In this document: positions 1 through 64,000 of the stretch, one piece after another | Position numbering within the stretch: the first letter of the stretch is position 1 | Layout: every line of letters begins with the position of its first letter | The notes under the pieces: generated by a model | Seen by the model: the letters and a program-made list of their open reading frames with translations, nothing else | Told to the model about the DNA's origin: nothing | Database searches by the model: none | Translations under genes and position numbers: made by a program | Sequence record: MN850651.1 | From: Escherichia phage moskry | Strand: one strand, 5' to 3' | DNA: 64,000 nt

Positions 1-101
1 ATTACGATTTTACCATCAACCCAGTCTAGTTTTGTAATATAGACTATATGATGAGAACCGTCTTCAAGTGTAATCAGAATCTCTTGAATGACATTTTCCA
101 T
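1..101 (-). CDS. Partial ORF, N-terminal ~33 codons of a gene running off the window start (gene 40 position downstream of uvsX)
   Basis: ATG at 101..99 opens MENVIQEILITLEDGSHH... with no stop before the window edge; weak ribosome-binding site. Confidence 0.3.
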   Translation of the reverse strand, partial: MENVIQEILITLEDGSHHIVYITKLDWVDGKIV

Positions 102-157
102 TGCTGAACGGACAATTTTAAGAGATTCATTAAACACTCGTTCTTTGCGAATGTCTT

Positions 158-175
158 CCCCTTCCGAAGAAGGGG
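158..175 (-). other. RNA hairpin, 7-bp stem with UUCG tetraloop on the minus-strand transcript, 36 nt after uvsX stop
   Basis: Plus strand ccccttc-cgaa-gaagggg is a perfect dyad; no U-run follows, so stability element rather than classic terminator. Confidence 0.5.
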
Positions 176-210
176 ATTCATCAACGATTTCTAGATTTAA
201 ATCATCGAGA

Positions 211-1383
211 TTATTCATCGAAATCTTCCATTTCGTCAAGGTCGTTTTCTATATCTGCTGCAGACGGAGCATCAGAAGTTTTAACAGGAACTTTAGTTGT
301 TGCTTTGCAATTAATAAGGTCGTTAACAGCGTCATCAACTTCTTTAATAGAAGAGATAGCACCTAGTTTATATTTAGTTTCAATTGCATCTCGGAAAGGT
401 TTGTGTTTAAACAAAGGTCCCCAGAATTCTACACAATCAGTAGCTTTAGCACGCCATGATTTTTCTTCACGAATCATTTCACCTGTTTCTTCGTCAAGGA
501 ATTCACGAGCATACCAACCGGCTTTAGGCTTAACTACAAAACCAATTTCAGTTGCCATTTCTAACAAGCCACTGAATGGGTCAATACCGCCATCAAAATT
601 AACCGTGATTGGGAAAGTAGATTTCTCTTTAACTGTACGAGATTTTTCTGCTTTCAACGTGAAGTCATAACCGGTCAATTCTGTACCTTCTTTAACCTGA
701 CGTTTAGAGATAAAGAATACAGTGTTAGCAGAGTAAAGAATACCTGTACCACCACCCATAATCTCTTTAGGATATAGTCCGCCGATTTCCATTGCTGTAT
801 GGTTGATTGCAACACACGGAATATCTTTAATAGTCAGATAAGGAGTCACAATACGGAACAGAGATTTAAGTGCCTTAGCACGAGACATATCACCTACAAC
901 TTTCTCGTTCAATGCATCTTCGGTTTCTTTCTTAGATGCAGTATTACCAATCGAGTCAATAAAGATAATAACTTTATCACCGCGTTCAATAGCGTCAAGC
1001 TGATTAGTCATATCGACTTTAAGTTGTTCGACAGACTGAATTGGTGTATGAACTACACGGTCTAAATCGACACCCATCGAACGGAAGTAAGATTCTGAAG
1101 CACCGAATTCTGAGTCATAAAACAAACAGATTGCATCTTTATATTTCTTCATATACGCTGCAACCATAGTTAGTCCAAACAATGTTTTAAAATGTTTAGA
1201 AGGTGCAGCAAAAATAGTCAAGCCTGATTGCAATCCTGCATTCAGAGCACCACCTAGTGCAATATTCAACATCGGAATACGAGTAGGGACTTCATCACGA
1301 TTATTAAACAGCTTAGACTTAGTCAAGTCTGCAGTCATTTTAGAAGTAGAAGCTTTAATCAGACGAGATTTTAAATCAGACAT
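211..1383 (-). CDS. uvsX: UvsX RecA-like recombinase
   Basis: 390 aa; near-collinear with recalled T4 UvsX (MSDLKSRLIKASTSK..., KETEDALNEKVV, GWYAREFLDEETGEMIREEKSWRAK). Confidence 0.95.
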   Translation of the reverse strand: MSDLKSRLIKASTSKMTADLTKSKLFNNRDEVPTRIPMLNIALGGALNAGLQSGLTIFAAPSKHFKTLFGLTMVAAYMKKYKDAICLFYDSEFGASESYFRSMGVDLDRVVHTPIQSVEQLKVDMTNQLDAIERGDKVIIFIDSIGNTASKKETEDALNEKVVGDMSRAKALKSLFRIVTPYLTIKDIPCVAINHTAMEIGGLYPKEIMGGGTGILYSANTVFFISKRQVKEGTELTGYDFTLKAEKSRTVKEKSTFPITVNFDGGIDPFSGLLEMATEIGFVVKPKAGWYAREFLDEETGEMIREEKSWRAKATDCVEFWGPLFKHKPFRDAIETKYKLGAISSIKEVDDAVNDLINCKATTKVPVKTSDAPSAADIENDLDEMEDFDE

Positions 1384-1437
1384 TGTATTTTTCCATAGGC
1401 ATCATTATATTTTACTCATGTTTAAAAGATAAGATGA

Positions 1438-1465
1438 TTATATACTAAGGGTTATACAGCATTTA
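1438..1465 (-). promoter_or_regulatory. Candidate T4 middle (MotA-type) promoter upstream of uvsX
   Basis: Minus strand reads aaaTGCTGTAtaacccttagtaTATAAT: MotA-box-like TGCTGTA about 12 nt upstream of a TATAAT -10. Confidence 0.4.
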
Positions 1466-1481
1466 AAAATTTAAATGGCTC

Positions 1482-2030
1482 TTAACGAGCCCATTTAATG
1501 ATTTCTGTAATCAAATAATTACGTTCGCTTGCATTAAATCCTATAACTTTGTTAGCACCATCATGATTAAGTAATTGATACGTTTGGATTTTGTTATGAA
1601 TTGCAAACTCTTCAAAATATGAAATGACTGTATTAAAACCGAATGAAGACAAAGTAATAAGGTCGTCTTCAAAACTTTCAGTCATTTCGTTACGTGTTAA
1701 AATAATTGTGAACACATCATGGTTTTGGCAAAGACGAACATAATCCTGTTCATAAACATCAAGAACCGAGTCCGCATCTTGTCGAATACGTCCATAAACC
1801 CAGTTACTAATATATCCACGGTCTAACAGATAAATCTTAGTAGGGTCTAAATAATTCAACATCGTTTCGAAACAGCCGACTTCATTTCGAGACTTAACAT
1901 CGAAACGCCCATCAACTGTTCGTTTAGGGAAATCAATCTTTACATATCTTTCACTAATTTCCATTATGTCATTAATGAAAGTTGTTTTACCAGCATTATC
2001 CGGCCCGTCTACTAAAATAATTTTAGCCAT
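1482..2030 (-). CDS. P-loop nucleoside/nucleotide kinase-like protein (dNK/dNMP-kinase fold), unknown substrate
   Basis: 182 aa; Walker A VDGPDNAGKTTF; LDRGYISNW resembles the ERS/DRS motif of deoxynucleoside kinases; distinct from gp1. Confidence 0.55.
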   Translation of the reverse strand: MAKIILVDGPDNAGKTTFINDIMEISERYVKIDFPKRTVDGRFDVKSRNEVGCFETMLNYLDPTKIYLLDRGYISNWVYGRIRQDADSVLDVYEQDYVRLCQNHDVFTIILTRNEMTESFEDDLITLSSFGFNTVISYFEEFAIHNKIQTYQLLNHDGANKVIGFNASERNYLITEIIKWAR

Positions 2031-2031
2031 T

Positions 2032-2931
2032 TTATTCCTCGATTACGACATCTTCGTATTTAGGTATATTATACGGTGAAGAAATTAAAGCATTAAAGTA
2101 GATGAACTCACCAAGACCTGGATGGAATACTTCTTCAGGATTTTCGAAATATTGAATCTTCGGACGTCCTTTAAGAATTTGATAGTACTCAGTTTTAGTT
2201 GGATTAAAAATTCGAATCAGCGCTTCTTCAGGATACTTATTTCTGTCGAAGCTATTATTTGGATCGGTTATATAAAGCGGTTGACCTAATTGAATTGCGC
2301 ATTCAACCACTTGTTCAAAACGATAACACGGGTCACTAATTCGAAATGGATGAAAAATACCATCTAGATGAATAGGAGCCAAATCACCTACAAGACGCTG
2401 CATGATGGAAGGACGTATAACTTTCTGAGTTACGATAATCTTATTACCATCTGCACCTGCGTTAACCAGCACTTCTTTTTGACGTTCATTCAACACAGTA
2501 GTTTGAAGTGAACTATTAACTGACAACATATCGGTTTTTAAGAATTCGTCAATATAAAAACGTGGTTTATTAGGGTCTGCCGTGATATTGAAATTGAATT
2601 CTACATCAAAAGCGCCGTCATAACCAGTGATATCTGTTATTAGAAAATCACAATCATAATAAGCAATTAATGAATCAACCACAAATTCATTTTCAGACCA
2701 GAAATATTTACGAGTGTTATACGCGTTATCTTTATACCATAATGGAACAAACTTAAATTCCGGGAAAAGACGTTCACATTCTTTAATATCAGATGCATTA
2801 CGTGGATATGTAATCACATCACCTGGATTAGCACGGTGCAAATGAAGTTGGAAGTTGCCATCCTTAAGGATAGCATACTGTCCAGTTTCATAAGACCGCA
2901 TACTCAAAATAGGTACGCGGAAAATAGCCAT
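2032..2931 (-). CDS. Hypothetical protein in the T4 beta-gt position; candidate DNA sugar transferase
   Basis: 299 aa ORF, stop/start abutting gene 42 homolog; no resemblance to recalled T4 beta-gt. Confidence 0.55.
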   Translation of the reverse strand: MAIFRVPILSMRSYETGQYAILKDGNFQLHLHRANPGDVITYPRNASDIKECERLFPEFKFVPLWYKDNAYNTRKYFWSENEFVVDSLIAYYDCDFLITDITGYDGAFDVEFNFNITADPNKPRFYIDEFLKTDMLSVNSSLQTTVLNERQKEVLVNAGADGNKIIVTQKVIRPSIMQRLVGDLAPIHLDGIFHPFRISDPCYRFEQVVECAIQLGQPLYITDPNNSFDRNKYPEEALIRIFNPTKTEYYQILKGRPKIQYFENPEEVFHPGLGEFIYFNALISSPYNIPKYEDVVIEE

Positions 2932-3647
2932 TAGTCAAGAAATCCTTTAACATAATCAAAATCACGTTCAAACACATGGGCACTTACCATGGTATGAGTA
3001 TAATCACCAACTTCTACACCACATTCGTTAGCGATATAATGAAGTAATTTTCCTTGGAGATAAAAATCCAACTGCATAACAACAGCACAGTTCTGAGAAC
3101 GCATATGACAGTGGGTATAAAGCTTACCATCACGAATATAATAAGTCACTGAGTCAGTACATGGATATTCAAGTGTTTCGTCCGAATCAAGCAAAGCCTG
3201 ATCAGAACTTTCTAGAATTTGGAACACAACTCTTCGAGAGTTAGGTTTCTCTTTAAGTTCTTTTAGAAGAGCCGGTAATTGGGCCGCAATGCGAGGACCG
3301 TAGAAAGTGTTGAAGTTTGCAGGCAAAGCGTCTGATTTAGGTTTAGAAATAAATTTAGCGACATTAGGATATGCCTTAAACGCTTCTTCTGCATCAGTAC
3401 CACCAGAAATCATAAACTTCCAGAAGTCTTCGGCATATTCATAAGAGATGCGGTTAATACGTGGGTCGGTCATTTTGAATGATGATGGATTGTCAACAAC
3501 TACTGTCATGGACCCGATTTCATTACAACGTCCAATACGAGAATTAGTTACGAATTCGGGGTTTTCTAAAATTTCACGATTGACTGCTTTAAATGCGGTT
3601 TGAAAATCTGCGGCTTTGATATATTTCATTGTGTTATGTTTTCCCAT
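2931..3647 (-). CDS. 42: dCMP hydroxymethylase-like enzyme (thymidylate synthase superfamily)
   Basis: 238 aa; catalytic Cys context YPCTDSVTYYIRDGK and HMRSQN parallel T4 gp42 CTNTVQYLIRDKK / NMRSND. Confidence 0.75.
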   Translation of the reverse strand: MGKHNTMKYIKAADFQTAFKAVNREILENPEFVTNSRIGRCNEIGSMTVVVDNPSSFKMTDPRINRISYEYAEDFWKFMISGGTDAEEAFKAYPNVAKFISKPKSDALPANFNTFYGPRIAAQLPALLKELKEKPNSRRVVFQILESSDQALLDSDETLEYPCTDSVTYYIRDGKLYTHCHMRSQNCAVVMQLDFYLQGKLLHYIANECGVEVGDYTHTMVSAHVFERDFDYVKGFLD

Positions 3648-3689
3648 GTTTACCTCAATACAATTTATTATATACTCAATTCGTAAAGC

Positions 3690-3929
3690 TTATTTGAATT
3701 TCTTAGCAATGTTGATATAACGTAAAGCTTCAGAATCTATACTTCCAAGAACACTATGAAGGAATGCATCAGCGTAGTATTCTAGTTGAACAGGTTCTTT
3801 AATCGCTTTAGCCGCTTTAGTTTCAAACAGGCCCATAAGGGCCTTTTTAAGAATTTGTTCGTTGCTATTAATTTTTATGGTCAAAATCTCTTCATTAAGT
3901 TGGTGGTTAAAAGTTTTTCTAGAAATCAT
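3690..3929 (-). CDS. Small hypothetical protein
   Basis: 79 aa ORF co-directional within the modification block. Confidence 0.45.
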   Translation of the reverse strand: MISRKTFNHQLNEEILTIKINSNEQILKKALMGLFETKAAKAIKEPVQLEYYADAFLHSVLGSIDSEALRYINIAKKFK

Positions 3930-5104
3930 TCCGGGTACCTCAAAGCGTCGTCAGAGTTAGTTATATCAATAATAGATATAGAATTTTCTGATAACCCATT
4001 TTTAGATAACTGGCGTTTATAATATCTTTCACAATATGTACACGTCGTCCCGCAGATTTCATTAGCACAATCGAAATCTGGATGTCTGAACCACCTTTTT
4101 TCTAAAAAGCCGTCTAACAAAGAGGTTTCAATATTTACCGTATGTGAAAACTCGGTCTCATTTTCAAGAGTGAAAATGGTCTCTAAAGGCTTCCACAATT
4201 CCAACAAATTACCTTCAAACTTTTCAGAAGCATAAGCTTCAAGAACTTTCAAAATGTAGTCGGTGCTACCTGTACGTCCCGAAACTTTAAATTGAGTGAT
4301 ACCAATATCGTTATAAAGTTTCAAATCTTGGGGACGAACAAAACGAGTTCTCAACCAGTTAAATGGGTCTGTATCACGAGCTTTAATACAGTGCTGCATA
4401 GGATATCCGTTTAAGGATTTAGCATCATCAGCCGTAACATCAGTACTATGGAAAATATAGCAAGAGTCACGATAGCTACAATGTGTTGTATACCCTTTAC
4501 CAGCATTAGAACAGAACTCATTTACAAGAACTTCAAATATTATATTGTTCTTATTGCAAAACTCTGCTGCACGCTTCAGGAAAGAAACTGAACGGTTCTT
4601 ATGAATTCCACAGCAGACCTTTTTGATATTATATTGGTCATGCAAGTATTTGATTTGAGTTACAGCATCGACATGTAGAATTGTTGAAACTTCAATCTCA
4701 ATGTCTTTATTGACTTCACGAACAATTTCCATAACAACAGGGTTAGCGATAGTAATACGCCATACGCCTATTGACCAAAGATACTGAACATAATCCTGAA
4801 TAGCTTTCTTCTTCCACTCAACTAGTTCTCTTTTTGAACCAGGATTTATCGTGTTGAGTGTATAGTTAAAGCAAATACCTAATTCGTTACAACGTTTAAC
4901 GTAGTCTTCTAACATCTTTTTGTCAACGTCAGGAAGCCTAAAATCAGGTCTGGCTGCTACAAAAGCCATTTCTCTTGTAGAGCCGTATACTTCGTTTATC
5001 AAGCTATTAGGATAAGTTTTATTGAGCTCTACGATTTTATCAAGAAGAGCTAAATCAAAATTCGTTCCGATTTTAAAAGTATTCATTTTTTTTTTGCATC
5101 TCAC
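3926..5104 (-). CDS. Hypothetical protein with C-terminal Cys cluster; candidate sugar transferase or accessory enzyme
   Basis: 392 aa; C-terminal CANEICGTTCTYCERYY; no family recognised by eye. Confidence 0.55.
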   Translation of the reverse strand: MRCKKKMNTFKIGTNFDLALLDKIVELNKTYPNSLINEVYGSTREMAFVAARPDFRLPDVDKKMLEDYVKRCNELGICFNYTLNTINPGSKRELVEWKKKAIQDYVQYLWSIGVWRITIANPVVMEIVREVNKDIEIEVSTILHVDAVTQIKYLHDQYNIKKVCCGIHKNRSVSFLKRAAEFCNKNNIIFEVLVNEFCSNAGKGYTTHCSYRDSCYIFHSTDVTADDAKSLNGYPMQHCIKARDTDPFNWLRTRFVRPQDLKLYNDIGITQFKVSGRTGSTDYILKVLEAYASEKFEGNLLELWKPLETIFTLENETEFSHTVNIETSLLDGFLEKRWFRHPDFDCANEICGTTCTYCERYYKRQLSKNGLSENSISIIDITNSDDALRYPE

Positions 5105-5145
5105 GTTAATTGATGCGATGGTTTTTGCAGGTCTTACTTAAATTA

Positions 5146-5547
5146 TTATAGATTAGGTTTATATGATTTAAATGTTTCGAATTCGCCTTTATTCATAAGA
5201 GCTTTGAATTCGTCAGGACGCATAGCTTTGTCGTCGATAATCCAATCATATACTGGTTTATGTGTTAGCAAATTATGGTACTTCAAGCCAATGTTTGCTA
5301 AGTTCTGAATCAGACTTGGGAGAATGTCAATTGCTATACGACCAGGACCTACTGACTTCATACCGCGAGCAGTGTAAAGCGTTATGGTATGCCCTGCATC
5401 ATACAGGGCATTAATGGCAGACACCATTTCGACGTCTGGTTTGAAGTTCACGTAATCACGATTGTTATTCCACTCTGTTATACAATCATCGACATCAAAA
5501 CAAAGATTAAGCATGTTTTCTACACGGTGCATTAGATTCGTTCCCAT
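5146..5547 (-). CDS. HAD-superfamily-like small phosphatase (putative sugar-phosphate phosphatase)
   Basis: 133 aa; motif-I-like FDVDDCIT, motif-II-like ITLYTARG, Lys and IIDDK downstream. Confidence 0.5.
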   Translation of the reverse strand: MGTNLMHRVENMLNLCFDVDDCITEWNNNRDYVNFKPDVEMVSAINALYDAGHTITLYTARGMKSVGPGRIAIDILPSLIQNLANIGLKYHNLLTHKPVYDWIIDDKAMRPDEFKALMNKGEFETFKSYKPNL

Positions 5548-7217
5548 TGATGAGTGATATCGCCACCAATTGGGCGATAAGAAACACCAGTTTCTTTATC
5601 AGTTAGTACCCATTTACCAGGATTTTTTGTAATCAGAGTAGCCGTTACAGGTTCTGCTACGTCATAACTAATAGAGCCGTCTTGAAGTACACGGCCCATG
5701 TTACGTAATTGCTTAGTCAGAAGTTCCATACCTTTATAATATGCAGCTACCGCTTTAAGTGGATTATTCTTGAAATAACCACCTAATGCAATCCAGATAA
5801 TTGCCACTGCCAAATGATGATACTCGTTAAACGAACTCATCTTTCCATATTTGTAAACTAATGGATTGATGTTAATAGTCACATTACAAGTTGTTTCATC
5901 AATAGTAAACTGTCCCCAGGTCGGATTAGCGTTGAATTCATCATAACCTGAAACAGCATAAAGCACTTTAGCTTCATCGTACAATTTTGGCCCGTAAATC
6001 TTGGTTTCCCCAAAATATCCACGAGGGTCGATAAACTTGACTTCGCCGTTATCAGTAATCATAGTATTACTGAAGTTCGGGTCACCATGAATAACAGAGT
6101 ACTGTCCCTGAGAACGGTTATGATAACGAATAAGGTGTTCTAAAGCTTGTTTCAGCATTGGCTTCAGACGCCCAATCTTAGTGTAGTTCACATGGGTGAT
6201 TTTACCAAATGAATCAATCAATGGTTGAATGCTTTCACAACGATCAATAACTTTCGTATAGAATTCTTTAGTGAAATCACGGCGAACAGTTTCAGGACTT
6301 ACAAAATAAGTGTCTGTGCTGAATTTCAGTGCATCTAAAATTGCATCAACAATTTGTGGACGAGCAAGACTTGATTTGGATTTAATATATTCAAATGCCG
6401 GCTTACCTTTAATGCGTTCCATTTCAAAGTTATTTTCATTAACAGAAACTAACTGAGGAACTGAATCTGATTTCACTTTAAGATACCATGAAATCTCATC
6501 TTTCTGAAGAGCTCGACCCTGTTCGGTTAATGCGAATTTAGTTACAGTTTCTTCACCAATTTCAACTGCATTAAAACTACGATTAAGTTCACGAACTTCA
6601 TGAGCTTTTTCAAGTTTAGGCATATCACCTAAATCAATTAGATTCATAAGCTCTGATTTATTGAATGCGCTGCCGTAAAGGAATTCTACGAAATCGCGTC
6701 CTTTGCAGTATTCATGAATTTCCTCATCGGTAGAACCCATATAGAATTCCCAGTCTTTGAACTGATAAATTCCTACAACATTACCACCTGTTGAACCTAC
6801 GTTAGTGATATTTTCACCGTCGAAATTATATCGACATTCGTCACCCTTAACATAGATTGCGTTAACATTCCAAGACCATGAACCAAAATCGGGAATAATA
6901 TCACACCAGTTAACAATTACATTATGGCCGTCTAAATCTTTGTGTAATTTAGCAAGAGCATAAGCAGAACCGTACGCTTCATCAACTGTACGAATAGTCA
7001 CATTGAACCCTTCTTGCTCACAATAAGCTCGAACAGTTTCAGCAAATTTTGAATGAACTACTACAATAATTTCATCTGCGCCAAGGTCAGAATAAATTGT
7101 ATACAAATTGCTCAGAATAGTGTCTTGTTTATAGTTAACAAGCACCTTAGGAATATGATGCGTTATTGGATATAAACGAGTCGCCAGTCCAGCACCAAGA
7201 ATAACAGCTTTTTTCAT
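5532..7217 (-). CDS. Bifunctional sugar-1-phosphate nucleotidyltransferase (N-term) / APH-choline-kinase-fold anomeric sugar kinase (C-term)
   Basis: 561 aa; N-term AVILGAGLATRLYPIT..PK (RmlA/GalU-type); C-term VIHGDPNFSNTM and FIDPRG (kinase catalytic loop). Confidence 0.7.
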   Translation of the reverse strand: MKKAVILGAGLATRLYPITHHIPKVLVNYKQDTILSNLYTIYSDLGADEIIVVVHSKFAETVRAYCEQEGFNVTIRTVDEAYGSAYALAKLHKDLDGHNVIVNWCDIIPDFGSWSWNVNAIYVKGDECRYNFDGENITNVGSTGGNVVGIYQFKDWEFYMGSTDEEIHEYCKGRDFVEFLYGSAFNKSELMNLIDLGDMPKLEKAHEVRELNRSFNAVEIGEETVTKFALTEQGRALQKDEISWYLKVKSDSVPQLVSVNENNFEMERIKGKPAFEYIKSKSSLARPQIVDAILDALKFSTDTYFVSPETVRRDFTKEFYTKVIDRCESIQPLIDSFGKITHVNYTKIGRLKPMLKQALEHLIRYHNRSQGQYSVIHGDPNFSNTMITDNGEVKFIDPRGYFGETKIYGPKLYDEAKVLYAVSGYDEFNANPTWGQFTIDETTCNVTININPLVYKYGKMSSFNEYHHLAVAIIWIALGGYFKNNPLKAVAAYYKGMELLTKQLRNMGRVLQDGSISYDVAEPVTATLITKNPGKWVLTDKETGVSYRPIGGDITHQWERI

Positions 7218-7258
7218 GTTGAAGTCCTCATTGGTAAGTAGGAGTATTGTACACTATT

Positions 7259-7402
7259 CTAGTTAAAGCATTCATACTTTGCTTGTAGTCCAATCATAAT
7301 CCATCCAATTACAAGTGTTGGAATCATTACTGGAGCCGTTAAGCTCCAGTAGATAGTCATGACAAGCATCAATAGTAAAAGTCCTATTGTTATTGCTTTC
7401 AT
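7259..7402 (-). CDS. Small hydrophobic membrane protein (47 aa) in imm-equivalent position
   Basis: ATG overlaps upstream stop (ATGA); MKAITIGLLLLMLVMTIYWSLTAPVMIPTLVIGWIMIGLQAKYECFN; below ORF-track size cutoff. Confidence 0.4.
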   Translation of the reverse strand: MKAITIGLLLLMLVMTIYWSLTAPVMIPTLVIGWIMIGLQAKYECFN

Positions 7403-8034
7403 TGTTCGCCTCGTAACATGGCACCTAGTGCACCGCCTGGATGGAACTTAAGGAAGTCATTAGAGGTAAATCCACGCTCAGACGAAAGGTTGATAGCGAA
7501 CGTATCGATAAGCGCTAACAACAATGTAGTGGACATAGTCGGAGCTAAAGAGTTCTCGTCAACTTCTACCGCGATACCGGTACAGAACGTATAATCAAAA
7601 AGAGCTTCGTATTCTTGTGGAATGTCAGGGTTACAATGCAACAGAATCTGTTTGACGTTCGGGCGAATCATTTTAAGATGCTTAGCCACGCCTATCATTT
7701 CTTCAGTTTTACCAGAACGACTAATATGAATCAACACATCATTAGGCGCAATGAATCCTGCATCACCGTGAGAATAATGCCCAGTGTTCAAGTACATACT
7801 AGGGATACCGAGTGAAGCAAATGTCTCAGAAGCTTTAGTTGCAATATTAGCATTCTTACCAACACCTGTAATAATTACTCGGCTTTCATAATTACTAAGT
7901 CCCGGGCGTCGAAGAGTTTCTAGAATAGCATTATAACGAGCAGGGTTTTGACTAATTACTTTGGCCATAGCGGCCAAAGAAGAAGCTTGTTTTATGATTG
8001 CGTCAATAGCGATAGTAATAGGAGTAGTTTTCAT
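7399..8034 (-). CDS. SIS-domain sugar-phosphate isomerase, KdsD/GutQ-type arabinose-5-phosphate isomerase-like (no CBS domains)
   Basis: 211 aa; GVGKNANIATKASETFASLG..HGDAGFI..ISRSGKTEE..LAPTMSTT..FHPGGALG parallels E. coli KdsD SIS domain. Confidence 0.75.
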   Translation of the reverse strand: MKTTPITIAIDAIIKQASSLAAMAKVISQNPARYNAILETLRRPGLSNYESRVIITGVGKNANIATKASETFASLGIPSMYLNTGHYSHGDAGFIAPNDVLIHISRSGKTEEMIGVAKHLKMIRPNVKQILLHCNPDIPQEYEALFDYTFCTGIAVEVDENSLAPTMSTTLLLALIDTFAINLSSERGFTSNDFLKFHPGGALGAMLRGEQ

Positions 8035-8074
8035 ATTTCTCTCATTTAATTAGTTTACCGTCCATGTCATTATA

Positions 8075-10786
8075 TCAAAAATCGAACATATCGAACAGAG
8101 ATGCTTTCTTCTCGTAATCGAGTTTCGCCGCTGATGTGAATCCTTCAAGTGGTTTAATAAATGTCTTCTCAAGGAGAACCGTGTAGTCCATCCAATGAAG
8201 TACATCATCTTTGATTAAATCAGTGATTTCAGTACCAGAAGGCCATGCGATACATTTATCACCGAATGGGTTTCCTTCACGTAAAGGCAGAACATATACT
8301 TTTTCACCTTCTACAACTTGTGGTGCATCGATATTACCTTTGATAGCCCGGTTATACGTCAGAATTCCACGAATATGGAACGGGCATTTAGGACCAGGGA
8401 ATCCACCTACATCATATTTAGCAATGTTATTCGCAGAAGATACCGACGCGATGCTAATATAATTCAATTGACGGAATTCTTTTTCAAACTCTTTAAAATA
8501 TTCTTGTAATGATTCTTCACCTTCTTGAAGCATACGACGAATACATTCCTTAAGAGCTTTCTGTACTGCTTTAGGGGTTGAAGATTTCTGTGTTTCGAGA
8601 CCCATGATTTTAAGCTTAGGTTCAGCGTATCTAGTTCCTTCCATATCCCACACGTTTAATGCATAACGTTTCTTACCAGTCCAAAATCCACCAATACCTT
8701 TAGAACCAAGCGGAGGTCCAGCGATAGCTTCTCGGTCCATGAACATCAAATGTTGCTTATTATTCATGTATTCGCACATTTCACGGAAACCTCTATCAAT
8801 AGCAGGTTCCATACGTTCACGAGCGAACTTATCTAAGAAGTCTACCCAATGGTTAGTATCGCGGAATTTAGATTCACCAACCTTATCAATAATTTTATCT
8901 GCAGATACGTAAATGGAGTCTGTATCACCATATAGAACGAAAGCTTCACCTTCTGTACCACAAACTTCATTCAGATATTCATTAACTTTACGTTCAATCC
9001 ACTGTAAAGCCATTTGACCAAATGTTGTGATTGCAGTAGCATTACGCAAATCGTAATAACGGAACCAAACGTTGCCAAGTGCACCATAAAGTGAGTTGAT
9101 AAGCAATTTACGGTTAATTTGGGCAGTCATACCTGCAACTTCAGTACGTTGAGCTCTAAACAACATTTCATTAAGAGATTTAGCAGACAACTTTTTAATC
9201 TTTTCTTTAATCTCATCGCTAAAGTCGAAACGATAATCAACATCTAATGGTTCGTCAACAGAAAGATTAGGATTATGCAACGCCTCTTTAATTATTTCAC
9301 CATTACGTTGAGCCGCAAGCATATAACCTTTATGTTCTTTACGTTGATTAAAGACTTTAGTGATTTCAGTTGGAACTACACCATCACGGTCTTTATAATA
9401 CATCATGCCGTTAGGAGAGCAACTGTACACATCAGAAGGACGTTCAGCAACAGCGTTAATATAATCATGCAATGGAGCTACTTTAAACGTTCCTGCTATT
9501 GTTTCTGGGCTAATATTCACTTGGCGAATAATACTTGGATACAGAGATGTAAGGTCGAAACTCATTACATATTTGTATCGATTTGGAATAGGTTCCTTAA
9601 CAAAAGCGCCAGGATAAGGTTGAACTGGATGCGAACGACCTTGTGGAATCACCTTGTTCTGCTCTTTAAGGCTATTGAAAATAATAGCGTCCCAAGTTTT
9701 AATTGGACTGAACACAGATTGAATCTGAATTTTAGCATAATACCCCATGTCCAAACTCAAGTTAATGAACTGGCGTTTAGCATCAATTTGCAATACACGA
9801 TACACGTCGATAATGTTATAAGAAATATATCGTTGGTGATTGCTTTCACGAAGCTTAGAAATAGGGCCGTCATATTTCAGTTTACCAACGTTCAATTCAA
9901 ATTCTGAAATGTAATCCAGAGAATATGACGGTTGGTTCGTGAAAGAGAACTTTTTGTAAAGGTCAATGTAATCAAGAACAGAGATACCGAACAATGTAAT
10001 GATTTCACGAGAACCATACATGTTTTCGATAACTTTAACACGAGTTTTACGATGTGGTGATAAACGTTTCGCAGTAGATTCGCCAAAAATATTCTTGATT
10101 CGGTTATACACATATGGAATATCAAATGACTCAACGTTCCATCCAGTCAAAATGACAGGAGTTTTCTGTTGCCAGAAGTTGAGATATTCCATCAATAATT
10201 CTTTTTCATTATCAAACGGCATATAAACGATTTTGTCGATAATTTCGGATGGAACTTCATCACCACCTTGTTCTTGAAGCTTAGCTGCAATTTCGATAGA
10301 CCATTCTTCTACATTACCATATGGAGAATTCAATAGATCAAATACGTAGAACCTGTCGTCAATTGAGTCATAATGGGTGATGGCATCAATTGGATGTTTT
10401 GCTTGTGACGGCTCAGGGAACCCATCCGGAGATGTTACTTCGATGTCGAAGTTAGCCACACGAATTTTTGTATGGTCGTATTTGATTTCATAGTTATAAG
10501 TGTCAGACAAATACGCCAATTTGAAATCGTCCATGCCAAGTGCTTCAAGTCCGATATCTTCCATGCGTTTAATCCATTGGGAGGCATCACGCATATTAGC
10601 GAACAACTTACGAGTACACGGCTTACCGTAGATATCGAAATATTTCGTAGCCTGACTTTCTGGACAATGAGCAAACAGTGATGGTTTATATTCTACTTCA
10701 CGAGTACGTTCACGGCCATTAGAATCGATGTAACGTTCAAAAATTGAATCACCAATCTGTTCAACCGTTAAGTAAAATTCTTTCAT
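8075..10786 (-). CDS. 43: DNA polymerase (family B), gp43
   Basis: 903 aa; MKEFYLTVEQIGDSIFERYIDSNGRER..., exonuclease and polymerase motifs (YGDTDS); N-terminus matches recalled RB69 gp43. Confidence 0.97.
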   Translation of the reverse strand: MKEFYLTVEQIGDSIFERYIDSNGRERTREVEYKPSLFAHCPESQATKYFDIYGKPCTRKLFANMRDASQWIKRMEDIGLEALGMDDFKLAYLSDTYNYEIKYDHTKIRVANFDIEVTSPDGFPEPSQAKHPIDAITHYDSIDDRFYVFDLLNSPYGNVEEWSIEIAAKLQEQGGDEVPSEIIDKIVYMPFDNEKELLMEYLNFWQQKTPVILTGWNVESFDIPYVYNRIKNIFGESTAKRLSPHRKTRVKVIENMYGSREIITLFGISVLDYIDLYKKFSFTNQPSYSLDYISEFELNVGKLKYDGPISKLRESNHQRYISYNIIDVYRVLQIDAKRQFINLSLDMGYYAKIQIQSVFSPIKTWDAIIFNSLKEQNKVIPQGRSHPVQPYPGAFVKEPIPNRYKYVMSFDLTSLYPSIIRQVNISPETIAGTFKVAPLHDYINAVAERPSDVYSCSPNGMMYYKDRDGVVPTEITKVFNQRKEHKGYMLAAQRNGEIIKEALHNPNLSVDEPLDVDYRFDFSDEIKEKIKKLSAKSLNEMLFRAQRTEVAGMTAQINRKLLINSLYGALGNVWFRYYDLRNATAITTFGQMALQWIERKVNEYLNEVCGTEGEAFVLYGDTDSIYVSADKIIDKVGESKFRDTNHWVDFLDKFARERMEPAIDRGFREMCEYMNNKQHLMFMDREAIAGPPLGSKGIGGFWTGKKRYALNVWDMEGTRYAEPKLKIMGLETQKSSTPKAVQKALKECIRRMLQEGEESLQEYFKEFEKEFRQLNYISIASVSSANNIAKYDVGGFPGPKCPFHIRGILTYNRAIKGNIDAPQVVEGEKVYVLPLREGNPFGDKCIAWPSGTEITDLIKDDVLHWMDYTVLLEKTFIKPLEGFTSAAKLDYEKKASLFDMFDF

Positions 10787-10798
10787 TTAATTTCCTTT

Positions 10799-10814
10799 AG
10801 ACGAGTTATTGTCT
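10799..10814 (-). promoter_or_regulatory. gp43 translational operator hairpin (autogenous repression site)
   Basis: Minus-strand RNA AGAC-AAUAACUC-GUCU, the loop I recall for the T4 gene 43 operator, just 5' of SD AAGGAAA and AUG. Confidence 0.6.
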
Positions 10815-10845
10815 TTTGTTTGTTGATGAACTTATTATACTCCAA

Positions 10846-10863
10846 ATGGGACCGAAGTCCCAT
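10846..10863 (-). other. UUCG-tetraloop hairpin between regA and gene 43
   Basis: Minus strand AUGGGAC-UUCG-GUCCCAU, 5 nt after regA stop. Confidence 0.55.
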
Positions 10864-10867
10864 TGCT

Positions 10868-11245
10868 TTAATTACCAATTGTATATTTTGCTTTCAAAGT
10901 CCAGTCATCTTTCTGTTTAAAAGAGATAACACGGAAGTTATTAGTTAGGCCAAACAGATCTTCACGAGCAGAGTCTTCAATAACAATCAATCCCCAGTCT
11001 TCAAGCAACTGGGCAATCGAATCACGTCGTTGGTAGTCTTCACCATCAATATCAACTTGACGCCCGTCCATACGCAACATTTCTTTAAAGTGGACGATGT
11101 AATATTTACCTTGCTTTTGGAGGATATGACAGGACTGATAAAGAACTTTATCCTTGTTATTAGCGATGCCCATACGGGTCAGAGTCTCTTTGACTTTAAG
11201 AAAATCTTCGGGGTTCTTCAATTTAATTTCGATCATTTTTACCAT
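10868..11245 (-). CDS. regA: RegA translational repressor
   Basis: 125 aa; ...[44 protein letters not shown]... matches T4 RegA. Confidence 0.95.
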
Positions 11246-11802
11246 TCCAATGCTAATTTTTTAAATTGTTTTTGTTCTTTCACATTTTTTGTAACTTCTT
11301 TGAGAAACTCATCAGTGACCATGGCCTTCAGTTCTTTAAGGACTATTGGCAGCTTGTTATTTTTTTCAAGGAGCCGCTTATACTCGGTAGCATCATTCAT
11401 GTTGATTGTGTAACGTTTCATCAACAGTTTGATAACTAGTAACTCTGAAGTGTCTTCGACTAGTTTAGCCCATTTAGAGAATCGACGACCATGCGGAATT
11501 GCCGCCATCATATAGTTGAAGTGCGCTTCATCACTTAATTCAGAACCGACTAAGTTCATCATGTAAACGGCTGGCATACATTCCGGGAACTGTGATAATG
11601 AGTTCTCAACCATAAATTTTGAGTAGTCGACCTGAGCAATTGACATAGATTTCTTTTCATTAATAGCATTAATGATTTTAAAGAATTCATTCTCAGGTTT
11701 TTCTTTAAACATGTCAGCACATTTTTGAATCGCATCAGCGTCGTTAGACTTCCATGCGATTTGGTGCTCGTTAAGCTGGACGTCATCATCAAATAAGTTC
11801 AT
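11239..11802 (-). CDS. 62: Clamp loader small subunit gp62
   Basis: 187 aa; matches T4 gp62 ([31 protein letters not shown]). Confidence 0.93.
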
Positions 11803-11803
11803 A

Positions 11804-12766
11804 TTATTTCCAAGTCAGTTCGCAGGTCAGTTGAAGAAGCATATACATAACATGTAATTCAATATTACTTGCTAATCCATGAAACTTATTATTTTCGCCT
11901 GCAATTTCATAAAGCGAAATAATACTTTTACCAGGTGCAACTTGGTCATAACATTCTGAAACTAATTTATCGATGAACCATGAATAATCTGCAGCATATT
12001 TTGGAGCTAATGCACGAAGTTGTTTGATATCTTTGTTCTTCATTGCTTCGATAACATCAGAGACTGTGCCACGGTCATTAGTTACGATAGACAAAATACC
12101 AGCATCAAGAACACCTTTAGACGAGTACTGGTCTAATTGTCCAATTGTACGGCGAAAGTCCGGAAAGTTCTTTTTAACCAGAGCTGCAACAACTTTCATA
12201 TCAGCGATTTCGATATTTTCGTTCTTACAGATTTCAACCATACGATGAATCATTTTCTTCATCATCGAGATTTTATCTTCTTCGGTTGGACGTCCGAATT
12301 CGATAACTCGACAACGACTACGTAATGGTTCAATAATTCCATCGATGTTGTTAGCAGTAATAATAATAGAACAGTTACTAGAGAATTCTTCCATGAATGT
12401 ACGAAGATGGCGTTGTGATTCGGCGAGGCCACTACGGTCAAATTCATCGATAACGATAACTTTCGGCTTGCCTTCCATTGAGACTGAACGAGCAAATGCA
12501 GTTAACGGACCGCGTACAAAATCAATCTTACAATCAGAACCGTTGACGAACATCATTTCAGCATTGATATCATTACATAATGCTTTTGCTACGGTTGTTT
12601 TACCTGTACCAGGAGAAGGAGAGTGCAAAATAATATGAGGAAGTTTTCCTTTAGATACTAAAGACTTGAATGTTTCATGGTCATACGCAGGCAGAATACA
12701 TTCGTCAATGGAAGAAGGACGATATTTCTGTTCTAGAATGTGTTCTTTGGAATTGATAGTAATCAT
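11804..12766 (-). CDS. 44: Clamp loader ATPase gp44
   Basis: 320 aa; Walker [16 protein letters not shown] box; T4 gene order. Confidence 0.93.
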
Positions 12767-12791
12767 GTAATTTTCCTCATTATCATTAAAC

Positions 12792-12809
12792 TGGAGGATT
12801 TCTCCTCCA
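12792..12809 (-). other. Hairpin with GAAA tetraloop in 45-44 intergenic region
   Basis: Plus tggagga-tttc-tcctcca perfect dyad 26 nt upstream of gene 44 ATG. Confidence 0.45.
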
Positions 12810-12841
12810 TAATCGTATCACAATAAACGTAAAGCTTTGAC

Positions 12842-13528
12842 TTAGAAGTCGTGAGTAGAATCGGCTTCCATCGCAATAACATAACTTACTTGAGAGCTTT
12901 CAAACTTGGCTGCAACTTTATCACCGGCTCCCCACAACATTACTTTATAGTTACCTGGTTGGATTTTCATATTAGCCATATTGATTACGAAGTTAAAGTT
13001 ATTAGAACCGTCATAATCAGTAAGAGTCAAAGAATACTTAGGACGAGTTAGTCCGGAATCTTCAACTTTATTGTAACCGTTGATAACAATTTTACCATCT
13101 TTATTTGTAATAGCAATTGTATCAATCTGAAGACCACGTGAAACTCGAAGCAATTGTTGAAGGTCTTCAGCTTTAATTTCAGTAATCACAGAAGCCACTG
13201 GGAATTGAATTGGCTTATTAGGAAAAACAATGGTGCTCTTGTCAGCGGCAGGCCAATAAACTGTGGAACGTGTATCTGCAATTTTAATGTTGCCATCAGT
13301 GTGCATTGAAATTTCAGCATCATCAGACACTAGACTCAAAATGCTTAAGAAGCTATTCAAATCATAAAGTGCTACGTCAAAATCAATTTCATCAGAGATA
13401 TTTGCTTCCGCATAAGTGGTGCCATTAACTGCACGAGTCATAATAAATTTACCTTGACTCAGCAGAATGCCGGAGTTAATAGAGGCAAAGTTTTTCAGAA
13501 TAGCGATAGTATCTTTAGACAGTTTCAT
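12842..13528 (-). CDS. 45: Sliding clamp gp45
   Basis: 228 aa from internal ATG at 13528 (MKLSKDT..., SD AAGGAAA upstream); matches T4 gp45; ORF track extends to 13543. Confidence 0.93.
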   Translation of the reverse strand: MKLSKDTIAILKNFASINSGILLSQGKFIMTRAVNGTTYAEANISDEIDFDVALYDLNSFLSILSLVSDDAEISMHTDGNIKIADTRSTVYWPAADKSTIVFPNKPIQFPVASVITEIKAEDLQQLLRVSRGLQIDTIAITNKDGKIVINGYNKVEDSGLTRPKYSLTLTDYDGSNNFNFVINMANMKIQPGNYKVMLWGAGDKVAAKFESSQVSYVIAMEADSTHDF

Positions 13529-13570
13529 TTTATTTCCTTTCAAGACAATTCAAAGTTTATAACAAATTTA

Positions 13571-13987
13571 TTATGCAGCAACCATCTGCTTTTTAATAGC
13601 TTCAGGCAGTGATTCAATATATTCTGGAATTTTAGAAGCAACAATTTCGCCAGCGGCAATTAGTTGTTCGTCGGCATCAACACAGTAGAAATCTTCCAGA
13701 CGCTCAGAACCGTCTTTATCAAGAATGATTTTTCCGCCGGCTTCAATAGAATCTTTATAGTGCTTACGCATCAGATGAATCCACATATCAGATACATCAT
13801 TATCAATAAAACCATAAATCATAAAACGAGTTTCTTGTGGCAAAGATTGGAGTTTTTTAGCACTTGCGTCATCACAATGCAGGACCCATGCTTTACGAAC
13901 ACGATTATGGTTATGTGGGTTAGCGTCAGTACGGATAGAAGTAACTTTCAGATCAGCAGCAGTGAAACCTTTAGCAGTAGTAAACAT
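13571..13987 (-). CDS. rpbA: RNA polymerase-binding protein RpbA-like
   Basis: 138 aa ORF in the 45-46 position. Confidence 0.6.
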   Translation of the reverse strand: MFTTAKGFTAADLKVTSIRTDANPHNHNRVRKAWVLHCDDASAKKLQSLPQETRFMIYGFIDNDVSDMWIHLMRKHYKDSIEAGGKIILDKDGSERLEDFYCVDADEQLIAAGEIVASKIPEYIESLPEAIKKQMVAA

Positions 13988-13999
13988 ATTATTTCTCTC

Positions 14000-14200
14000 T
14001 TATTCGTAGAAGTCGGTAACTGTCCATGCGGAATTGCGATTAGACATTATTTTATTATACTCATCTTTAAAAGCAGATTTGAGCATTTGTTCAGTAACAA
14101 TATGTTCTTCACCTGAAAACGTATTGGTCAAAACATATTTTTTAATTTCAGGGACAACGAGAAGATGTTGGCCAGTTGAATACTCCATGTTGTTCTCCAT
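14000..14200 (-). CDS. Small hypothetical protein
   Basis: 66 aa ORF between rpbA and 46. Confidence 0.45.
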   Translation of the reverse strand: MENNMEYSTGQHLLVVPEIKKYVLTNTFSGEEHIVTEQMLKSAFKDEYNKIMSNRNSAWTVTDFYE

Positions 14201-14242
14201 TTAATTTGATGTGGTCATTATAACCACATCGTGTTAAAGCGT

Positions 14243-15931
14243 TTATGAAACAGTCATTACCGTAAATCGTCCAACTTTGCTCATCTGAAGATGTTGTCCA
14301 TAACGTTGAGGGTCATGGTCTCGATGAGAGATAATGAACACATTAGTATTTTGTAAACTTCCAAGAATGGTATCTATAGCCTTAACAGCCTCAGAATCGA
14401 CAGCACCATCAAAAACCTCATCAAGAATCAGAGTGTTGATTTTAACACCAGAGACCTTTTCAGCAATATCTCGCCATGTAAACAACAACGCGATATCGAT
14501 ACGTGCCTTTTCACCTTGACTAAATGAAGCATAACTAAAATCTTCACGACCACGTGATTTTATAGATTCATTGAATTCTTCATCAATAGAAAACACGTAA
14601 TCAGCTTCCATGATTTTAAGATAATGGTTAATCTGCTTGTTGAACAGAGGCACATATTTTTTAATGATAGCACCTTTAATACCAGAATCTTTTAACATAT
14701 CTGTGATAATACCACGATGGTATTTTTCAAGAACGATATCCGATTTTGTTTTAATGATTTTATCAAGTTCTTTTTGAAGCAAAGCTATCTCATCGGCATG
14801 GTCGATAAATTCCGCCGAGGCTTGTTCTATTGCAGCTTTAACTTTCTTAGCTTTATCAATAGTGGCAATCATTGCTTGTTTCTTGGTACGAATATCAGAT
14901 GCAAGGTCCTGTTTAGTCTTAACATTAGCTCTATATTCGTCCACTAGGACACTCAGATTATCTCTGTGACAGGTAAGTTGCTCGAATGAGTGATTACATT
15001 CATGAAGCTTATCGGTAATCTTAGAGACAATAGGATCACCCTGGTGCAACTGTGATGCACAAGTAGGACATGTACCACCATCATGATACATCTTAATAAC
15101 TTTGTTATATGAGTCGATTTTAGATTTAATCAAGAATGCTTCTTGTCCGATCTTGTTGAATGCCTCAGTAGGGTCTTCATCAAGAACGATATTAAGTAGT
15201 CGCTCATTAGCTTCTTCGATTTCTGCTTTTAATGAACGAGCTTCTTTGGCTAGGTCGTCATACATATTCTGTAGACGCGCTACATTATCACCAGATAATT
15301 TCTTTTGACGTTCGATATTCTCGTTATAAATCTTAATTTGTTGGATAACACCATCTTTCTTAGCATCGAGAACTTGTCCCTGGGAATTAAGTTCTCGAAC
15401 TTGAGACTTATTGATTTTATCCATTTCGGCGAGTGTGCCGACTTCTAAAAGGTCTTCGACAAGTTTTCTACGAGCAGGGGTGCTAAGAGCCATGAAAGGG
15501 GTATACCCTGCCGTCCCAAGCACAACGATCTGTTTAAAAGACGCGTATGACATTCCGATGCTACGTTCAAATTCTTCTTGGAAGTCACGACTGCTGGCAG
15601 ATTCATCAAGACGAACACCGTCAACGGAGATTTCGAAAATATTGGGCTTTTGGCCTCGTTTAATGAAGTATTTTTTATCATCGAATTCCATCCAAAGCTC
15701 AACTAAGAGCTCTTTCTTGTTCGTGCTATTAATGATTTGTCCTTTCTTAACATCACGAAATGGTTTACCGAAAAGTCCGAAAGTAATGGCTTCTAACATC
15801 GTAGATTTACCACCGCCATTTTTACCAGTGATTAATGTCTTTTGGACTTTATCTAATTGGATATCAATAGGATTCCCACCTACCGACATGATGTTTTGAT
15901 AACGAACACGATTTAATTTAAATGATTTCAT
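14243..15931 (-). CDS. 46: Recombination endonuclease subunit gp46 (Rad50/SbcC-like)
   Basis: 562 aa; Walker A GKNGGGKSTMLEAI, CPTC zinc hook, LILDEVFDG. Confidence 0.95.
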   Translation of the reverse strand: MKSFKLNRVRYQNIMSVGGNPIDIQLDKVQKTLITGKNGGGKSTMLEAITFGLFGKPFRDVKKGQIINSTNKKELLVELWMEFDDKKYFIKRGQKPNIFEISVDGVRLDESASSRDFQEEFERSIGMSYASFKQIVVLGTAGYTPFMALSTPARRKLVEDLLEVGTLAEMDKINKSQVRELNSQGQVLDAKKDGVIQQIKIYNENIERQKKLSGDNVARLQNMYDDLAKEARSLKAEIEEANERLLNIVLDEDPTEAFNKIGQEAFLIKSKIDSYNKVIKMYHDGGTCPTCASQLHQGDPIVSKITDKLHECNHSFEQLTCHRDNLSVLVDEYRANVKTKQDLASDIRTKKQAMIATIDKAKKVKAAIEQASAEFIDHADEIALLQKELDKIIKTKSDIVLEKYHRGIITDMLKDSGIKGAIIKKYVPLFNKQINHYLKIMEADYVFSIDEEFNESIKSRGREDFSYASFSQGEKARIDIALLFTWRDIAEKVSGVKINTLILDEVFDGAVDSEAVKAIDTILGSLQNTNVFIISHRDHDPQRYGQHLQMSKVGRFTVMTVS

Positions 15932-16182
15932 ATGTATTCTCTTCGAATGAAGTCCTCTACATATTTTAACATGTCATCTCTATCAGCAAAATATTCATCT
16001 AGTTCTGCATACATAACAACACCTGGCGCGTACTCACAGGTAACATACATTGTTCCAAAGAAACGAGGAGTTGATTCCTCGTAATTCTCAGTCCATTCAA
16101 CGATACCAATATAACCGTCACCAATACTAAATTCATGACGATGGATTTCATAATCAGTCTTCGTCATTATACGCATCCTCAA
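15928..16182 (-). CDS. Hypothetical protein
   Basis: 84 aa, overlaps stop/start of neighbours. Confidence 0.5.
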   Translation of the reverse strand: MRMRIMTKTDYEIHRHEFSIGDGYIGIVEWTENYEESTPRFFGTMYVTCEYAPGVVMYAELDEYFADRDDMLKYVEDFIRREYI

Positions 16183-16411
16183 TACACGCTTCAGCCATTT
16201 TAAGAATAGAACTGGGAGTATCGTTGTCCATTATATTAAAGCTAAATTCAATAGCCCAGTCGGTGCAGACATGAACTGCTTTAACTTCATTGCCTTCAAC
16301 GCGTAATGGCTCAATCCAATACTTGATAGTGTTCTCGAATCCATCATCATCTTTAACGTCTATTTCAACTTCAAGCCCGAGCCCAGCATTGTTAAATTCA
16401 TCTAAAGTCAT
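16154..16411 (-). CDS. Hypothetical protein
   Basis: 85 aa acidic ORF. Confidence 0.5.
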   Translation of the reverse strand: MTLDEFNNAGLGLEVEIDVKDDDGFENTIKYWIEPLRVEGNEVKAVHVCTDWAIEFSFNIMDNDTPSSILKMAEACIEDAYNDED

Positions 16412-17427
16412 TGTGTTGCCTCAATATAAAGTTCGTTGGAATATTTGACCAGCGCTTCTCTGTCTTCGTCTGAGATATCTGGAATCGCGTCAATATATTC
16501 TTTAATGATATCTTGAAGTGATTTAATCTCGATTTCCTGGTCGTCATCAGATTCAACACTGTTATCAACTTTAGAAACCATACGAAGAGAGTGAACTACT
16601 TTTTCAAGTTCAGATTCAAACTTAGTCAAATCTGAATCAATTTCTGATACTATAACACGTACGGCTAGATTAGTATAATCAGAATAATTGATTTTGCCTT
16701 TAAACGGATAAGTGATTCGTCGATGCCATGTTGTTTCATTAGGAATAAATTCCATACGTTCAACATCAGTGTCAAATACCCAGAATCCTCGAGGGTCGTT
16801 CTCATCACCTGCAGTAAGGGTCCATGGTGTCCCAATATATTTGACGTTAGCAGCTTCAGAGATTGTGTGGAAGTGGCCGGACCAGACTTGTTTATAGGTC
16901 TTTAAGAAATCAGGTTCAAGCCCATGAGACTTCATTCCTTTATAGAAATAAAAGCCGTTCAGTTCCCAGTGACCAACACAATACGCAGCAGAAGAAGTCT
17001 TGATGTGCTCTAAGATTTCACCTGTATTTTCTTCACACATCCATGGAACGATATCAATCAGACATCCGTCAAAATCTACAGTAGTTGGATGTTCGTAAAT
17101 AGTAAAGTTTTCAAATTGAGTTAACAATTCAGAAACAGTGTTAGGTGTTATTGTATTTTTAAACGCCATGTCATGGTTTCCTATCGTGACATGAACGTGA
17201 ATGCCTGCTTTAGAAATCATATCAACGATTTCACGATTGAATTCCATTGTACGATGTGTTATTGCTTTACGGACGTCAAACCAATCACCGTACTGAATCC
17301 AAGTTTTAATCCCGTGTTTCTTAGAGTATTCAATTGCTTGACGAATACCGTCACGTTGAATATCTTGGACCCATGGGTCGTCTTGTTTGACTCCGATATG
17401 GAAGTCGCCTAAGTGCAAAATTTTCAT
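16408..17427 (-). CDS. 47: Recombination nuclease subunit gp47 (Mre11/SbcD-like)
   Basis: 339 aa; MKILHLGDFHIG, GNHD, GHWELNGF phosphoesterase motifs. Confidence 0.95.
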   Translation of the reverse strand: MKILHLGDFHIGVKQDDPWVQDIQRDGIRQAIEYSKKHGIKTWIQYGDWFDVRKAITHRTMEFNREIVDMISKAGIHVHVTIGNHDMAFKNTITPNTVSELLTQFENFTIYEHPTTVDFDGCLIDIVPWMCEENTGEILEHIKTSSAAYCVGHWELNGFYFYKGMKSHGLEPDFLKTYKQVWSGHFHTISEAANVKYIGTPWTLTAGDENDPRGFWVFDTDVERMEFIPNETTWHRRITYPFKGKINYSDYTNLAVRVIVSEIDSDLTKFESELEKVVHSLRMVSKVDNSVESDDDQEIEIKSLQDIIKEYIDAIPDISDEDREALVKYSNELYIEATQ

Positions 17428-17473
17428 ATTATTTCCTCATTAGTTAATTCATTTTATCATCCGTTTATAAAGC

Positions 17474-17500
17474 AAAAAAAAGGAACTCCGAAGAGTTCCT
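17474..17500 (-). terminator. Rho-independent terminator (UUCG hairpin plus U-run) upstream of gene 47
   Basis: Minus strand AGGAACUC-UUCG-GAGUUCCU followed by UUUUUUUU. Confidence 0.7.
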
Positions 17501-17672
17501 ATCCACATAGTACACCGTACAGAGGCTCATTTGAACTTTTAAATCGAATGGGCTTGTATGTAATAGTTCCTTCGGCTTTAGCTTTATCATAAGACTCTTT
17601 AAAACGTCTCATTCTTTCTGCTTTGCCTTTACTGATTTTATCGAAATTTTCAGAAGTCGGGATGTTCGTCAT
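17499..17672 (-). CDS. Small hypothetical protein (57 aa)
   Basis: MTNIPTSENFDKISKGKAERMRRFKESYDKAKAEG...; SD GAGGTG upstream; not in ORF track (size). Confidence 0.4.
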   Translation of the reverse strand: MTNIPTSENFDKISKGKAERMRRFKESYDKAKAEGTITYKPIRFKSSNEPLYGVLCG

Positions 17673-17711
17673 GCATAATCACCTCTCAGAAAATACCTAA
17701 ATCGATTTCTC

Positions 17712-17933
17712 TCATCGTTTCCACCATTTCTTAACTTGAAATGAATCAACCCACACGAGTTGTTTTGGGTCTGCCTTTACAATAGGCGGACAAATTTCTG
17801 TAATAGAACCGTCGTGATATTCCTTTTCGGAAATTTTAACACAAAGAGGACCACCTAATTTAATGGTGAACCCTGCGTTCAGCTTCAGACGTTTAAACTT
17901 TGTTTGAACTAGCGCCATTAATGATGTCCTCAA
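17712..17933 (-). CDS. Hypothetical protein
   Basis: 73 aa ORF. Confidence 0.45.
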   Translation of the reverse strand: MRTSLMALVQTKFKRLKLNAGFTIKLGGPLCVKISEKEYHDGSITEICPPIVKADPKQLVWVDSFQVKKWWKR

Positions 17934-18216
17934 TAGCCTGACGAGTAGTAATCCACTGGATTTTAATTAACTTGTCATTATATGGTTGTCGTAGAATATC
18001 CCGAGATTTCTTAATAGCATATTCATAAGCTTCGAAGTTGTTTTGAATTGCTGCTTCTTGAGCATGAGCATAAAGACGGTTTAGTTCAAAACGATTCTTT
18101 TTAAGAATCTTTTCAGATTTTTTACGTGCTTCAGCTTCATTTTTCTTTTGGATTTCTTGTAGCATTTTAGCTACTGCATCTTCTGCTTCTTTATTTTCAA
18201 TAATCTCGGTAGTCAT
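17893..18216 (-). CDS. Hypothetical protein, Lys/Glu-rich helical
   Basis: 107 aa ORF. Confidence 0.5.
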   Translation of the reverse strand: MTTEIIENKEAEDAVAKMLQEIQKKNEAEARKKSEKILKKNRFELNRLYAHAQEAAIQNNFEAYEYAIKKSRDILRQPYNDKLIKIQWITTRQAIEDIINGASSNKV

Positions 18217-18217
18217 A

Positions 18218-18427
18218 TTATCTCATTAAATTAAAATAAAAACGTCCATCCTCTTCAATACAGAACTCATACTCAACCGGAGTCCCATTTATCGAAAATG
18301 ACACGTCATGTGGGTTCAAAGGGTCGATGTCAAAATTAATTTTAAATTCACGACCCAACAATTTTACCAAATAAGGGATTGCTTCGTCAAAAGGTTCTTC
18401 TAAGTAGTTAGAGATGTCAATTGTCAT
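18218..18427 (-). CDS. Hypothetical protein
   Basis: ORF track 18218..18511; internal ATG at 18427 avoids overlap with gene 55. Confidence 0.45.
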
Positions 18428-18974
18428 CCTCATATAAAAAATCCAAACTAGGCGAATCGCTAACAACTTCCTTCTTTTCAGCCCCAGGAGCTTTATAAGC
18501 GGATTCTTCATAATGCGTCATTTTATCGTAGATGTCTTGAATAAACGTTTCATCTACCAACGCTACCATATCATCGTCATGACTGTCGTAGACATTATGA
18601 ACGAAGTAACTATATTTCTTTGCAACTTCCTTACGTTCTTTTTTGATACGTTGGACAAAAGCATTAAAACAAGCTCGAGTTATGTATGCATGTGGGTTAT
18701 TGTACTTAGTTTCGTCGAAATTATGAAGTCCCTTAATAGAGGCTTCAATCCCATCTGCAATCATCTCCTGCTTCCAAGACTGGGTATATCCTGAAAAGTT
18801 GAAACGTTTGGACAGGCCTTCGGCGATAAGCATAATTGCTAAACCGATGGTATCATTCTGACGAATAATTTTGTTTGGGTCTTTATTATTTAAGAGCTCC
18901 TTTTTCCACTCGATTATAGCGGCGAGAAGCTCTTTATTATTCACATAGTTATTTTTAGGTTTTTGTTCAGTCAT
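18417..18974 (-). CDS. 55: Late-transcription sigma factor gp55
   Basis: 185 aa from ATG 18974 (SD AAGAGG); [20 protein letters not shown]...[27 protein letters not shown] matches T4 gp55. Confidence 0.93.
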
Positions 18975-19046
18975 AAGTACCTCTTGGCTCAATTCATAGG
19001 TCTATTATATCATAATATTTAGAGACCTATCTTAAAGCACGAGATA

Positions 19047-19316
19047 CTATCGGAGCAAACAATACGCCTGGAATACTTTTTCCATTAAACGTTTGAACTC
19101 ATGGATATCGATATAAAGCTCAGTAAGACCGGCATTATAAAGAAAATCTAAAAAGTTCTCATGTGTTTCGTTATAGTCGCCTTCGTTTAATTGAGATACA
19201 TGAGTTTCCCAAAAACCAACACCTTTAACGAATGGAAAATACGTGACTTTCATGTATTCGTCAACATAAAATTCGCCCAGCTTTTCTTCAGTTATACTGA
19301 TTCGAGTTATTTTCAT
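19047..19316 (-). CDS. Hypothetical protein
   Basis: 89 aa ORF. Confidence 0.5.
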   Translation of the reverse strand: MKITRISITEEKLGEFYVDEYMKVTYFPFVKGVGFWETHVSQLNEGDYNETHENFLDFLYNAGLTELYIDIHEFKRLMEKVFQAYCLLR

Positions 19317-19540
19317 TCTAGTTCCTTTGCTGCTTCAAGAGCAGCATCCAGCGAATCAAATTGGTCAACGAAATCAATATTCAACGCATCGTCAACCGTA
19401 GCATATAACCACCATTGTTTGAATTCGTATTCTAGGATAAATCCAGGCCCTTCAATCTGAGGAAGACCTAGGCTATTTGTACCAACTTCGTAACCAGCTA
19501 GACGCAGGTCATTAATCAAAGTTTCTGTTAATACGCTCAT
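19313..19540 (-). CDS. Hypothetical protein
   Basis: 75 aa ORF, start overlaps upstream stop. Confidence 0.5.
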   Translation of the reverse strand: MSVLTETLINDLRLAGYEVGTNSLGLPQIEGPGFILEYEFKQWWLYATVDDALNIDFVDQFDSLDAALEAAKELE

Positions 19541-19917
19541 TTTACCGCCTTAACAATTTTCAGGTCAACGAATTTTTTCTTACGTTGATTTTTCATACGA
19601 CGGATAGTCTTTTCAGAGATTTCATGTTTCTGATAAGCTTTAGATTCAACACCAAATGCAGCAACGTCAAATTCAGAAAGAATATATTGTACTAGAATTT
19701 CACGAATAGAATTACGTCCAATTTTCTGGTCGTGTTTTTGCATGATTTCATAAAGACGGAATTCCCACGCATCAAGAACTTGAGGAGTAACAATATTGCC
19801 AGATTCCAGAAGAGCAACAACTTTATCGAAAGCGAAAGAATTAACTACGTTTTTGATTTTAGTAGACATATTATTTTCCTCGGTTATTTTATTATCCAAC
19901 GAGAGAATTATACTCAT
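19537..19917 (-). CDS. Hypothetical protein
   Basis: 126 aa ORF (start may be internal Met). Confidence 0.5.
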   Translation of the reverse strand: MSIILSLDNKITEENNMSTKIKNVVNSFAFDKVVALLESGNIVTPQVLDAWEFRLYEIMQKHDQKIGRNSIREILVQYILSEFDVAAFGVESKAYQKHEISEKTIRRMKNQRKKKFVDLKIVKAVK

Positions 19918-19935
19918 CTCTCAAGAGTTTGTATA

Positions 19936-20175
19936 CTATTTTTTAAGCATGAAAAGTAAGTAATTTGTATCACGTGGAGTAATATCAACACCCATATCAA
20001 AGATGCCTTTATAGATTGGGTATTTGTTTTCGGTTGTATCGAAGCTGAAACTATTTCCATCACAACTAACAGTAATAGCATCTGTTAAAATGTCATACTC
20101 AATCCTAACAATTGAATCCCCAATTTTAACGTCGAGGTGTTTTTTGAATTTGATAAAATCTAATTCTTGGGCCAT
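19936..20175 (-). CDS. Hypothetical protein
   Basis: 79 aa ORF. Confidence 0.45.
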   Translation of the reverse strand: MAQELDFIKFKKHLDVKIGDSIVRIEYDILTDAITVSCDGNSFSFDTTENKYPIYKGIFDMGVDITPRDTNYLLFMLKK

Positions 20176-20238
20176 GATATTTTACTCATTTTAAGACGAT
20201 AGGAAGATAATAACATGTCTTCCTATCGTTGTACATTA

Positions 20239-20451
20239 TTAACCGAACTTTTTAGCGCCTTTCCAGCCTTCGTACATAACTGCACAAGTCAATAGTACAG
20301 CGTGCTGGCATTCTTTGTATTTGTAAACCCAGAACCAGCGTAAGAAGTCTTCATCCTCAACGCCGTTGAGTTTCATATTGGCAAAGAATTCTGCACGTTC
20401 TTCACGAAGCTTTTGCGATAACATAGATTCAGGATTCATTTTGTGTTCCAC
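20239..20451 (-). CDS. Hypothetical protein
   Basis: 70 aa ORF. Confidence 0.45.
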   Translation of the reverse strand: MEHKMNPESMLSQKLREERAEFFANMKLNGVEDEDFLRWFWVYKYKECQHAVLLTCAVMYEGWKGAKKFG

Positions 20452-20663
20452 GCCCCATTTTCATCGATGAACTTAATCCAGTCATTTACAGACCATTTAG
20501 TTGTATCACCCTTTGGATTAACATTTAAAGTGTATAATCCCTGCTTAAAAAGCATTCGTTTGATATTCATAATTTCCTCAACTGTAACGATAACATTCGT
20601 TAGCTTTACGTTTGGCTTCAGTATGAGAAGTATTATAATCATAATCTTCTTTACTGTAAACAT
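20436..20663 (-). CDS. Hypothetical protein
   Basis: 75 aa ORF. Confidence 0.4.
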   Translation of the reverse strand: MFTVKKIMIIILLILKPNVKLTNVIVTVEEIMNIKRMLFKQGLYTLNVNPKGDTTKWSVNDWIKFIDENGAWNTK

Positions 20664-20901
20664 CTTTTTTCAACTTACGAACTTCTTTGCGGAGTTGTCG
20701 ATTCATTTCGTTCTTGACTTCAGAATCAACGCCTTTCATACGTTTCCATTTATCTGAGCGGAAGATGTTTTCAACCATGTCTTTGTGGCTAACACCGTCA
20801 GGAGCTTTACGCTTACCAAAATAGTCGTAATCGCGAACTTTCAAATCTTTACGACGATATGTTTTACCCATAAGTACCTCAGAGGTTGATTGATACGACA
20901 C
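20578..20901 (-). CDS. Hypothetical basic protein
   Basis: 107 aa Lys/Arg-rich ORF; overlaps previous ORF so one start is probably internal. Confidence 0.4.
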   Translation of the reverse strand: MSYQSTSEVLMGKTYRRKDLKVRDYDYFGKRKAPDGVSHKDMVENIFRSDKWKRMKGVDSEVKNEMNRQLRKEVRKLKKDVYSKEDYDYNTSHTEAKRKANECYRYS

Positions 20902-21127
20902 GTTTGATAAAATTCACTTCACTTACTGAAAGGTCTTTAAGACCGATTGATTCTAAACGCTGAGTAAGCGTCAACATCGGGATATAATCCCAATGAGTTT
21001 TATTTGCTTGATAAGTACGGACGCCATTAGCAATTTCAACATGCAAATCGGAAATGGTAACGAATACCAGACGCTCGTCATCAACTTTAAGGGTTAGAAC
21101 AACTTTCTTTGAATCTAAACTAATCAT
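20879..21127 (-). CDS. Hypothetical protein
   Basis: 82 aa ORF. Confidence 0.45.
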   Translation of the reverse strand: MISLDSKKVVLTLKVDDERLVFVTISDLHVEIANGVRTYQANKTHWDYIPMLTLTQRLESIGLKDLSVSEVNFIKRVVSINL

Positions 21128-21468
21128 GGCTTAATTTCCTTCGCAATTGAACAGAAGATACCACGGTCACAAAGCATTTCGCCAATTTCTGGATATTTGA
21201 TTGAACGGTACCAAACATCCAGGCTTGAAACTCTGGTTATCTGTACTGCATTACCGTTGACAGAATAGTACTGGTCAACCTTAATTTCTTTATCTTCAAT
21301 TGTCATTTTATTTTCCTCTATAGTAGATGGTTTAATCTTAACACATTTATTGAGGATGTAAACTGTTTTATGAAAATATTTTTTGATTTGAGAGGGGCAC
21401 AAGGAGATAGTGAAGTGAAGATTCCAATGGATTATATTAGAAATGAGATAAAGAAGACCAGGCGGCAC
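21124..21468 (-). CDS. Hypothetical protein
   Basis: 114 aa ORF. Confidence 0.45.
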   Translation of the reverse strand: MPPGLLYLISNIIHWNLHFTISLCPSQIKKYFHKTVYILNKCVKIKPSTIEENKMTIEDKEIKVDQYYSVNGNAVQITRVSSLDVWYRSIKYPEIGEMLCDRGIFCSIAKEIKP

Positions 21469-21472
21469 CTGG

Positions 21473-21796
21473 TCAATCTTCTATGATATCAGAGTCATAT
21501 CCTAATGAAATCAAGGACTTTTTAAACTCTGCAATATTCTTTTGTTTCTTATCATTTAAAAATATGACAGGATAACGAATATTAAGTGAAGTGAATCCTG
21601 CACGTTTAGCAAGAGATACGATTAAAGGACGGTCATATTCAATCTTACCATTATTAGTGAGGACTTTATAAAATGTATAAGGAGCATTGAGCTCCTTTAA
21701 AAGTTTTGTAACAGTATAACATCCTGGACAACGTCCAACTTCTTCAGGGATGCCATAAATTTCAATCTTGTTCTTTAAGTTCGAGTTTTGTTCCAC
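21473..21796 (-). CDS. Thioredoxin/glutaredoxin-like redoxin (CPGC motif)
   Basis: KIEIYGIPEEVGRCPGCY...; ORF track extends to 21925 but that overlaps the upstream gene; GTG start at 21796 assumed. Confidence 0.45.
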   Translation of the reverse strand: MEQNSNLKNKIEIYGIPEEVGRCPGCYTVTKLLKELNAPYTFYKVLTNNGKIEYDRPLIVSLAKRAGFTSLNIRYPVIFLNDKKQKNIAEFKKSLISLGYDSDIIED

Positions 21797-22079
21797 GAGA
21801 AATAATTCCTTGGTAAGCCCAATAAGGAGGATTAACAGAATCCTCACCAGAGTTTTCTTCAGGAAAATAAACCTGGATAACGAAGCCGGATTCATCAAAG
21901 GTAAAATAAACCGTAGGCAGTTCACCTAACAAATCGGCACGAGCGTTGATTTCTTCGAGGTCTTGTTCACGTCCAGCCCAAAAACTAGGATTTAGACTAC
22001 ATTCATAGAAATAATAGTCATTACCGAACATATCAAAACCTTTCCAACTCTCTACCACATACCGCTCAAAACTAATCAT
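21762..22079 (-). CDS. Hypothetical acidic protein
   Basis: 105 aa ORF. Confidence 0.5.
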   Translation of the reverse strand: MISFERYVVESWKGFDMFGNDYYFYECSLNPSFWAGREQDLEEINARADLLGELPTVYFTFDESGFVIQVYFPEENSGEDSVNPPYWAYQGIISRGTKLELKEQD

Positions 22080-22081
22080 AA

Positions 22082-22297
22082 TTAAGCCTTTTTATCAAGA
22101 ACAGAATTCAGTTTATTAGTAATTTTGTCCAAACGTTCATTGAATTCGCTGGAGGATAAACCCTTTTCTGGAGAAATTAAACTAATCACGAAAAATACAC
22201 CAGTAAAAGGAATAAGAAAAATAGCTCCAACTGCCATAAACAAAAAGAACGTTACAGTTGTAAGAAAATCAGCTAAACCTTTACGAAATTTATACAT
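22082..22297 (-). CDS. Small membrane protein
   Basis: 71 aa with one hydrophobic helix. Confidence 0.45.
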   Translation of the reverse strand: MYKFRKGLADFLTTVTFFLFMAVGAIFLIPFTGVFFVISLISPEKGLSSSEFNERLDKITNKLNSVLDKKA

Positions 22298-22407
22298 ATT
22301 TACCCTTAATTAACTAAGCATTGATAAGCACTAAACTATATTGGGAATAAAATTCTGGACCAAAACGAAAAATCATATCATTTATAGTATCCATAATATA
22401 ATTCAAT

Positions 22408-22878
22408 TTAATCATGTTTCCACACCCCATCTGTATTTGACCAAAGTCGCTGATTATCTGATCCTCGCCACAGCTTTTTAGTCGGAAGATTTTTCTCATA
22501 CTTCCCATCAATAATAACATCAACATATTTAAGCATTTCTAGTTGTTTAATATCTTCAAACTTATATCCTGTCCACAACCAAATGCTTTTATTAGGATAA
22601 AGATTTTTTACTGTTTGAGCAATGCGATGAATAACATCTCGGTTATCAGGATAGAGAGGGTCTCCTCCTGTTATAGTTAATCCTTCTATATAATCATTAT
22701 TCAAACATTCAATTAATTGTTCTAGTGTCTCTCCAGTGAATGGAGCACCATTTCTAGCGTTCCATGTTGATTTATTATAACACCCTTCACATTTATGCAA
22801 ACAACCTGTAACGAAAAGAACGACCCTACAACCAGGGCCATTCACAAAATCGCAAGGATAAAATCTATCATAATTCAT
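22408..22878 (-). CDS. nrdG: Anaerobic ribonucleotide reductase activating protein (radical SAM)
   Basis: 156 aa; CxxxCxxC (CLHKCEGC) near N-terminus; overlaps nrdD start. Confidence 0.9.
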   Translation of the reverse strand: MNYDRFYPCDFVNGPGCRVVLFVTGCLHKCEGCYNKSTWNARNGAPFTGETLEQLIECLNNDYIEGLTITGGDPLYPDNRDVIHRIAQTVKNLYPNKSIWLWTGYKFEDIKQLEMLKYVDVIIDGKYEKNLPTKKLWRGSDNQRLWSNTDGVWKHD

Positions 22879-24692
22879 TGGTGTTTAACCCTATGCATGA
22901 TTTCTTTATTTTTGCCTAGATTAAATCCGCGTTCGTTCGGGTTTCCAAGATAACCGCATGTTCTTCTTATAGTGTTCATCTTTTTAGGATCAGTTTCTCC
23001 GCAAACTGAACAAACAAATCCATTTTCGGTAGGAGTCATTTCATGAGTACTTCCACATGTAAAACATTTATCTACTGGCATATTAACACCAAAATAATCT
23101 AAATGTTGTGCAGCATAATCCCAGACAGCCTCAAGTCCCTTTAAATTGTTTTTCATATCTGGAAGTTCAACATAAGAAATGTGACCACCTGTCGCAATGA
23201 AATGATATGGCGCTTCACGAGAAATCTTTTCAAACGGAGTAATATTTTCTTCTACTGAAACATGGAAACTATTAGTGTACCAGCCTTTATCAGTGACATC
23301 CTTTACACTTCCATATTTTTCTGTATCAAGTTTACAGAAGCGATAACAAAGGTTTTCAGCAGGAGTGGAATATAAACTAAAAGCAAATCCGGTTCTTTCA
23401 GTCCACTGTTTAAGATGAGCATTCATTTTAGTTAAAATTTCTTGTCCAATATCACGACCGACAAGAATATTCAATTCGTGAATACCAATGTATCCTAGGG
23501 ACACTGAACTTCTACCGTTTTTAAATAACTCAATTATATCGTCATCAGGTTTAAGACGAACCCCGAATGCACCTTCTTGGTAAAGAATAGGAGCAACAGT
23601 CGCTTTAACTCCTTTTAAGGAACTAATTCTACACATCAAAGCTTCAAAACACAGGTCCATTCGTTCATTGAACAATTCGGCAAATTTCTGTTCATTGAAT
23701 TGTGTTCCAATATAAGAATCTAACGCAATACGAGGAAGATTCAGTGTTACAACGCCAAGATTATTGCGTCCATCAAGAATTTCATTGCCAGTTGAATCTT
23801 TCCATACGCTCAAGAAACTACGGCAGCCCATTGGAGAAACAGGAACTGAAGAACCGGTAATAGCTTTATTATTCTTAACCGAAATAATATCAGGATACAT
23901 TCTTTTGCTTGCGCACTCTAGAGCAAGCTGCTTAATATCATAGTTCGGATCATCTTTATAAAGATTAACACCTTCTTCAACAAACATAACAAGCTTAGGG
24001 AAAATAGGAGTTATTCCATCACGACCAAGACCTTTAATGCGGTTTTTAAGAATTGCTTTCTGAATCATTCGTTCAGTCCAGTCGGTTCCTGTACCAAATG
24101 TAATTGTTACAAAAGGAGTCTGTCCGTTTGAACTAAAGAGAGTATTTACTTCATATTCATAAGCTTGGAATGCATCGTATACGTCTTTTTCTGTTTTAGA
24201 TTGAGCATAATTCAACGCATCAGCGATTTGCCATTTTTCTGCATCTTCAACATGTTTAGCGTATGTGCGTTTAACATAAGGAGAAAGAACTTTATCGACA
24301 TTCGCAAATGTAGTTCCGCCATATTGGTGTGAAGCAACTTGTGCGGTAATTTGTGCCATAATTGCAGTAGCAACGCCAATAGATTTAGGCGTTTCAATTT
24401 GAGCATTGCCTAATTTAAATCCATTCTCAAGCATCCCCTTTAAATCGACTAAACAGCAATTGGTAAACGGAAGAGCAGGAGAATAATCAATATCATGCAT
24501 GTGAATGATTCCGCTTTCATGCGCATGCATAATAAAAGACGGGACCATATTTTTGGCAATGTGCTTAGACACAATACCAGCCATAAGGTCCCGTTGAGTT
24601 GGAAAAACACGAGAATCTTTATTAGCATTCTCGTTCAAAAGATCTTTATTAGTTTTATAAATTAATCCTTCAATTTCTTTTTCAATTTTCAT
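22875..24692 (-). CDS. nrdD: Anaerobic ribonucleoside-triphosphate reductase (glycyl radical enzyme), intron-less
   Basis: 605 aa continuous ORF; C-terminal CxxC Zn site and RRTCGYLG glycyl radical motif. Confidence 0.95.
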   Translation of the reverse strand: MKIEKEIEGLIYKTNKDLLNENANKDSRVFPTQRDLMAGIVSKHIAKNMVPSFIMHAHESGIIHMHDIDYSPALPFTNCCLVDLKGMLENGFKLGNAQIETPKSIGVATAIMAQITAQVASHQYGGTTFANVDKVLSPYVKRTYAKHVEDAEKWQIADALNYAQSKTEKDVYDAFQAYEYEVNTLFSSNGQTPFVTITFGTGTDWTERMIQKAILKNRIKGLGRDGITPIFPKLVMFVEEGVNLYKDDPNYDIKQLALECASKRMYPDIISVKNNKAITGSSVPVSPMGCRSFLSVWKDSTGNEILDGRNNLGVVTLNLPRIALDSYIGTQFNEQKFAELFNERMDLCFEALMCRISSLKGVKATVAPILYQEGAFGVRLKPDDDIIELFKNGRSSVSLGYIGIHELNILVGRDIGQEILTKMNAHLKQWTERTGFAFSLYSTPAENLCYRFCKLDTEKYGSVKDVTDKGWYTNSFHVSVEENITPFEKISREAPYHFIATGGHISYVELPDMKNNLKGLEAVWDYAAQHLDYFGVNMPVDKCFTCGSTHEMTPTENGFVCSVCGETDPKKMNTIRRTCGYLGNPNERGFNLGKNKEIMHRVKHQ

Positions 24693-25162
24693 TTTAAACT
24701 CTTTCTAAGCTGCTTTTTGAATGAAGCTATTAATTGTGTTTTAGTATCAGATTCATTATATTCAAATCCTCTTTGAAGCATCTCGGTCATCATTTCCTCT
24801 TTACCTAGTCTTGAGAACTCTTTAGTTTTGTCTGGAACAAAATTAGGATGGACATTATTATCAGAATAGTCTTGTTTCAAATAAGCAAGAAGAGCTTCAA
24901 GCCATTCGAGGTAATCAACGTTTTGACCTTTAAGACCAGAACGGTTGAACTTATGCTTCATTTGACCTTCTGCTGCATTGCACAGGTTACATAGTAAACC
25001 ACGAACCTTACCAGCTTTTGGCCCGTTTAATTCATGGTCGTGGTCAAGATGGTTACCTTGAACATCAGGGTCTAATTCACGGTGGCAAATAGGACACTTA
25101 CCATTCTGTGCATCATAAAATTTTTGTTTTTCTTCTTTATATTTTGCGCCTGATAATAACAT
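24689..25162 (-). CDS. 49: Endonuclease VII (Holliday junction resolvase) gp49
   Basis: 157 aa; CPICHRE..HLDHDHE..CNLCNAAEG matches T4 gp49. Confidence 0.93.
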   Translation of the reverse strand: MLLSGAKYKEEKQKFYDAQNGKCPICHRELDPDVQGNHLDHDHELNGPKAGKVRGLLCNLCNAAEGQMKHKFNRSGLKGQNVDYLEWLEALLAYLKQDYSDNNVHPNFVPDKTKEFSRLGKEEMMTEMLQRGFEYNESDTKTQLIASFKKQLRKSLK

Positions 25163-25197
25163 GATAAACCCTTACCTTAAATAGATAAGGGTATTTA

Positions 25198-25623
25198 TTA
25201 ACTTAAACGTCTTTCTAAATATTCAATGTATTCTGCGGCTGCTTGCATCAGGTTACCTTCATAGCCGTCGTTATTTTCTTGTCCGGCTAATTTAGCTAAT
25301 GCATAAGAAATTCGTTCACCTTCGAATTCACCAAGTTTACTACCTAGCACATCCGCAATATCAGCCGAATCAATTTCTTCGAGTTCATCTATTGAATGGG
25401 ATTCCCAGAAGCACCAAAGAGAAGTATCACGGTCATAGATGCAAAGTTTCTCACCTGTGTTCAACATCACTTCGATAATGCCATGGTCGCCATAACCATC
25501 TTCGGTAGTAGTACCAATTACCTTGATGATCGTATCTTTCTTTAATTCAGGAAACTTGACTTGTAGTTCTTCATCTTCTTTAACAATCTTGAACCATTTA
25601 CCGCGAGTTTCAGAAATATTCAT
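25198..25623 (-). CDS. Hypothetical acidic protein
   Basis: ORF track 25198..25761; internal ATG at 25623 (MNISETRGKW...) abuts the stop of the upstream small gene. Confidence 0.5.
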   Translation of the reverse strand: MNISETRGKWFKIVKEDEELQVKFPELKKDTIIKVIGTTTEDGYGDHGIIEVMLNTGEKLCIYDRDTSLWCFWESHSIDELEEIDSADIADVLGSKLGEFEGERISYALAKLAGQENNDGYEGNLMQAAAEYIEYLERRLS

Positions 25624-25624
25624 A

Positions 25625-25822
25625 TCAATATTCTCTATAAAAGTTACGATGAGAACGTTTAGCTTTGCGAAGCTGACGTTTAGTAGGACGAACTGTAAAT
25701 GGTTGTCCAGAGAAAAAATTCGGATCGGTTTTAATAAGCAAATACCAATCATGTTTGCCATTTTTTAATAAACGGTACAATAATTTAACTTGCATAATAA
25801 TCTCTTCCCATTTCCATATCAA
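25625..25822 (-). CDS. Small hypothetical protein, basic C-terminus
   Basis: 65 aa ORF. Confidence 0.45.
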   Translation of the reverse strand: MIWKWEEIIMQVKLLYRLLKNGKHDWYLLIKTDPNFFSGQPFTVRPTKRQLRKAKRSHRNFYREY

Positions 25823-25923
25823 TTAATTCATTTATTGAAGGTTCATCATAACACGTTTCTTCGTCGTTGTAAACTGATTCGACGTCTGGCTCGACCGTCT
25901 CCCATCGAGCCGAATACCATGGT

Positions 25924-26133
25924 TTAACCGCGGAGCTTATTGAGCTCTTCATAATCAACCCAAGATTCTAGCCCAGATGGCAAATCAGATTCAATTTCCC
26001 AAAGAAGCTCTTCAATTTTCTGAAGACGATCTAATTCTTCAACAGGAATAGTAACCATTGATGGAGCTCTTGCTGCACTAATATCGTAAATCATATTTAC
26101 CCCAGTTTGACCACACAATCGCCATATTTCCAC
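25924..26133 (-). CDS. Hypothetical protein
   Basis: 69 aa ORF. Confidence 0.45.
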   Translation of the reverse strand: MEIWRLCGQTGVNMIYDISAARAPSMVTIPVEELDRLQKIEELLWEIESDLPSGLESWVDYEELNKLRG

Positions 26134-26312
26134 TTAGAAATAGACTTTTCGCCATTAGAATAATAAACTTCGAGTTTAGCACGATTATTTTTAATTTGAA
26201 TAACCTTGGCTGTCATCAAAGTTCCATACCCATAGTAAACTGCAACTTCATCACCTACATATACCGCGTTTCCACGGTAGTCATGGATATAATCAGTTCC
26301 TTTAAGCATCAT
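26097..26312 (-). CDS. Hypothetical protein
   Basis: 71 aa ORF. Confidence 0.45.
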   Translation of the reverse strand: MMLKGTDYIHDYRGNAVYVGDEVAVYYGYGTLMTAKVIQIKNNRAKLEVYYSNGEKSISKWKYGDCVVKLG

Positions 26313-26572
26313 TTAAAATATTCCCGCAGTTGATCAAATCCACCAATGTGACTTCCGTCAGGAGCAAACACTTGAGGCATAGTCAATCCAACTTGTGATT
26401 TACGTCCAAGCTTAACCAGAAGCTCAGCAATTTTTTCTTCATCGAATACACCTTTTTCTGGCATAACATTAATGAATTCAAATGGCTGTTTCTTAACAGT
26501 CAGCAATCGTTTAGCATTATCACAATAAATGCATTTATGAATAGTAGAGTCATACCCGTACACTTTAAACAT
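26309..26572 (-). CDS. nrdC: Glutaredoxin (T4 thioredoxin) NrdC
   Basis: MFKVYGYDSTIHKCIYCDNAKRLLTVKKQPFEFINVMPEKG... matches T4 NrdC; start at internal ATG. Confidence 0.92.
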   Translation of the reverse strand: MFKVYGYDSTIHKCIYCDNAKRLLTVKKQPFEFINVMPEKGVFDEEKIAELLVKLGRKSQVGLTMPQVFAPDGSHIGGFDQLREYFK

Positions 26573-26978
26573 TATTTTTCCTTTCATCGATTAAATATGC
26601 AACGCCAAATACAATACATGTAATAAAACCTGTGATACAGATAGAAACCAACAACACTGTACCAAAGAACCAAATCAGGTTATCTTTAGTAGTTTGTTTG
26701 ATATCCATCTCACGAATTTCTATAGCTATCGTATCACCTTTATTCAGAAGCGTATAAAACGAAGGTGATACACGCCTGTCAAAAACTCGTCCTTGTTCAT
26801 CTTTATAAACTGCAATAAATTCTAATTTAGAATATTTTCCTGTAGATTGTCCTGAGATTAATTCCACTACCTCCACAGGAATTACTTTAGTTTCCATGTA
26901 AGTATTCTGGCTGTTCCAAATGAATGGAATGATGGCAAAAACTAAAGCTGCGATAAAACAACGAAGGCTATATCTCAT
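26565..26978 (-). CDS. Membrane protein (two TM segments)
   Basis: 137 aa ORF, hydrophobic N- and C-terminal segments. Confidence 0.5.
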   Translation of the reverse strand: MRYSLRCFIAALVFAIIPFIWNSQNTYMETKVIPVEVVELISGQSTGKYSKLEFIAVYKDEQGRVFDRRVSPSFYTLLNKGDTIAIEIREMDIKQTTKDNLIWFFGTVLLVSICITGFITCIVFGVAYLIDERKNNV

Positions 26979-27283
26979 TATAATGTTCTCTCAAATTTGT
27001 GGAAGCATTTACGGCATTTCAATTTCAAGTTATCAGTGGTCCAGTTAACCAGTTGGACTTGGATAGTTCCACATTCCGGGCATGGATGTTTTGCTGCCGA
27101 TTTGGCAGCATTTTCACGTCGTTCAACCATTTTCATTATTTCGTTCCATGCCGGAGGAACGAACTCTTCTTCACCGTGGATTTTATCTCGCTGAACAAAT
27201 TCGATCTTTGAACTATCGTCAATAAACTTAACCAAGCCATGATTAGTGCTCATATCAATATCCTCTAAAAGACGTAGTTTCAT
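26978..27283 (-). CDS. Zinc-ribbon protein
   Basis: 101 aa; CPEC...CRKC. Confidence 0.5.
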   Translation of the reverse strand: MKLRLLEDIDMSTNHGLVKFIDDSSKIEFVQRDKIHGEEEFVPPAWNEIMKMVERRENAAKSAAKHPCPECGTIQVQLVNWTTDNLKLKCRKCFHKFERTL

Positions 27284-28233
27284 TATAACACCTCAATGGC
27301 ATTTCGTAAACCATCCGCTTTCGCATTCAGAGCTTTTAACGATTTAGTTTGTTCTGCAATCTGGGCTTCGACTTCTTTCAGACGAGATTTGAGATATTCG
27401 CGTTCTTCTCTTAAGTTATCAACTTTTTCTGCTTTAGGCTCTTTAATAGGCTTAGGCTTATACTCGTTAGGGTTCTTCAACTTAATTTGAATGCGAGAAC
27501 TGTATAACATTGAACCATTATCTTCGGTTTCATCATACATTTCTACCACGTCCATGATTCTTAACATCATGCGAAGTTTATAAGACAGCGAACGAACGGT
27601 TTTGTTGCGCTTATTAATTTCTTCGGCTTTCATGGTACCGAGATTACGTGAGTAGTAATAAGGAACCTGGATATCAATTGATAATGATGCGTTACCATTA
27701 CCGGTTGGTTTGAATACTGCAGTAACCCAATCTTTAACATGAACTTTATTTGTACGATCATCGCCGCCTGTGAATAATTTACGAGAATGTTTAAAAAGCA
27801 TATTCACTTGGTTATTGAATTCACAAGCAAATTTATCAGCAAATTTAGTTTCAGGAATGGTAGATAACCAATCAGCCAAATGAGTCTTTTTAACATCATT
27901 AACAATAGTGAATTCAACCAAATCGGTTTTAGATGTCACAGATTTAATAAAGCTCGGCTTCATAAAGTTTTTAATGTTATCGCGAGCTACAGTAGAAGAT
28001 AATAAACGAGAACGTTTGAACCATTGAAGCAACGTCCCTAACGAATGAGAATACGCATTTTGAGTATCTTTACAGATATGATTTTCTTGGCCTATGTATG
28101 TACCAAAATCGCGAAGAATACCACTTACTACATCTCGGTGTGGAACATCAAATCCTAGTGCACCAGAAGCACGTTGGGCATGAACGTTAGCGATAAGACC
28201 TGCAAAGTATTCAATGTAATGTGAACGTGTCAT
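27283..28233 (-). CDS. Hypothetical protein with C-terminal coiled coil
   Basis: 316 aa; own upstream early promoter cassette at 28261-28291. Confidence 0.55.
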   Translation of the reverse strand: MTRSHYIEYFAGLIANVHAQRASGALGFDVPHRDVVSGILRDFGTYIGQENHICKDTQNAYSHSLGTLLQWFKRSRLLSSTVARDNIKNFMKPSFIKSVTSKTDLVEFTIVNDVKKTHLADWLSTIPETKFADKFACEFNNQVNMLFKHSRKLFTGGDDRTNKVHVKDWVTAVFKPTGNGNASLSIDIQVPYYYSRNLGTMKAEEINKRNKTVRSLSYKLRMMLRIMDVVEMYDETEDNGSMLYSSRIQIKLKNPNEYKPKPIKEPKAEKVDNLREEREYLKSRLKEVEAQIAEQTKSLKALNAKADGLRNAIEVL

Positions 28234-28260
28234 AATATTTTCCTCTCATTAAGATAGATT

Positions 28261-28291
28261 CATTATACTCCAACCATCCTTGGTTGTAAAC
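28261..28291 (-). promoter_or_regulatory. Early sigma70-type promoter with internal dyad (PeSL-like cassette)
   Basis: Minus strand GTTTACA-aCCAACCAtccTTGGTTGgag-TATAAT; near-identical copy at 29281-29311. Confidence 0.6.
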
Positions 28292-28295
28292 TATT

Positions 28296-29255
28296 TTATG
28301 ATTTTAATGCATTCATTGCGTTAAAAAGTTTAGAATACTGCAACTGGAGATTCGTTACAACACTTTGAGCATCACGAAGTTTAGCTTGTGCTTTGTCAAG
28401 TTCAACAGACAGTTGGTCCATAGTGGCCTTGATTTGATTATAATGGTAATCTTCGGCCGGAAGAAGGTCATTAGAAACATTTAGTTTTACTGCAGACAGT
28501 TTGCACACATTTGGCAAACCTTTAAACATTGATTTACCCGAAGTAGAATAAGCACTTAGGACTTCGGCCTGTTCAATTGGGGTCCCAGTAAGCGATGCTT
28601 CAAACGTTGCATTTTCCTTTTTAAGATTTTGATAATATTCGGAGTCTTTGTGCCACCATGGCGCAGGAACCTTTTTACCAATAGATACACGAGCCTGGAT
28701 AGCGATATGGCCCTTATTCTTGATAGGGTTGATAATATTAAGCTCACGAGAATAAATTGCTTTAATCTGGTGAATATTATCACCTAAAACTTCCAACGCT
28801 TGGTGGAATACACGAGCAACGTTATCATTCTTAGGTTTATACGTAAGAGTGAACTCATTCTCACTGATAACCATGATTTCCAACTTATCGTAAGTATATT
28901 TCAAATGTTTCATGTTAATTGCTTGAGGATGAATACGAGAAGCAATGGCCATCAGATTGTTAAGGTTATTCCGGAACTGCTTAGCGAAATATTGTCCTTC
29001 ACCGCCAATACAAAAATTACGAAGTTTCTGTTTGGCTAATAAACGGCTGAACTCACCATTTTTAATGAACTCTTTAACGGGTGTGTTAGTAACGCATTCA
29101 AATTGAGTAAACTTACGAGAAGTAATCCCATAATATGAACAGACTTCCTCAATCTCTTCAGGAGTCTTTACAGGCATACGGATAGGATTAGGTCCTGGAG
29201 TATATGCGTTCGAGGTAAATTCTTTGATAAGTTCTTTACGTGTAATAAAAGCCAT
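28296..29255 (-). CDS. Hypothetical protein with C-terminal coiled coil
   Basis: 319 aa. Confidence 0.55.
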   Translation of the reverse strand: MAFITRKELIKEFTSNAYTPGPNPIRMPVKTPEEIEEVCSYYGITSRKFTQFECVTNTPVKEFIKNGEFSRLLAKQKLRNFCIGGEGQYFAKQFRNNLNNLMAIASRIHPQAINMKHLKYTYDKLEIMVISENEFTLTYKPKNDNVARVFHQALEVLGDNIHQIKAIYSRELNIINPIKNKGHIAIQARVSIGKKVPAPWWHKDSEYYQNLKKENATFEASLTGTPIEQAEVLSAYSTSGKSMFKGLPNVCKLSAVKLNVSNDLLPAEDYHYNQIKATMDQLSVELDKAQAKLRDAQSVVTNLQLQYSKLFNAMNALKS

Positions 29256-29280
29256 TTTATATTCCTCATGTTGAAAAATT

Positions 29281-29311
29281 TATTATACTCCAACCATCCT
29301 TGGTTGTACAT
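29281..29311 (-). promoter_or_regulatory. Early promoter / PeSL-like cassette (repeat copy)
   Basis: tattatactccaaccatccttggttgtaca repeats the 28261 element. Confidence 0.55.
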
Positions 29312-30306
29312 CATTCCTTAAGAAGTTTTACTACTTGAATAAGATTAGCTCGTTCTGTTTTATTTTTACCATTTAAGCCTGCTAATCGTGAGATTTCATC
29401 GTCAGTCTGTTGAATAGTTACATTAAGTTCGTTAATCAAAGCTTCAAAGTATTTGATTTGCTCAGCATGTTTTGATTCAAATTTCTGAACAGGAATAACG
29501 TCTTGGTTCAGTTCATCAATAAGGTCTTTAAGAGCATCTTCTTGGTTGATATCATATTCAACTTCTTTTATTTCTTCAACGAGCTCGTCTTTATATCTAA
29601 CGTCTTTTAGTCCTGGTGCTGGTCCTGAAATCTCTTCTTTAAGAGTACAAACATATCCAATACGGTATCCAATGCCGTCTCGCTTGATATCAACTTCGTC
29701 GATAAATCCACAATGTTTAAGACCAGAGCCGATTAGGTCAAAATATCCTTGACGTCGTCCTTCAAACGTTACACGAACTACTAAGACAGTTTTACCTGCA
29801 ACCTTTTGAAGCTCACATTTATAAAAGTCAGTTGAACCTGAATAACTTGGATGAGTTTTAAAGTTCATCTGACGATCTAGGCCCATTTGTAAGCGTGCTG
29901 TTACGGCCATAAAACGTGTTTGGTTCTCGTTAAGATGAGCAACAATCCATTTCAAAGGCATTTTACACTGTTCACGACCGAACAAATCAGTACGTCCTAG
30001 ATTACGCAGGATGTTGTTAGAGTTAATCATCGACAGAACGTTAAGTTTATTCAGCGCGCTGAAGATTCCATCAGCCATTGATTTTCCATAACCTTTACAC
30101 GCTTTAATAAGTGCTCGCGGCAGATTAGTATAGATTTCAGACGGCATATGAAAATCAAATTTACTAACCAGTAATTGATGAACTTGGATAGCAATTTGTT
30201 CATAATTAAGTGCTCTGCGATCGTTATGGTCTTTAAACCACACTTTAATCTGTGAAGCACATAAACCGTTAATTTCATGTTTTACCGCATCAGATGTAAT
30301 GCTCAT
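29311..30306 (-). CDS. Hypothetical protein with C-terminal coiled coil
   Basis: 331 aa. Confidence 0.55.
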   Translation of the reverse strand: MSITSDAVKHEINGLCASQIKVWFKDHNDRRALNYEQIAIQVHQLLVSKFDFHMPSEIYTNLPRALIKACKGYGKSMADGIFSALNKLNVLSMINSNNILRNLGRTDLFGREQCKMPLKWIVAHLNENQTRFMAVTARLQMGLDRQMNFKTHPSYSGSTDFYKCELQKVAGKTVLVVRVTFEGRRQGYFDLIGSGLKHCGFIDEVDIKRDGIGYRIGYVCTLKEEISGPAPGLKDVRYKDELVEEIKEVEYDINQEDALKDLIDELNQDVIPVQKFESKHAEQIKYFEALINELNVTIQQTDDEISRLAGLNGKNKTERANLIQVVKLLKE

Positions 30307-30368
30307 AACTATTTCCTCAGATTGAATTGGAACTCAAAACCATTATAACCCGTCCTTGGGTAAAGCGT

Positions 30369-30893
30369 TTATGCGTGAACCGTCTTTAAACGTTCTTCAA
30401 ATTTCCGAAGAAGTGCTTGGCGTTCTGCTCGTTGTTCCGTATAAGTTTTAATACGACCTGAAGTGAGGGCGTATTGTTCGTTTACCGATTCCTTCATAAA
30501 ATCAGGAATCTCACGACAAGCTTTTATTTCGTCGAACTTGTCAATAACTGCTTGTTGTTCTGCAATCAGATTGTTGTAGTATTCGATATCCGATTTAATG
30601 TTTTGGATATCAGACTCAGTAGGCATGTTACGTGCTTTACGTTTTGCCTGATACTCTGCGTTTGTAGCACGACTCCAGTGAAGAGTACGTTTTTTGTTAG
30701 TGTTTTTATAGACTTCCAAAATCCCAACTGAATCGATGATAACAATCCAGTTCCAACGGCTTTTGTAAATCTCTCCTCCAGAAACGGTAATCTCGTTACC
30801 GCATGCTACTTCATTAAAGAACTTGCTTTGTGCTTCAGATTTAAATTTACCGTCGTTATAATTTACCAGGTTGAAAATATCTTTAGCGTTCAT
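30369..30893 (-). CDS. Hypothetical protein
   Basis: 174 aa. Confidence 0.5.
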   Translation of the reverse strand: MNAKDIFNLVNYNDGKFKSEAQSKFFNEVACGNEITVSGGEIYKSRWNWIVIIDSVGILEVYKNTNKKRTLHWSRATNAEYQAKRKARNMPTESDIQNIKSDIEYYNNLIAEQQAVIDKFDEIKACREIPDFMKESVNEQYALTSGRIKTYTEQRAERQALLRKFEERLKTVHA

Positions 30894-30951
30894 GTTTTAC
30901 CTCCAGTAGTTGATAGGTCTATAATAACATAACTATAGACCTTGTAAACAA

Positions 30952-31239
30952 CTAAAAGAAACTTTTTTCGGTATTTTTTCCACTGAACCAAACCGACTTC
31001 GGGATTTTTTGTAATTTTTCAGATTTAAGTTTCTCTTCCAGTTCTTTCTTATATACACCCTTGTCGTACTGGAGCATCTCTATGGCATTCTTTTGCAAAC
31101 GATCTAAGGTAATTAAGGCTTTAGTTTTTCCTTTCAAGGAAGAGTCCTGGCGAACCTCCTCGCTATATTGCATCGTAGAACTAACCATACGATGAGCATA
31201 CAGTTCGACTGCGGCTTTAATTTTTTGCATAAAATCCAT
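30952..31239 (-). CDS. Hypothetical protein
   Basis: 95 aa. Confidence 0.45.
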   Translation of the reverse strand: MDFMQKIKAAVELYAHRMVSSTMQYSEEVRQDSSLKGKTKALITLDRLQKNAIEMLQYDKGVYKKELEEKLKSEKLQKIPKSVWFSGKNTEKSFF

Positions 31240-31377
31240 AACATATCCTCTTTGATTTGTACATCATTATTTTTAAATATTTCTATGCCCTCAGTAGGTT
31301 CCTGGTGTCCTTCTTTGAGGTAAGCCATATGATTATTCATCTTTATGGCTTTTGTTACCTCAGAACTTCCTATAAGC

Positions 31378-32379
31378 TTATTTCAGTAAAGTTACTTCAG
31401 AGATTTCCTCCCAACCATCTTTATCAGTTGAAATAAAATCTGCTACATAAAGAGCCGTACGTAATGATACATTGCGAAGACGAGATACGTTAGCCTTCAT
31501 CCAGGACAATGCTTTATACGTTTCTGCATCAGTCAGACCACGTTTCTGCATCATGTCAGTAGATAATATTACATCTTCAACTCGAACCATAATCTCTTCA
31601 TTAGAGTGTACTCCAAGGTCGAGATACACTGAACGAGATACTAAAGCTTGAAGGTGTGGAGCAAGTTTCGAACCGCGTTCTAACTCTTTATCGATATCAA
31701 CGTTTGTAATGAAAACGATAGTACCTTCAAACTCAAATTCTTTATCAATACCCTTATCATCGAGATAAGATGACGCAGTGCTCCAACAAACTTTGCGTTT
31801 ATCTCCGGTATCTAATGCTGCTTTAAGAAGATTCAAGATGTCCATATCTGAGAATACGTCAACGTCATCGATTAAGAGAACGCTGTCTGCATCACGGTTG
31901 AGCCAAAGTTGTTCGTAAAGGCCAATACCAGAGATTTTACCATTAATGCTTTTGTATTTGATGAAACCATTATCATTAGCATTATTAAGTGCTTTATCCA
32001 GAGAATACGTCTTACCAATACCGGCTGCACCTGAAATAATGAGTGAACGAATTTTGCCATCGATAATGCCATTCGTCATCATGTTCATTACTTTAAAGCG
32101 TTTGTTGATACGAGTTTTCATATCTTCAGTGCTTTCAACAACTGCAACTGGTGATGTCTCAACTCTTTCCATTACGATGTCTGATTTGAAGACCCATACT
32201 CCACGTTCAGAACCATCAATCATAACGAAAATTTTACCGTCACCTAAGTGGGAACATTCAGGATTAAGCTTTGCTGGGAACCAGGTCTTTGTGGCAACAT
32301 AAGAACCAGAGATTTCGTTATTACGATAGATACCTTTTTTGATTTGAACGTTGAACATTTTATTCTCCAATTTACTCAT
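31378..32379 (-). CDS. AAA+ / P-loop ATPase domain protein
   Basis: 333 aa; Walker A ISGAAGIGKTYS, Walker B LLIDDVD. Confidence 0.6.
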   Translation of the reverse strand: MSKLENKMFNVQIKKGIYRNNEISGSYVATKTWFPAKLNPECSHLGDGKIFVMIDGSERGVWVFKSDIVMERVETSPVAVVESTEDMKTRINKRFKVMNMMTNGIIDGKIRSLIISGAAGIGKTYSLDKALNNANDNGFIKYKSINGKISGIGLYEQLWLNRDADSVLLIDDVDVFSDMDILNLLKAALDTGDKRKVCWSTASSYLDDKGIDKEFEFEGTIVFITNVDIDKELERGSKLAPHLQALVSRSVYLDLGVHSNEEIMVRVEDVILSTDMMQKRGLTDAETYKALSWMKANVSRLRNVSLRTALYVADFISTDKDGWEEISEVTLLK

Positions 32380-32454
32380 TTCGTTTCGATAGGTCTATAA
32401 TAACATATCCTAAAAGCATGTACACTACTTTTTAAAAATATTTTAACCCCCTAA

Positions 32455-32470
32455 AGGGACCCGAAGGTCC
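32455..32470 (-). other. UUCG-tetraloop hairpin
   Basis: Plus gggacc-cgaa-ggtccc; follows the 93-aa gene on the minus strand. Confidence 0.5.
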
Positions 32471-32476
32471 CCACAT

Positions 32477-32758
32477 TTACTTATCACACTTAGCAACATA
32501 ATTAGGCATATCACAGAATACGGAGCGAGTAACTACTCGACCCTTTGACCATGCTTCAGTTGCTTGTCCGGCCGTGCTATTAATATAGCTTGATTTAATG
32601 TTCTCAATACCCTGAGAATGTGATGCATTTACCGAACCATTGGAAGGCCCAGAAGACTGGCTACCACCAGCTCCTGCACTACCGCTGGCTGCACCCGTGG
32701 TAGCACCAACAGAGAATGCCATCATTACTGCGAATAAACCAATTACTAATTTTTTCAT
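32477..32758 (-). CDS. Small secreted Gly/Ser-rich protein with signal peptide
   Basis: 93 aa; MKKLVIGLFAVMMAFSVGA signal-like N-terminus. Confidence 0.5.
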   Translation of the reverse strand: MKKLVIGLFAVMMAFSVGATTGAASGSAGAGGSQSSGPSNGSVNASHSQGIENIKSSYINSTAGQATEAWSKGRVVTRSVFCDMPNYVAKCDK

Positions 32759-32789
32759 ATTTACCTCAAGTTAATGGTTATTTATCTAT

Positions 32790-33779
32790 TTATTTATAGT
32801 AAGAATTATGATTTTCGAGATAGACTTGCTCAAGGAAATCATCCCAGAAACTCATATCTACTTTTTGTTGCATACCATTCTTGGCAGCTCGTTCTGATGC
32901 TTGTTCAACTTGGTCAACGATATCTTCTAGGAATTCTTGTACAGTTTTAAACGTATGTTTACCAAGCTTAACATCGAGAATAAATGGAGCATCCTGAAGT
33001 GGGTAAACCAGGTCGCCGGTTTTGTAAATTTCTAATAGTTGAAGTCCACCACGACATGCATGACTCAATGCTTTCCAGTCAATACCTTCGTTGGCTTCTG
33101 CCTTACGAGCACGTTCACCATAGTTCTCTTCCAGTTTAACCAGGATGGCATTGAACTCTTTATTGGTTAACGTGTCTTGGAACTTACGGTCTAACAGATT
33201 ATAGAATGTTTGCTTACCTGTTTTCTCGTTTTCGGTTTCAACCCACGAAGCAAATTCACCTACAGGCAGAACATTCTTCATATGTGATAAACGAATTACT
33301 GCACCATTATCAAAGTATTGTCCCCATTCATTAGAACGTTTAAGGGCTTGACGAAGAACAGCCAGTCGAGAACCCTTGACACCGTATTTAGAAGCTTGCT
33401 TACGGACATACCCTAAATAAGATTTCATGTTAGTGGTATAGAAACGAGACCTGTTATCTTGAATATACTTCCATACATCAGGCAAATCAGATTTAACTAC
33501 TAGACTTTGTGGAGTGTGAAGCATATCTAATGCGACGGTTTCACCATCCGTAGCTAGTTTAAAGAAATATTTGAGACTATACAACTCATGGTCCACGTCG
33601 TCTTTTGTGTTCTTAGAAGATGTGTTATTCGTGTTCTTGCTCATATGTTCTTTAACGTTACCGGTCAAGATATCACGAGCATGAGGGACATAAATTTCTT
33701 TAAAATCAACGTCAGATTCTGGGGTAGACGTTCCATAAAGGTGGCTACCAAAGTAGCCTTTCATAATTGTTTTCATCAT
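32790..33779 (-). CDS. Pol-beta-superfamily nucleotidyltransferase-fold protein (minimal NTase), unknown substrate
   Basis: 329 aa; N-terminal GYFGSHLYGTSTPESDVDF fits the hG[GS]x(9-13)Dh[DE]h signature. Confidence 0.5.
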   Translation of the reverse strand: MMKTIMKGYFGSHLYGTSTPESDVDFKEIYVPHARDILTGNVKEHMSKNTNNTSSKNTKDDVDHELYSLKYFFKLATDGETVALDMLHTPQSLVVKSDLPDVWKYIQDNRSRFYTTNMKSYLGYVRKQASKYGVKGSRLAVLRQALKRSNEWGQYFDNGAVIRLSHMKNVLPVGEFASWVETENEKTGKQTFYNLLDRKFQDTLTNKEFNAILVKLEENYGERARKAEANEGIDWKALSHACRGGLQLLEIYKTGDLVYPLQDAPFILDVKLGKHTFKTVQEFLEDIVDQVEQASERAAKNGMQQKVDMSFWDDFLEQVYLENHNSYYK

Positions 33780-34249
33780 TTAGCCTTATATTCAAGAGTA
33801 GGACAGACTTTTTCTTTACGAGCTTTAAGGTATTCGCCTATTAATGATTTCTTACGTTCAATAGGCTCAAGTCCATTTTTAATTCGTTCTTGGTTTTGTG
33901 CAATGAACTCAATTTCTTTATAATATTTTCTGTCGTTATATTTGTCTAACAACCAAGACGGACCAATTACCAACCCGGTAGCAATAAAAGCCATGACTGC
34001 TACCATTAAAATGCCTACACCGATTGAAGCCGGAACTAATGACCATAGACTGCTAAAAACAAAGAATTTAGTTAAAATTTCCTGGCCAATGATTGTGACT
34101 GCGGCTAAAATCGCAAATCCAATAATTGAAACAGCCAATACCGGGATTAACGTTTTCCAAAAATAAGCACACAACGTTTTCGGACGATTCCATGTACTAT
34201 TGAACGCGGCATAAAGTTTAAAGTGCCAAGAGTTTTCATTGATAATCAT
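33776..34249 (-). CDS. Integral membrane protein
   Basis: 157 aa, 3 predicted TM helices. Confidence 0.5.
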   Translation of the reverse strand: MIINENSWHFKLYAAFNSTWNRPKTLCAYFWKTLIPVLAVSIIGFAILAAVTIIGQEILTKFFVFSSLWSLVPASIGVGILMVAVMAFIATGLVIGPSWLLDKYNDRKYYKEIEFIAQNQERIKNGLEPIERKKSLIGEYLKARKEKVCPTLEYKAK

Positions 34250-34258
34250 AATAATTCC

Positions 34259-34792
34259 TTATTTCAAAGTTGGGATAATAGAATCGAGATAAGCTTTAAG
34301 AGCAACTGCCTCATCTTTGTCTAATGTAATGATATGTTGACGAAGGTCATCAATTTGGCGAATAACTACGACATCACCATCTTCATAAGAAGGATTAACG
34401 CCTAGGACTGTTGTATAGTCAGGGCGGTCCTGATTTGTAATAAAAGCATTACGGCATTTAGCCCATTGAAGTTTGGCCTTTTTGGCTGTTTCAGATTCCA
34501 TTAATTCTTTCACCTTAGTGACAAATGTTTTCCAATTATTGATAGAAAAACATTCGTCTTCAGTTTCGATATTGGCTGCGTTGTAAAGACCAGGATAAAA
34601 ACGAACTTGGAGGTCTTCACCAATGTTAATTACCTCTCGACGACGTCCAGACGGATTGAGTTTCAAAATCTTGTCCAGTTCCATAGGAAGAATAGTAGCA
34701 GCATCATCTTCTTGTGTCAGAACATACACATAACCACGTTTTTCGATACATAAATCACCAAACAACTCGGTTGTTTCAATTACAGTTTTCAT
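34259..34792 (-). CDS. Hypothetical protein
   Basis: 177 aa from ATG (track start 34804 is TTG). Confidence 0.5.
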   Translation of the reverse strand: MKTVIETTELFGDLCIEKRGYVYVLTQEDDAATILPMELDKILKLNPSGRRREVINIGEDLQVRFYPGLYNAANIETEDECFSINNWKTFVTKVKELMESETAKKAKLQWAKCRNAFITNQDRPDYTTVLGVNPSYEDGDVVVIRQIDDLRQHIITLDKDEAVALKAYLDSIIPTLK

Positions 34793-35137
34793 ATTATTCA
34801 CCAATTAAAGTTTCAACAAAATTCACCAAATCATTCAGACAAGCATCAACCTGTTTTTCATAAAAGTCTTCGTTATCATTTACTGCGTGATAAGCTACAT
34901 CATTCAAATCCGAATCGGCTTCACGTAAGTCATGGATAAGGTCCATCAATTTATTAGCTTGTTCACGGGTCATTTTACCATACTCGTTTCAATAAGATTC
35001 ACTATGCCGTTTACCATGTTATAAGTAAACATCGGATAATTGTATTGTACTACAACATAAGCGATAAGCAAAAGTTTCATTTTGTTCTCCGTTTGTTTTG
35101 ATAGGACTACTATAACATAGTCCTACCAAGATGTAAA

Positions 35138-35368
35138 CTACCGATTGTGTTTTAAATGTTGATAAAGTTCTTCAACTTGTTTAGGGTCCAAAACAATTAG
35201 GTCATTTTCTTGACGAAGATAAATCCATCCCTTATCCCCAGGTCCATTTTTACAAAACATCACCACCATATCATCTTCAGCGCTTTCAGGTAAAAGTTCA
35301 AGTACACCGTCTTCAGATTTTCCAGTATAATCGTAAAGCATAATATCCTCACATAATCTCGTTAACAT
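35138..35368 (-). CDS. Hypothetical protein
   Basis: 76 aa. Confidence 0.45.
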   Translation of the reverse strand: MLTRLCEDIMLYDYTGKSEDGVLELLPESAEDDMVVMFCKNGPGDKGWIYLRQENDLIVLDPKQVEELYQHLKHNR

Positions 35369-35597
35369 ACATTTGCAATTCGGTGTGGGCGTCAGCCATC
35401 TTTTTCATAGCTCTGTTAATGTCGATGTCTCCATCTTCGCAACCATGAGCATTTTCCCAATCAGATACCGCATTAGCGTACTCTTCAATCAAAAACATTA
35501 ACTTAGAAATTTTTTCTTTACGTGACATAACGTTCTCCTCTAGTAAGTAAGGTTTACTATAACACAACCTGAGGAGAAGTAAACTGATAGATGCCAA
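35349..35597 (-). CDS. Hypothetical protein
   Basis: 82 aa. Confidence 0.45.
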   Translation of the reverse strand: MASISLLLLRLCYSKPYLLEENVMSRKEKISKLMFLIEEYANAVSDWENAHGCEDGDIDINRAMKKMADAHTELQMYVNEIM

Positions 35598-35622
35598 AAA
35601 GCCCCAACCATAAGGAAGGGGC
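35596..35622 (-). terminator. Rho-independent terminator after rI
   Basis: Minus strand GCCCCUUCC-UUAU-GGUUGGGGC followed by UUUUUGG. Confidence 0.65.
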
Positions 35623-35629
35623 TAGTAAA

Positions 35630-35932
35630 TTAGATAGATGTAGGCTCTAATTTTATTTTCATGAACTCGGCAAATTGTCTGGCAGTTTTTATGCCTTGTT
35701 CATGACATTCAAATGCATCATCACAGGGGCTATTTTTGTAATGCTTTGCCATATACTTATAGAATTTTTCAGAATTCTCGACATTTTGAATTTCAAACAA
35801 AGTATATACGTTTTTAATCCCTGATTCCATAAAGTTATCAAAATATGGGTCAACATATGCAGTGCCAACAATAGGAGTTGTTGCTGCAAAAAACCCCAGC
35901 ATCGCCATGACAGCTATCGCTCTTAAGGCCAT
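35630..35932 (-). CDS. rI: Lysis inhibition regulator rI (periplasmic, signal anchor)
   Basis: 100 aa; MALRAIAVMAMLGFF...VDPYFDNFMESGIKNVYTLFE...CDDAFECHEQG resembles T4 RI. Confidence 0.85.
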   Translation of the reverse strand: MALRAIAVMAMLGFFAATTPIVGTAYVDPYFDNFMESGIKNVYTLFEIQNVENSEKFYKYMAKHYKNSPCDDAFECHEQGIKTARQFAEFMKIKLEPTSI

Positions 35933-35944
35933 ATAGGCCTCCTG

Positions 35945-36157
35945 TTAATTTTGGCCAGTATTTATTTTTCGCCTTTGGACGGCCTTAACATCTGTGAGGT
36001 ATTTTTCCAGCTTGCGCTTGCGTGTATAATCAGCTTTAGAACCAGTTTGACGGATATCCTCGTTTAAATGAGAAATAGAATGTCCTAATTCTCTTCGGAT
36101 TTCATCCAATTGGGTTACAGTAAGATTACGAAGTTGTCTTTCGTTTAATTGCTGCAT
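35945..36157 (-). CDS. Hypothetical protein
   Basis: 70 aa; TATAAATA late-promoter-like motif upstream. Confidence 0.5.
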
Positions 36158-36184
36158 ATATACCTCTTGGTTAGATATTAGTAT

Positions 36185-36766
36185 TTATAACAACCCTGTC
36201 AAATCATTCCAATGCTTCCGGCATAATGACACATATCTATCGGTATCACCAATTTCAATTTGACTGCCATCTGTAATTGGAAGTCCGTCTTCCGTGACTC
36301 TAGCTACCATTGTGGCCTTTTTACCACAATGACAGACACCTTTAAGTTCAACAAGCTTATCAGCAATAGCCATTAATGCTTGAGAACCTTCAAATAGATT
36401 ACCTTTAAAATCTGTTCGTAGTCCATATGCCATTACCGGCACATTGTATACGTCAACAATACGACTAAGTTGATACACCTTTTCAGTAGTTAAGAACTGA
36501 GCTTCGTCAACAAATACACAGTGAATATCCTTTTGTGCTGCAGCCCATTTATAGAATTCAAAGATATCCATGTCTTTTGTAATTATATTGGCGTCCTGAC
36601 GAATACCAATACGAGAGACTATTTCACCTTTTGAATCGCGAGTATCAATAGCCGGTTTAAGAACTAATACACCCATGCCACGTTCTTTATAGTTATGTGC
36701 GGCAGTAAGTAATGAAGCAGACTTACCAGCGTTCATAGCGGCATATGTAAAAATTAAACTAGCCAT
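36185..36766 (-). CDS. tk: Thymidine kinase
   Basis: 193 aa; MASLIFTYAAMNAGKSASLL...VCHCGKKA matches T4 Tk. Confidence 0.95.
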   Translation of the reverse strand: MASLIFTYAAMNAGKSASLLTAAHNYKERGMGVLVLKPAIDTRDSKGEIVSRIGIRQDANIITKDMDIFEFYKWAAAQKDIHCVFVDEAQFLTTEKVYQLSRIVDVYNVPVMAYGLRTDFKGNLFEGSQALMAIADKLVELKGVCHCGKKATMVARVTEDGLPITDGSQIEIGDTDRYVSLCRKHWNDLTGLL

Positions 36767-36956
36767 AAGAGTCCTTAGTTAAATTTTCTAAATATGTTTC
36801 CAAATCATTTTCAGCTTTATCGATAGATTTTACTAATTCGTAATATGTTTCGGCATCTCCATAATCAGAAGATAATTCAAAAGACAAATCCTTTTCTAAA
36901 CTAATAATTTCACCAACTAAAAATAATATTTCGTTCTTTTGTTCGCGAGTAATCAT
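36759..36956 (-). CDS. Hypothetical protein
   Basis: 65 aa. Confidence 0.45.
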   Translation of the reverse strand: MITREQKNEILFLVGEIISLEKDLSFELSSDYGDAETYYELVKSIDKAENDLETYLENLTKDSYG

Positions 36957-37159
36957 AAGGAATTTATATAATCAATGAGTTCTTGTTCTTTATTATCGAA
37001 TTCTTTAGAAAGTTCTTCGTACTCGTTTGCGCTAAAAGGACCGCATTCATTACAAACTTTTTCCAATTCGCTATTTTTATCCATAACTTCGTGGATAAGA
37101 GAAAAGAGTCTGTCTTTTTGTTCTTTACTTAAACTCATAACCATGTCACCTTTAAGCAA
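36953..37159 (-). CDS. Hypothetical protein
   Basis: 68 aa. Confidence 0.45.
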   Translation of the reverse strand: MLKGDMVMSLSKEQKDRLFSLIHEVMDKNSELEKVCNECGPFSANEYEELSKEFDNKEQELIDYINSL

Positions 37160-37362
37160 TATTCTTCTACATGTTGTTTACGGCCTTTCTTATCAATAAA
37201 GGTATATTCAACGAATGTTCCGATGTAGTCTTTATCTACATCATGTGGACTATTAATTGGACATTTAGTACGACAAATGCGTTCCCATTGACGAATAATT
37301 ACTGCCTTATTCTTTGGATCGTATGGATGTGGATAATGTATATTCATAATAACGGTTCCCAA
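37135..37362 (-). CDS. Hypothetical protein
   Basis: 75 aa. Confidence 0.45.
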   Translation of the reverse strand: MGTVIMNIHYPHPYDPKNKAVIIRQWERICRTKCPINSPHDVDKDYIGTFVEYTFIDKKGRKQHVEEYCLKVTWL

Positions 37363-37841
37363 TCAACAATCACAATTTCTAGTTTAGTAGAATACGTATC
37401 TAAAATCTCTTCGATGACATCCCAGTTTCCACCACCAATACCTGCGCCAATTCTTGGCATATAAATTACAGGCTTTGTTATCTTATTCTTTCCGAATTCA
37501 TTTAATTCTATTATACAATTCATTAAAGCAGAGTACTCAAAATTAGGTCCAGGCTCAAACTGCGTATAAAGATTAAAGCAATAAGCTTTATGGGTCTTAA
37601 AATATTTTTCATAAACCGAATAAGACCCGAGTTTAGACTCGTCTCCATATGCAGTTTGAAGTTTATCGGCTTCCAGAATTTTTGGATAAGCCTTTGCTAA
37701 TTGTCCTGCCACACCGGCGCCCATTGTATGAAAACAATTACACCCATGAGCAATATTATTACCTTTAGAAAACAGGGCGACAATATCGCCCTTGATATAG
37801 TTTTTAATCACTTGCTGCAAGTCCTCTATTATAAGAGTCAA
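37344..37841 (-). CDS. Macro-domain-like protein (putative ADP-ribose binding/processing)
   Basis: 165 aa; GNNIAHGCNCFHTMGAGVAGQLAKAYP resembles the NxxN...GxGVAxx macrodomain motif. Confidence 0.45.
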   Translation of the reverse strand: MTLIIEDLQQVIKNYIKGDIVALFSKGNNIAHGCNCFHTMGAGVAGQLAKAYPKILEADKLQTAYGDESKLGSYSVYEKYFKTHKAYCFNLYTQFEPGPNFEYSALMNCIIELNEFGKNKITKPVIYMPRIGAGIGGGNWDVIEEILDTYSTKLEIVIVDWEPLL

Positions 37842-38151
37842 CTAGACGGTCTACCATAGAATTGCATGCTGCCTTATCTTTAGGTTCCGCCACCGAGCAT
37901 TCTAATATTTGCCATTTTTTATAGTATCTTTTAATTAAGGTAGACGCCTTGAACCTACTAGACGCCCCATCTTTTTCTCCGTCTTTATACGCATATAACA
38001 ATTTTTGTGAAAAATCTACTTTACACTCTTGACTTTTACCACAATAATCAGACGCCGTTCTGTTTGTATACTCCGTTACATCAGTATATGTAGTATTAGC
38101 AAGAGCGTTAAATGAAACCAAGCCAACTATTAAAGCCAACATTTTGGTCAT
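37804..38151 (-). CDS. Secreted protein with signal peptide (vs-position)
   Basis: 115 aa; MTKMLALIVGLVSFNALA. Confidence 0.5.
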   Translation of the reverse strand: MTKMLALIVGLVSFNALANTTYTDVTEYTNRTASDYCGKSQECKVDFSQKLLYAYKDGEKDGASSRFKASTLIKRYYKKWQILECSVAEPKDKAACNSMVDRLVDSYNRGLAASD

Positions 38152-38690
38152 TCTTTTATTTCCAGTAGTTTATTTGATTTAAGGTAATTAGCCTTTTCTA
38201 GGACTTCAGAAGCATATTTACTTCCAGCACTCGTCTTCCATCCCGCATTATATGAGGATATAGCTTTTCTTATATCCCCGTTATGTATATTTAACCAATA
38301 AGAAAATTCTATATAAGCCCATCTGGCTGAATTAGACCGCTTAGATAGCATTTTCTTAATTTGGGCATCAGTCATATTGTAACCAAGCTGGTTAATTCTT
38401 GCCCTCATTGTTGGTAGATAATTTTGGAACATTCCATACGCATGGTGACCTTTCTTATCTTTAAGATTAATACCGGCAGATGATTCTTGCCATAGTATTG
38501 CGGCCATTATGTATCCAAGTCCTTTCTTATGCATATTTTCATGCGTTTTAAATTTTCCATCCTTAGAAAACTGTTCCCCAAACTGATAAGCATAATTCAA
38601 GTTATCGAGTTGGACATTACTAAAAGTATGCTCGGAGCTATGTGCTGATAATGAAAGAGCAAATAGACCAGCGAGTAGTGCTTTTCTCAT
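38148..38690 (-). CDS. Periplasmic lytic-transglycosylase-like protein
   Basis: 180 aa; signal peptide; ILWQESSAG...YGMFQ motif typical of SLT domains. Confidence 0.55.
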   Translation of the reverse strand: MRKALLAGLFALSLSAHSSEHTFSNVQLDNLNYAYQFGEQFSKDGKFKTHENMHKKGLGYIMAAILWQESSAGINLKDKKGHHAYGMFQNYLPTMRARINQLGYNMTDAQIKKMLSKRSNSARWAYIEFSYWLNIHNGDIRKAISSYNAGWKTSAGSKYASEVLEKANYLKSNKLLEIKE

Positions 38691-38698
38691 GTTTACCT

Positions 38699-39157
38699 CT
38701 AGATTTTAATCACTGCTTTAGAAGCTTTTCCTGGTAGTCGTTTACTGTTAATAATAGCCATTCTGCATTGAAGAGTCTTCATTTTGAATGCCGGATTTTC
38801 GCGACAAACTGTAAGTCCCAACCAAAGATTTCCATCAGTTATTTCTAAACGGCCTGGACGGTATTCGACACCTTCGACAAAATCTTCATCAACATCTGGA
38901 CGTGCCGGCATTGATAAAAATTCTGCAACTTCTTTAACATGATTTTTTACTTTACGAAATAATTCAAAAACGTAATTCTCATCTATTTCTCTCTGGATGG
39001 CACGATCTAAGAGATGTTGAGAATACTTGATATGAAAGCCTGGTAGTCCAAGAGACTTTGCAGCATCTTTTATACTGGCATTTATTTTGCGGAACTCCGT
39101 TTCAAAGATTCGACGGAGTTTATTACGGCGGATAAAAACTTCCGAATTGATAGTCAT
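38699..39157 (-). CDS. regB: RegB endoribonuclease
   Basis: 152 aa; MTINSEVFIRRNKLRR...HLLDRAIQREIDENYVFELF...LQCRMAIINSKRLPGKASKAVIK matches T4 RegB. Confidence 0.93.
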   Translation of the reverse strand: MTINSEVFIRRNKLRRIFETEFRKINASIKDAAKSLGLPGFHIKYSQHLLDRAIQREIDENYVFELFRKVKNHVKEVAEFLSMPARPDVDEDFVEGVEYRPGRLEITDGNLWLGLTVCRENPAFKMKTLQCRMAIINSKRLPGKASKAVIKI

Positions 39158-39217
39158 TTTGATTTCTCCTCTAGTTGACAGGTCTATAGTAACACAACTA
39201 GAGGAGATGTAAACTGC

Positions 39218-39427
39218 TTATTCTTGGAATGGTGTGAGTTTTCCAGCTATCGAACAAATTTCTACCATTGCAGGATAAAACTCTTTCACTTGTTCAAGGC
39301 GCTGGACAGCGTACCGCATTTCGCCTTCTTCAAGACAAGCCACCTGGTCATCGAGCAAATATTTATGGTAACCAGTACAGGCTTCACTAATGATACGTTG
39401 GAATTCTTGCAAACTTTCAATTTTCAC
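39218..39427 (-). CDS. Hypothetical protein
   Basis: 69 aa. Confidence 0.45.
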   Translation of the reverse strand: MKIESLQEFQRIISEACTGYHKYLLDDQVACLEEGEMRYAVQRLEQVKEFYPAMVEICSIAGKLTPFQE

Positions 39428-39693
39428 TAGTATTTTTCCTCAGGTCGAAATACTGCACGACACGCCCACATGCTGGCTTCTTTTAGATGTTGCTTAGCGT
39501 ACTTAAGAGCCTGCACTGCATCCATATCTTCTTTGGTTTGTTGCTCTGTTTCGTTTTCTTTCAAGATATATGCTTCTTCAATCAGAGCATCAAACAACAA
39601 TCCAAGACGGACTTCAGCATCTTTAATAGCGTTCACTTTACCGATTTTATCATCAGTATGCGGCTTGTAGCCTTTGATGTCTTCAATCGACAT
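39427..39693 (-). CDS. Hypothetical protein
   Basis: ORF track 39427..39861 truncated to internal Met to limit overlap with the next gene. Confidence 0.4.
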   Translation of the reverse strand: MSIEDIKGYKPHTDDKIGKVNAIKDAEVRLGLLFDALIEEAYILKENETEQQTKEDMDAVQALKYAKQHLKEASMWACRAVFRPEEKY

Positions 39694-39907
39694 AAGGAAT
39701 TTCCTCATCAGTGGCAAGGTCATATTCGACCAATTGGATAGGCTCATTAATACCATATCCACGTACAGTGATATCAGTTGTCGGATAGTTTCCAGTAATA
39801 TCACCCATTCTAAATGATTCAATGAATGATTGCTCGCCTGAGCAACTAAACCAGGCGGCAAAACATTTTAAAACATCTTCAGACCCTTCTATAATCAATT
39901 TAGCCAT
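39683..39907 (-). CDS. Hypothetical protein
   Basis: 74 aa. Confidence 0.45.
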   Translation of the reverse strand: MAKLIIEGSEDVLKCFAAWFSCSGEQSFIESFRMGDITGNYPTTDITVRGYGINEPIQLVEYDLATDEEIPYVD

Positions 39908-40269
39908 TATAGACTCTCAGTAAAGGTACGAGCGATAACGTCGCGCTGCTGTTCTGGAGTCAGAGAGTTAAAGCGAACTGCATAACCGGATACACGAATG
40001 GTCAGCTGCGGATATTTTTCCGGATGCTTAACTGCATCTTCCAGAGTTTCACGACGCAGAACATTAACGTTCAGGTGTTGACCACCTTCAATTTTAACTT
40101 TAGGTTGATGTTCAATTTCAATTTCACGGGCATTCAAACCGTAGAAAATTTCCGGGTCTACAATAGCGTCTTCTTTAAAAGTCTTAGAGACAATAATCCG
40201 GGCTTGAGTACCGTCTTCAAAATAAATAGTGCCTTTGTGTGTGCCTTCAAGAATTTGATATGCTTTCAT
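39907..40269 (-). CDS. Autonomous glycyl radical cofactor (GrcA/YfiD-like)
   Basis: 120 aa; C-terminal [59 protein letters not shown] matches recalled E. coli GrcA. Confidence 0.85.
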
Positions 40270-40275
40270 ATAACC

Positions 40276-40584
40276 TCAATTAGAAAATAAATTTATCCAA
40301 GTTTTTTCTTTAATCAAAAATGGGTCGGAATTAAACGCCATTAAACTTTGAGTGATTAATCCCTTAAATGGCCCATCAATAAATTCCATTTTGAAATGTG
40401 GAATACTAGTCATCAACCGTGCATTAGGAGCAGTACAAAGAACCTGCTGCCCTGCGAACGGACCTTTAGTCAAACGATATCGTTTAGGTTTAAAATGGTA
40501 AATCTCGTAATTTTCTACAAGGGCCCTTTTATTGCATACTGGGCTGTTATAACAATACTCAAAAACTTCAATAGTGGTCATCAT
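40276..40584 (-). CDS. Hypothetical protein
   Basis: ORF track 40276..40632; internal Met start avoids overlap. Confidence 0.45.
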   Translation of the reverse strand: MMTTIEVFEYCYNSPVCNKRALVENYEIYHFKPKRYRLTKGPFAGQQVLCTAPNARLMTSIPHFKMEFIDGPFKGLITQSLMAFNSDPFLIKEKTWINLFSN

Positions 40585-41120
40585 TGCATTCCAATCACAA
40601 AAAATTGAGGACGAGCAATACCGCCGTTGCAATATTTACTTTTGCAACAGTGTTGGACTGTTTTAATATGGATGTCGTAAATCTTATCCATATCAGGAGC
40701 TTTAATAGGCTCGTCAATTATATACAGAATACGAGAAAGCGTTAATCCACGGAATTTATGTCCTTCATTACCAATAAAACTACGGACAGAATCAGTAAAT
40801 AAACGGAATCGAATATCATCGCTAGAATAACGAGAAAATTCTTTTTCAATGTTGCCAGCAGAAATTTTAGCATAAGCTGAAGTATTAGAAAGAACAATAA
40901 CTGTTCCACCATCATACAGCCAATTAGCAGCAAAATTAGTTACTGCGGTCGATTTACCTGATTGTCTGCCGCCGTCTAAACGAAGTGTACAGTACTGCTT
41001 GAGTACGTCTTCGAATGGTGGGATATAACCGTTCTTACAAATTTCTTCTACTCTAGCATCAGAATGGTGTGTAAAAGCATTCATCAGGGATAGATAAGGA
41101 CCAGTTAAAAATGTTCTCAT
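40581..41120 (-). CDS. P-loop NTPase-like protein
   Basis: 179 aa; Walker A DGGRQSGKSTAV. Confidence 0.5.
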   Translation of the reverse strand: MRTFLTGPYLSLMNAFTHHSDARVEEICKNGYIPPFEDVLKQYCTLRLDGGRQSGKSTAVTNFAANWLYDGGTVIVLSNTSAYAKISAGNIEKEFSRYSSDDIRFRLFTDSVRSFIGNEGHKFRGLTLSRILYIIDEPIKAPDMDKIYDIHIKTVQHCCKSKYCNGGIARPQFFVIGMQ

Positions 41121-41288
41121 TTAGTTTCTCTTAAGGTTGGGGCCATTCCATGGCGCATGAATTGTCCATTTCTGTATTTACCCATTACCGCACTTGGGCA
41201 CGACCTTATTACAGGTTGGAAAAGGTACATCACTCAGAGGACTCGACGTTCATGAGGAGAGGTTGCGTTTCCCTTTATTAGGCAAGAA

Positions 41289-41618
41289 TTATACTCTAGG
41301 CTTTTGAGCTTGTTTGGTATTGGATTCCCATGCGGCTTTGGTAATTTTGTTAGCGGCATAACCAAAGGCATTAGATAGAACACCTTTAGAGTTGAATACA
41401 TCCAATCCAATAAGTACACCGGCTGTGTTAAATTTAGGAGCAAAGTACGCATTAGTTTTAGAAAGAGCTTTTTTCAATTCAGGGTCTTGAACCAAGCTAT
41501 CAAAAACACCTTTACTATTTACTTTATATGTTACTTTGGGATTTTTACCTTCTTCGATAGCAGCTTTCTGTTCCGCAGATAATGTAACTTCAGTGATAAA
41601 CTCCTGATATGTTTTCAT
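41289..41618 (-). CDS. Internal (capsid-injected) protein with capsid-targeting sequence
   Basis: 109 aa; N-terminus MKTYQEFITE matches the T4 IP targeting sequence MKTYQEFIAE. Confidence 0.75.
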   Translation of the reverse strand: MKTYQEFITEVTLSAEQKAAIEEGKNPKVTYKVNSKGVFDSLVQDPELKKALSKTNAYFAPKFNTAGVLIGLDVFNSKGVLSNAFGYAANKITKAAWESNTKQAQKPRV

Positions 41619-41643
41619 TTTGTTCCTATTGTTTTAATTTATG

Positions 41644-41958
41644 TTATTCTTTAGGGAAGTTTTTAGAGTATGCGTCATAAAGTTTATTACCGATGCGACG
41701 GAAGACTTTAGCTGCAAAACGGTTTTCAGGGTTTTTAATCATGATTTGCATCATGTAAGTTCCTGCATCCGAAAGAGCTTCTTCATAGTACCCATTAATT
41801 TCTTTAAGAGTCCTACGTTTACCACCAGGACCATCAACAGTAATTTTCCATTTACCTGTAGAAGTGCGGCTCGGTGGCTCAACTTGTTCAATCCAAATAT
41901 AACCACCTTCAACGCGTTGGTTGGCGGATTCTGCAATAAATTCTTTATACGTTTTCAT
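41644..41958 (-). CDS. Internal protein with capsid-targeting sequence
   Basis: 104 aa; MKTYKEFIAE; early promoter GTTTACG-N17-TATAAT upstream. Confidence 0.75.
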   Translation of the reverse strand: MKTYKEFIAESANQRVEGGYIWIEQVEPPSRTSTGKWKITVDGPGGKRRTLKEINGYYEEALSDAGTYMMQIMIKNPENRFAAKVFRRIGNKLYDAYSKNFPKE

Positions 41959-42021
41959 TTTTGTTTCCTTGTTTGTTTTGATAGAGTAATTATACCATAT
42001 TAATACTTAAGCGTAAACAAT

Positions 42022-42282
42022 TTAAGCTTTACCGCCAGAAATAATTCCGAAGTTGTTAAAATCATATCCAATATCGTCAACATCTACTTTAGGACTTGCT
42101 ACAACATAAGCAATTTCACTACGTTTTGCATAGGTGTTGATTTCTTTACCATCGCCACCTAAGAAAGAATACCCATTACGTTTTAATGAGCCAAAGTCTT
42201 CCGCATCACCAATGAAAGCTTTAACTTTAAATTTAGGGTCTTTGGCATCTGCTTCATTGATAAATTCTTGATACATTTTCAT
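42022..42282 (-). CDS. Internal protein with capsid-targeting sequence
   Basis: 86 aa; MKMYQEFINE. Confidence 0.7.
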   Translation of the reverse strand: MKMYQEFINEADAKDPKFKVKAFIGDAEDFGSLKRNGYSFLGGDGKEINTYAKRSEIAYVVASPKVDVDDIGYDFNNFGIISGGKA

Positions 42283-42288
42283 TTTTCC

Positions 42289-42702
42289 TTAGTAAATTGA
42301 TTTACCATAGTATTTGTACCAAGTCGGACGTTGAGCAATTTTTTCATCTAAGCGTGCTTGACTTATCGCAATGGACGCTTCGGACGGGACATAATTATTA
42401 CGAAATTCGGCAGGGATGTCGGAAATATCCTGGACTGTCGTGTCCTTGATTTTGAAACCACGTTTCAAGCATTCAGCGATTAGCTCGATTTGTCGTAAAC
42501 GTAAAAATTCGAGTTTGTCGTAAAAGAATGTTACGTGACCTGTGCCTAAGATAAATGTTGGAGAGATTTTAAAATCCTTTACACGTTTACCGTTTTGAAC
42601 ATGTTTACGGACTGCACCAAATACGCGTGGTAATTCACGATACTCAGCCATAAGATGTTGGTCGGCCAGTTCAGAAACAAGTGTTAAATTGATACGGGTC
42701 AT
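42289..42702 (-). CDS. denV: Endonuclease V, pyrimidine-dimer DNA glycosylase
   Basis: [35 protein letters not shown]... matches T4 DenV; start at internal ATG. Confidence 0.95.
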
Positions 42703-42760
42703 AATTTCCTCCAAGTAGTTGATGAATGTATAGTATCAAAACCCTTGGAGGAAGTAAACA

Positions 42761-43042
42761 CTATTTTTCTGAAGCGCCTGAAATATATTTTTCAAGACGT
42801 TGTTTCATTAGCGAGCCGTTCTTAGCGATTTCTTCCGGTTTATCGCACATACGTAACAAGGCTTCAAGCTTAGCGATATCGCTAGTACGTTCAAATTTGC
42901 GAGTATCTATCTTACTAGCAAGTTCAGAAATACGTGCTAGTAGACTTTCGGCTTCAACCAAAGCTGCACCTAGCTTAGTTGCAAATGTGTCAGTAGCTTC
43001 GTTAAGAATAGATTCTGATAAAAATTCACTATATGTTTTCAT
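42761..43042 (-). CDS. Internal protein with capsid-targeting-like N-terminus
   Basis: [10 protein letters not shown]...; start taken at internal Met of the track ORF. Confidence 0.65.
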
Positions 43043-43527
43043 ATATACGCTTTCCAAGTTCCTGTTTTAAATGTTGAGATTACACGTTTCGCGCGATTAG
43101 GTGTCTGACGATACCATTTAGATTGGGCTAGATTTACTGCCGCTTCATCCCAACGTTTCTGATGAAGCATACGAAGAGAATTAGTAAAACCGGCGACGCC
43201 TGCTACACCCATTTGGAAGACCATATTGACCAATGCACAACGACGAACCGCATCTAAAGAATCATATACCGGTTTAAGTTTAGCATTACCCAAGATTCCG
43301 CGAACGGCTTTATCAACGTCTTCATTAAATAGCTTTTCAGCCTCATCAAGGGTAATTGTACCGTTGCATTTACGTCCGATCATTCTGTCAAGTTCAGCTT
43401 TAGCTACGGCTAAAGACGGGTTCTTTGTTACTAAATGGCCTATGCCAATCGTCCAAAAGCCTTCGGTGTCTTTGTATAAAGTCAGTCTAAGACCTTCGTC
43501 ATTACGAAGCATTTCAAATATATTCAT
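43039..43527 (-). CDS. e: Lysozyme (endolysin) e
   Basis: [32 protein letters not shown]... matches T4 lysozyme. Confidence 0.97.
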
Positions 43528-43561
43528 AATACCTCCCACGTTTATAGGAGGTATTTATTAC

Positions 43562-44020
43562 TTATAGGAGGGTGGTGATCACCTTATATAATGATTTGCC
43601 CATTACATATTCCCATTGAGAAGGTTTAATTAAAGCGAATGCATCAAATTCAGGAATCTGTCGTCCGTCTGGGAATGTATGATAGGAATTACAAACACTG
43701 TTTCTGAATTGCTCGTGCTCTACAGGGATGGTATATAGGAACAGATGAATATTCTTATTGTCTGAGTAATGATGTTCGCCTAGGTCTTTCAGGAAGGCAG
43801 GGTCATATTGTGTAAACCCAGTTTCTTCTTCGCATTCACGAATAGCGGCTTCGATAGGAGATTCGCCAGGTTCGACACGGCCTTTAGGAATATCCCACCG
43901 ATGAGCTAATGCACCTTTAGGACGAGAACCAGTTACACGCCCCATGAATAATTCTTTATCTTCGGTAAGGAAAATAATACCGGCTGATAGTTCTTTCACT
44001 TTATTTTTCTTACTCATCAT
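43562..44020 (-). CDS. nudE: Nudix hydrolase
   Basis: 152 aa; Nudix box GRVEPGESPIEAAIRECEEETG. Confidence 0.9.
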   Translation of the reverse strand: MMSKKNKVKELSAGIIFLTEDKELFMGRVTGSRPKGALAHRWDIPKGRVEPGESPIEAAIRECEEETGFTQYDPAFLKDLGEHHYSDNKNIHLFLYTIPVEHEQFRNSVCNSYHTFPDGRQIPEFDAFALIKPSQWEYVMGKSLYKVITTLL

Positions 44021-44261
44021 CTCGGTCCCATGATTTGGCCATTAATTCGGACATAAATTCTTCAATGCGCGTTTCTTTAGATGGACTTTCACTATTAGAG
44101 ACCGCAAGTTTGTAATCTGCAATAGGACAGAACATATCAAGGTCCATATTAAGGTCGTCTTTGATTTTTTCTTCTGACACATCTTTATCATATGTGTACA
44201 GATAACTATCACATGATTCTGATTTAATGTAAATTGCTATACTCATCTCAAATTCCTGCAT
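44010..44261 (-). CDS. Hypothetical protein
   Basis: 83 aa. Confidence 0.45.
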   Translation of the reverse strand: MQEFEMSIAIYIKSESCDSYLYTYDKDVSEEKIKDDLNMDLDMFCPIADYKLAVSNSESPSKETRIEEFMSELMAKSWDRDDE

Positions 44262-44734
44262 TCGGTAATAAAACGTTCAACTTCATTATTCTTGGCCTTT
44301 ATCCTGTCTTTACGTTCCTGTAAACTACTTTTAACAAGATTAATAATGATGCCTACAGTACCTCCACCAATTATACCGCCAATTATACTTACGATAGCAG
44401 ATGCTAATAAGATAGCAATAATATCAACAAAACCGAAAGAACTCACCTTAGTACTAAAAAACCACACTGACGGTACAAATATAATCCATCCTGTTATCCA
44501 TTGGCACTTATTGAAAAACTTTTCAAGCTCAGCTTGAGTTGTTCGTATTACTTCATCGATAGGTTGATATCCATTAATGTATCTGTTCACAATAATACCT
44601 GCTGGCTGGTCGATTTTAAATTCTTGGCAAATACGTTTCACTAAGTAGGATGGACATCCTGTCCAATCCACTGAATAGTACGAAATACCTTCATTGCCGT
44701 CGTCAATATTAGACCAATATAGTTTGTTAATCAT
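44243..44734 (-). CDS. Membrane protein
   Basis: 163 aa; Gly/Ile-rich TM segments. Confidence 0.5.
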   Translation of the reverse strand: MINKLYWSNIDDGNEGISYYSVDWTGCPSYLVKRICQEFKIDQPAGIIVNRYINGYQPIDEVIRTTQAELEKFFNKCQWITGWIIFVPSVWFFSTKVSSFGFVDIIAILLASAIVSIIGGIIGGGTVGIIINLVKSSLQERKDRIKAKNNEVERFITECRNLR

Positions 44735-45420
44735 TACCAGCCTTCCATAGGGAATTCTAGATAAACTTGAGCGTTGACACGAATTTCATTGGTAATCTTT
44801 TTAACTCGGTCTGTATTACGAGATACACGTCCGAACCAACGCCATCCATTACTAATTGCACGAGAACCAGTGTGCCATGTTTGCCAATCAAACTGAAGAA
44901 GAGTACGGTCCGGAGCTTCCCATTTCTCTAGTTCACCTTTTTCAATTTTTTCGAGGACTTCTTTGTGCCACTGACGATAGATAAGTTCGCCATCAGGAAT
45001 CTGACTGAACTCTGCAGTTCCTGTTGCAAAATGAGTAGGACACACATCAGCGTTAACAAGACCAAGAATGTGTTCAGACAAATAGCGAGGATTGTCATAG
45101 TCAGGTTGTCCTGCAGTAATAAAGTGTTGACCAACCGGAATATCCGGGCGTGGTACATCGTCATGGTGATAACCTGGGATAGCAGGGTACCAACCGGGCA
45201 TCAGCATGTGGACTCGTGAATCAAATACAACCTGGTCGGTGTTCCAATCATCTGGCAAGTTCATGATGAAGCTGCGAGTAATAGGACCGCCGTTATTATA
45301 AGCAAATTCTAAACTACAGTTGAAGAACATAGGCTCGTTTTTAATCTGGTCGTTTTTAATCGCATGAGCAAAACCACCTACTGCACGAGCTTGACTATTA
45401 AACACTTTAGAACTATTCAT
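44734..45420 (-). CDS. Hypothetical protein
   Basis: 228 aa. Confidence 0.55.
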   Translation of the reverse strand: MNSSKVFNSQARAVGGFAHAIKNDQIKNEPMFFNCSLEFAYNNGGPITRSFIMNLPDDWNTDQVVFDSRVHMLMPGWYPAIPGYHHDDVPRPDIPVGQHFITAGQPDYDNPRYLSEHILGLVNADVCPTHFATGTAEFSQIPDGELIYRQWHKEVLEKIEKGELEKWEAPDRTLLQFDWQTWHTGSRAISNGWRWFGRVSRNTDRVKKITNEIRVNAQVYLEFPMEGW

Positions 45421-45421
45421 A

Positions 45422-45727
45422 TTATTTTCCTCGACATTCTTTAATGAAATTTTCTAGATTGGTAGATTCAATAGCTTTTTTACGAGCTTCTGCGTGTTCT
45501 TCTTCGGACAATTTACGTTTATAATTGACCCAGACATTATGGTCGAAACCAGACGTGGCATATAATAACAAAGCTCCAACGAATAGCAAAAATGGTGATA
45601 AAAATATACAACCAGGAACACCATCCATACTGTAAGCCTTTTGTAATACTGCAACAGAAAGAGTTGCGTAAAAAGGTGATGCAAGTATTGTTAAAAGACC
45701 AATTCGGTTGGTTTCGCCTAATTTCAT
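45422..45727 (-). CDS. Membrane protein
   Basis: 101 aa, two hydrophobic helices. Confidence 0.5.
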   Translation of the reverse strand: MKLGETNRIGLLTILASPFYATLSVAVLQKAYSMDGVPGCIFLSPFLLFVGALLLYATSGFDHNVWVNYKRKLSEEEHAEARKKAIESTNLENFIKECRGK

Positions 45728-45785
45728 AATATTCTCCTCATGTTTTAATAGGACTACTATAACATAGCCCTATCAGTTTGTACAC

Positions 45786-46004
45786 TTATTTTGACATTTC
45801 TTCGATGTCACGACGATACCCATCACGAACTTCACGAAGAGCTTCAAGGCCACACATAGGCTCGATACCAGTAATGTGAACTTGATTAATCTGATACTCT
45901 ACATCTTCTAACTGAGCGAAAACATAACGACGTTCTGCTGCACAACCAGGTTTAGCTTTACCGAAACGTTTATTCAAAGTAGTCATTTTTATATCTCCAT
46001 TCAC
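45786..46004 (-). CDS. Hypothetical protein
   Basis: 72 aa. Confidence 0.45.
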   Translation of the reverse strand: MNGDIKMTTLNKRFGKAKPGCAAERRYVFAQLEDVEYQINQVHITGIEPMCGLEALREVRDGYRRDIEEMSK

Positions 46005-46066
46005 TCATTTGTTTTGATAGGTCTATAGTATCAACAACTACAGACCTTGTAAACTGTTTTGTGAAA

Positions 46067-47023
46067 TTATTTGAAAGGTTTTACCATATGAAAGTTTTGT
46101 TTGAAACGCTTGACGTAATCGTCGTGTCCTAAGCTTTGGTACATACTTACTACTTTGCTATAATTTTCCCAAGCGAACTCACGGAACCATCCTGATGTGA
46201 TTGATGTACAGACCTTTTCAAGGGCCATCATAAAACTATCACGTGGATGGATTTTAAAGTCATTAGGAATCTGAGAACGTTCTAATGCTAGTACACATGA
46301 TTCTTCATATACACCGGCCAATTTGACCATTTCTGGTAATGATTCGAACTTCTCGCGTGAGGTCATGACTTCAGAACCATCTTTCATGTAAAATGTATAC
46401 GCTGGACGGTCTGTTAGTGCAATGGCTTCGTGAATAGTATCATGGTCATATGTATAGATGTCATCTTTAAAGAACGCACTTTTAGAAGTGTCAAGAACAG
46501 GGTGAGCATAGTTCAAAGTTTCTTTTTGGCGTTTCAGCATAATTTCAGTAAGTTCATCGTTCAGTGTAACACCTTTACCACGAAGATACTGAATATGGTT
46601 CATAGTCTTTAAAAAGAATGGATTATTTTTCTTGAAACGATGAGACATCTTAATTGCAAGACATATCTCAGGAGTTGCCCAGTAAAACCCGTTCAAACGG
46701 TCTTTAGACAAATTTTTCTCAGCGTATTTTAAAAGGTCATAAGAAGACGTGAAATCTTCAGGAGTGAGTTCACCGACTAATTCACGGACATTAGTGATTG
46801 CCGGAACAATATATGCTTCAAAATGAGTTTCGCGTCCATTATGGAAGCATTTGAAAACTTGGACATCAGGGTTATCTTGGTGAACATATACACCCATCAT
46901 TTGATTTTTGAATGCATTCCAAGAACCTTGGTCCGCAATAAAGTCCCAATCACTATTTTTAATAGCGCTAGAATCAATAAGACCGTGATAGTGAAGTGCA
47001 CGAGAACCAATAACTAACATCAT
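46067..47023 (-). CDS. Hypothetical protein, possible nucleotidyltransferase-fold N-terminus
   Basis: 318 aa; VIGSRALHYHG...SDWDF weakly resembles the GS...DxD NTase signature. Confidence 0.45.
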   Translation of the reverse strand: MMLVIGSRALHYHGLIDSSAIKNSDWDFIADQGSWNAFKNQMMGVYVHQDNPDVQVFKCFHNGRETHFEAYIVPAITNVRELVGELTPEDFTSSYDLLKYAEKNLSKDRLNGFYWATPEICLAIKMSHRFKKNNPFFLKTMNHIQYLRGKGVTLNDELTEIMLKRQKETLNYAHPVLDTSKSAFFKDDIYTYDHDTIHEAIALTDRPAYTFYMKDGSEVMTSREKFESLPEMVKLAGVYEESCVLALERSQIPNDFKIHPRDSFMMALEKVCTSITSGWFREFAWENYSKVVSMYQSLGHDDYVKRFKQNFHMVKPFK

Positions 47024-47051
47024 AATATTTTCCTCGGATTAATTCATTAAC

Positions 47052-47303
47052 TTAAATTTCACGACATGCGATATTATATTCATCCCAGAGGTCATCATGT
47101 GAAGCCTCTACCAATGGAACGATTGTACCGTTTATGTCTTCATTATAAGGGCAAATTGTACAGTGCGCATCTTCGAATCGGATGCCTTTGTGTTCAGATT
47201 TTTTATAACGCATATCGAATATCTTTGCAAACTTTTCACGAGTAATGGTTTTACCAACTACTTCGGTTCCGATACTTTCGTAATAAATCATTGTGGACTC
47301 CAT
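47052..47303 (-). CDS. Hypothetical protein
   Basis: 83 aa. Confidence 0.45.
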   Translation of the reverse strand: MESTMIYYESIGTEVVGKTITREKFAKIFDMRYKKSEHKGIRFEDAHCTICPYNEDINGTIVPLVEASHDDLWDEYNIACREI

Positions 47304-47353
47304 TTAATTTGATAGGACTACTATAACATAGCCCTATCTTGTTGTAAACTGTT

Positions 47354-47551
47354 TTAGCAAGAATAACTAGATGATACCCAGCCTTGAACAGTGATACTAT
47401 TGTTGGATAATGAGATCGCGTCCTGGAGATTCAGACCTGCGTTATCTTCAATCCACAATGTAACTTCTTCGCGTTCTTCTGTTGCAATTTGGAACAGGTT
47501 TTCCAGAGCAGCTACTGCCGTACGTACAGCACAATCTAATTCACGAGACAT
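47354..47551 (-). CDS. Small protein, C-terminal WVSSSxxC family member
   Basis: 65 aa ending QGWVSSSYSC. Confidence 0.5.
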   Translation of the reverse strand: MSRELDCAVRTAVAALENLFQIATEEREEVTLWIEDNAGLNLQDAISLSNNSITVQGWVSSSYSC

Positions 47552-47560
47552 ATGATTTCC

Positions 47561-47833
47561 TTAACAAGTGTGAGAAGATGCAACCCAACCGCCATCTTCA
47601 AGGCTCAAGTTGTAGTCGTATTGGTAAACGTCAGCCCATTCAGCATAGCCGTTTTTTGTACAACGTTCAAGATCGGCTTTAAGATGTCCGGGTGAATGAT
47701 AGGTTCCACCCATACCATAAGCTGGATACAAGTCGAATGTTGTGTTTTGTTTATCAGCAATTTCTTTGGCAGCCTCAATAGCTGCATAGATTTTTGCTAC
47801 GGCTTCAGCCAGTTCGGTTTGTTCTTTAGACAT
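47561..47833 (-). CDS. Small protein, C-terminal WVSSSxxC family member
   Basis: 90 aa ending GGWVASSHTC. Confidence 0.5.
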   Translation of the reverse strand: MSKEQTELAEAVAKIYAAIEAAKEIADKQNTTFDLYPAYGMGGTYHSPGHLKADLERCTKNGYAEWADVYQYDYNLSLEDGGWVASSHTC

Positions 47834-47842
47834 AATGATTCC

Positions 47843-48148
47843 TTAGCACAACGCAGAAGACGAAACCCAAGCACCTTCAGTAATAACGTAACCATTACCT
47901 TCACGCTTAACATCGCCACCATTATTTTCAATTTCATCTTTCATCCACTGGGATACGATTTCACCCTTAGGATAATAAGTACGACCGCTACCATAATCAC
48001 CTACAGAAAATGATACGGCATATTGGTCTGCGATCTTTGTTGCTTCTTCTTCGATACGTTCAGCTTGATTCAGAAGTTTATAAATTGCATCTGAAGCGGA
48101 TTTGGCATCATTAAACTCTGGTACTTTAATTTCAATAATCTTACTCAT
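47843..48148 (-). CDS. Small protein, C-terminal WVSSSxxC family member
   Basis: 101 aa ending GAWVSSSALC. Confidence 0.5.
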   Translation of the reverse strand: MSKIIEIKVPEFNDAKSASDAIYKLLNQAERIEEEATKIADQYAVSFSVGDYGSGRTYYPKGEIVSQWMKDEIENNGGDVKREGNGYVITEGAWVSSSALC

Positions 48149-48246
48149 TTTCTACATTCCTTAATAAAGTTTTCGATTGTTTCATTTTCACGTCTAGCTA
48201 GGAGTTCATTATAACTAATCATTTGAGAAGCGTAAACAGCATAAAT

Positions 48247-48669
48247 TCAGTTCAGGCTTTTGCATCTTATCTCCTTAACGAATTCCATGGCTTCGTCATA
48301 TTCATATTTTTTAACAGCCTCGTCATATTGAGCTCTTGCTTTTGCACATTGAATTTTCCATTCGCGTACTCGAGCTCTATAATGTCGTCCTTGGTACCAA
48401 TATCCCACCCAATTAATAGGCATTAATAAAAATGGCACAATAAACGACCCGGCTATAATAAGTAAAAACACTGCATCAGACGATATAACTTCACTAGAAT
48501 CTAAAACAGCTCCTATAATCATAAAGATTAAAAATGCTAAAGCTAAAATAGGGCCAAATAGTACTTCGTTTGGGATTAATTTACGTTTGTATTCGTATGC
48601 CCAGGGCTTAATTGGCATGTACAGGGTTGGCTTTGACATATTCTCTACATTCCATAATAAATTGCTCAA
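48247..48669 (-). CDS. Membrane protein
   Basis: 140 aa; two TM helices then basic C-terminus. Confidence 0.5.
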   Translation of the reverse strand: MSNLLWNVENMSKPTLYMPIKPWAYEYKRKLIPNEVLFGPILALAFLIFMIIGAVLDSSEVISSDAVFLLIIAGSFIVPFLLMPINWVGYWYQGRHYRARVREWKIQCAKARAQYDEAVKKYEYDEAMEFVKEIRCKSLN

Positions 48670-49210
48670 GGATTAAATTGTTAGTGAAATTAGGACTAAC
48701 AACCATAGTTTCATAAAGCGCATCAATAGCACTTAAAGCATCAACTCTCTTAAGCAAAGGCTTGCCTTCATACATAGTTTCAGAATCGACGATTAAAGTG
48801 AAGTAGTATTTTTTATTATTGACCAGAACTTCTGTATCAATATAAAACATGTTAGACCTTAAAAGCTTGTCTCTAAAACCATAATAATCTTTAGAGCATT
48901 CGCTGATATATTCCCATTCAGTGTTTAAACAACAAACAGACCATGTAGGAGCAACGAACTCAGTGAATCTAATATCATGGTCTGCAACTAGTTTAGCAAT
49001 AGCTCCGATATCATGAATCATAATACCTGGGGCTAATAAAGATTTTCTGCTATGGCTAGCCGTTTTCTCAGTAGTCTCATAAGAAGACGACCAGTACCAT
49101 TTACGTCCAGTTGCAACATATCGTAATGAATCAACTAAAGACGTAGGTGGATTTACCTTATCTCGGAACTCTTCGAACATTGAGTCAATATCATTATTTT
49201 GGTTTCGCAT
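48608..49210 (-). CDS. Hypothetical protein
   Basis: ORF track 48608..49231; probable start at internal Met. Confidence 0.5.
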   Translation of the reverse strand: MRNQNNDIDSMFEEFRDKVNPPTSLVDSLRYVATGRKWYWSSSYETTEKTASHSRKSLLAPGIMIHDIGAIAKLVADHDIRFTEFVAPTWSVCCLNTEWEYISECSKDYYGFRDKLLRSNMFYIDTEVLVNNKKYYFTLIVDSETMYEGKPLLKRVDALSAIDALYETMVVSPNFTNNLILEQFIMECREYVKANPVHAN

Positions 49211-49259
49211 GTTAACTCCTTTATTATCCAAAAGGAGGACCGGAGTCCTCCGTATTATT

Positions 49260-49868
49260 TTATTTCAAAGAGTTAATATATTCTTGTACATCTGCAGAAG
49301 TGGTTTCGACACCAGCTGGAGTGCCATTGAACGTTTCAACACGAGTCAGAGTGTCTTCGATATCAACCTTAGTCAGTGCAGCGATTTCAATTACATCATC
49401 AGCCGTAGAGATACCAAGGGCATTAGCTGCTCGAGTTTCACGAATGTATTCGAGTTTGATTGCCAGATTCTGACGAGCATCGTCAAGTTCAACCACCTTA
49501 CGAGCAATTTCAATTCGCATAGCGGCATACCCGTCAGCTTTTGTATTAAGTTGTTCGGCAGTTCGACGATACAGAAGACCAAGCTTAGCATGCATGGTAA
49601 CATCTTGTCCTTCGGCCAGGAGCTTACGAATTTCACGTTCCTTAGAAGCGGCTTGCTTGTTCTTTTCATTAACAAGTTCGCGAATACGTTTTTCTTCATT
49701 AATAGATTTAACAGAAGCCGTTTTTAGTTCTTTGATTTGGGTAATCAACTTATCTGCAGCTGCGTTATACTGTTCTTCGACAGTCAGATTTTTAGCCATA
49801 GCAGTACCCAGTTTAGTGCGGATGAATTCAACAAGTTTCTTCAGTGTGTTCATATTATTACCTTTCAA
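49260..49868 (-). CDS. Coiled-coil protein
   Basis: 202 aa, heptad-rich. Confidence 0.5.
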
Positions 49869-49923
49869 TTGGTGGTTTATTATCCAACGAGAGCATTATA
49901 CTCTGCTCTCAAGAGTTTGTAAA

Positions 49924-50151
49924 TTATTTTTTAATCAAATTGACATAAAACTTGGCGTCTTCGGGGTGCATGCCTTCGCAGTATTCTTCAACCATGAACT
50001 TCTTAACAGCTTCATAAGGACCACTCAGATTAAGCTCGGTTGTCCAGAACTTGGAATCTTGTACTGAATCGATACGAACTTCAGGGTGACGGTTGCGAAT
50101 AACTTCTTCTGTGTATTCATAATCAACGACATCAATACTAACTTTAGCCAT
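49924..50151 (-). CDS. Hypothetical protein
   Basis: 75 aa. Confidence 0.45.
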   Translation of the reverse strand: MAKVSIDVVDYEYTEEVIRNRHPEVRIDSVQDSKFWTTELNLSGPYEAVKKFMVEEYCEGMHPEDAKFYVNLIKK

Positions 50152-50430
50152 TTTGTTTTCCTCTTGATTTGATAGGACTACTATAACATAAACTTACTTA
50201 GATGTAAATTATTTCAACGTCACCTTTAGCTGCTTTATAACCTTCAGCCCAAGATACAACAGAGTTTTTATCTGAGGATTCAAATTCAGGCATTGGACTT
50301 TCACCAATATTCACACAGTATGTTTCTTCATTTTCATCGAACCAAATAATTAAAGTAGTCATTTTGTTTACTCCTCTGTAGTTGTTAAGTCTATAGTATC
50401 ACCATCCTTGGTGATTGTACATCATTATTT

Positions 50431-50736
50431 TTAATTTTTCCAACTTAACAACTTGTAGTGTCCTTCATTCATACGTGGTTTATCCCAAGAAATACTAATA
50501 TATGATTCACTGTCAATAGAAATCGCCGGGTTTTTCTCTACCGTAAGACCTTCACTTTCCAGCCATTCAATAGTATTTGCGCATAAATCAGAAGAACACC
50601 TCATCGGGAACCGGCAAGATTTTTCACCTTTAGCTGCAGTGTTATACATCTTTTCTAAAATACGCTTTTGCACGTTTTTAAAAATAGTTTCAGCAGATTC
50701 TTCAGATTTTTTATTCAGTTCAGTGTAAAGACTCAT
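50431..50736 (-). CDS. Hypothetical protein
   Basis: 101 aa. Confidence 0.45.
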   Translation of the reverse strand: MSLYTELNKKSEESAETIFKNVQKRILEKMYNTAAKGEKSCRFPMRCSSDLCANTIEWLESEGLTVEKNPAISIDSESYISISWDKPRMNEGHYKLLSWKN

Positions 50737-50825
50737 AATATTCTCCTCATGTTTTGATGGGTCTATAGTAACACATCTAGGGAAGAAGTAAACAACTTTT
50801 TCAGTAAGTTATAGACCCCCTAATG

Positions 50826-50841
50826 GGGACCGAAGTCCCCA
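50826..50841 (-). other. UUCG-tetraloop hairpin after internal-protein gene
   Basis: Plus ggggac-cgaa-gtcccc. Confidence 0.5.
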
Positions 50842-50845
50842 TTCT

Positions 50846-51478
50846 TTACTTACGAGTTTTTGCATACTGAGCAGCGTCAGCAGCCAAACGACCTGCCTGA
50901 CGAAGTTTTTCTTTAATCTCATCATGAAGTGGTTGAGTATACTTCAAACCTTCGATAGTCAAATAAAGACGATAAAGGTCTGGGGTATCAAGGTTGTTGA
51001 TATGTTGGCCATTACGAAGACTATTGAATTCACGAACGAGTGAAGATGTATCGGATTCAATATCACGAACAAGCGAAGATAGTTGTTTATATTTTTTTTC
51101 CAGGCTAGAAGTATCAAACTTAAGAGCAGGAGCTTTAGGAGTTGCTTTTACTTCAGGCTTAGGCTTAGGTTCAGGTTTTGCTATTGCTTTAGGGGTCGCA
51201 GGTTTAGGAATGGTAGGAGCAGGTTTTACTTTAGGCGAACCCGATTTAGCAGAAACACCACCACTAACAATATCTTTGAATGCTTTAGAAGCTCTGTAAT
51301 ATTCTTTTTGGCTGGAAGTGTCGATACCGTACATGGCTTGAACGTTTTTGAAAAACTCTGTACTAGTTTTTGTACCAGAAATAGCATCGTAAGCAGCTTG
51401 CCATTTCTCTTTTGTCATACGTACGCCGGCTTCGGTGATTACTTCCGTTTCGGCTAAAAATTCATTAAAAGTATACAT
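50846..51478 (-). CDS. Internal-protein-like head protein with Pro/Lys-rich linker
   Basis: 210 aa; N-terminus MYTFNEFLAE (targeting-sequence-like); PKVKPAPTIPKPATPKAIAKPEPKPKPEVKATPKAP; TATAAATA late promoter motif at 51512-51519. Confidence 0.6.
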   Translation of the reverse strand: MYTFNEFLAETEVITEAGVRMTKEKWQAAYDAISGTKTSTEFFKNVQAMYGIDTSSQKEYYRASKAFKDIVSGGVSAKSGSPKVKPAPTIPKPATPKAIAKPEPKPKPEVKATPKAPALKFDTSSLEKKYKQLSSLVRDIESDTSSLVREFNSLRNGQHINNLDTPDLYRLYLTIEGLKYTQPLHDEIKEKLRQAGRLAADAAQYAKTRK

Positions 51479-51522
51479 TGATGGTCCTTAGAAAGTGGGT
51501 TTATTGTTTACTATATTTATAC

Positions 51523-51550
51523 AAAAAAGCCCCAACCTTTCGGAAGGGGC
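51523..51550 (-). terminator. Rho-independent terminator
   Basis: Minus strand GCCCCUUCCGAAAGGUUGGGGC followed by UUUUUUG. Confidence 0.65.
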
Positions 51551-51853
51551 TATATACCTTGTCGGGGTTCCACCTGCTAAGGCAAGTGTTTGTACGAAAC
51601 GCCGGGATTCGAACCCGGTTATTAAGTAGTTGACGCTACTCAATATTTTTAAAAGGCCATATCTCGACCATATCCGAACGTTCCGTCAAAAACGCTACTC
51701 GGCTTACGGCAAAGATATTTCCTCGAATCGATAATTCGGTGCGCCGTTTCTGCTGTGATGTAAGGGGATATTAACAAATCGTAAAGATTTATTAAGACCA
51801 GTCCTTACTCAGGGAACATCAGTCCGACGACTTACCGGTAGCGACCCGGCTTC

Positions 51854-52198
51854 TTATTTTGACATATCATCAATTTGCTCTCGACGCCGACGCCATAGAT
51901 TAATCGCTTCATTAACACATTCGGCGTTTGGTATATGACGGCAATAATATAATGATTCGCGTTTCTGGAACCGATGTTGCAATGGGATTTCGTTTAAAAG
52001 GTCTTTACGGTCAAAGTATTCAAAACTAGTTAACCCAGAACGGTTTTTAAGGAACTTCCAATGACCGAATTCATTTTGAACATAGATGTAATCTGCATGT
52101 TGGTATAACAAATTAATCAATCGGTCTGAAATAACTGTATCATGTTCGTTAAAATAAAACGTTAAATCATGAACTACTAAGTAAACATTACCTTTCAT
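51854..52198 (-). CDS. Hypothetical protein adjacent to tRNA genes
   Basis: MKGNVYLVVHDLTFYFNEHD...; ORF track start at 52246 would overlap tRNA-Arg, so internal Met preferred. Confidence 0.45.
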   Translation of the reverse strand: MKGNVYLVVHDLTFYFNEHDTVISDRLINLLYQHADYIYVQNEFGHWKFLKNRSGLTSFEYFDRKDLLNEIPLQHRFQKRESLYYCRHIPNAECVNEAINLWRRRREQIDDMSK

Positions 52199-52219
52199 AT
52201 TTTCCTCACTTGAAGTTGG

Positions 52220-52293
<74 letters not shown>

Positions 52294-52299
52294 AATATA

Positions 52300-52373
52300 T
52301 GACCCAGACCAGATTCGAACTGGTAACCTTTCCCTTATGAGGGGACTGCTGCTAACCATTGAGCTACAGGGCC
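52300..52373 (-). tRNA. tRNA-like gene, anticodon CAU (Met or lysidine-Ile type), irregular D-arm
   Basis: T-arm ACCAG-TTCGAAT-CTGGT, anticodon loop CTCATAA, acceptor GGCCCTG/CTGGGTC with one U-U mismatch; D-stem does not pair canonically. Confidence 0.5.
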
Positions 52374-52452
52374 TAAATAACTTTCTATTATGAAAGGCAC
52401 TTTAGAGCACCTTTGGTAATAGAGGGTATGAATTAATAATAACACATAATTC

Positions 52453-52968
52453 TTAAAGCAAATCAATCATTTTAACAGTCGGCAAAACGATTTCTTCTTC
52501 AATATAAGCAAATTCAACACATTCAACTACACGCAAGAAATCATAATCATAATATTCAGAAGCATTGCCAAGAATATCAGTGAGACCTTCTGATACCAAA
52601 TATCCATTCTCACGGAACAGGTCAAATACACGTGATTCGTCTTCTTCAGATTTATTACCGAGGTCGACTTCAATATCAAAGACCTTTTTAATGAATTCTG
52701 GATAAAGATGGTCTGAGAACAGTCCTTCAACCAAGTATTCATAGATTAAAAGCGAGCAATCACTGAATAGTGTATTACCACAGTAACGTTCAGCTTTAGT
52801 ACTAGAATGACGACTCTTAAATTTCTTCAAGAGATATTTAAACTGTTGGAGCTCATGCTCTTCTACACCAAATAATGTTTTGGTTTTATAGTTGTCACCG
52901 TCATTTTCCGAAGTAGTGACATCAATTACGTAACCCTTAGGAATTGTACTGCCTAAACAAATATTCAT
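52453..52968 (-). CDS. Hypothetical acidic protein
   Basis: 171 aa. Confidence 0.5.
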   Translation of the reverse strand: MNICLGSTIPKGYVIDVTTSENDGDNYKTKTLFGVEEHELQQFKYLLKKFKSRHSSTKAERYCGNTLFSDCSLLIYEYLVEGLFSDHLYPEFIKKVFDIEVDLGNKSEEDESRVFDLFRENGYLVSEGLTDILGNASEYYDYDFLRVVECVEFAYIEEEIVLPTVKMIDLL

Positions 52969-52972
52969 TTAC

Positions 52973-53263
52973 TCACCGTACCATATTAATGTAATTATAT
53001 TCAATGCAACGTAATTTCAAAGGATTCTTGAAAATATCATATTCAAGAGGGCCTTTTTCTGTTTCAATAAAGAAATCAAAGTTCACACTATTAAATTTGC
53101 GGTCTTCCCAAAGTAATTTAACCTGTGAAGATGAACGGTCGACGTAAACCTTTTCAACTTCAAAGTGGGTCAAAATACCATAGTAATCGACTAGTGCTTT
53201 AGCTGCAGCTCGGTCGCTTTCATATCCATTCTCAACGGATTTTACCTTAGCATAAAGAATCAT
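52973..53263 (-). CDS. Hypothetical protein
   Basis: 96 aa. Confidence 0.45.
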   Translation of the reverse strand: MILYAKVKSVENGYESDRAAAKALVDYYGILTHFEVEKVYVDRSSSQVKLLWEDRKFNSVNFDFFIETEKGPLEYDIFKNPLKLRCIEYNYINMVR

Positions 53264-53622
53264 GAATGTTCCACCATTTCAAAGGTATGAGCATCAACAA
53301 TATGATACCAGTCAAAATTTTCTTCTGCGTTTTTATAAATTTCGCGAAGAGCCTCAACAGTTTTTCCTGTAGCAACAAGATCATCAATACCGCCAAGAGG
53401 ATAACAGTCGTAACCAGCAAACAGAAGGAAATTAATAGTTTCTGTAGGTTCTGGATGCAGAATACCGTTATCATCTACCACTTCAAAGAAAGTGTAAGAA
53501 GGAGTACAAGTTTTAATCCAAGCCCAGGCTTGAGCTGCTGAATCAAATGGCCTGCGTATCAAACGACAATCAGGGTCTTTAGAAGGATTTGCTTCAAAAT
53601 CTGCATATACATGATATTTCAT
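53260..53622 (-). CDS. Hypothetical protein
   Basis: 120 aa. Confidence 0.5.
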   Translation of the reverse strand: MKYHVYADFEANPSKDPDCRLIRRPFDSAAQAWAWIKTCTPSYTFFEVVDDNGILHPEPTETINFLLFAGYDCYPLGGIDDLVATGKTVEALREIYKNAEENFDWYHIVDAHTFEMVEHS

Positions 53623-53829
53623 TTACTCACCTTTTGCAATTTTATCCATAACGATAGCGATTAAGCCGATTAGAAATGCTACTACCAATGAGATAGAATT
53701 TTCTGTTGTTGTCAGTAGTCCACAAATGAATCCTACAAACATCGAAAAACTAAAAGCCATTGAAGCAATTACTACAGCAACATTACGAATCAGTTCAGCG
53801 CGTTTCATTTTATTTCTCCATTTACTCAT
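53623..53829 (-). CDS. Small membrane protein
   Basis: 68 aa, two hydrophobic helices. Confidence 0.45.
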   Translation of the reverse strand: MSKWRNKMKRAELIRNVAVVIASMAFSFSMFVGFICGLLTTTENSISLVVAFLIGLIAIVMDKIAKGE

Positions 53830-53878
53830 TTGTTTTGATAGGACTACTATAACATAGTCCTATCAGCATGTAAACTAC

Positions 53879-54166
53879 TTACAGAAGAGTTTTTGCAATA
53901 ATTTTAAGCTGAGCTACAGAAATATGCTTAGCTTTAAACAGTGCAGTCTCTTCAGCCGGAGAGATAACAATAGTAGCGCCATCTTTCTTAGCAGACCATC
54001 CATCCCCTAAGTAAACAGTACCTTTTACTTCTTCGCCGTCAACCAGGCCAATCATTGGTTTACCCTCACGTCCTTTATTTGCTTTAATAACTTCGGAAGT
54101 AAGGGTTGCTTCGGTTAGAGTAGAAACATTAGCATCAGGTGATATAAATTCTTTATAGGTTTTCAT
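53879..54166 (-). CDS. Internal protein with capsid-targeting-like N-terminus
   Basis: 95 aa; MKTYKEFISP... Confidence 0.6.
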   Translation of the reverse strand: MKTYKEFISPDANVSTLTEATLTSEVIKANKGREGKPMIGLVDGEEVKGTVYLGDGWSAKKDGATIVISPAEETALFKAKHISVAQLKIIAKTLL

Positions 54167-54243
54167 TTTATTTCCTTGAGGTCGTTTATTTGATAGGATG
54201 ATAGTAACACACCATCATCCTTATGTAAACTGTTTTGTGAAAA

Positions 54244-54929
<686 letters not shown>

Positions 54930-54933
54930 TTTA

Positions 54934-55668
54934 TTACCTTAAGATTGTTTCAATTTTAGAATAAAGCTCTTCTAAAGAGCCGTCGTTTGTAATAACTAAA
55001 TCGCCTTCTTCAATAGGCAACCCAGCTTCTGTAATATGTTTATCGGTGGATTCCGTACCAGAGCGAACCACATGAATAACTGTAGCACCCATCGCTCTAG
55101 CGGTTTCCATTTCATGGACTTGACGTGTATCGGTTACGACATAGTAATCGAAATCACTTCCAATATAATCCATATAGTTTAATGCAAAAAGCTTAACCCA
55201 ATACATACGGTCAAATAAATTAACGACAACATCCGTACCGAGGGCTTGCATAAGACGGCGGATTGACCATGTGTCGTTGATATTATTTATAGCTTCACGC
55301 AGGGCTTCATATGGTTTAATATCTAGATACGAATATCCACCTTCTAACGATGATAATACTTTAACATTATTAATCGGTAAATATTGACTTTGTAAATAAA
55401 TTAGCGCTTCTTCCATTAATTCAATAACATCCAACTTATTGATATTTAATGGCGTTTCACGGTCGTATCCAACACCTTCAAAGTATTCATATTTCAACTC
55501 AGTGAATACATCAGGGTTTTCAGCATGTTTACGTCCCCAGGCTATTGCTAGAGCGTCTTTAATCGGATAGGCCAATTGGTATTTTACGGATTTAAAGTTT
55601 GAATTGATGTAATCAGCAGTGGTGTCTTTACCACTACGTTTGATGCCGCTTAAAAAGATTAGCTCCAT
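54934..55668 (-). CDS. 1: Deoxynucleoside monophosphate kinase gp1
   Basis: 244 aa; MELIFLSGIKRSGKDTTADY...WSIRRLMQALGTD...ITNDGSLEEL matches T4 gp1. Confidence 0.95.
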   Translation of the reverse strand: MELIFLSGIKRSGKDTTADYINSNFKSVKYQLAYPIKDALAIAWGRKHAENPDVFTELKYEYFEGVGYDRETPLNINKLDVIELMEEALIYLQSQYLPINNVKVLSSLEGGYSYLDIKPYEALREAINNINDTWSIRRLMQALGTDVVVNLFDRMYWVKLFALNYMDYIGSDFDYYVVTDTRQVHEMETARAMGATVIHVVRSGTESTDKHITEAGLPIEEGDLVITNDGSLEELYSKIETILR

Positions 55669-55721
55669 AGGTTTTCCTCATATAATTTATGAGTGATTAT
55701 AACATACGGAGCTAGAAGCGA

Positions 55722-56312
55722 TTAACGCAAGGAAGGGTGTCTAGAAATGGATTTAGATTCGGCTGCCTGACGTGGTTGTTGAGATACAATGACTTCGCCA
55801 TCCTTTTCTATCGTCATATACGCGTAGTGAATAGTTGCTACGCACGTAACGGCAGGGTCAGAGTCTTCAGTGTAACTAAATTCAATTTCACTCAAATCAG
55901 AAATCCATGGTTTATAGAAATTTGCCGTCAAAACGACTTCTGTCTTATTGTTGTTTAAAATGTGCAAAGTAACAAACTCAGGACCATCGGAGTGGGCCGT
56001 ATTGTGTCCGGTTATATAGTTATTAGTGCTGAGCATCCATTTATACATGTTCATCCAGGACATCATGTCTTCATCAACTATAAATCGTACAATAAAAGGG
56101 TCATATTCAAATGTGGTGCCTGCACGCATTGCACGTCCTAACCCCATTGTGCCTGTCACAGTTTCAACAACAGGAATTCTCACACCTGGCAATGGAGCCG
56201 TTTGGGCATTGAGCACAAAACCTGAAGTTCGTGTACTATCCGGGATATCCACAACAAAGTTTGTTATATTTGTTTGGTTAAAAATCTGTCTCGCTGGACG
56301 AGTCATAAGCAC
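55722..56312 (-). CDS. 3: Tail completion / sheath stabilizer gp3
   Basis: 196 aa in T4 gene order between 1 and 2; N-terminal start uncertain. Confidence 0.65.
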   Translation of the reverse strand: MLMTRPARQIFNQTNITNFVVDIPDSTRTSGFVLNAQTAPLPGVRIPVVETVTGTMGLGRAMRAGTTFEYDPFIVRFIVDEDMMSWMNMYKWMLSTNNYITGHNTAHSDGPEFVTLHILNNNKTEVVLTANFYKPWISDLSEIEFSYTEDSDPAVTCVATIHYAYMTIEKDGEVIVSQQPRQAAESKSISRHPSLR

Positions 56313-56408
56313 CTCAAAAACGCTTTAATAAAAATACAGTATAATGGTTTTAGGTCTCTTCCATTAATCTGGTTCAACAGAATATCAGAAGAACGGAAGA
56401 GAATAGAA

Positions 56409-57230
56409 TTAAGATTTCCAAACAGTATTCGCAGAGAAACGTTTTCCTTTTGACATAAACTGCTGAGTAGGTAACATGATTATGTTAGCCCAGTCTTTAG
56501 GAGCTATTTCTGTTATTGTTCCTCTAATGTGGCCTGGCAGGTATGCTTTAATCATTTTGTCAGCACCTTGAAATCCTTTCACCTTGCTCCAGTCTATCTT
56601 CAACTTTGTGTTATTAGTAATAGTAGTTGTGCTAGCATATTGCTTCAGCAATTCTTCAAGAAACTGTTGACGTGCTTTAGGTGGGATATAGTGCAAGTTT
56701 AACCCGTACATCAAATTATGTTTACCTAATCCCAAATAAATAATTAAAGGATATCGGTCCCAATACGGCAGAGTATCTTTATGTTTAGCATCATACACGT
56801 AAGTATAAATTTTGCCTGGCGTAGGCTTGACTACTTTATGACCTTTTACACTTTTCTTAATTGTTTCAACAAACCACTTAGATGATTTGTTGTTTACTGC
56901 TGCGCCTTCATTTCTAATCTTTTCTCGTATTGAACTGCGAAACGAGTTTATCATCAGAAGTTGACGTTCTTGCTTATTGAGTTTATTTTTAGGTTTAGAT
57001 TCAAGCGTTTCAATTTTCTGTGCAGTCTTAATAGATGATGCATATCTAGACATTGCAGATGTAAACGACGAGTATTTTATTCCTTTTGATTCTGCAAATG
57101 CTTTTGCAGTGATTCCTTTCTCTTTAGCTTTCTTGTATTCTAATCCTATCTCAATCCATTTTCTTTCATTCATAGACTGAGCAATCTTAGGGGCTTGTAC
57201 GCCTTCAGATATAATTTGGAATATGCTCAT
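56409..57230 (-). CDS. 2: DNA end-protector protein gp2
   Basis: 273 aa (T4 gp2 is about this size), gene order 3-2-4. Confidence 0.7.
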
Positions 57231-57232
57231 AA

Positions 57233-57682
57233 TTACCCCTTGTATCCGAGTTTTCTAAGTCCGTCTTCGGTTAGAACTCGAAATTTTATATTTCTCTTTT
57301 CAGCAACAGCCGAGGCAGCTTTCCATTTGTCACAGTTCACAGACCAGGTATATATTTCATTCATATAACGTTTCTTTGCTGCAGTCGTAAGATTTGCAGG
57401 CTTAATAGGTGGTTGAGTTTCTTTCTTTGGTTTTATTTCTACAAAGAACTCTTGACCTGATGCATCTTTCATCCATATGTCCATATAGTATCGACGTTTC
57501 TTACCTTCAGCATTACAAAAATATGGAATTACTGCCGTTTCACTACCCCATGCAATAATTTCTGGATTTTTATCCAACCATTCGAAAAAGAATTTTTCCC
57601 AGTTTGAACGATACGTTATTTTGGTATGGTCTCCACGGTATTTTTTTAAATTTTTTGGGACCCATTTACCAGAGTAGGCCAT
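57233..57682 (-). CDS. 4: Head completion protein gp4
   Basis: 149 aa from ATG 57682 with SD GGAGG; [18 protein letters not shown]...[31 protein letters not shown] matches T4 gp4. Confidence 0.9.
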
Positions 57683-57694
57683 GTTGTCCTCCTT

Positions 57695-57717
57695 ATAAAT
57701 AGTATTATTATTTATAC
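57695..57717. promoter_or_regulatory. Divergent late promoters (TATAAATA) for gene 4 (minus) and gene 53 (plus)
   Basis: Plus TATAAATA at 57695-57702; minus-strand TATAAATA encoded at 57710-57717. Confidence 0.6.
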
Positions 57718-57743
57718 CAATTTCATATTGGAAGGAGACTATC

Positions 57744-58319
57744 TTGTTATTTACATTCTTCGACCCAATAGGATATAGTGCTAAAACAGTTAATAAGAAC
57801 GCACCTACTATTCCTATGACAGACATATTTCGTAACTATAAAGAGTACTTTAAGCGTGTTGCTGCCAATTATAGATTACGTTCTTATTATATTAAAGGCT
57901 CTCCGCGTCCTGAAGAACTAGCAAACATAATTTATGGAAACCCTCAATTATACTGGGTTCTTTTGATGTGTAACGATAACTACGACCCGTATTATGGTTG
58001 GATTACATCTCAGGAAGCAGCGTATCAAGCTTCTATTCAGAAATATGCAAATGCTGGTGGAGACCAAATTCTTTACCATATTAATGAGAACCGTGAGAAA
58101 TTTTACAATTTGGTTTCATATCCAGACGAGCCTTTAGTGTGGTACGATAAAGGTGATGAAGCTCGTAAGTATCCGCAATATAAAGGACCTTTAGCTGCAG
58201 TAGATACTTATGAAGCTGCAGTATTAGATAATGAAAAACTTCGTAAAATAAAAATTGTTGCAAAAGAAGATATAAACTCGTTTATCACAGATTTGATTCG
58301 TGAGATGGAGATTGCATAA
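57744..58319 (+). CDS. 53: Baseplate wedge protein gp53
   Basis: 191 aa; LFTFFDP...PRPEELANIIYGNPQLYWVLLMCNDNYDPYYGWITSQEAAYQ matches T4 gp53; apparent TTG start after GGAGG. Confidence 0.88.
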   Translation: MLFTFFDPIGYSAKTVNKNAPTIPMTDIFRNYKEYFKRVAANYRLRSYYIKGSPRPEELANIIYGNPQLYWVLLMCNDNYDPYYGWITSQEAAYQASIQKYANAGGDQILYHINENREKFYNLVSYPDEPLVWYDKGDEARKYPQYKGPLAAVDTYEAAVLDNEKLRKIKIVAKEDINSFITDLIREMEIA

Positions 58320-60052
58320 TGGAAATGATTAGCAGTAGCCTTAATTGGTTCGTGGGTGTTGTCGAGGACAGAATGGACCCATTAAAACAAGGGCGAGTTC
58401 GAGTGCGAGTAGTTGGACTTCATCCCGCACAGAGAGTACAAGGCGACGTGCAGGGTATTCCTACAGAAAAACTTCCATGGATGACTGTTATTCAACCTAT
58501 TACGTCTGCATCAATGTCAGGTATTGGTGGTTCTGTTACAGGTCCTGTTGAAGGAACTCGAGTATATGGTCATTTCTTAGACAAATGGAAAACAAACGGG
58601 ATTGTACTTGGTACATATGGCGGAATCGTACGTGAAAAGCCTAATAGACTTGAAGGTTTTTCAGACCCGACAGGTCAGTATCCGCGACGTTTAGGTAATG
58701 ATACGAACGTATTAAACCAAGGTGGTGAAGCTGGTTATTATTCGAACTCTAACGTAATTCAAGATAACAACTTAGATTATGGTATAAACCCAGACGATAC
58801 AGATTTAGCAAATATTCCAGAAGATGATGACCCTAATTTTACAATAACGGAAATGTTACGTCGTGATGAAGGTCTTCGTGATAAAGTGTATTGGGACCAT
58901 CTCGGGTATCCTACAGTAGGTATTGGACACCTTATCGTAATGGAAAAGACCCGAGATATGTCTCGAATTAATAAATTGTTATCTGATCAAGTAGGGCGTG
59001 AAGTAACAGGAAATCCGGGAACTATTACATTAGAAGAAGCAACAGCGTTATTTGAGAAGGACCTTGCTAAGATGCAGAAAGACATTCGTTCTAATTCTAA
59101 AGTAGGTCCTGTTTATGCTAAAATGAACAGATCTCGCCAAATGGCATTAGAAAACATGTGCTTCCAAATGGGCGTTGGTGGTGTAGCAAAATTCAATACT
59201 ATGCTTAAAGCAATGGCCGAAGGTGATTGGAAAACTGCATACAAATCTGGGCGCGATTCATTATGGTTCCAACAGACTAAAGGACGCGCTTCACGTGTAA
59301 CAACAATTATTTTAACCGGTAACATGGAATCATACGGTGTTCCTGTTAAAACACCGCCTTCACCAGGAGTTGGTGCCGATTTAGTTACTAGAAATACCGA
59401 TTCAGAAGACCCGGCTGGTCCTCCTGTTCCATTAGATTCACGCATCCTTTTTAAAGAACCGGAATCAAGTTATCGTGGTGAGTATCCATACGTTCATGCT
59501 ATGGAAACAGAAAGTGGTCATATCCAAGAATTTGACGATACTCCAGGTAATGAACGTTATCGTTTAGTTCATCCAACAGGGTCATATGAGGAAGTTTCTC
59601 CGTCTGGGCGACGTACTCGTAAAACTGTAGAAGACCTTTTTGACATCACTAATGGTGATGGGAACTTCTTGATTTCTGGCGATAAGCTTGTTAACGTTGG
59701 TGCTAATGAAATATATTATAACATGGCAGACCGCCTCCATCAAATAGACGGCAATGACACAATCTTTATTCGTGGTAACCAATCTAAAACTGTTGAAGGC
59801 GATGGAACTCTTTACGTTAAGGGTAATATCAAAATAGTTGTTGACGGAAATGCAGATATTCTTGTTAAAGGTGATGCTAAAACTCAGGTCGAAGGGAATC
59901 ATGATTACACCGTCAACGGAAACGTTAAATGGACTGTTAATGGTAATGTTGATATGACTGTTGCCGGGGATTGGGCAGAAACAATGTCTACAATGAGCTC
60001 AGTAGCTTCAGGACAATACACTGTTGACGGATCTCGTATTGATATTGGGTAA
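58319..60052 (+). CDS. 5: Baseplate hub / tail lysozyme gp5
   Basis: 577 aa; MEMISSSLNWFVGVVEDRMDPLKQGRVRVRVVGLHP, lysozyme domain, C-terminal beta-helix VxGxxxV repeats. Confidence 0.97.
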   Translation: MEMISSSLNWFVGVVEDRMDPLKQGRVRVRVVGLHPAQRVQGDVQGIPTEKLPWMTVIQPITSASMSGIGGSVTGPVEGTRVYGHFLDKWKTNGIVLGTYGGIVREKPNRLEGFSDPTGQYPRRLGNDTNVLNQGGEAGYYSNSNVIQDNNLDYGINPDDTDLANIPEDDDPNFTITEMLRRDEGLRDKVYWDHLGYPTVGIGHLIVMEKTRDMSRINKLLSDQVGREVTGNPGTITLEEATALFEKDLAKMQKDIRSNSKVGPVYAKMNRSRQMALENMCFQMGVGGVAKFNTMLKAMAEGDWKTAYKSGRDSLWFQQTKGRASRVTTIILTGNMESYGVPVKTPPSPGVGADLVTRNTDSEDPAGPPVPLDSRILFKEPESSYRGEYPYVHAMETESGHIQEFDDTPGNERYRLVHPTGSYEEVSPSGRRTRKTVEDLFDITNGDGNFLISGDKLVNVGANEIYYNMADRLHQIDGNDTIFIRGNQSKTVEGDGTLYVKGNIKIVVDGNADILVKGDAKTQVEGNHDYTVNGNVKWTVNGNVDMTVAGDWAETMSTMSSVASGQYTVDGSRIDIG

Positions 60053-60055
60053 TAT

Positions 60056-60571
60056 ATGGCACAAATACTTCCTTTAAATACCGACTTAGGAGAAGACATG
60101 GAAGGGGCGTCTATTGACGTCCTTTTTACTCCACAGTTAGAAACAACCGAAACTTTAGTGTCAATAAATATAACAGATTATGAACCGACACAAGGCATTA
60201 CGGTAGATGGTAATCGTTTATATGGAACATATGAAAGTGTGTTTAGCTTTTCTTCGGATGCATTGAAATACCGATTAAATGATGATTTTGAAACCGCATC
60301 TTCATGGGATGATTTACCAAAAGATGAATCCACACAGTTATATTTGTGGAGAGCTCCTCAGAATCTTCGTAAAGTGTTTAGTTATACGGTTGAAATGATT
60401 TATAACTACCAAGAAGAAAGTTCATCAGGCGGTTCTAGAAGTGACTCTGGTACAGAACCTCCACCGGCTCCAGTACAAAAAACTCTTACTAAGGTTTATA
60501 CAAAAACTATAGTAGGAAATTGGAGCAAATGGGCTCATCAATTACGAAACTATGTTTATGCGAGGCCGTGA
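60056..60571 (+). CDS. 5.1: gp5.1-like protein
   Basis: 171 aa ORF in T4 5.1 position. Confidence 0.6.
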
Positions 60572-60573
60572 AA

Positions 60574-60867
60574 ATGTCTGGCTTAAGTTACGACAAGTGC
60601 GTTACAACAGGTCATGAAGCATGGCCTCCTACGGTAATTAACGCTTCTCAATCTAAAGTATTCACCGGCGGTATTCCTGTTCTTGTGGCAGGAGACCAAA
60701 TAACACCTCATACAGAAATTAAAAAACCATACGAGACTCATGGAGGTGTTACTGAACCTCGTACATCTAAAGTATATGTCACCGGTAAAAAGGCCGTTCA
60801 AATGGCTGACCCAATTTCATGCGGGGATACTGTTTCTCAGGCCTCGTCAAAAGTCTTTATCAAATAG
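60574..60867 (+). CDS. 5.4: PAAR-repeat spike tip protein gp5.4
   Basis: 97 aa from ATG 60574 (MSGLSYDKC...); Gly/Val-rich PAAR-like; ORF track start 60520 overlaps 5.1. Confidence 0.75.
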
Positions 60868-60875
60868 GAATTAAA

Positions 60876-62849
60876 ATGGCAAACACTCCTGTAAATTATC
60901 AATTAACCCGAACAGCGAATGCTATTCCCGAGATTTTTATCGGGGGCACATTTGCCGAAATCAAACAGAACATTATCGAATGGCTTAATGGGCAGAATGA
61001 ATTTCTTGATTATGATTTTGAAGGTTCACGCTTAAACGTATTGTGCGACCTTTTAGCATATAACACTCTTTACATCCAACAGTTCAGTAATAGTGCAGTG
61101 TATGAAAGTTTTATGCGTACTGCAAACTTGCGTAGTTCTGTTGTACAAGCGGCTCAAGATAACGGATATCTGCCTTCATCTAAATCAGCAGCACAAACAG
61201 AAATTATGCTCACATGTACGGATGCATTAAATAGAAACTATATCACCATTCCACGTGGCACTCGTTTCTTAGCATACGCTAAAGATACTTCTGTTAACCC
61301 ATATAACTTTGTTTCTACCGAAGATGTCATTGTAGTTAAAGACAAAAATAACCAATATTTTCCACGTCTTCGATTAGCTCAAGGACGTATTGTTCGCACT
61401 GAATTAACATTTGATAGATTAAAACCTATCATTATTCGTGATAAGAATATTGACCGTAATTTGGTTAAGTTGTATGTTGACGGAGCAGAATGGATTAACT
61501 GGACTCGTAAGTCGATGGTTCACGCTGGTTCTACGTCAACAATCTATTATATGCGTGAAACAGTTGATGGGAACACCGAATTTTATTTTGGTGAAGGCGA
61601 AATCTCTATTAACACATCAGAAGGTGCGTTAACATCTAACTATATTGGTGGCCTTAAACCTGTTCAGGGTTCTAAAATCGTAATTGAGTATATTTCTACT
61701 AATGGCGCAGATGCTAACGGTGCTGTAGGATTTTCTTATGCTGATACATTAGCTAATATCACGGTAATCGATATTAACGAGAACCCTAGCAATAACCCGG
61801 ACTTTGTTGGGGCCGACGGTGGTGGTGACCCTGAAGATATTGAACGTATCCGCGAATTAGGCACAATTAAACGCGAAACTCAACAACGTTGTGTAACCGC
61901 TTCCGACTATGACACATTCGTCTCTGAGCGGTTTGGTTCTATTATTCAAGCGGTTCAAACATTCACGGATTCATCTAAACCAGGGTACGCATATATTGCT
62001 GCTAAGCCTAAATCTGGATTGTATTTGACTTCTGTCCAACGCGATGATATCAAAAACTATTTAAATGATTATAACTTAGGGACTATTACACCTGTTGTTA
62101 TTTCGCCTGATTATTTGTTTATCAAAATGAATATCAAAGTTACATACGCGTTGAATAAACTCCAAGAATCAGAACAATATCTTGAAGGGCAGATTATTAA
62201 TAAAATAGACCGATATTATATCGAAGATGTAGAAATTTTTAACTCATCGTTTGCAAAATCTAAAATGCTAACTTATGTCGATGATGCAGATATTTCTATT
62301 ATTGGTTCTTCAGCTACTATTCAAATGGTTCGCGAAGTACAAAACTTCTATAAAACGCCTGAGGCCGGTATTAAATACAATAATCAGATTAAAGATAGAT
62401 CGATGGAATCTAATATATTCTCGTTTGATTCGCACAGACCTAATCCAGAAAATGCAAACGAAACTATTAAATACGGTGTTCGCATAGTATCTTCTGACCG
62501 TAATGACCGTGGCATAGGTCAAGTTATTATTGGTCCATTTGCAGACGGTGATGTTGTTGAAAACGAAAATATACAACCTTATACAGGTAATGATTTTAAT
62601 AAACTTACTGTTACTGACGGACGAAACAAATACTATTCAATTGGTGAAGTGAATTATCCTGCCGATTCGATTTATTGGAACATTGCTAAAATTGACCTCA
62701 CTTCAGACCGTTTTGAAGTTCAAACAATTGAACTTTATTCCGACCCTGCAGATGATATTATTTTTACAAAGGATGGTTCTTTAATCGTATTCGAAAATGA
62801 CTTACGTCCTCAGTACTTAACTATAGATTTGGAGCCTATTTCACAATGA
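60876..62849 (+). CDS. 6: Baseplate wedge protein gp6
   Basis: 657 aa from MANTPVNYQLTRTANAIPEIF (T4 gp6 N-terminus); ORF track start 60819. Confidence 0.93.
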   Translation: MANTPVNYQLTRTANAIPEIFIGGTFAEIKQNIIEWLNGQNEFLDYDFEGSRLNVLCDLLAYNTLYIQQFSNSAVYESFMRTANLRSSVVQAAQDNGYLPSSKSAAQTEIMLTCTDALNRNYITIPRGTRFLAYAKDTSVNPYNFVSTEDVIVVKDKNNQYFPRLRLAQGRIVRTELTFDRLKPIIIRDKNIDRNLVKLYVDGAEWINWTRKSMVHAGSTSTIYYMRETVDGNTEFYFGEGEISINTSEGALTSNYIGGLKPVQGSKIVIEYISTNGADANGAVGFSYADTLANITVIDINENPSNNPDFVGADGGGDPEDIERIRELGTIKRETQQRCVTASDYDTFVSERFGSIIQAVQTFTDSSKPGYAYIAAKPKSGLYLTSVQRDDIKNYLNDYNLGTITPVVISPDYLFIKMNIKVTYALNKLQESEQYLEGQIINKIDRYYIEDVEIFNSSFAKSKMLTYVDDADISIIGSSATIQMVREVQNFYKTPEAGIKYNNQIKDRSMESNIFSFDSHRPNPENANETIKYGVRIVSSDRNDRGIGQVIIGPFADGDVVENENIQPYTGNDFNKLTVTDGRNKYYSIGEVNYPADSIYWNIAKIDLTSDRFEVQTIELYSDPADDIIFTKDGSLIVFENDLRPQYLTIDLEPISQ

Positions 62850-64000
62850 CAGTAAAAGCGCCAGCAGTCACAAGTCTCAGAATATCCAAGTTGTCCGCTA
62901 ACCAAGTTCAAATACGCTGGGATGACGTTGGTGCTAATTTCTACTATTTCGTAGAAATCGCTGAGACTAAAACGGCAGACGGTGGAATAATTCCCCCTGC
63001 CAGCTACAGATGGATAAATTTAGGATATACTCCTAATAGCAACTGGTTCGAAAATAGCTTAGACCCATTAACTTCTTATATTATTCGTGTATCAACTGCC
63101 GCCGAAGGCTTTGAGAGATCTGATTGGGTATATACCGAAATATTTGAATCATTTCAGACTAACGCGTATACATTTCAACATATGATTGAAATGCAATTGG
63201 CTAACACTTTTATTAGAGAAAAATTTACAAATAACAACATGGCTTATGTCGATTTTAATAACGACACTATAATGGCAGCTCTAATGAATGAATCGTTCCA
63301 ATTTAGCCCTGCTTATGCAGATATTTCATCTATTAAAAATTTCATTATTGGCGAAAATGAGTATCATGAAATTCAAGGTTCGATTCAACAGGTGTGTCAT
63401 GATATAAACCGTGTTTATTTGATGGAATCCGAAGGAATTCTTTATTTGTTTGAACGGTATCAGCCTGTGGTTAAAGTCTCTAATGATAAGGGACAAACCT
63501 GGAAATCGGTTAAATTGTTTAATGACCGTGTAGGGTACCCTGTATCAAGAACAGTGTATTACCAGACAGATTACACCACGTATGTTCTTGGGTACGATAA
63601 ATTATTTTACGGCCGTAAATCAACTGACGTTCGTTGGTCTGCTGATGATGTGAGATTTAGTTCTCAAGATATAACATTTGCTAAAATTGGTGACCAGTTA
63701 AATTTAGGATATGATGTAGAAATATTTGGTAACTATGCATCATTACCTGCTAACGTATCACGTATTGCAGAAGCTATCGTTTGCAATGACGATTATGTAT
63801 ACGTTGCTGCTCGAGATAAAGTTCGTTTTATTAAAACTAGTAATGCCCCTATTGATTCAGACCCGTTATCTCCGACATATTCCGAACGTTTGTTTGAACA
63901 AGAAACATTTAACATCACAGGTAACCCTAAGGCAGTTTGCTATAAAATGGATTCTGTCGGTGGTAAAATATTTGCACTGATTATTGGTGAAGTTGTTAAT
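62846..64000 (+). CDS. 7: Baseplate wedge protein gp7 (5' partial, continues beyond window)
   Basis: ATG 62846 overlaps gp6 stop (ATGA); MTVKAPAVTSLRISKLSANQVQIRWDDVGANFYYFVEIAE matches T4 gp7. Confidence 0.93.
   Translation, partial: MTVKAPAVTSLRISKLSANQVQIRWDDVGANFYYFVEIAETKTADGGIIPPASYRWINLGYTPNSNWFENSLDPLTSYIIRVSTAAEGFERSDWVYTEIFESFQTNAYTFQHMIEMQLANTFIREKFTNNNMAYVDFNNDTIMAALMNESFQFSPAYADISSIKNFIIGENEYHEIQGSIQQVCHDINRVYLMESEGILYLFERYQPVVKVSNDKGQTWKSVKLFNDRVGYPVSRTVYYQTDYTTYVLGYDKLFYGRKSTDVRWSADDVRFSSQDITFAKIGDQLNLGYDVEIFGNYASLPANVSRIAEAIVCNDDYVYVAARDKVRFIKTSNAPIDSDPLSPTYSERLFEQETFNITGNPKAVCYKMDSVGGKIFALIIGEVVN

Follow-up and report, generated by a model that had tools for sequence, protein, structure and literature searches.

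In a Mosigvirus, repeated promoter cassettes lying between tandem early genes of the region that follows nrdC very probably act as recombination points. In the 64-kb stretch of DNA analysed (the window), an array of cassettes of the promoter-early stem-loop (PeSL) type, carrying dispensable counter-defence or host-range cargo, would explain the locus as a whole, as judged from sequence. Homologous recombination between cassette copies excises the intervening gene, w319, as a precise module, and the resulting recombinant occurs in nature; the junction alone would fit either deletion or insertion of w319.

The initial annotation had reported three similar-sized ORFs (316, 319 and 331 aa) lying head to tail, and these were present in the ORF listing of the window, all on the minus strand. 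The locus is the Mosigvirus counterpart of the T4 nrdC.3-nrdC.6 array, whose genes are tandem, fast-evolving and dispensable early genes; nrdC.3-nrdC.6-type genes were 24-56% identical between genera, whereas the flanking genes were 73-91% identical. The genes, the cassettes between them and the C-terminal regions of the proteins are as follows.

27283-28233, minus strand: w316, orthologue of T4 nrdC.3 (PHROG 1435), 316-aa ORF.
27286-27399, minus strand: C-terminal heptad region of w316 (aa 279-316), with a heptad score above that of shuffles.
28234-28295, minus strand: cassette 1 (PeSL-type), the entire gap from the w319 stop codon to the w316 ATG, with promoter, leader and Shine-Dalgarno.
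28296-29255, minus strand: w319, nrdC.5 family (Pfam DUF7235), dispensable module, 319-aa ORF.
28302-28457, minus strand: C-terminal helix of w319 (aa 267-318), from predicted structure and heptads.
29256-29310, minus strand: cassette 2 (PeSL-type), with its promoter abutting the w331 stop codon (29311-29313).
29311-30306, minus strand: w331, nrdC.6 family (PHROG 2257), 331-aa ORF.
29317-29466, minus strand: C-terminal helix of w331 (aa 281-330).

On the minus strand, cassette 1 carried TTTACA-17-TATAAT (28290 to 28262; 11/12 positions of the sigma-70 consensus) and cassette 2 carried TGTACA-17-TATAAT (29310 to 29282; 10/12), and by these sequences both would count as the sigma-70-type early promoters of the PeSL definition. 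The initial annotation had described near-identical GTTTACA-N17-TATAAT cassettes; the likeness held and included a 26-nt core, ACAACCAAGGATGGTTGGAGTATAAT, identical in both (26/26) and comprising the promoter spacer with its hairpin and the -10 box, but the second -35 box was (A)TGTACA. The placing of the cassettes upstream of the first two genes was right in plus-coordinate order (w316 and w319), but these are the last two genes transcribed. With up to 3 mismatches allowed, ACAACCAAGGATGGTTGGAGTATAAT occurred exactly twice in 64 kb (expected 0; 100 shuffles), and the repeat extended to 51 nt at 82% identity (repeat search, family D3). [quoted passage not shown] A promoter was also annotated at the position of cassette 1 in phage NBG1, whereas T4, with a 9-nt junction, and Dhakavirus-type loci lacked a promoter where cassette 2 lies. 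The cassette core of about 30 nt was also present 43 kb away, in the dexA-motB region of a 98%-identical genome, where the copies again separated tandem paralogues, the MotB-like genes.

We constructed the junction expected from a crossover between the cassettes (w331-cassette-w316, without w319) and searched for it in phage records. A single-piece match was obtained in 20 phage records (96.4-99.4% identity), and w319 was present in 132. AV110 aligned to the window in two segments, 32198-29258 and 28288-26309, whose 53-nt overlap corresponds to one chimeric cassette: 1,020 bp (w319 and one cassette copy) were replaced by a single chimera of both window cassettes, and w319 was not found at this AV110 locus. 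Among the w319-less phages, the breakpoint inside the repeated core was checked and confirmed for AV110 only. Three gene orders were observed in three T-even genera, with content and order differing exactly at cassette junctions, and the gene that the same cassette would drive is of nrdC.4 type in Dhakavirus and of nrdC.3 type in the window. The modular shuffling of cassettes with cargo genes that the initial annotation had suspected is supported by the dispersed repeat, these gene orders and the recombinant in 20 records, and the comparison of related phages that it had recommended for cassette mobility yielded the w319-less junction and the chimeric AV110 cassette. The contrary picture that it had set down, unrelated, conserved core genes whose cassettes do not vary, does not describe this locus. 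Not every exchange uses the cassette, since in L009 the nrdC.3 allele swap broke within the conserved gene ends, which ruled out an exchange at the cassette in that phage.

The cargo proteins were assigned to families by sequence and profile searches. w316 matched T4 nrdC.3 (56% identity, E 3e-121) and PHROG 1435 (E 3e-105) and, weakly, nrdC.4 (E 5e-5); only 4 representative clusters were found for it among 1.84 billion proteins. w319 matched PF23882 (DUF7235) over its full length (E 6e-123; 410.7 bits against a Pfam gathering cut-off of 30), as did T4 nrdC.5 (full length, E 5e-126, 420.6 bits), and the two proteins were 24-28% identical (E 1e-10 for the 24% match). A homologue search with w319 returned close relatives only, and T4-type nrdC.5 proteins were not recovered even with a profile. 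w331 was 29% identical to T4 nrdC.6 (E 1e-18; PHROG 2257), and a 99%-identical homologue of w331 carries PF26899. NCBIfam, PADLOC and PDB sequence searches gave nothing informative, and BLASTP detected no pairwise similarity among w316, w319 and w331. Profile-profile alignment, which had been proposed for these proteins, linked the nrdC.3 and nrdC.4 families (97.6% probability, E 4e-12) and the merged nrdC.3 and nrdC.4 families to nrdC.5 (74%, E 3e-5, 211 N-terminal and central columns). On these profiles, the nrdC.3, nrdC.4 and nrdC.5 families are distant paralogues in tandem, but the link of nrdC.6 to the merged nrdC.3-nrdC.5 families is only suggested (7%, E 0.005). The order of secondary structure was equal across the families, and two fold searches shared two BFVD targets, the BFVD result for w319 being a hint only. 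The AlphaFold2 model of w319 was of low confidence (pLDDT 46.9) and interpretable only for the C-terminal helix. All three proteins may follow a common plan, in which a helical N-domain is followed by a beta-beta-alpha-beta-beta domain, then a disordered linker and finally a predicted C-terminal coiled coil, which probably mediates oligomerisation or partner binding.

The initial annotation gave the functions as unknown, which is too pessimistic for w319, a member of whose family has a described activity: T4 nrdC.5 is reported to counter the Dsr1 sirtuin defence (Srikant, Guegler, Laub 2022, eLife 11:e79549, PMC9391042), which is the sole known activity of the DUF7235 family and comes from T4 nrdC.5 only (PMC9391042). 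Because this member of the same family is reported to counter Dsr1, w319 is by analogy probably a counter-defence gene.

The dyad that the initial annotation had noted inside the cassettes was present as CAACC-AAGGAT-GGTTG, filling the promoter spacer in both. Four stem-AAGGAY-stem hairpins were found in the window, against 0.37 expected (maximum of 2 in 300 simulations); each lies on the transcribed strand and abuts a -10 box. They belong to the following features.

28271-28286, minus strand: hairpin of cassette 1, CAACC-AAGGAT-GGTTG followed by GGAGTATAAT, within the promoter spacer; RNA fold -6.9 kcal/mol.
29291-29306, minus strand: hairpin of cassette 2, within the promoter spacer.
30342-30367, minus strand: cassette 3, a diverged copy preceding w331, with hairpin ACCC-AAGGAC-GGGT (30348-30361) and -10 box TATAAT (30342-30347).
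50393-50421, minus strand: a further hairpin-promoter member, TGTACA, then ATCACC-AAGGAT-GGTGAT (50398-50415), then TACTAT.

Stems were present at 4 of the 5 AAGGAY motifs lying at spacer distance from a -10 box, and collection-wide, stems of at least 5 bp occurred in 12/99 unique contexts compared with 2.4 in permuted controls. The hairpin recurred in Tequatro-, Mosig- and Dhakaviruses; its AAGGAY loop was constant and its stems covaried, at least seven different ones keeping their complementarity (CAACC, CATCC, TGCCAC, AGCC, TACC, ACCC and ATCACC); one stem includes a G-T pair. At 12 distinct sites, partly selected for having stems, 85.7% of cells were paired compared with 63% when shuffled (0/500) and 25-52% in slid registers, with two-sided changes at 5 of 7 stem pairs and a covariation score of 0.56 versus 0.14. 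In NRG-P0074, the 98%-identical genome, seven copies were found on the early-transcribed strand and none on the other (null about 1): they lay in the nrdC cluster and the dexA-motB region, and before an alc-like gene and one hypothetical gene; its 50-100 kb block, in which structural genes predominate, yielded zero copies. This strand bias is not independent support for an RNA role, because the hairpin sits in an oriented promoter, and the invariant loop could stem from common descent of the cassettes.

Cassette 3 differs in its promoter. The MotA box, (a/t)(a/t)(a/t)TGCTTtA, precedes a good -10 box by 12+/-1 bp (Hinton 2010); cassette 3 has a MotA-box-like CGCTTTA 13 nt upstream of its -10 box (aaaCGCTTTA-13-TATAAT), and the orthologous T4 site has CCGCTTTA-12-TATAAT. 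The stem at the orthologous site is TACC/GGTA in T4 and Dhakavirus, which represents compensatory changes relative to cassette 3. By sequence, cassette 3 looks like a MotA-dependent middle promoter, not an early one. The nrdC promoters are absent from the Hinton review.

The fold energies of the hairpins were weak (-6.9 to -9.3 kcal/mol) and no better than those of shuffled sequence, except at the 50398-50415 hairpin (-9.3 kcal/mol, z -2.3), and an Rfam search of 26-33 kb matched no family. Downstream of the stems lies either GAGUAUAAU or UAUAAU. An intrinsic (Rho-independent) terminator was rejected, as there is no U-tract and the terminator scan flagged none of the cassettes; the missing U-tract and the -7 to -9 kcal/mol argue for at best a weak terminator.

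The hairpin might instead be a specific RNA signal, a reading that we consider rather unlikely. RegB with ribosomal protein S1 would cut the GGAG immediately after the stem of the main cassette class (GGAGUAUAAUA/G) in read-through RNA and leave the hairpin as a protective 3' end of the upstream mRNA, or the Shine-Dalgarno-like AAGGA loop would bind 30S subunits or S1. The RegB/S1 target is a single-stranded GGAGRAYARAA in early intergenic regions, and in the window the RNA of a single cassette class, GGAGUAUAAUA/G, fits 9-10 of its 11 positions; upstream of T4 nrdC.3 it reads GGAGUAUAAAU. The invariance of the loop while the stems covary, the start of the hairpins 4-11 nt downstream of the preceding stop codon, and a regB-like endoribonuclease gene annotated in a related genome also favour such a signal. 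However, in the second cassette class (downstream of nrdC.8; in T4, upstream of nrdC.4) the stem is not followed by GGAG, position 10 or 11 of the RegB consensus is mismatched in the cassette RNA, RegB rarely cuts GGAU and GGAC, and the cassette sites are not named among the RegB-cut sites in the available part of Durand 2006. An RNA signal of this kind is compatible with a role of the cassettes in PeSL recombination. A bolder proposal, which we put forward only as a doubtful one, is that the AAGGAY hairpin is a distinct conserved T-even RNA element, read by a specific factor (RegB/S1, the 30S subunit or a phage RNA-binding protein), which would coordinate a diversifying coiled-coil counter-defence superfamily (nrdC.3,.4,.5 and.6) and serve as a portable recombination joint for swaps between genera.

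It is quite improbable that the cassettes are passive relics of an ancient tandem duplication of gene plus promoter with no continuing role in rearrangement. Distant paralogues in tandem (nrdC.3,.4 and.5) would fit that history, as would the other cassette copies between MotB-like paralogues, but the cargo proteins have diverged beyond BLASTP detection while the cassette cores are identical, a combination that requires recent copying or gene conversion. Moreover, the cassette upstream of w319 is missing at the equivalent junction in T4 and Dhakavirus, and the recombinant junction, with its crossover inside the core, refutes the strong form; in a weak form, duplication possibly seeded the cassettes. 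A double-stranded DNA operator has very little chance of accounting for the dyad. An inverted repeat centred in the spacer and common to several promoters is in the classic operator position, but variable half-sites around a fixed, asymmetric AAGGAY centre are the reverse of the operator pattern, and the G-T pair would be tolerated only in a single strand, so this reading was rejected. That the cassettes are alike merely through a long T4-type early-promoter consensus is hardly credible: T4 early promoters are conserved beyond the hexamers (Hinton 2010) and about 20 of them lie on the minus strand of the window, but their spacers are unrelated to that of the cassettes, whose stems covary, and a 17-nt spacer identical only in cassettes 1 and 2, with no third match at 3 mismatches, refutes it.

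Under PeSL-type recombination, the preferred reading, each cassette would be laid out as stop codon, -35 box (or MotA box), 5-bp AAGGAY-loop hairpin in the spacer, -10 box, leader, Shine-Dalgarno and ATG, and would supply its gene with its own promoter for host RNA polymerase. By analogy with RB49 PeSLs, the hairpin may form in the read-through RNA of the upstream gene and attenuate or end that RNA. Because each gene would have its own promoter and read-through would be attenuated at the hairpin, genes could be lost, gained or swapped independently, leaving their neighbours undisturbed. The cargo genes would be host-range or counter-defence factors.

Sequenced phages contain the two parental cassettes, the cargo gene and the precise chimeric recombinant, which makes this a very clean natural case of PeSL-type exchange. 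With cargo from a family that has a reported counter-defence activity, it ties a known mechanism of genome plasticity to the turnover of anti-defence genes. The region now holds at least three inhibitors: Pin, the neighbouring gp49.2, which counters OLD, and nrdC.5 against Dsr1. In practical terms, w316, w319 and w331 are candidates for counter-defence screens, and w319-plus and w319-minus Mosigviruses provide a ready-made natural pair for host-range comparison.

PeSL modular shuffling was published for coliphages RB49/phi1 (Arbiol et al. 2010, Genome Biol Evol 2:140, PMC2839356), where a stem-loop within the promoter spacer is the commonest layout. Like those PeSLs, the present cassettes combine a stop codon, a sigma-70-type promoter, a stem-loop, a Shine-Dalgarno and an ATG in an intergenic unit, and they recur in hyperplastic regions, on either side of nonessential ORFs, and lie at indel breakpoints between close relatives. 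RB49 PeSLs have G-run/C-run stems and TTGACA-type promoters, whereas here the stems are mixed and 4-7 bp long, the loop is AAGGAY and the -35 box is of the T4-type (G)TTTAC. In RB49/phi1, promoter activity, attenuation or termination at the stem-loops, and mini-circles were shown experimentally (PMC2839356), whereas the present cassettes are known from sequence alone and their hairpins are weak and lack a U-tract. PeSLs and their middle-promoter version, PmSLs, were also described in T4/PST and KVP40/nt-1 (Comeau, Arbiol, Krisch 2014, Genome Biol Evol 6:1611, PMC4122927). Our cassettes share with the T4/PST PeSLs the phage subfamily, the TTTACW-N17-TAYWAT consensus and the nearness to indels or replacements in hyperplastic regions, and cassette 3 parallels the PmSLs; PST/T4 stems often have the form AGNA-loop-TCNT and are depicted directly upstream of the promoter, whereas here the hairpin lies inside the spacer. 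The available part of that paper makes no mention of the AAGGAY spacer hairpin, its three-genus covariation or the w319 polymorphism. w319 occupies the T4 nrdC.5 slot, between nrdC.6-type and nrdC.4/.3-type genes, and both genes are dispensable, nrdC.5 having been lost by T4 in laboratory deletions (PMC9391042) and w319 being missing from 20 natural records. In T4, short direct repeats with 6-10 bp of homology give amplifications and deletions of nonessential genes (Srikant 2022, PMC9391042). Those microhomologies are fortuitous and vary in site, whereas the substrate here is a functional regulatory repeat of 26 nt (up to 51 nt), so that the recombination product keeps an intact promoter and leader. 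The cassettes are therefore a clean new example of published PeSL shuffling rather than a new kind of element.

Many Escherichia phages of the T4-like genus Mosigvirus (Straboviridae) matched window positions 27000-30900 at 95-98% identity, and all genes of the region lay on the minus strand. The ORFs of 316, 319 and 331 aa after nrdC (w316, w319 and w331) lay head to tail, as the initial annotation had described them, with an intergenic cassette before each of the first two.

27283-28233, minus strand, w316, ORF of 316 aa
28234-28295, minus strand, cassette 1, upstream of w316: TAA-aata-GTTTACA-ACCAAGGATGGTTGGAG-TATAAT-...GAGAGG...ATG
28296-29255, minus strand, w319, ORF of 319 aa
29256-29310, minus strand, cassette 2, upstream of w319: TGA-TGTACA-ACCAAGGATGGTTGGAG-TATAAT-...GAGG...ATG
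29311-30306, minus strand, w331, ORF of 331 aa

The equivalent slot in T4 holds nrdC.3, nrdC.4, nrdC.5 and nrdC.6. By sequence comparison, w316 is orthologous to nrdC.3 (56% identity, E 3e-121) and also matches nrdC.4 weakly (E 5e-5), w319 is distantly related to nrdC.5 (E 1e-10; 24% identity across 336 aa) and w331 is related to nrdC.6 (29% identity, E 1e-18). Pfam DUF7235 matched w319 (E 6e-123), T4 nrdC.5 (E 5e-126) and a Dhakavirus protein (E 3e-121). PHROGs assigned each of the three to a different family, all of unknown function, and NCBIfam, PADLOC and PDB sequence searches with them added nothing. Exhaustive search with w316 returned only 4 representative clusters among 1.84 billion proteins, indicating that its family is confined to T-even-type phages. 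In numerous deposited genomes (NRG-P0074 and GenBank records), the whole nrdC.1-nrdC.10 series is labelled 'thioredoxin'. No protein of the series had a thioredoxin family match, and the labels appear to be carried over from the gene names.

Read on the minus strand, both intergenic spaces were regulatory over their full length. The near-identical promoter cassettes with an internal dyad claimed earlier were borne out for the core, the TATAAT box and the spacer dyad (CAACC-AAGGAT-GGTTG), whereas GTTTACA was present only before w316, with TGTACA before w319. The 26-nt core occurred exactly twice in the window (0 expected by chance), and no further copy was found there when 3 mismatches were allowed. 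About 20 other T4-type promoters on the same strand had unrelated spacers, so a shared promoter consensus does not account for the cassettes being identical. Another good promoter match (27282-27310, minus strand; TTTACG-17-TATAAT with TG) lay within the last codons of w316, directly before the nrdC.2 homologue, whose start overlaps the w316 end (TAATG); T4 has no -10 box at the equivalent place.

We compared 14 loci, drawn from three T-even groups, over the full stretch from nrdC to nrdC.10. Several junctions carried a hairpin with a constant loop (AAGGAY) and a site-specific stem.

Hairpin stems and their locations
CAACC/GGTTG: window, two copies
CATCC/GGATG: Dhakavirus, upstream of the nrdC.4-type gene
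TGCCAC/GTGGTA: T4, upstream of nrdC.4
AGCC/GGCT: T4, upstream of nrdC.3
TACC/GGTA: T4 and Dhakavirus, downstream of nrdC.8
ACCC/GGGT: window, upstream of w331
ATCACC/GGTGAT: window, 50398-50415

Among 12 distinct sequences, from sites partly picked for having stems, 85.7% of stem cells were paired, compared with 63% after shuffling (0/500) and 25-52% when the register was slid; both sides had changed at 5 of the 7 stem pairs. The window contained four AAGGAY hairpins (0.37 expected), all on the transcribed strand and abutting a -10 box, and the complete NRG-P0074 genome had seven on the early strand and none on the other (about 1 expected), a bias attributable to their location inside an oriented promoter. 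A pattern scan of IMG/VR yielded additional stems unlike these, some of them flanked by TTGACA and TATAAT boxes; in 12 contexts the stem reached 5 bp or more, versus 2.4 in permuted controls. The copy downstream of nrdC.8 lay in a MotA-type middle-promoter context (CGCTTTA-12/13-TATAAT). The hairpins were of modest thermodynamic stability and lacked a U-tract, and Rfam held no matching family. In one cassette class, GGAGUAUAAU(A/G) came after the stem and resembled the RegB/S1 target (GGAGRAYARAA); the second class lacked GGAG, and the literature checked contained no RegB cleavage data for these sites. Two more AAGGAT-loop hairpins (38551-38572 and 24659-24676, minus strand), with stems of 6-8 bp (AGTTTTCT/GGAAAATT; AAATTG/TAATTT, which includes a G-T pair), were conserved in T4-type loci. 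Both lacked a -10 box downstream and may be due to chance or to coding-region structure.

The cassette junctions were the places where gene order differed between genera (F3 to F6, the nrdC.3 to nrdC.6 families).

T4:.8 /.7.6.5 /.4 /.3
Mosigvirus:.8 / F6 / F5 / F3, with the nrdC.7 homologue relocated beside nrdC
Dhakavirus:.8 / F6 ... F5 / F4

Nearly the same cassette, one compensatory pair apart, preceded the nrdC.4-type gene in Dhakavirus and the nrdC.3-type gene in the window; the copy upstream of w319 was Mosigvirus-specific. Tandem MotB-like paralogues in the dexA-motB region also had the same core between them. We then built a recombinant query from the 3' end of w331, one cassette and the 5' end of w316, and used it to search 50,697 phage records. 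It was matched as a single uninterrupted piece in 20 records (100% of the query, 96.4-99.4% identity), and w319-type genes were present in 132 records. The breakpoint was inspected in AV110, one of the 20, in which w319 was absent from the locus. Its flanks aligned to window positions 32198-29258 and 28288-26309 with an overlap of 53 nt; this overlap is a single chimeric cassette whose -35 box (TGTACA) is that of cassette 2 and whose leader, preceding w316, is that of cassette 1. T4 recombines at repeats as short as 6-10 bp (Srikant et al. 2022, PMC9391042). The differing gene orders and the predicted recombinant thus support the earlier proposal that cassettes and cargo genes are shuffled.

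Exchange without a cassette also occurs, as indicated by inter-genus mosaicism in the T4-type genome L009. In this genome (11130-11930), as in the T4-type contig L008, a Mosigvirus-like nrdC.3 segment was patched in, 88-97% identical to the window versus 42-78% to T4. The L009 breakpoints fell in the gene's conserved ends, the regions coding for the N-terminal motif and the C-terminal coiled coil. The nrdC.7 homologue (26565-26978, minus strand; 41% identity to T4), a predicted membrane protein, adjoins nrdC in the position of T4 nrdC.1, while T4 nrdC.7 lies between nrdC.8 and nrdC.6; this gene is relocated between genera.

BLASTP of the three proteins against each other detected no similarity. 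In profile-profile comparison, the nrdC.3 family matched the nrdC.4 family (probability 97.6%, E 4e-12, 208 columns), and the two merged matched the nrdC.5 family (74%, E 3e-5) over 211 columns of the N-terminal and central part, outside the coiled coil. These families shared the motifs TR-x-E-[YL]-I-x-x-F, SRLL...NF and F-x-x-N-x-x-x-L-x-x-x-A-x-R-[IL]. Therefore, w316 and w319 are probably distant paralogues. The nrdC.6 family scored 2-7% against the others (not significant) and had collinear versions of the latter two motifs. The AlphaFold2 models of w331 (pLDDT 71.5) and w319 (46.9, poor) had an identical order of elements: a helical N-domain, beta-beta-alpha-beta-beta, a disordered linker and a C-terminal helix of about 50 residues. 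BFVD search with w331 returned uncharacterised proteins of about 300-335 aa (E 1e-7 to 1e-3) from distant T4-type phages of Acinetobacter, Aeromonas, Klebsiella and Pectobacterium, two of which were also found with w319; no solved structure resembled the globular part. Possibly, w331 is a distant paralogue as well. A C-terminal coiled coil had been assigned to each protein. Heptad periodicity exceeded that of shuffled controls in w316 (279-316) and w319 (269-319) but was borderline in w331. The C-terminal helix was the best-conserved segment of the nrdC.5 and nrdC.6 families.

Identity between genera was 24-56% for the array genes versus 73-91% for flanking genes. Pin inhibits Lon, and gp49.2, next to nrdC, inhibits OLD. 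The T4 gene nrdC.5 is early and nonessential, and it makes cells with the Dsr1 sirtuin defence infectable again (Srikant et al. 2022, PMC9391042). We infer that the array may comprise accessory counter-defence or host-range genes, a reading that fits the high divergence, the tandem paralogy and the natural presence or absence of w319. With only 24% identity to T4 nrdC.5, w319 is no more than a candidate for an anti-Dsr1 role. In L008 (9948-11000), two ORFs of 193 and 158 aa stood in place of an intact nrdC.4, which looks like a frameshifted pseudogene and again indicates dispensability of the array. The reference T4 nrdC.6 (NC_000866, 8067-8894; 275 aa) diverges from, and stops before, the conserved C-terminal helix, which is present in the 295-aa nrdC.6 of the other T4-type phages compared (L008, L009, L010 and L014); this looks like a frameshift in the strain or in its sequence. 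The nrdC.10 homologue (31378-32379, minus strand; 333 aa, 77% identical to T4) had a Walker-A AAA/STAND-like NTPase core and a weak C-terminal HTH match. Deletion of T4 tk to nrdC.2 abolishes phage-induced host mRNA destabilisation, with the responsible gene not named (Uzan and Miller review).

In the sections of Arbiol et al. (2010, PMC2839356) and Comeau et al. (2014, PMC4122927) used here, promoter-early stem-loops (PeSLs) are described as intergenic cassettes that combine a sigma-70-type early promoter with a stem-loop; copies recur in hyperplastic regions of T4-type phages, and via them flanked ORFs are inserted, deleted or replaced. Middle-promoter versions (PmSL) are on record in the latter (PMC4122927). 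PeSLs of RB49 and phi1 form mini-circles (PMC2839356). A second class of promoter-associated dyads in the window (minus strand; 20207-20235, 30921-30948, 39186-39213, 42730-42758 and 54201-54229) had the 5' arm within the spacer and the 3' arm just past the -10 box, for example AGGTCTATA...TATAGACCT at 30948 and CGATAGGAAGA...TCTTCCTATCG at 20235, and matched the PeSL subclass 'overlapping -10'. In two of them the 3' arm extended to the Shine-Dalgarno sequence (CTCCTCTAGTTG...CAACTAGAGGAG at 39213 and CCTCCAAG...CTTGGAGG at 42758), which would sequester the ribosome-binding site in read-through RNA and leave it free in the promoter's own transcripts. The window's cassettes, known here from sequence alone, have all the sequence-level features of PeSLs and constitute a well-documented further example of this already published kind. 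To the published PeSLs they add a covarying AAGGAY-loop hairpin common to three genera, an exact natural recombinant and the probable paralogy of nrdC.3, nrdC.4 and nrdC.5.

Follow-up and report, generated by a model that had tools for sequence, protein, structure and literature searches.

Judged from their sequence, the dispersed repeats in the analysed window (64,000 nucleotides of Escherichia phage moskry, MN850651.1) are immediate-early promoters of the host sigma-70 type, of predicted activity, that belong to a T4-like phage (Mosigvirus) and are arranged as PeSL-type cassettes. The reading favoured here, with a probability of roughly 0.6, is that these early-promoter cassettes carry hairpins that would form in read-through RNA, and that occasional recombination takes place between cassettes. 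Both the PeSL and the T4 early promoter are already known kinds of element, to which the window adds further members.

A family of early-promoter cassettes

The window derives from a JS09-like Mosigvirus, a T4-like phage, with about 96% identity to JS09-group Mosigvirus phages, and every gene between 30 and 55 kb lies on the minus strand. The cassettes (Table 1) are intergenic, 65-85 bp long, and ordered as an upstream stop codon, an A-rich UP-like tract, GTTTAC(A), a spacer of 16-17 bp and TGn-TAYWRT, followed by a CCTATC start region, an A-rich leader, GGAG and ATG. They precede both novel ORFs and genes orthologous to the T4 early genes regB, denV and ipI. Published descriptions of T4 and RB69 early promoters (PMC1524935; PMC2988021) list GTTTAC and TGn together with A-rich sequence from -40 to -44 and C residues at positions -3 to -1. 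The window consensus agrees with these descriptions, and the cassettes were read as T4/RB69-type early promoters. Promoter activity is thus predicted through homology to T4, and the start site was taken to lie about 7 nt past the -10.

A position weight matrix was trained on 22 hand-picked sites, all from the window itself. Scanning the window with this matrix returned 24 minus-strand sites between 19.9 and 54.2 kb, consisting of the 22 training sites, which are recovered by construction, and 2 extra, while zero early-promoter sites were found on the plus strand of the window, and it is this zero that provides independent information. Across the first 32 related loci, 157 matches fell on the gene-sense strand versus 2 on the antisense strand. 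A sequence-only reading of the window had proposed promoters of the form GTTTACA-N17-TATA(A/G)T on the minus strand at 35101-54230. A minus-strand promoter family was indeed present there, but it reaches beyond that range, down to 19.9 kb, and the literal pattern proved too narrow: GTTTACA-N15-19-TATAAT has 2 matches in the window and TTTACA-N16-18-TATART has 7 on the minus strand, the real consensus of the window sites being GTTTAC(A)-N16/17-TGn-TAYWRT.

The same reading had reported a repeated core at five sites. Searching for GATAGGACTACTATAACATAG with at most one mismatch (0 matches expected) located it at 35100, 45747, 47311, 50171 and 53837, each position agreeing with the reported one to within 5 nt, and seven copies proposed as related (30911, 32389, 39175, 46014, 50381, 50755 and 54185) all turned out to be real promoter-like sites. 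Each of the five core copies reads, on the minus strand, GTTTACA-N-GATAGGRCTATGT-TATAGT-AGTCCTATCAAAAC...GGAG...ATG, the core being a 28-bp near-palindrome across the -10. Recent duplication or conversion explains the identity among the five copies.

Table 1. Promoter cassettes in the window, with their pairing elements and predicted folds (z, against dinucleotide shuffles)
Position	Strand	Assignment	Elements and pairing	Fold
54165..54230	-	ipI-like internal head protein gene (53879-54166); class 1	core AGGATGAT/ATCATCCT, arms 54210-54221 and 54195-54206; -10 TACTAT at 54201-54206	RNA, -16.8 kcal/mol, z -3.9
53810..53875	-	core copy	TGATAGGACTAT/GTAGTCCTATCA, 53854-53865 and 53836-53847, clasping -10 TATAGT (53846-53851)	z -4.0
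50728..50793	-		no strong embedded dyad; separate GC-rich UUCG-tetraloop hairpin upstream, 50822-50843	
50357..50422	-		short within-spacer hairpin ATCACCA-AGGA-TGGTGAT (50398-50415)	weak, z -0.9
50144..50209	-	core copy (at 50171)	5' arm degenerate, no dyad	
49859..49924	-	upstream of e.6-like gene	TGAGAGCA/TGCTCTCG around -10 TATAAT	z -2.3
47284..47349	-	core copy	GATAGGGCTAT/GTAGTCCTATC, G:U wobbles	z -3.7
45989..46054	-		AGGTCTGTAGT/ACTATAGACCT, one G:U	z -3.0
45720..45785	-	core copy	GTGTACA -35; TGATAGGGCTAT/GTAGTCCTATTA	
42694..42759	-	denV; class 2	TTCCTCCAAG (spacer, 42744-42753) with CTTGGAGGAA (42706-42715, contains Shine-Dalgarno)	-19.1 kcal/mol, z -3.6
41953..42018	-		GTTTACG, TATAAT; no convincing dyad	
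39149..39214	-	regB; class 2	TCTCCTCTAGTTG (39195-39207) with CAACTAGAGGAGA (39165-39177, contains Shine-Dalgarno)	-20.5 kcal/mol, z -3.5
35519..35584	-	class 2	TTCTCCTC (35571-35578) with GAGGAGAA (35533-35540, Shine-Dalgarno); additional inner helix AGGTT/AACCT	z -1.6
35073..35138	-	core copy	TTGGTAGGACTAT/GTAGTCCTATCAA	z -4.4
32360..32425	-		GTGTACA, TATTAT; embedded dyad weak; GC hairpin with UUCG tetraloop upstream, ~32456-32472	
30884..30949	-		AGGTCTATAGT/ATTATAGACCT around -10 TATTAT	z -1.6
28226..29311	-	two cassettes, -35 at 29311 and 28291	common spacer hairpin AACCA-AGGA-TGGTT and -10 TATAAT	
27246..27311	-	weaker promoter-like site	GTTTACG, TGT-TATAAT; no convincing dyad	
21298..21363	-		GTTTACA, TAAGAT; weak 5-bp TCCTC/GAGGA spacer-Shine-Dalgarno pairing	
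20171..20236	-		ACGATAGGAAGA/TCTTCCTATCGT; outer GATAGG/CCTATC as in core family, inner 4 bp altered in a compensatory manner	z -4.2
19871..19936	-		GTATACA, TATAAT; TGAGAGA/TCTCTCG	

Complementarity within the cassettes

In about 60% of cassettes, two stretches left unconstrained by promoter function, the spacer and the segment just past the -10, are complementary to one another. Approximately 15 of the 25 candidate sites had a dyad of 7 or more pairs. When G:U was counted as a pair, 10 of the 25 had stems of 10 or more pairs, as against 7.6% of random segments (about 5-fold); stems of at least 9 Watson-Crick pairs were seen at 5 of 25, where 1.3% is expected. The embedded dyads noticed at the outset are therefore real at many sites, but a convincing one is not found at every site, and since about 40% of cassettes are without it, a cassette does not depend on having a hairpin. 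When 12 segments were folded, z was -2.97 or lower in 8, and below -3.4 in seven of these. Among T4-like phages, including T4 itself, 108 of 233 unique predicted promoters (46%) had stems of 10 pairs or more. Matching arms reached a complementarity of 8 or more in 41% of 152 unique promoters, compared with 4.4% for swapped arm pairs. In the unique-promoter set, the end of the 3' arm was bimodal relative to the -10, lying at +11 to +19 or at +25 to +31.

Selection acts on the pairing rather than on the sequence, as seen from covariation at regB and from a pair of paralogous cassettes. For regB, the arms were placed by their position relative to the -35 and Shine-Dalgarno, with no use made of complementarity; across genera both sides had changed in 7 of 13 pairs, and the covariation score was 0.316 versus 0.161 for shuffles (0/500 reached 0.316), slid partners giving at most 0.124. 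The paralogues are the cassettes at 19936 and 49924, proposed by the sequence-only reading as a near-identical pair about 30 kb apart and confirmed as such (56/62 identical over 62 nt). Between them, one pair of the dyad has changed from A:T to C:G in a compensatory manner (GAGAGA/TCTCTC vs GAGAGC/GCTCTC), and the genes downstream of them are mutually unrelated. Orthologues of the denV cassette likewise have different arm sequences with complementarity kept.

The pairing belongs to the sense strand. Internal mismatches on the sense strand were G:T in 23 cases versus A:C in 5 (about 17 versus 5 when counted by hand as family-level events), and the sense strand folded better in 66 cases versus 42 for the antisense (Wilcoxon 8e-5), although P-values are optimistic since the 233 promoters and the G:T/A:C counts are phylogenetically related. 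The G:T excess on the sense strand, combined with the covarying arms, argues for a hairpin in read-through RNA and against an operator or an intrinsic terminator.

Two positional classes and their proposed function

Because the spacer, and with it the 5' arm, precedes the predicted transcription start, RNA from the cassette's own promoter would lack this arm and could not fold. RNA initiated at an upstream promoter would hold both arms and could fold, and most likely the dyad folds only in such RNA. Folding in vivo is inferred, as are consequences for translation or for the fate of the RNA.

In class 1, to which the five-copy core and others belong, the hairpin clasps the -10 and is clear of the Shine-Dalgarno, with its 3' arm crossing the predicted start and ending at about +3, just before the leader. 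On read-through RNA, a class 1 hairpin would most likely be an attenuator, an insulator or a 3'-end stabiliser. Class 2 is represented in the window by regB, denV and the cassette at 35584. Here the Shine-Dalgarno is part of the 3' arm, so that folding of read-through RNA would mask the ribosome site, and the gene would be translated mainly from the RNA of its own early promoter.

Exchange of small genes between cassettes

As the cassettes are dispersed repeats of 45-60 bp in a single orientation, homologous recombination between them would occasionally delete, insert or swap the intervening small ORF, and such cassette-to-cassette recombination is PeSL behaviour. A few cassettes do mark the gain, loss or swap of small genes. 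ORF 45786-46004, bounded upstream by cassette 45989..46054 and downstream by cassette 45720..45785, is missing together with one cassette from two relatives, in which the junction is a chimeric cassette with the crossover in its -35/spacer portion. A swap of the ipI-like gene is bounded by cassettes 54165..54230 and 53810..53875; the boundary at the latter is exactly the first base of GTTTACA, and on the upstream side homology extends across the cassette and covers about 20 nt at the start of the gene. Cassettes 50357..50422 and 50144..50209 bound a 54-aa ORF that is swapped or deleted, and a breakpoint lies within the second of these cassettes. Furthermore, cassette 50728..50793 is the left breakpoint of a replacement (756 vs 1733 bp), the regB cassette is the left breakpoint of a vs.3 replacement, and a breakpoint lies 33 nt from cassette 41953..42018.

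The earlier proposal that the cassettes mark gene-shuffling points is supported by these indels and swaps. Comparison with relatives gave 33 distinct breakpoints, of which 10 were at cassette junctions, 15 at plain gene junctions and 8 intragenic. Cassette junctions make up 16 of 60 junctions and took 10 of the 25 junction breakpoints, being only about 1.3-fold richer than plain gene junctions, and so barely exceed other gene boundaries.

Alternative explanations

According to the classical PeSL view, the stem-loops are terminators or attenuators for the upstream gene, and perhaps recombination targets, the cassette being a composite of terminator and promoter. The anatomy of the window cassettes is identical, several indels are cassette-bounded, and in RB49/phi1 the stem-loop PeSL211/210 reduced expression of a reporter to a degree similar to rrnB T1, and mini-circles arose from recombination between cassettes (PMC2839356). 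However, none of the embedded stems received a terminator-like call, and none is followed by a T-run, the tails being A-rich (CCTATCAAAAC), so that the published terminator role is unsupported in the window. The window stems are AT-rich, unlike the polyG/polyC stems tested in RB49, the class 2 arms finish on the Shine-Dalgarno, which a terminator does not need, and T4 middle RNA is made partly by extending early transcripts (PMC2988021). This explanation was consequently considered unlikely.

A structure at the DNA level, either a cruciform or a hairpin of the non-template strand, which exposes a single-stranded -10 or serves as a recombinase or resolvase target, is less probable still. Class 1 stems do hold the -10 hexamer in the loop, the PeSL authors speculated on a stem-targeting protein (PMC2839356), and the ORF 45786-46004 crossover falls in the -35/spacer part; G:T is, moreover, the least destabilising mismatch in DNA hairpins too, which would suit a non-template hairpin. 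A symmetric cruciform, on the other hand, is at odds with the mismatch bias and with the fact that the sense strand folds better, and the class 2 loops of 17-30 nt make poor cruciforms. Pairing with the Shine-Dalgarno is meaningless in DNA, and breakpoints are not clearly commoner at cassette junctions than at other gene junctions.

It is very improbable that the dyad over the -10 is a palindromic operator bound by a dimeric phage protein such as an early-promoter shut-off factor. The near-palindromic five-copy core would fit such a site, and early-promoter shut-off is not understood according to two reviews (PMC2988021; PMC3014915), but the core's identity among copies has its explanation in recent duplication or conversion, and the arms are wholly different among cassettes (GATAGGACTA, AGGTCTATA, AGGATGAT, CTCCTCTAGTTG and TTCCTCCAAG), with variable register and loop length, compensatory changes, and G:T tolerated on a single strand only. 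Lastly, complementarity as a by-product of the promoter consensus (ACTAT...ATAGT around a TATA-like box) or of AT-rich chance can practically be dismissed: random 71-mers of the genome often reach 7-pair stems with G:U (mean 7.2) and the -10 itself is part of the inner stem, but the swap control retains the consensus and loses the complementarity, long stems are enriched, and changes at regB are compensatory.

Comparison with known systems

Hairpins in read-through RNA, the reading preferred here, are to be set against what is published for related elements. A PeSL is defined as an early promoter that is preceded by an AT-rich tract, ends 3' in a Shine-Dalgarno and start codon and is found in hyperplastic regions, whose stem-loop lies mostly between the -35 and -10 or overlaps the -10 (PMC2839356; PMC4122927). 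The likeness to PeSL cassettes first noticed from the sequence agrees with this definition, and the anatomy of the PeSLs of Arbiol et al. 2010 (PMC2839356) and Comeau et al. 2014 (PMC4122927), including the stop codon and N17 spacing, is the same as in the window. Both sets of cassettes cluster within a hyperplastic region rich in small ORFs, all pointing the same way, and in both some ORF indels or swaps have a cassette on either side and a chimeric junction. PeSLs have been reported for RB49/phi1, T4/PST and KVP40/nt-1, whereas the window belongs to the JS09/RB69 group, outside those. Its AT-rich stems are without a T-tail, so that terminator activity, known for a single GC-rich stem of RB49, is not to be presumed in them. 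According to the PST/T4 figure legend, stems lie immediately 5' of the promoter, whereas in the window, and in T4 by the present scan, they are mostly embedded. The two positional classes, the arm covariation and the sense-strand G:U bias go beyond the PeSL descriptions.

With the T4/RB69 early promoters of Nolan et al. 2006 (PMC1524935) and Hinton 2010 (PMC2988021), as far as the available text of these describes them, the window sites share the GTTTAC -35, the TGn and TAnnnT -10, the A-rich UP region and the C-rich -3 to -1; in that text the spacer is unconserved, and its complementarity to the start region or Shine-Dalgarno goes unmentioned. Polymorphic internal-protein (IP) loci of T-even phages, like the ipI-like gene, are exchanged within conserved early-promoter elements (Repoila et al. 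1994, as cited in PMC2839356 and PMC4122927); in the window that locus is a single member of the cassette family.

Class 2 shares its geometry with the hairpins of T4 e, soc, 49 and I-TevI (PMC3014915), in which the 5' arm is upstream of the start of the proximal promoter and the 3' arm covers the Shine-Dalgarno, folding being limited to read-through transcripts and translation proceeding from proximal-promoter RNA. The T4 review does not name regB and denV among its known Shine-Dalgarno-hairpin cases (PMC3014915). In e, soc, 49 and I-TevI the proximal promoters are late (gp55) and translation is delayed (PMC3014915), whereas the proximal promoter of class 2 is immediate-early, which would limit translation to the first minutes.

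Promoter identity and genomic setting

The window shows about 96% identity to the JS09-group Mosigvirus phages (SSE1, JS09, JK42 and others; family Straboviridae, subfamily Tevenvirinae). Its 30-55 kb part corresponds to the T4 region nrdC.x - mobD.x - rI - tk - vs - regB - denV - e - nudE - e.x - tRNA - ipI - 57B/57A, a stretch that is variable in T4-like genomes and rich in short genes, and here carries every gene on the minus strand. An Rfam scan of the whole window returned two tRNAs only, no RNA family being matched at the cassettes (the 65-85-bp intergenic units with a predicted early promoter, named by their upstream-end coordinate). The two tRNA genes are annotated as tRNA-Arg and tRNA-Met in relatives; between the pair, HY126 has about 880 bp including a tRNA-Asn, against 79 bp in the window.

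The repeated core that had been proposed from sequence alone was recovered as five copies, at 35100, 45747, 47311, 50171 and 53837 (21 nt, at most one mismatch, none expected by chance), which on the minus strand consist of GTTTACA, 10 nt, GATAGGRCTATGT, TATAGT and AGTCCTATCAAAAC, followed at some distance by GGAG and ATG. All seven of the related copies listed in the sequence-only reading proved to be real sites of the same build, and its near-identical pair about 30 kb apart (cassettes 19936 and 49924) was found to agree at 56 of 62 positions and to precede unrelated genes. Promoters were likewise present, but the literal GTTTACA-N17-TATA(A/G)T proposed for them was too strict, occurring at 2 sites, or at 7 minus-strand sites in a looser form; the true consensus consists of GTTTAC(A), 16 or 17 bp of spacer, TGn and TAYWRT. 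In its -35, spacer and -10 this is a T4-type early (sigma-70) promoter, with TGn and with A-11 and T-7 in TAnnnT. The upstream consensus of the cassettes, AAAAAATA, has a UP-like tract rich in A from about -40 to -44, and the consensus 3' of the -10, AGACCTATCA, is C-rich from -3 to -1, as in RB69; both agree with the description of RB69-type early promoters in PMC1524935.

Twenty-two hand-picked window sites, which match by construction, served to train a position weight matrix. It found 24 minus-strand sites (those 22 and two more) from 19.9 to 54.2 kb. The plus strand gave none, and it is this absence that constitutes the independent information from the scan. When the matrix was applied to the first 32 related loci, it gave 157 matches on the gene-sense strand vs 2 on the antisense strand. 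A generic sigma-70 scan of the window was uninformative (69 sites, with 60 expected), the strands being separated by the T4-specific matrix only. Ahead of every site is the upstream gene's stop codon, usually 2-16 nt from the -35, and past it are a Shine-Dalgarno sequence and ATG, about 27-38 nt from the -10. Cassettes stand 5' of regB, denV, ipI-like and nrdC.x orthologues in the same orientation, and a typical early promoter has been reported for T4 regB (PMC3014915). By homology to T4, the cassettes can be regarded as early promoters of a T4-like phage that match the published concept of promoter-early stem-loop (PeSL) cassettes.

Several cassettes (about 53806-53835, 45984-46012, 32377-32392 and 20180-20190, minus strand) have a common leader, CAAAACAAATGAGTRAATGGAGAWATAAAATG, in which an in-frame ATG seven codons 5' of the post-Shine-Dalgarno start leads ORF finders to call a longer form. 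Just 5' of the A-rich tract of cassette 19936 lies a MotA-box-like TGCTTA (about 19943-19948, minus strand), which reads TGATTA in its paralogue 49924; at about 31 nt, its distance to the TATAAT is wrong for a middle promoter with that -10.

Embedded dyads and their two positional classes

That the cassettes contain dyads, with a 5' arm in the spacer and a complementary 3' arm, held for about 15 of the 25 sites, which have at least 7 pairs, and did not hold for the roughly 40% of cassettes that lack a stem. When G:U is counted, 10 of 25 sites have stems of 10 or more pairs (7.6% among random 71-mers taken from the window), and 5 of 25 have 9 or more Watson-Crick pairs (1.3%). When RNA folds were compared with dinucleotide shuffles, z was -2.97 or lower in 8 of 12 cassettes, with seven of these below -3.4. 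The five core copies are paralogous and thus not independent, and the distinct arm sequences among the window dyads number about eight. The reading of complementarity as a by-product of the promoter consensus was ruled out by an arm-swap control on 152 unique predicted promoters (window plus relatives), in which complementarity of at least 8 was found for 41% of matching vs 4.4% of swapped arms.

The dyads were surveyed in T4, five close relatives and 38 IMG/VR loci of T4-like phages reaching down to about 40% protein identity; the T4 record NC_000866 is without promoter features, and the T4 sites in the survey are predicted ones. A stem score of at least 8 was obtained for 108 of 233 unique predicted early promoters (46%), while the seven most distant loci (L026-L032, 40-44% identity) yielded at most one matrix match each. 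Almost without exception, the 5' arm begins within the spacer, 14-18 nt ahead of the -10, and the position of the 3' arm end is bimodal when measured from the first base of the -10. In class 1 it lies at +11 to +19, so that the hairpin clasps the extended -10 and stops at about +3 of the inferred start; in class 2 it lies at +25 to +31 and the arm contains the GGAG Shine-Dalgarno, a position taken by about 38 of the 108 strong stems across phages. The same arrangement is present in T4 at ipI, denV, regB and mobD.2.

Two GC-rich hairpins with UUCG tetraloops lie 30-50 nt 5' of cassettes 50793 and 32425, which are without a strong embedded dyad and therefore resemble a "stem upstream of promoter" arrangement. 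C(UUCG)G hairpins are the classic extra-stable intergenic hairpins of T4.

Coordinates of dyad-bearing and dyad-free cassettes (upstream ends), tetraloop hairpins and tRNA genes
Feature	Position	Strand	Details
Class 1 dyads	54230, 53875, 47349, 45785, 35138, 46054, 30949, 20236, 49924, 19936	minus	
Class 2 dyads	39214, 42759, 35584, 21363	minus	39214, regB; 42759, denV; 21363, weak case
Short spacer-confined hairpin	50422, 29311, 28291	minus	
No convincing dyad	50793, 50209, 42018, 27311, 25874, 20661	minus	
UUCG-tetraloop hairpin	50822-50843	minus	GGGGAC-TTCG-GTCCCC
UUCG-tetraloop hairpin	about 32456-32472	minus	GGGGACC-TTCG-GGTCCC
tRNA gene	52220-52293	minus	Rfam RF00005, 71 bits
tRNA gene	52300-52373	minus	Rfam RF00005, 54 bits

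Selection on pairing and the strand concerned

From cassette to cassette the arms are wholly different in sequence. A whole-cassette MAFFT alignment of the regB orthologues put the 3' arms out of register and was replaced by arms anchored on the -35 and the GGAG, without reference to complementarity. With these, both sides were found to change in 7 of 13 pairs, and the covariation score was 0.316, compared with 0.161 for column shuffles (0 of 500 reaching the observed value) and at most 0.124 for slid partners. Three complementary versions were seen among the denV orthologues (CCAAG/CTTGG, CTGTAG/CTACAG and CGTTTG/CAAACG), and in two distant loci, L022 and L025, the arms GATGGGACTAT/ATAGTCCCATC represent the window core with a compensatory A:T to G:C change. 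A compensatory change also separates the dyads of the 30-kb pair, GAGAGA/TCTCTC vs GAGAGC/GCTCTC. This pattern points to selection for pairing rather than for sequence.

A transition in a Watson-Crick pair should yield G:T or A:C equally, and base composition also predicts near equality. The internal mismatches of strong stems, read on the sense strand, comprised 23 G:T vs 5 A:C among unique arm pairs, or roughly 17 vs 5 family-level events when grouped by hand, and in 66 of 108 cases (Wilcoxon, 8e-5) the sense strand folded better than its antisense counterpart. These comparisons favour pairing within sense-strand RNA, and pairing in the non-template DNA strand appears less likely. The G:T excess and the better sense-strand folding speak against both a symmetric cruciform and a protein operator; a palindromic operator was rejected in addition because the arms differ and co-vary in variable register, with no conserved half-site at fixed spacing.

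An intrinsic (Rho-independent) terminator was also rejected, as the dyads have no GC-rich stem with a U-tract and their tails are A-rich, with no T-tail; a terminator search found 17 terminator-like sites, none of them an embedded dyad. The missing T-tail speaks only against the intrinsic-terminator form of termination or attenuation. With no T-tail and none of the dyads terminator-like, the intrinsic-terminator activity of the one GC-rich RB49 stem (PMC2839356) is not simply transferable to them.

Cassettes and gene shuffling

All cassettes fall within 19.9-54.2 kb, the nrdC-tk-regB-denV-e-ipI region of short hypothetical genes, and in the matrix scan of the window they were absent from 1-19 kb and 55-64 kb. 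They had been taken to mark points of modular gene shuffling. Within 30-55 kb, the edges of indels or replacements spanning 25 bp or more were collected as breakpoints from comparisons of the window with SSE1, JS09, JQD51, 348Ecol098PP, HY126 and the IMG/VR locus L003. Of the 33 distinct breakpoints obtained, 10 coincided with gene junctions that carry a cassette, 15 with plain junctions, and 8 were intragenic. Cassette-bearing junctions make up 16 of 60, and their enrichment over plain ones was only about 1.3-fold. The counts thus suggest that gene boundaries are favoured in general and cassette junctions only slightly more; because plain junctions carry nearly as many breakpoints, the role of the cassettes as main shuffling points must be tempered, while individual cassette-bounded events stand.

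Such events are found at several cassettes. L003 and a second related locus, L035, are without ORF 45786-46004 and one cassette, the junction being a single chimeric cassette composed of the upstream flank of 46054 and the body of 45785. In the same two loci, 616 bp take the place of the ipI-like gene 53879-54166; one edge of the swap lies about 20 nt into the gene and the other exactly at the G of GTTTACA in cassette 53875. About 20 nt of coding-sequence homology, ATGAAAACCTATAAAGAATTTAT, are retained at 54144-54166. We take this stretch to fit the N-terminal capsid-targeting sequence that is conserved in the internal proteins of T-even phages, so that the exchanged unit would be the mature part of the internal protein. 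In relatives, the 54-aa ORF that lies between cassettes 50422 and 50209 is either deleted or replaced, and a swap of vs.3 variants starts at the -35 of the regB cassette. The window is also without about 240-250 bp (e.3/e.4 region) found in SSE1, JS09, JQD51 and HY126; the breakpoint of this deletion (48237-48249) coincides exactly with the 5' edge of a GTTTACG box at 48237, which has kept its TATAAT in the window and lost the A-rich upstream tract of SSE1. These individual events look like published PeSL events.

A near-identical cassette, GTTTACATCTCCTGTAGGYATGATACTATARACCTATCAACTACAGGAGA (1-3 differences between copies), lies 5' of denV in T4 and 5' of regB in other phages, the comparison covering the regB upstream regions of loci L004, L009, L041 and L042; in L004 and L009 it lies 5' of both genes. 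As it is common to denV and regB, whole cassettes appear to have been copied or converted between genes.

A possible RNA switch set by promoter of origin

Because the 5' arm sits in the promoter spacer, an RNA begun at the inferred start, about 7 nt past the -10, would lack this arm and could not form the hairpin; only RNA from an upstream promoter would be able to fold. Read-through is described as normal in T4 early regions (PMC2988021). We propose, with a probability of roughly 0.4, that the embedded dyads are a widespread "promoter-of-origin" switch at T4-like early promoters, that is, a general RNA switch. Own-promoter RNA would be open to translation and to RegB. Read-through RNA would instead fold: in class 1 a clasp hairpin would precede the leader, and in class 2 the Shine-Dalgarno, free in own-promoter RNA, would be paired and hidden. 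With its 5' arm concealed in untranscribed spacer, the same gene would be read differently according to where its RNA began.

Class 2 would follow a logic already established for T4 e, soc, 49 and I-TevI (PMC3014915), and its immediate-early promoter, in place of a late one, would confine translation to the first minutes. Secondary structure shields GGAG from RegB, and the regB mRNA is cut in its own Shine-Dalgarno (PMC3014915), so that the folded and open forms would differ in decay too. The class 1 hairpin stops just ahead of the A-rich leader and has no contact with the Shine-Dalgarno; with low confidence, it might serve as an attenuator, insulator or 3'-end stabiliser in read-through RNA.

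If the switch is real, the principle of the T4 e/soc/49/I-TevI hairpins, known from a few late promoters, would come to cover a large share of early ones, and the switch would provide a post-transcriptional route for limiting the expression of regB, denV and others to the first minutes of infection. Should read-through RNA be where the stems act, regulation of many early genes would depend on which promoter made the message, an idea that bears on the question of early-expression shut-off.

Comparison with known systems

PeSLs have been described for RB49/phi1, T4/PST and KVP40/nt-1 (PMC2839356, PMC4122927). The cassettes share with them a stem-loop in or next to an early promoter and a hyperplastic location beside small or orphan ORFs, and the resemblance noted earlier extends to the structural definition. 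The cassettes also have the structure of T4/RB69 early promoters, as defined in PMC1524935 and PMC2988021, the former of which gives 57 predicted early promoters for RB69 in 2006. In the PeSL and T4/RB69 promoter literature examined, no PeSL or early-promoter analysis of the JS09 group was found, and the cassettes are therefore further members of a known element type. The initial observation is confirmed, and its interpretation is supported subject to caveats about termination and shuffling.

For annotation the result is ordinary: the cassettes mark operon starts and, in a few cases, the borders of modules within the hyperplastic region. What is added comes from comparison: a spacer that co-evolves with the start or Shine-Dalgarno region, two positional classes and a sense-strand G:U bias, all of which hold across genera, T4 included. 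No precedent for the two classes or the bias was found in the literature searched, and no priority is claimed; an earlier description of pairing or covariation between spacer and Shine-Dalgarno arms at regB or denV was likewise not found in a search that left aside the older T4 literature and is not proof of absence.

The closest known parallel to class 2 is provided by the T4 e/soc/49/I-TevI hairpins (PMC3014915), in which the 3' arm lies on the Shine-Dalgarno or AUG and the 5' arm upstream of the start. Cassettes 39214, 42759 and 35584 are alike in this with respect to their predicted start. In the T4 hairpins, however, a late promoter (TATAAATA) sits in the 5' arm, whereas the cassettes have a promoter of early type. 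By analogy, the class 2 cassettes would work like the e/soc/49/I-TevI type, but are not members of the described set.

What the first reader, a model, noticed from the sequence alone, without database searches (positions are those of the whole stretch)
37344..37841. Macro-domain-like protein in the tk-vs region
A 165-aa protein carries a motif reminiscent of macrodomains that bind or hydrolyse ADP-ribose. In a phage this could reverse host ADP-ribosylation (for example DarT-type DNA ADP-ribosylation) or process phage Alt/Mod products.
Basis: inference. Interest (0 to 1): 0.55.

Follow-up and report, generated by a model that had tools for sequence, protein, structure and literature searches.

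The report
Phage macrodomain that counters DarTG2

Summary
The ORF is real and encodes a macrodomain. The true gene is 37344-37811 (-), 155 aa, starting at a GTG.

The window is a Mosigvirus, 98.4% identical to phage HX01. The protein is 85% identical over its full length to T4 Tk.4 and 96.7% identical to RB69 Tk.4, and it sits in the same vs / tk.4 / tk.3 position.

A November 2025 preprint shows that deleting T4 tk.4 sensitises T4 to DarTG2, and names the gene adfM. The DarT hypothesis is therefore supported and already known.

One detail appears new. The catalytic lysine of DarG (K80) and TARG1 (K84) is replaced by a glutamine that never varies in this family (200 homologues examined). His22, Asn25 and Gln84 match His24, Asn27 and Gln85 of Streptomyces SCO6735, a lysine-less enzyme that does cleave thymidine-linked ADP-ribose from DNA. 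The T-even protein therefore probably uses the SCO6735-type mechanism, and is only remotely related to the lysine-bearing PhiKZ "AdfM". No enzymology exists for this clade.

The parts
37344..37811 (-). tk.4 / adfM coding sequence: 155 aa, GTG start at 37811-37809, TGA stop at 37346-37344. Single macrodomain.
   Evidence: Same extent as annotated orthologues. T4 has an ATG at the same position. 85% identical to T4 Tk.4. Pfam Macro. AF2 pLDDT 96.1.
37812..37841 (-). Not part of this gene; it lies within the 3' end of vs in another frame.
37822..37826 (-). Shine-Dalgarno-like GAGGA, 10 nt upstream of the GTG; conserved in T4 and RB69.
   Evidence: Alignment; sequence.
37734..37748 (-). Codons 22-26, H-G-C-N-C. 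His22 and Asn25 align with SCO6735 His24/Asn27 and with DarG N22.
   Evidence: hhalign. H22, G23 and N25 are each present in 118 of 120 homologues and in 81 of 81 sequences (the window protein plus 80 bacterial homologues). The bacterial set was selected with this motif.
37713..37724 (-). Codons 30-33, M-G-A-G: the first phosphate-binding (GxG) loop of the macrodomain. Ala32 occupies the position of SCO6735 Lys34 and of the lysine in DarG's MGKG loop.
37560..37574 (-). Codons 80-84, N-L-Y-T-Q. Gln84 occupies the position of the catalytic Lys80 of DarG, Lys84 of TARG1 and Gln85 of SCO6735.
   Evidence: hhalign. Q84, N80 and Y82 are invariant in 120/120 and 81/81. Equivalence of SCO6735 Gln85 is stated in PMC9411070.
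37422..37457 (-). Codons 119-130, P-R-I-G-A-G-I-G-G-G-N-W: the second phosphate-binding loop. Gly122 and Gly124 align with SCO6735 Gly126 and Gly128. The TARG1 Asp125 position is Gly.
37804..38151 (-). Upstream neighbour vs (valyl-tRNA synthetase modifier). Its stop overlaps the tk.4 start by 8 nt.
37135..37347 (-). Downstream neighbour, tk.3-like. Its ATG overlaps the tk.4 TGA (ATGA), which suggests translational coupling in one operon.

Best explanation
The gene is the Mosigvirus orthologue of T4 tk.4 (adfM). It is a stand-alone 155-aa macrodomain, expressed from the tightly packed regB-vs.1-vs-tk.4-tk.3-tk.2-tk.1-tk cluster on the minus strand.

Its most likely job is to act as an orphan antitoxin against DarTG2-type defence. 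The host toxin DarT2 attaches ADP-ribose to N3 of thymidine in single-stranded TNTC motifs and blocks phage DNA replication. The phage macrodomain binds the ADP-ribose and hydrolyses the ribose-thymine bond, which restores the DNA.

Shown:
- the macrodomain fold;
- orthology to T4 tk.4;
- the T4 knockout phenotype on DarTG2 (literature).

Inferred:
- That protection is enzymatic.
- That the chemistry is of the SCO6735 type. In that model Gln84, held in place by Asn25, positions the distal ribose and a water-mediated step breaks the bond. This differs from the lysine-dependent chemistry of DarG, TARG1 and PhiKZ AdfM, because the family carries an invariant Gln where those enzymes have the catalytic Lys.
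For: Identity and position:
- The window is 98.4% identical to Mosigvirus HX01 across tk-regB.
- The protein is 85% identical to T4 Tk.4 with no gaps and 96.7% identical to RB69 Tk.4.
- Gene order is the same as in T4.

Genetics in T4:
- tk.4 was the only significant hit on a DarTG2 host, and a clean knockout was sensitised.
- T2 and T4 lacking adfN remain DarTG2-resistant, so another factor was expected.
- DarTG2 is reported to target T5 and SECphi18, and DarTG1 to target RB69.

Fold:
- Pfam Macro is above threshold.
- The AF2 model has pLDDT 96.1.

Active site:
- hhalign places Q84 on DarG K80, TARG1 K84 and SCO6735 Q85.
- It also places H22, N25, G122 and G124 on SCO6735 H24, N27, G126 and G128.
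- In SCO6735, Q85A abolishes and N27S nearly abolishes thymidine-ADPr hydrolysis.
- Q84 is invariant in 120/120 and 81/81 homologues.
Against: - No biochemical assay exists for any Tk.4-clade protein. The T4 evidence is genetic and comes from a preprint.
- The protein lacks the two lysines (K34, K89) and the long mobile loop that help SCO6735 hold DNA.
- It is mildly acidic: pI 5.9, family median 5.86, against 9.9 for SCO6735 and 9.2 for Taq DarG.
- It scores only 33 bits against the NCBIfam DarG model, whose cut-off is 250.
- This particular phage, and RB69, have not been tested as tk.4 knockouts.
- A catalytically dead SCO6735 still inhibits DarT by binding, so protection need not be purely enzymatic.
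Confidence: 0.75

Rival explanations
1. The protein neutralises DarT2 mainly by binding it, or by shielding ADP-ribosylated DNA, rather than by hydrolysis.
For: Catalytically dead SCO6735 Q85A, DarG K80A and TARG1 K84A all inhibit DarT in vitro, with SCO6735 the strongest. Other phage anti-DarT factors, AdfA and AdfB, act by binding. The T4 data are genetic only.
Against: Every residue shown to matter for catalysis in SCO6735 (Asn27, Gln85, Gly128) is invariant across about 200 homologues, including bacterial ones with no DarT neighbour. That pattern is what selection on an active site would produce. The protein also lacks the C-terminal DarT-binding domain of DarG: it is 155 aa and a macrodomain only.
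Confidence: 0.08
2. Its primary substrate is a small ADP-ribose derivative. Candidates are ADP-ribose-1''-phosphate, O-acetyl-ADP-ribose or an ADP-ribose-based immune signal. This is what the long-standing 'phosphatase / A1pp' annotation implies.
Against: The only phenotype reported for tk.4 is DarTG2 sensitivity, and tk.4 was the single hit in that screen. The 'phosphatase' name is a transferred annotation, not a measurement. Small-molecule activity could coexist with DNA de-ADP-ribosylation, as it does in TARG1.
Confidence: 0.1
3. It reverses or trims the phage's own ADP-ribosylation or RNAylation marks made by Alt, ModA and ModB.
For: T-even phages encode three ADP-ribosyltransferases (established knowledge; mentioned). 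A paired eraser would be a tidy arrangement.
Against: Alt and Mod modify arginine (established knowledge). TARG1-class macrodomains are documented on Glu/Asp esters and on thymine/uracil N-glycosidic links, not on arginine. tk.4 is not adjacent to alt or mod. No evidence retrieved here links tk.4 to Alt/Mod targets.
Confidence: 0.04

Closest known systems
T4 Tk.4 = AdfM (anti-DarT factor Macrodomain), bioRxiv 10.1101/2025.11.20.689424
   Same: Orthologue. 85% identity over all 155 residues with no gaps. Same position between vs and tk.3. Same start position and Shine-Dalgarno sequence. All family-invariant residues are identical.
   Different: 24 substitutions, none at invariant positions. Residue 127 is Gly here, as in most of the family, but Lys in T4. 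The start codon is GTG rather than ATG. The DarTG2 phenotype has been shown only for T4.
Streptomyces coelicolor SCO6735 (PDB 5E3B) and its close homologue BT1257 (PDB 2AFC/2FG1)
   Different: Only about 21-30% identical. Tk.4 lacks Lys34 (Ala32 instead), and lacks the mobile loop that is 5 residues longer and carries Lys89. It is acidic rather than strongly basic. It has its own invariant residues (Asp49, Tyr82) that SCO6735 lacks.
DarG2 antitoxin macrodomain (T. aquaticus 5M31/5M3E, M. tuberculosis 5M3I)
   Different: The catalytic Lys80 is replaced by Gln84. There is no C-terminal DarT-binding domain and no adjacent DarT gene. It scores 33 bits against a cut-off of 250 on the NCBIfam DarG model. 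Identity is about 20%.
Chimallivirus AdfM (PhiKZ gp104; Cell Rep 2026, PMC13309987)
   Same: Same name and same biological role: a stand-alone phage macrodomain that counters DarTG2. For PhiKZ, removal of T-ADPr has been shown in vitro.
   Different: Only a remote homologue. BLASTP finds a 23-residue local match (E 6e-4) and hhalign gives 96.4%. PhiKZ AdfM keeps the DarG-type FPTK lysine (K78) and closely resembles DarG2. The T-even protein has Gln. The two proteins called 'AdfM' are different clades.
Human TARG1 / OARD1
   Same: Top Foldseek hit (E 2.8e-10) with hhalign probability 98.3%. TARG1 also removes T-ADPr from DNA.
   Different: The TARG1 catalytic dyad Lys84/Asp125 corresponds to Gln84/Gly here.
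Yeast Poa1p (ADP-ribose-1''-phosphate phosphatase, PDB 6LFQ)
   Different: The C-terminal half is weakly similar. No phosphatase activity has been shown for Tk.4.

Membership tests
Macrodomain superfamily (Pfam PF01661) | Profile match above the curated threshold | tested here: met
   28.2 bits against a gathering score of 22, E 1.9e-6, covering profile positions 2-117 of 118.
Macrodomain superfamily (Pfam PF01661) | Three-layer alpha/beta/alpha macro fold | tested here: met
Macrodomain superfamily (Pfam PF01661) | Two glycine-rich ADP-ribose phosphate-binding loops | tested here: met
   MGAG (30-33) and PRIGAGIGGG (119-128) align with the corresponding loops of DarG, TARG1 and SCO6735.
Macrodomain superfamily (Pfam PF01661) | Binds ADP-ribose | not testable with these tools
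   Needs ITC, a thermal-shift assay or a co-crystal.
T-even Tk.4 / AdfM orthologous group | Full-length high identity to T4 Tk.4 | tested here: met
   131 of 155 identical, no gaps, E 1e-104.
T-even Tk.4 / AdfM orthologous group | Conserved position between vs and tk.3/tk | tested here: met
T-even Tk.4 / AdfM orthologous group | Required for plating on DarTG2 hosts | not testable with these tools
   Shown for T4 only.
DarG2 antitoxin (NCBIfam NF048014) | Profile score above the equivalog cut-off | tested here: not met
   33 bits against a cut-off of 250.
DarG2 antitoxin (NCBIfam NF048014) | Catalytic lysine (Taq/Mtb K80) | tested here: not met
   Gln84 aligns with K80. Gln is invariant in the family.
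DarG2 antitoxin (NCBIfam NF048014) | Conserved Asn (N22) | tested here: met
   N25 aligns with N22.
DarG2 antitoxin (NCBIfam NF048014) | C-terminal DarT-binding domain and an adjacent darT gene | tested here: not met
   The protein is 155 aa and a macrodomain only. Its neighbours are vs and tk.3. 80 bacterial homologues have no conserved neighbour.
SCO6735-type lysine-less T-ADPr hydrolases | Gln at the catalytic position, held by Asn; His and loop Gly conserved | tested here: met
   Q84=Q85, N25=N27, H22=H24, G124=G128. The roles of these residues come from mutagenesis in PMC9411070.
SCO6735-type lysine-less T-ADPr hydrolases | DNA-positioning Lys34/Lys89, extended mobile loop and a basic surface | tested here: not met
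   Ala32 at the K34 position; the loop is 5 residues shorter; pI 5.9 against 9.9.
SCO6735-type lysine-less T-ADPr hydrolases | Hydrolyses thymidine-linked ADP-ribose on ssDNA | not testable with these tools
   Needs a gel-shift or AMP-Glo assay on DarT-modified oligonucleotides.
Poa1p-type ADP-ribose-1''-phosphatase | Phosphatase activity on ADPr-1''-P | not testable with these tools
   Only similarity is available. The annotation is transferred.

The most novel reading that the evidence does not exclude
The T-even AdfM is not a captured DarG antitoxin. It belongs to a separate, very large clade of stand-alone macrodomains, found in phages and bacteria, with the signature HGCNC...D...KLG...N-x-Y-T-Q...P-x-IGAGIAGG-[DN]-W. 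This clade cleaves thymine-linked ADP-ribose without a catalytic lysine, using a Gln/Asn-positioned, water-mediated mechanism of the SCO6735 type. It would also lack SCO6735's basic DNA-gripping features. If so, lysine-less N-glycosidic ADP-ribose hydrolysis would be a widespread mechanism rather than a Streptomyces oddity. The clade might also act on uracil-ADPr in RNA or on protein esters.
Probability: 0.45. Interest if true: 0.4.

Novelty: already known. Interest (0 to 1): 0.25.

Why it matters
This is a good example of a phage 'hypothetical protein / phosphatase' whose real role is anti-defence. Carrying tk.4 predicts that RB69-group phages, which include phage-therapy candidates, will resist DarTG2-bearing E. 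coli.

The remaining scientific value is mechanistic. Two unrelated-looking macrodomain clades now share the name AdfM. The T-even clade lacks the lysine on which the DarG/TARG1 mechanism rests. It is therefore a natural test of whether the Gln-based chemistry proposed for SCO6735 is general.

Tried and rejected
- **Plasmids.** I searched plasmids with the protein to find annotated DarG relatives. It found only generic 'macro domain-containing' and SLOG-annotated genes and no DarG.
- **Bacterial partner gene.** I looked for a partner, such as DarT, next to 80 bacterial homologues. After discarding antisense shadow ORFs, no neighbour family occurs in more than 9 loci, and those are lineage-specific synteny. 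The bacterial homologues are stand-alone genes.
- **Sigma-70 promoters.** The scan around the gene gave no more hits than shuffled sequence (13 found, 15.8 expected).
- **MotA-box site inside the gene.** A middle-promoter-like MotA-box site lies at 37505-37530 (-), but it is absent from T4. I did not count it as part of the feature.
- **RNA stem hiding the Shine-Dalgarno sequence.** Such a stem is predicted for the window and for RB69 (z -2.5 and -2.3), but the minimum-energy fold predicted for T4 is different (z -1.5). I left it as a side note.
- **Hit P0123.** This hit from the representative search (1,314 aa, 23 matched stretches) is a tandem-repeat artefact, not a macrodomain.
- **A dead macrodomain.** I considered whether loss of the DarG/TARG1 lysine means an inactive domain. 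I rejected this because SCO6735 shows the Gln variant is active and the Gln is essential.
- **Reference sequences.** Both were verified as 100% identical to PDB chains before use.

Full report
**What is at the coordinates**

The minus strand carries an open frame from 37841 to 37344, 165 codons counted from a TTG. The window is a T-even phage of the genus Mosigvirus. Positions 36000-39200 are 98.4% identical to Escherichia phage HX01 and 97-98% identical to many RB69-group phages.

In the annotated relatives the corresponding gene is 468 nt (155 aa). It is called 'phosphatase' in HX01 and 'macro domain protein' in PNJ-6. Mapping those coordinates onto the window gives 37344-37811.

The start is a GTG at 37811. 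T4 has an ATG at exactly this position, and a GAGGA lies 10 nt upstream in the window, T4 and RB69.

The gene's TGA overlaps the ATG of the next gene (tk.3-like, 37135-37347), and the vs stop overlaps its start. It is thus one cistron of the packed regB-vs.1-vs-tk.4-tk.3-tk.2-tk.1-tk cluster.

**It is a macrodomain**

- Pfam Macro (PF01661) matches at 28.2 bits against a gathering score of 22, nearly end to end on the profile.
- PHROG 335 ('phosphatase') matches at 1.8e-66.
- An AlphaFold2 model built on a 57-sequence alignment has mean pLDDT 96.1 and pTM 0.91.
- Foldseek against the PDB returns TARG1, Poa1p, BT1257 and DarG macrodomains at E 1e-10 to 1e-7.

The protein therefore belongs to the TARG1-like (ALC1-like) class.

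**It is the orthologue of T4 tk.4**

The protein is 85% identical (131/155, no gaps) to T4 Tk.4, NP_049723. It is 96.7% identical to RB69 Tk.4. It lies between vs and tk.3, exactly as in T4.

**What is known about tk.4**

- A November 2025 preprint (bioRxiv 10.1101/2025.11.20.689424) screened a T4 transposon library on a DarTG2 host. It found tk.4 as the single significant hit.
- The same preprint showed that a clean tk.4 knockout is sensitised to DarTG2. It noted structural similarity to the M. tuberculosis DarG macrodomain and named the gene adfM. No enzymology was reported there.
- Earlier work had shown that T2 and T4 lacking the NADAR factor AdfN remain DarTG2-resistant. This implied that a second factor exists.
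- DarTG2 is reported to restrict T5 and SECphi18, whereas RB69 is restricted by DarTG1.
- Independently, a 2026 Cell Reports paper used the same name, AdfM, for PhiKZ gp104. [quoted passage not shown]

**The active site is not DarG-like**

I aligned the 57-sequence family profile to reference sequences. I had typed TARG1 and M. tuberculosis DarG from memory, and both proved 100% identical to PDB chains before use.

- hhalign places family residue Gln84 on DarG Lys80 (probability 98.3%).
- It places Gln84 on TARG1 Lys84 (98.3%).
- Asn25 falls on DarG Asn22.
- The TARG1 Asp125 position is glycine.

Gln84 is invariant, together with Asn80 and Tyr82 of the N-x-Y-T-Q motif and Asp49. This holds in all 120 listed phage and metagenome homologues, down to 38% identity. 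It also holds in all 80 bacterial genome homologues. These four residues were not part of the search patterns used to find the bacterial loci.

A lysine-less site might suggest a dead enzyme, but the literature says otherwise. Streptomyces SCO6735 has Gln85 at the position of TARG1 Lys84 and DarG Lys80. It cleaves thymidine-linked ADP-ribose from DNA and protects against DarT. It is inactivated by Q85A and nearly inactivated by N27S, because Asn27 holds Gln85 in the productive rotamer. A water-mediated mechanism has been proposed for it (PMC9411070).

I recovered the SCO6735 sequence from the PDB through its close homologue BT1257. Its numbering reproduces the paper's residues.

hhalign of the Tk.4 family against SCO6735 (probability 98.2%) aligns IAHGCNC with IAHVCND and NLYTQ with NMIGQ. 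The resulting equivalences are:

| Tk.4 family | SCO6735 |
|---|---|
| His22 | His24 |
| Asn25 | Asn27 |
| Gln84 | Gln85 |
| Gly122 | Gly126 |
| Gly124 | Gly128 |

By contrast, a PhiKZ-type AdfM (the phage PA02 orthologue) shares only a 23-residue local BLASTP match with the window protein. It keeps the FPTK lysine. The two proteins called 'AdfM' are thus different clades with different catalytic residues.

**Differences from SCO6735**

The Tk.4 clade has Ala at the position of SCO6735 Lys34. Its mobile loop is five residues shorter and lacks Lys89. It is mildly acidic, with pI 5.9 and a family median of 5.86, against 9.9 for SCO6735. It is best described as its own clade within the TARG1-like class, sharing the Gln-type core with SCO6735.

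**Distribution and context**

- Relatives occur in 2,792 phage records across Escherichia, Klebsiella, Salmonella, Pseudomonas, Vibrio, Acinetobacter and Aeromonas phages.
- They occur in 365 loci among bacterial species representatives.
- They occur in 5,321 cluster representatives at E<=1e-3, of which 1,555 are at E<=1e-10.
- Eighty bacterial homologues have no recurrent neighbour, and in particular no DarT-like partner. The family consists of stand-alone genes rather than toxin-antitoxin modules.

**Most likely mechanism**

- DarT2 is activated by infection and ADP-ribosylates thymidine N3 in ssDNA at replication forks (literature).
- The phage macrodomain is made from the prereplicative vs-tk transcription unit. 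The timing is from general T4 knowledge and was not tested here.
- It binds the ADP-ribose through its two glycine loops and removes it, so replication proceeds.

I put 0.75 on this overall. Within it, the Gln/Asn water-mediated chemistry is an inference from alignment and from SCO6735 mutagenesis.

The rivals are protection by binding DarT2 (0.08), a primary small-molecule substrate as the old 'A1pp phosphatase' label implies (0.10), and erasing Alt/Mod marks (0.04).

**Verdict**

Novelty is low, because this is a known gene with a recently published function. The Gln-for-Lys point and the split between the two 'AdfM' clades were not noted in the passages of the papers I read, and they give clear experiments to do.

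Noticed in passing
window 37774-37792 (-), codons 7-13 of tk.4: A perfect 8-bp GC-rich hairpin (AGGGCGAUAUUGUCGCCCU) followed by a U-run lies just inside the coding region. The surrounding 26 nt, including the hairpin, are identical in the window, T4 and RB69, wobble positions included. In the window and RB69 the predicted fold also pairs the Shine-Dalgarno GAGGA with the U-run (z -2.5 and -2.3). The minimum-energy fold predicted for T4 is different (z -1.5). It may be a translational control element or a chance feature.
   Followed up: partly
window, whole; one site at 37505-37530 (-): T4 middle-promoter-like sites (MotA box TGCTTNA, then 11-13 nt, then TANNNT) are enriched in the window: 14 found against 3.5 expected, 10 of them on the minus strand. 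One lies inside tk.4, pointing at tk.3-tk. The equivalent T4 sequence lacks it.
   Followed up: partly
L004 (RB69) versus window 36759-37347: Gene content between tk.4 and tk differs within the genus. The window, HX01 and T4 carry three small ORFs there (tk.3, tk.2, tk.1). RB69 has only tk.2 there, and its tk.1 sits about 2 kb away beyond rI.
   Followed up: no
L001, L002, L003 annotation tables: Several product names look like transferred-annotation errors on tiny phage ORFs. Examples are 'molybdopterin-guanine dinucleotide biosynthesis protein MobD' for T4 mobD.4 (60 aa), 'putative ABC transporter ATP-binding protein' for the 70-aa tk.3 of PNJ-6, and 'helicase loader' and 'pyrimidine dimer DNA glycosylase' in HX01.
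   Followed up: no
P0123 (hit): A 1,314-aa 'protein' made of roughly 23 tandem copies of a 56-residue unit scored E 1.5e-33 through 23 short stretches. It is a repeat-driven false positive, not a macrodomain.
   Followed up: yes
L026 (Vibrio aestuarianus) 2762-3970, upstream of the macrodomain homologue at 3992-4462: By eye, the upstream ORF looks like a tyrosine recombinase/integrase. This hints that at least some bacterial copies sit on mobile elements or prophages. No profile search was run.
   Followed up: no
search of phages with the M. tuberculosis DarG macrodomain: Lysine-type DarG-like macrodomains occur in 641 phage records, including Thermus phage phiMa (59% identical to M. tuberculosis DarG), Kuravirus-like E. 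coli podophages (SU10, 38%) and PhiKZ-like jumbo phages. Phages have therefore acquired both the Lys-type and the Gln-type macrodomains.
   Followed up: partly
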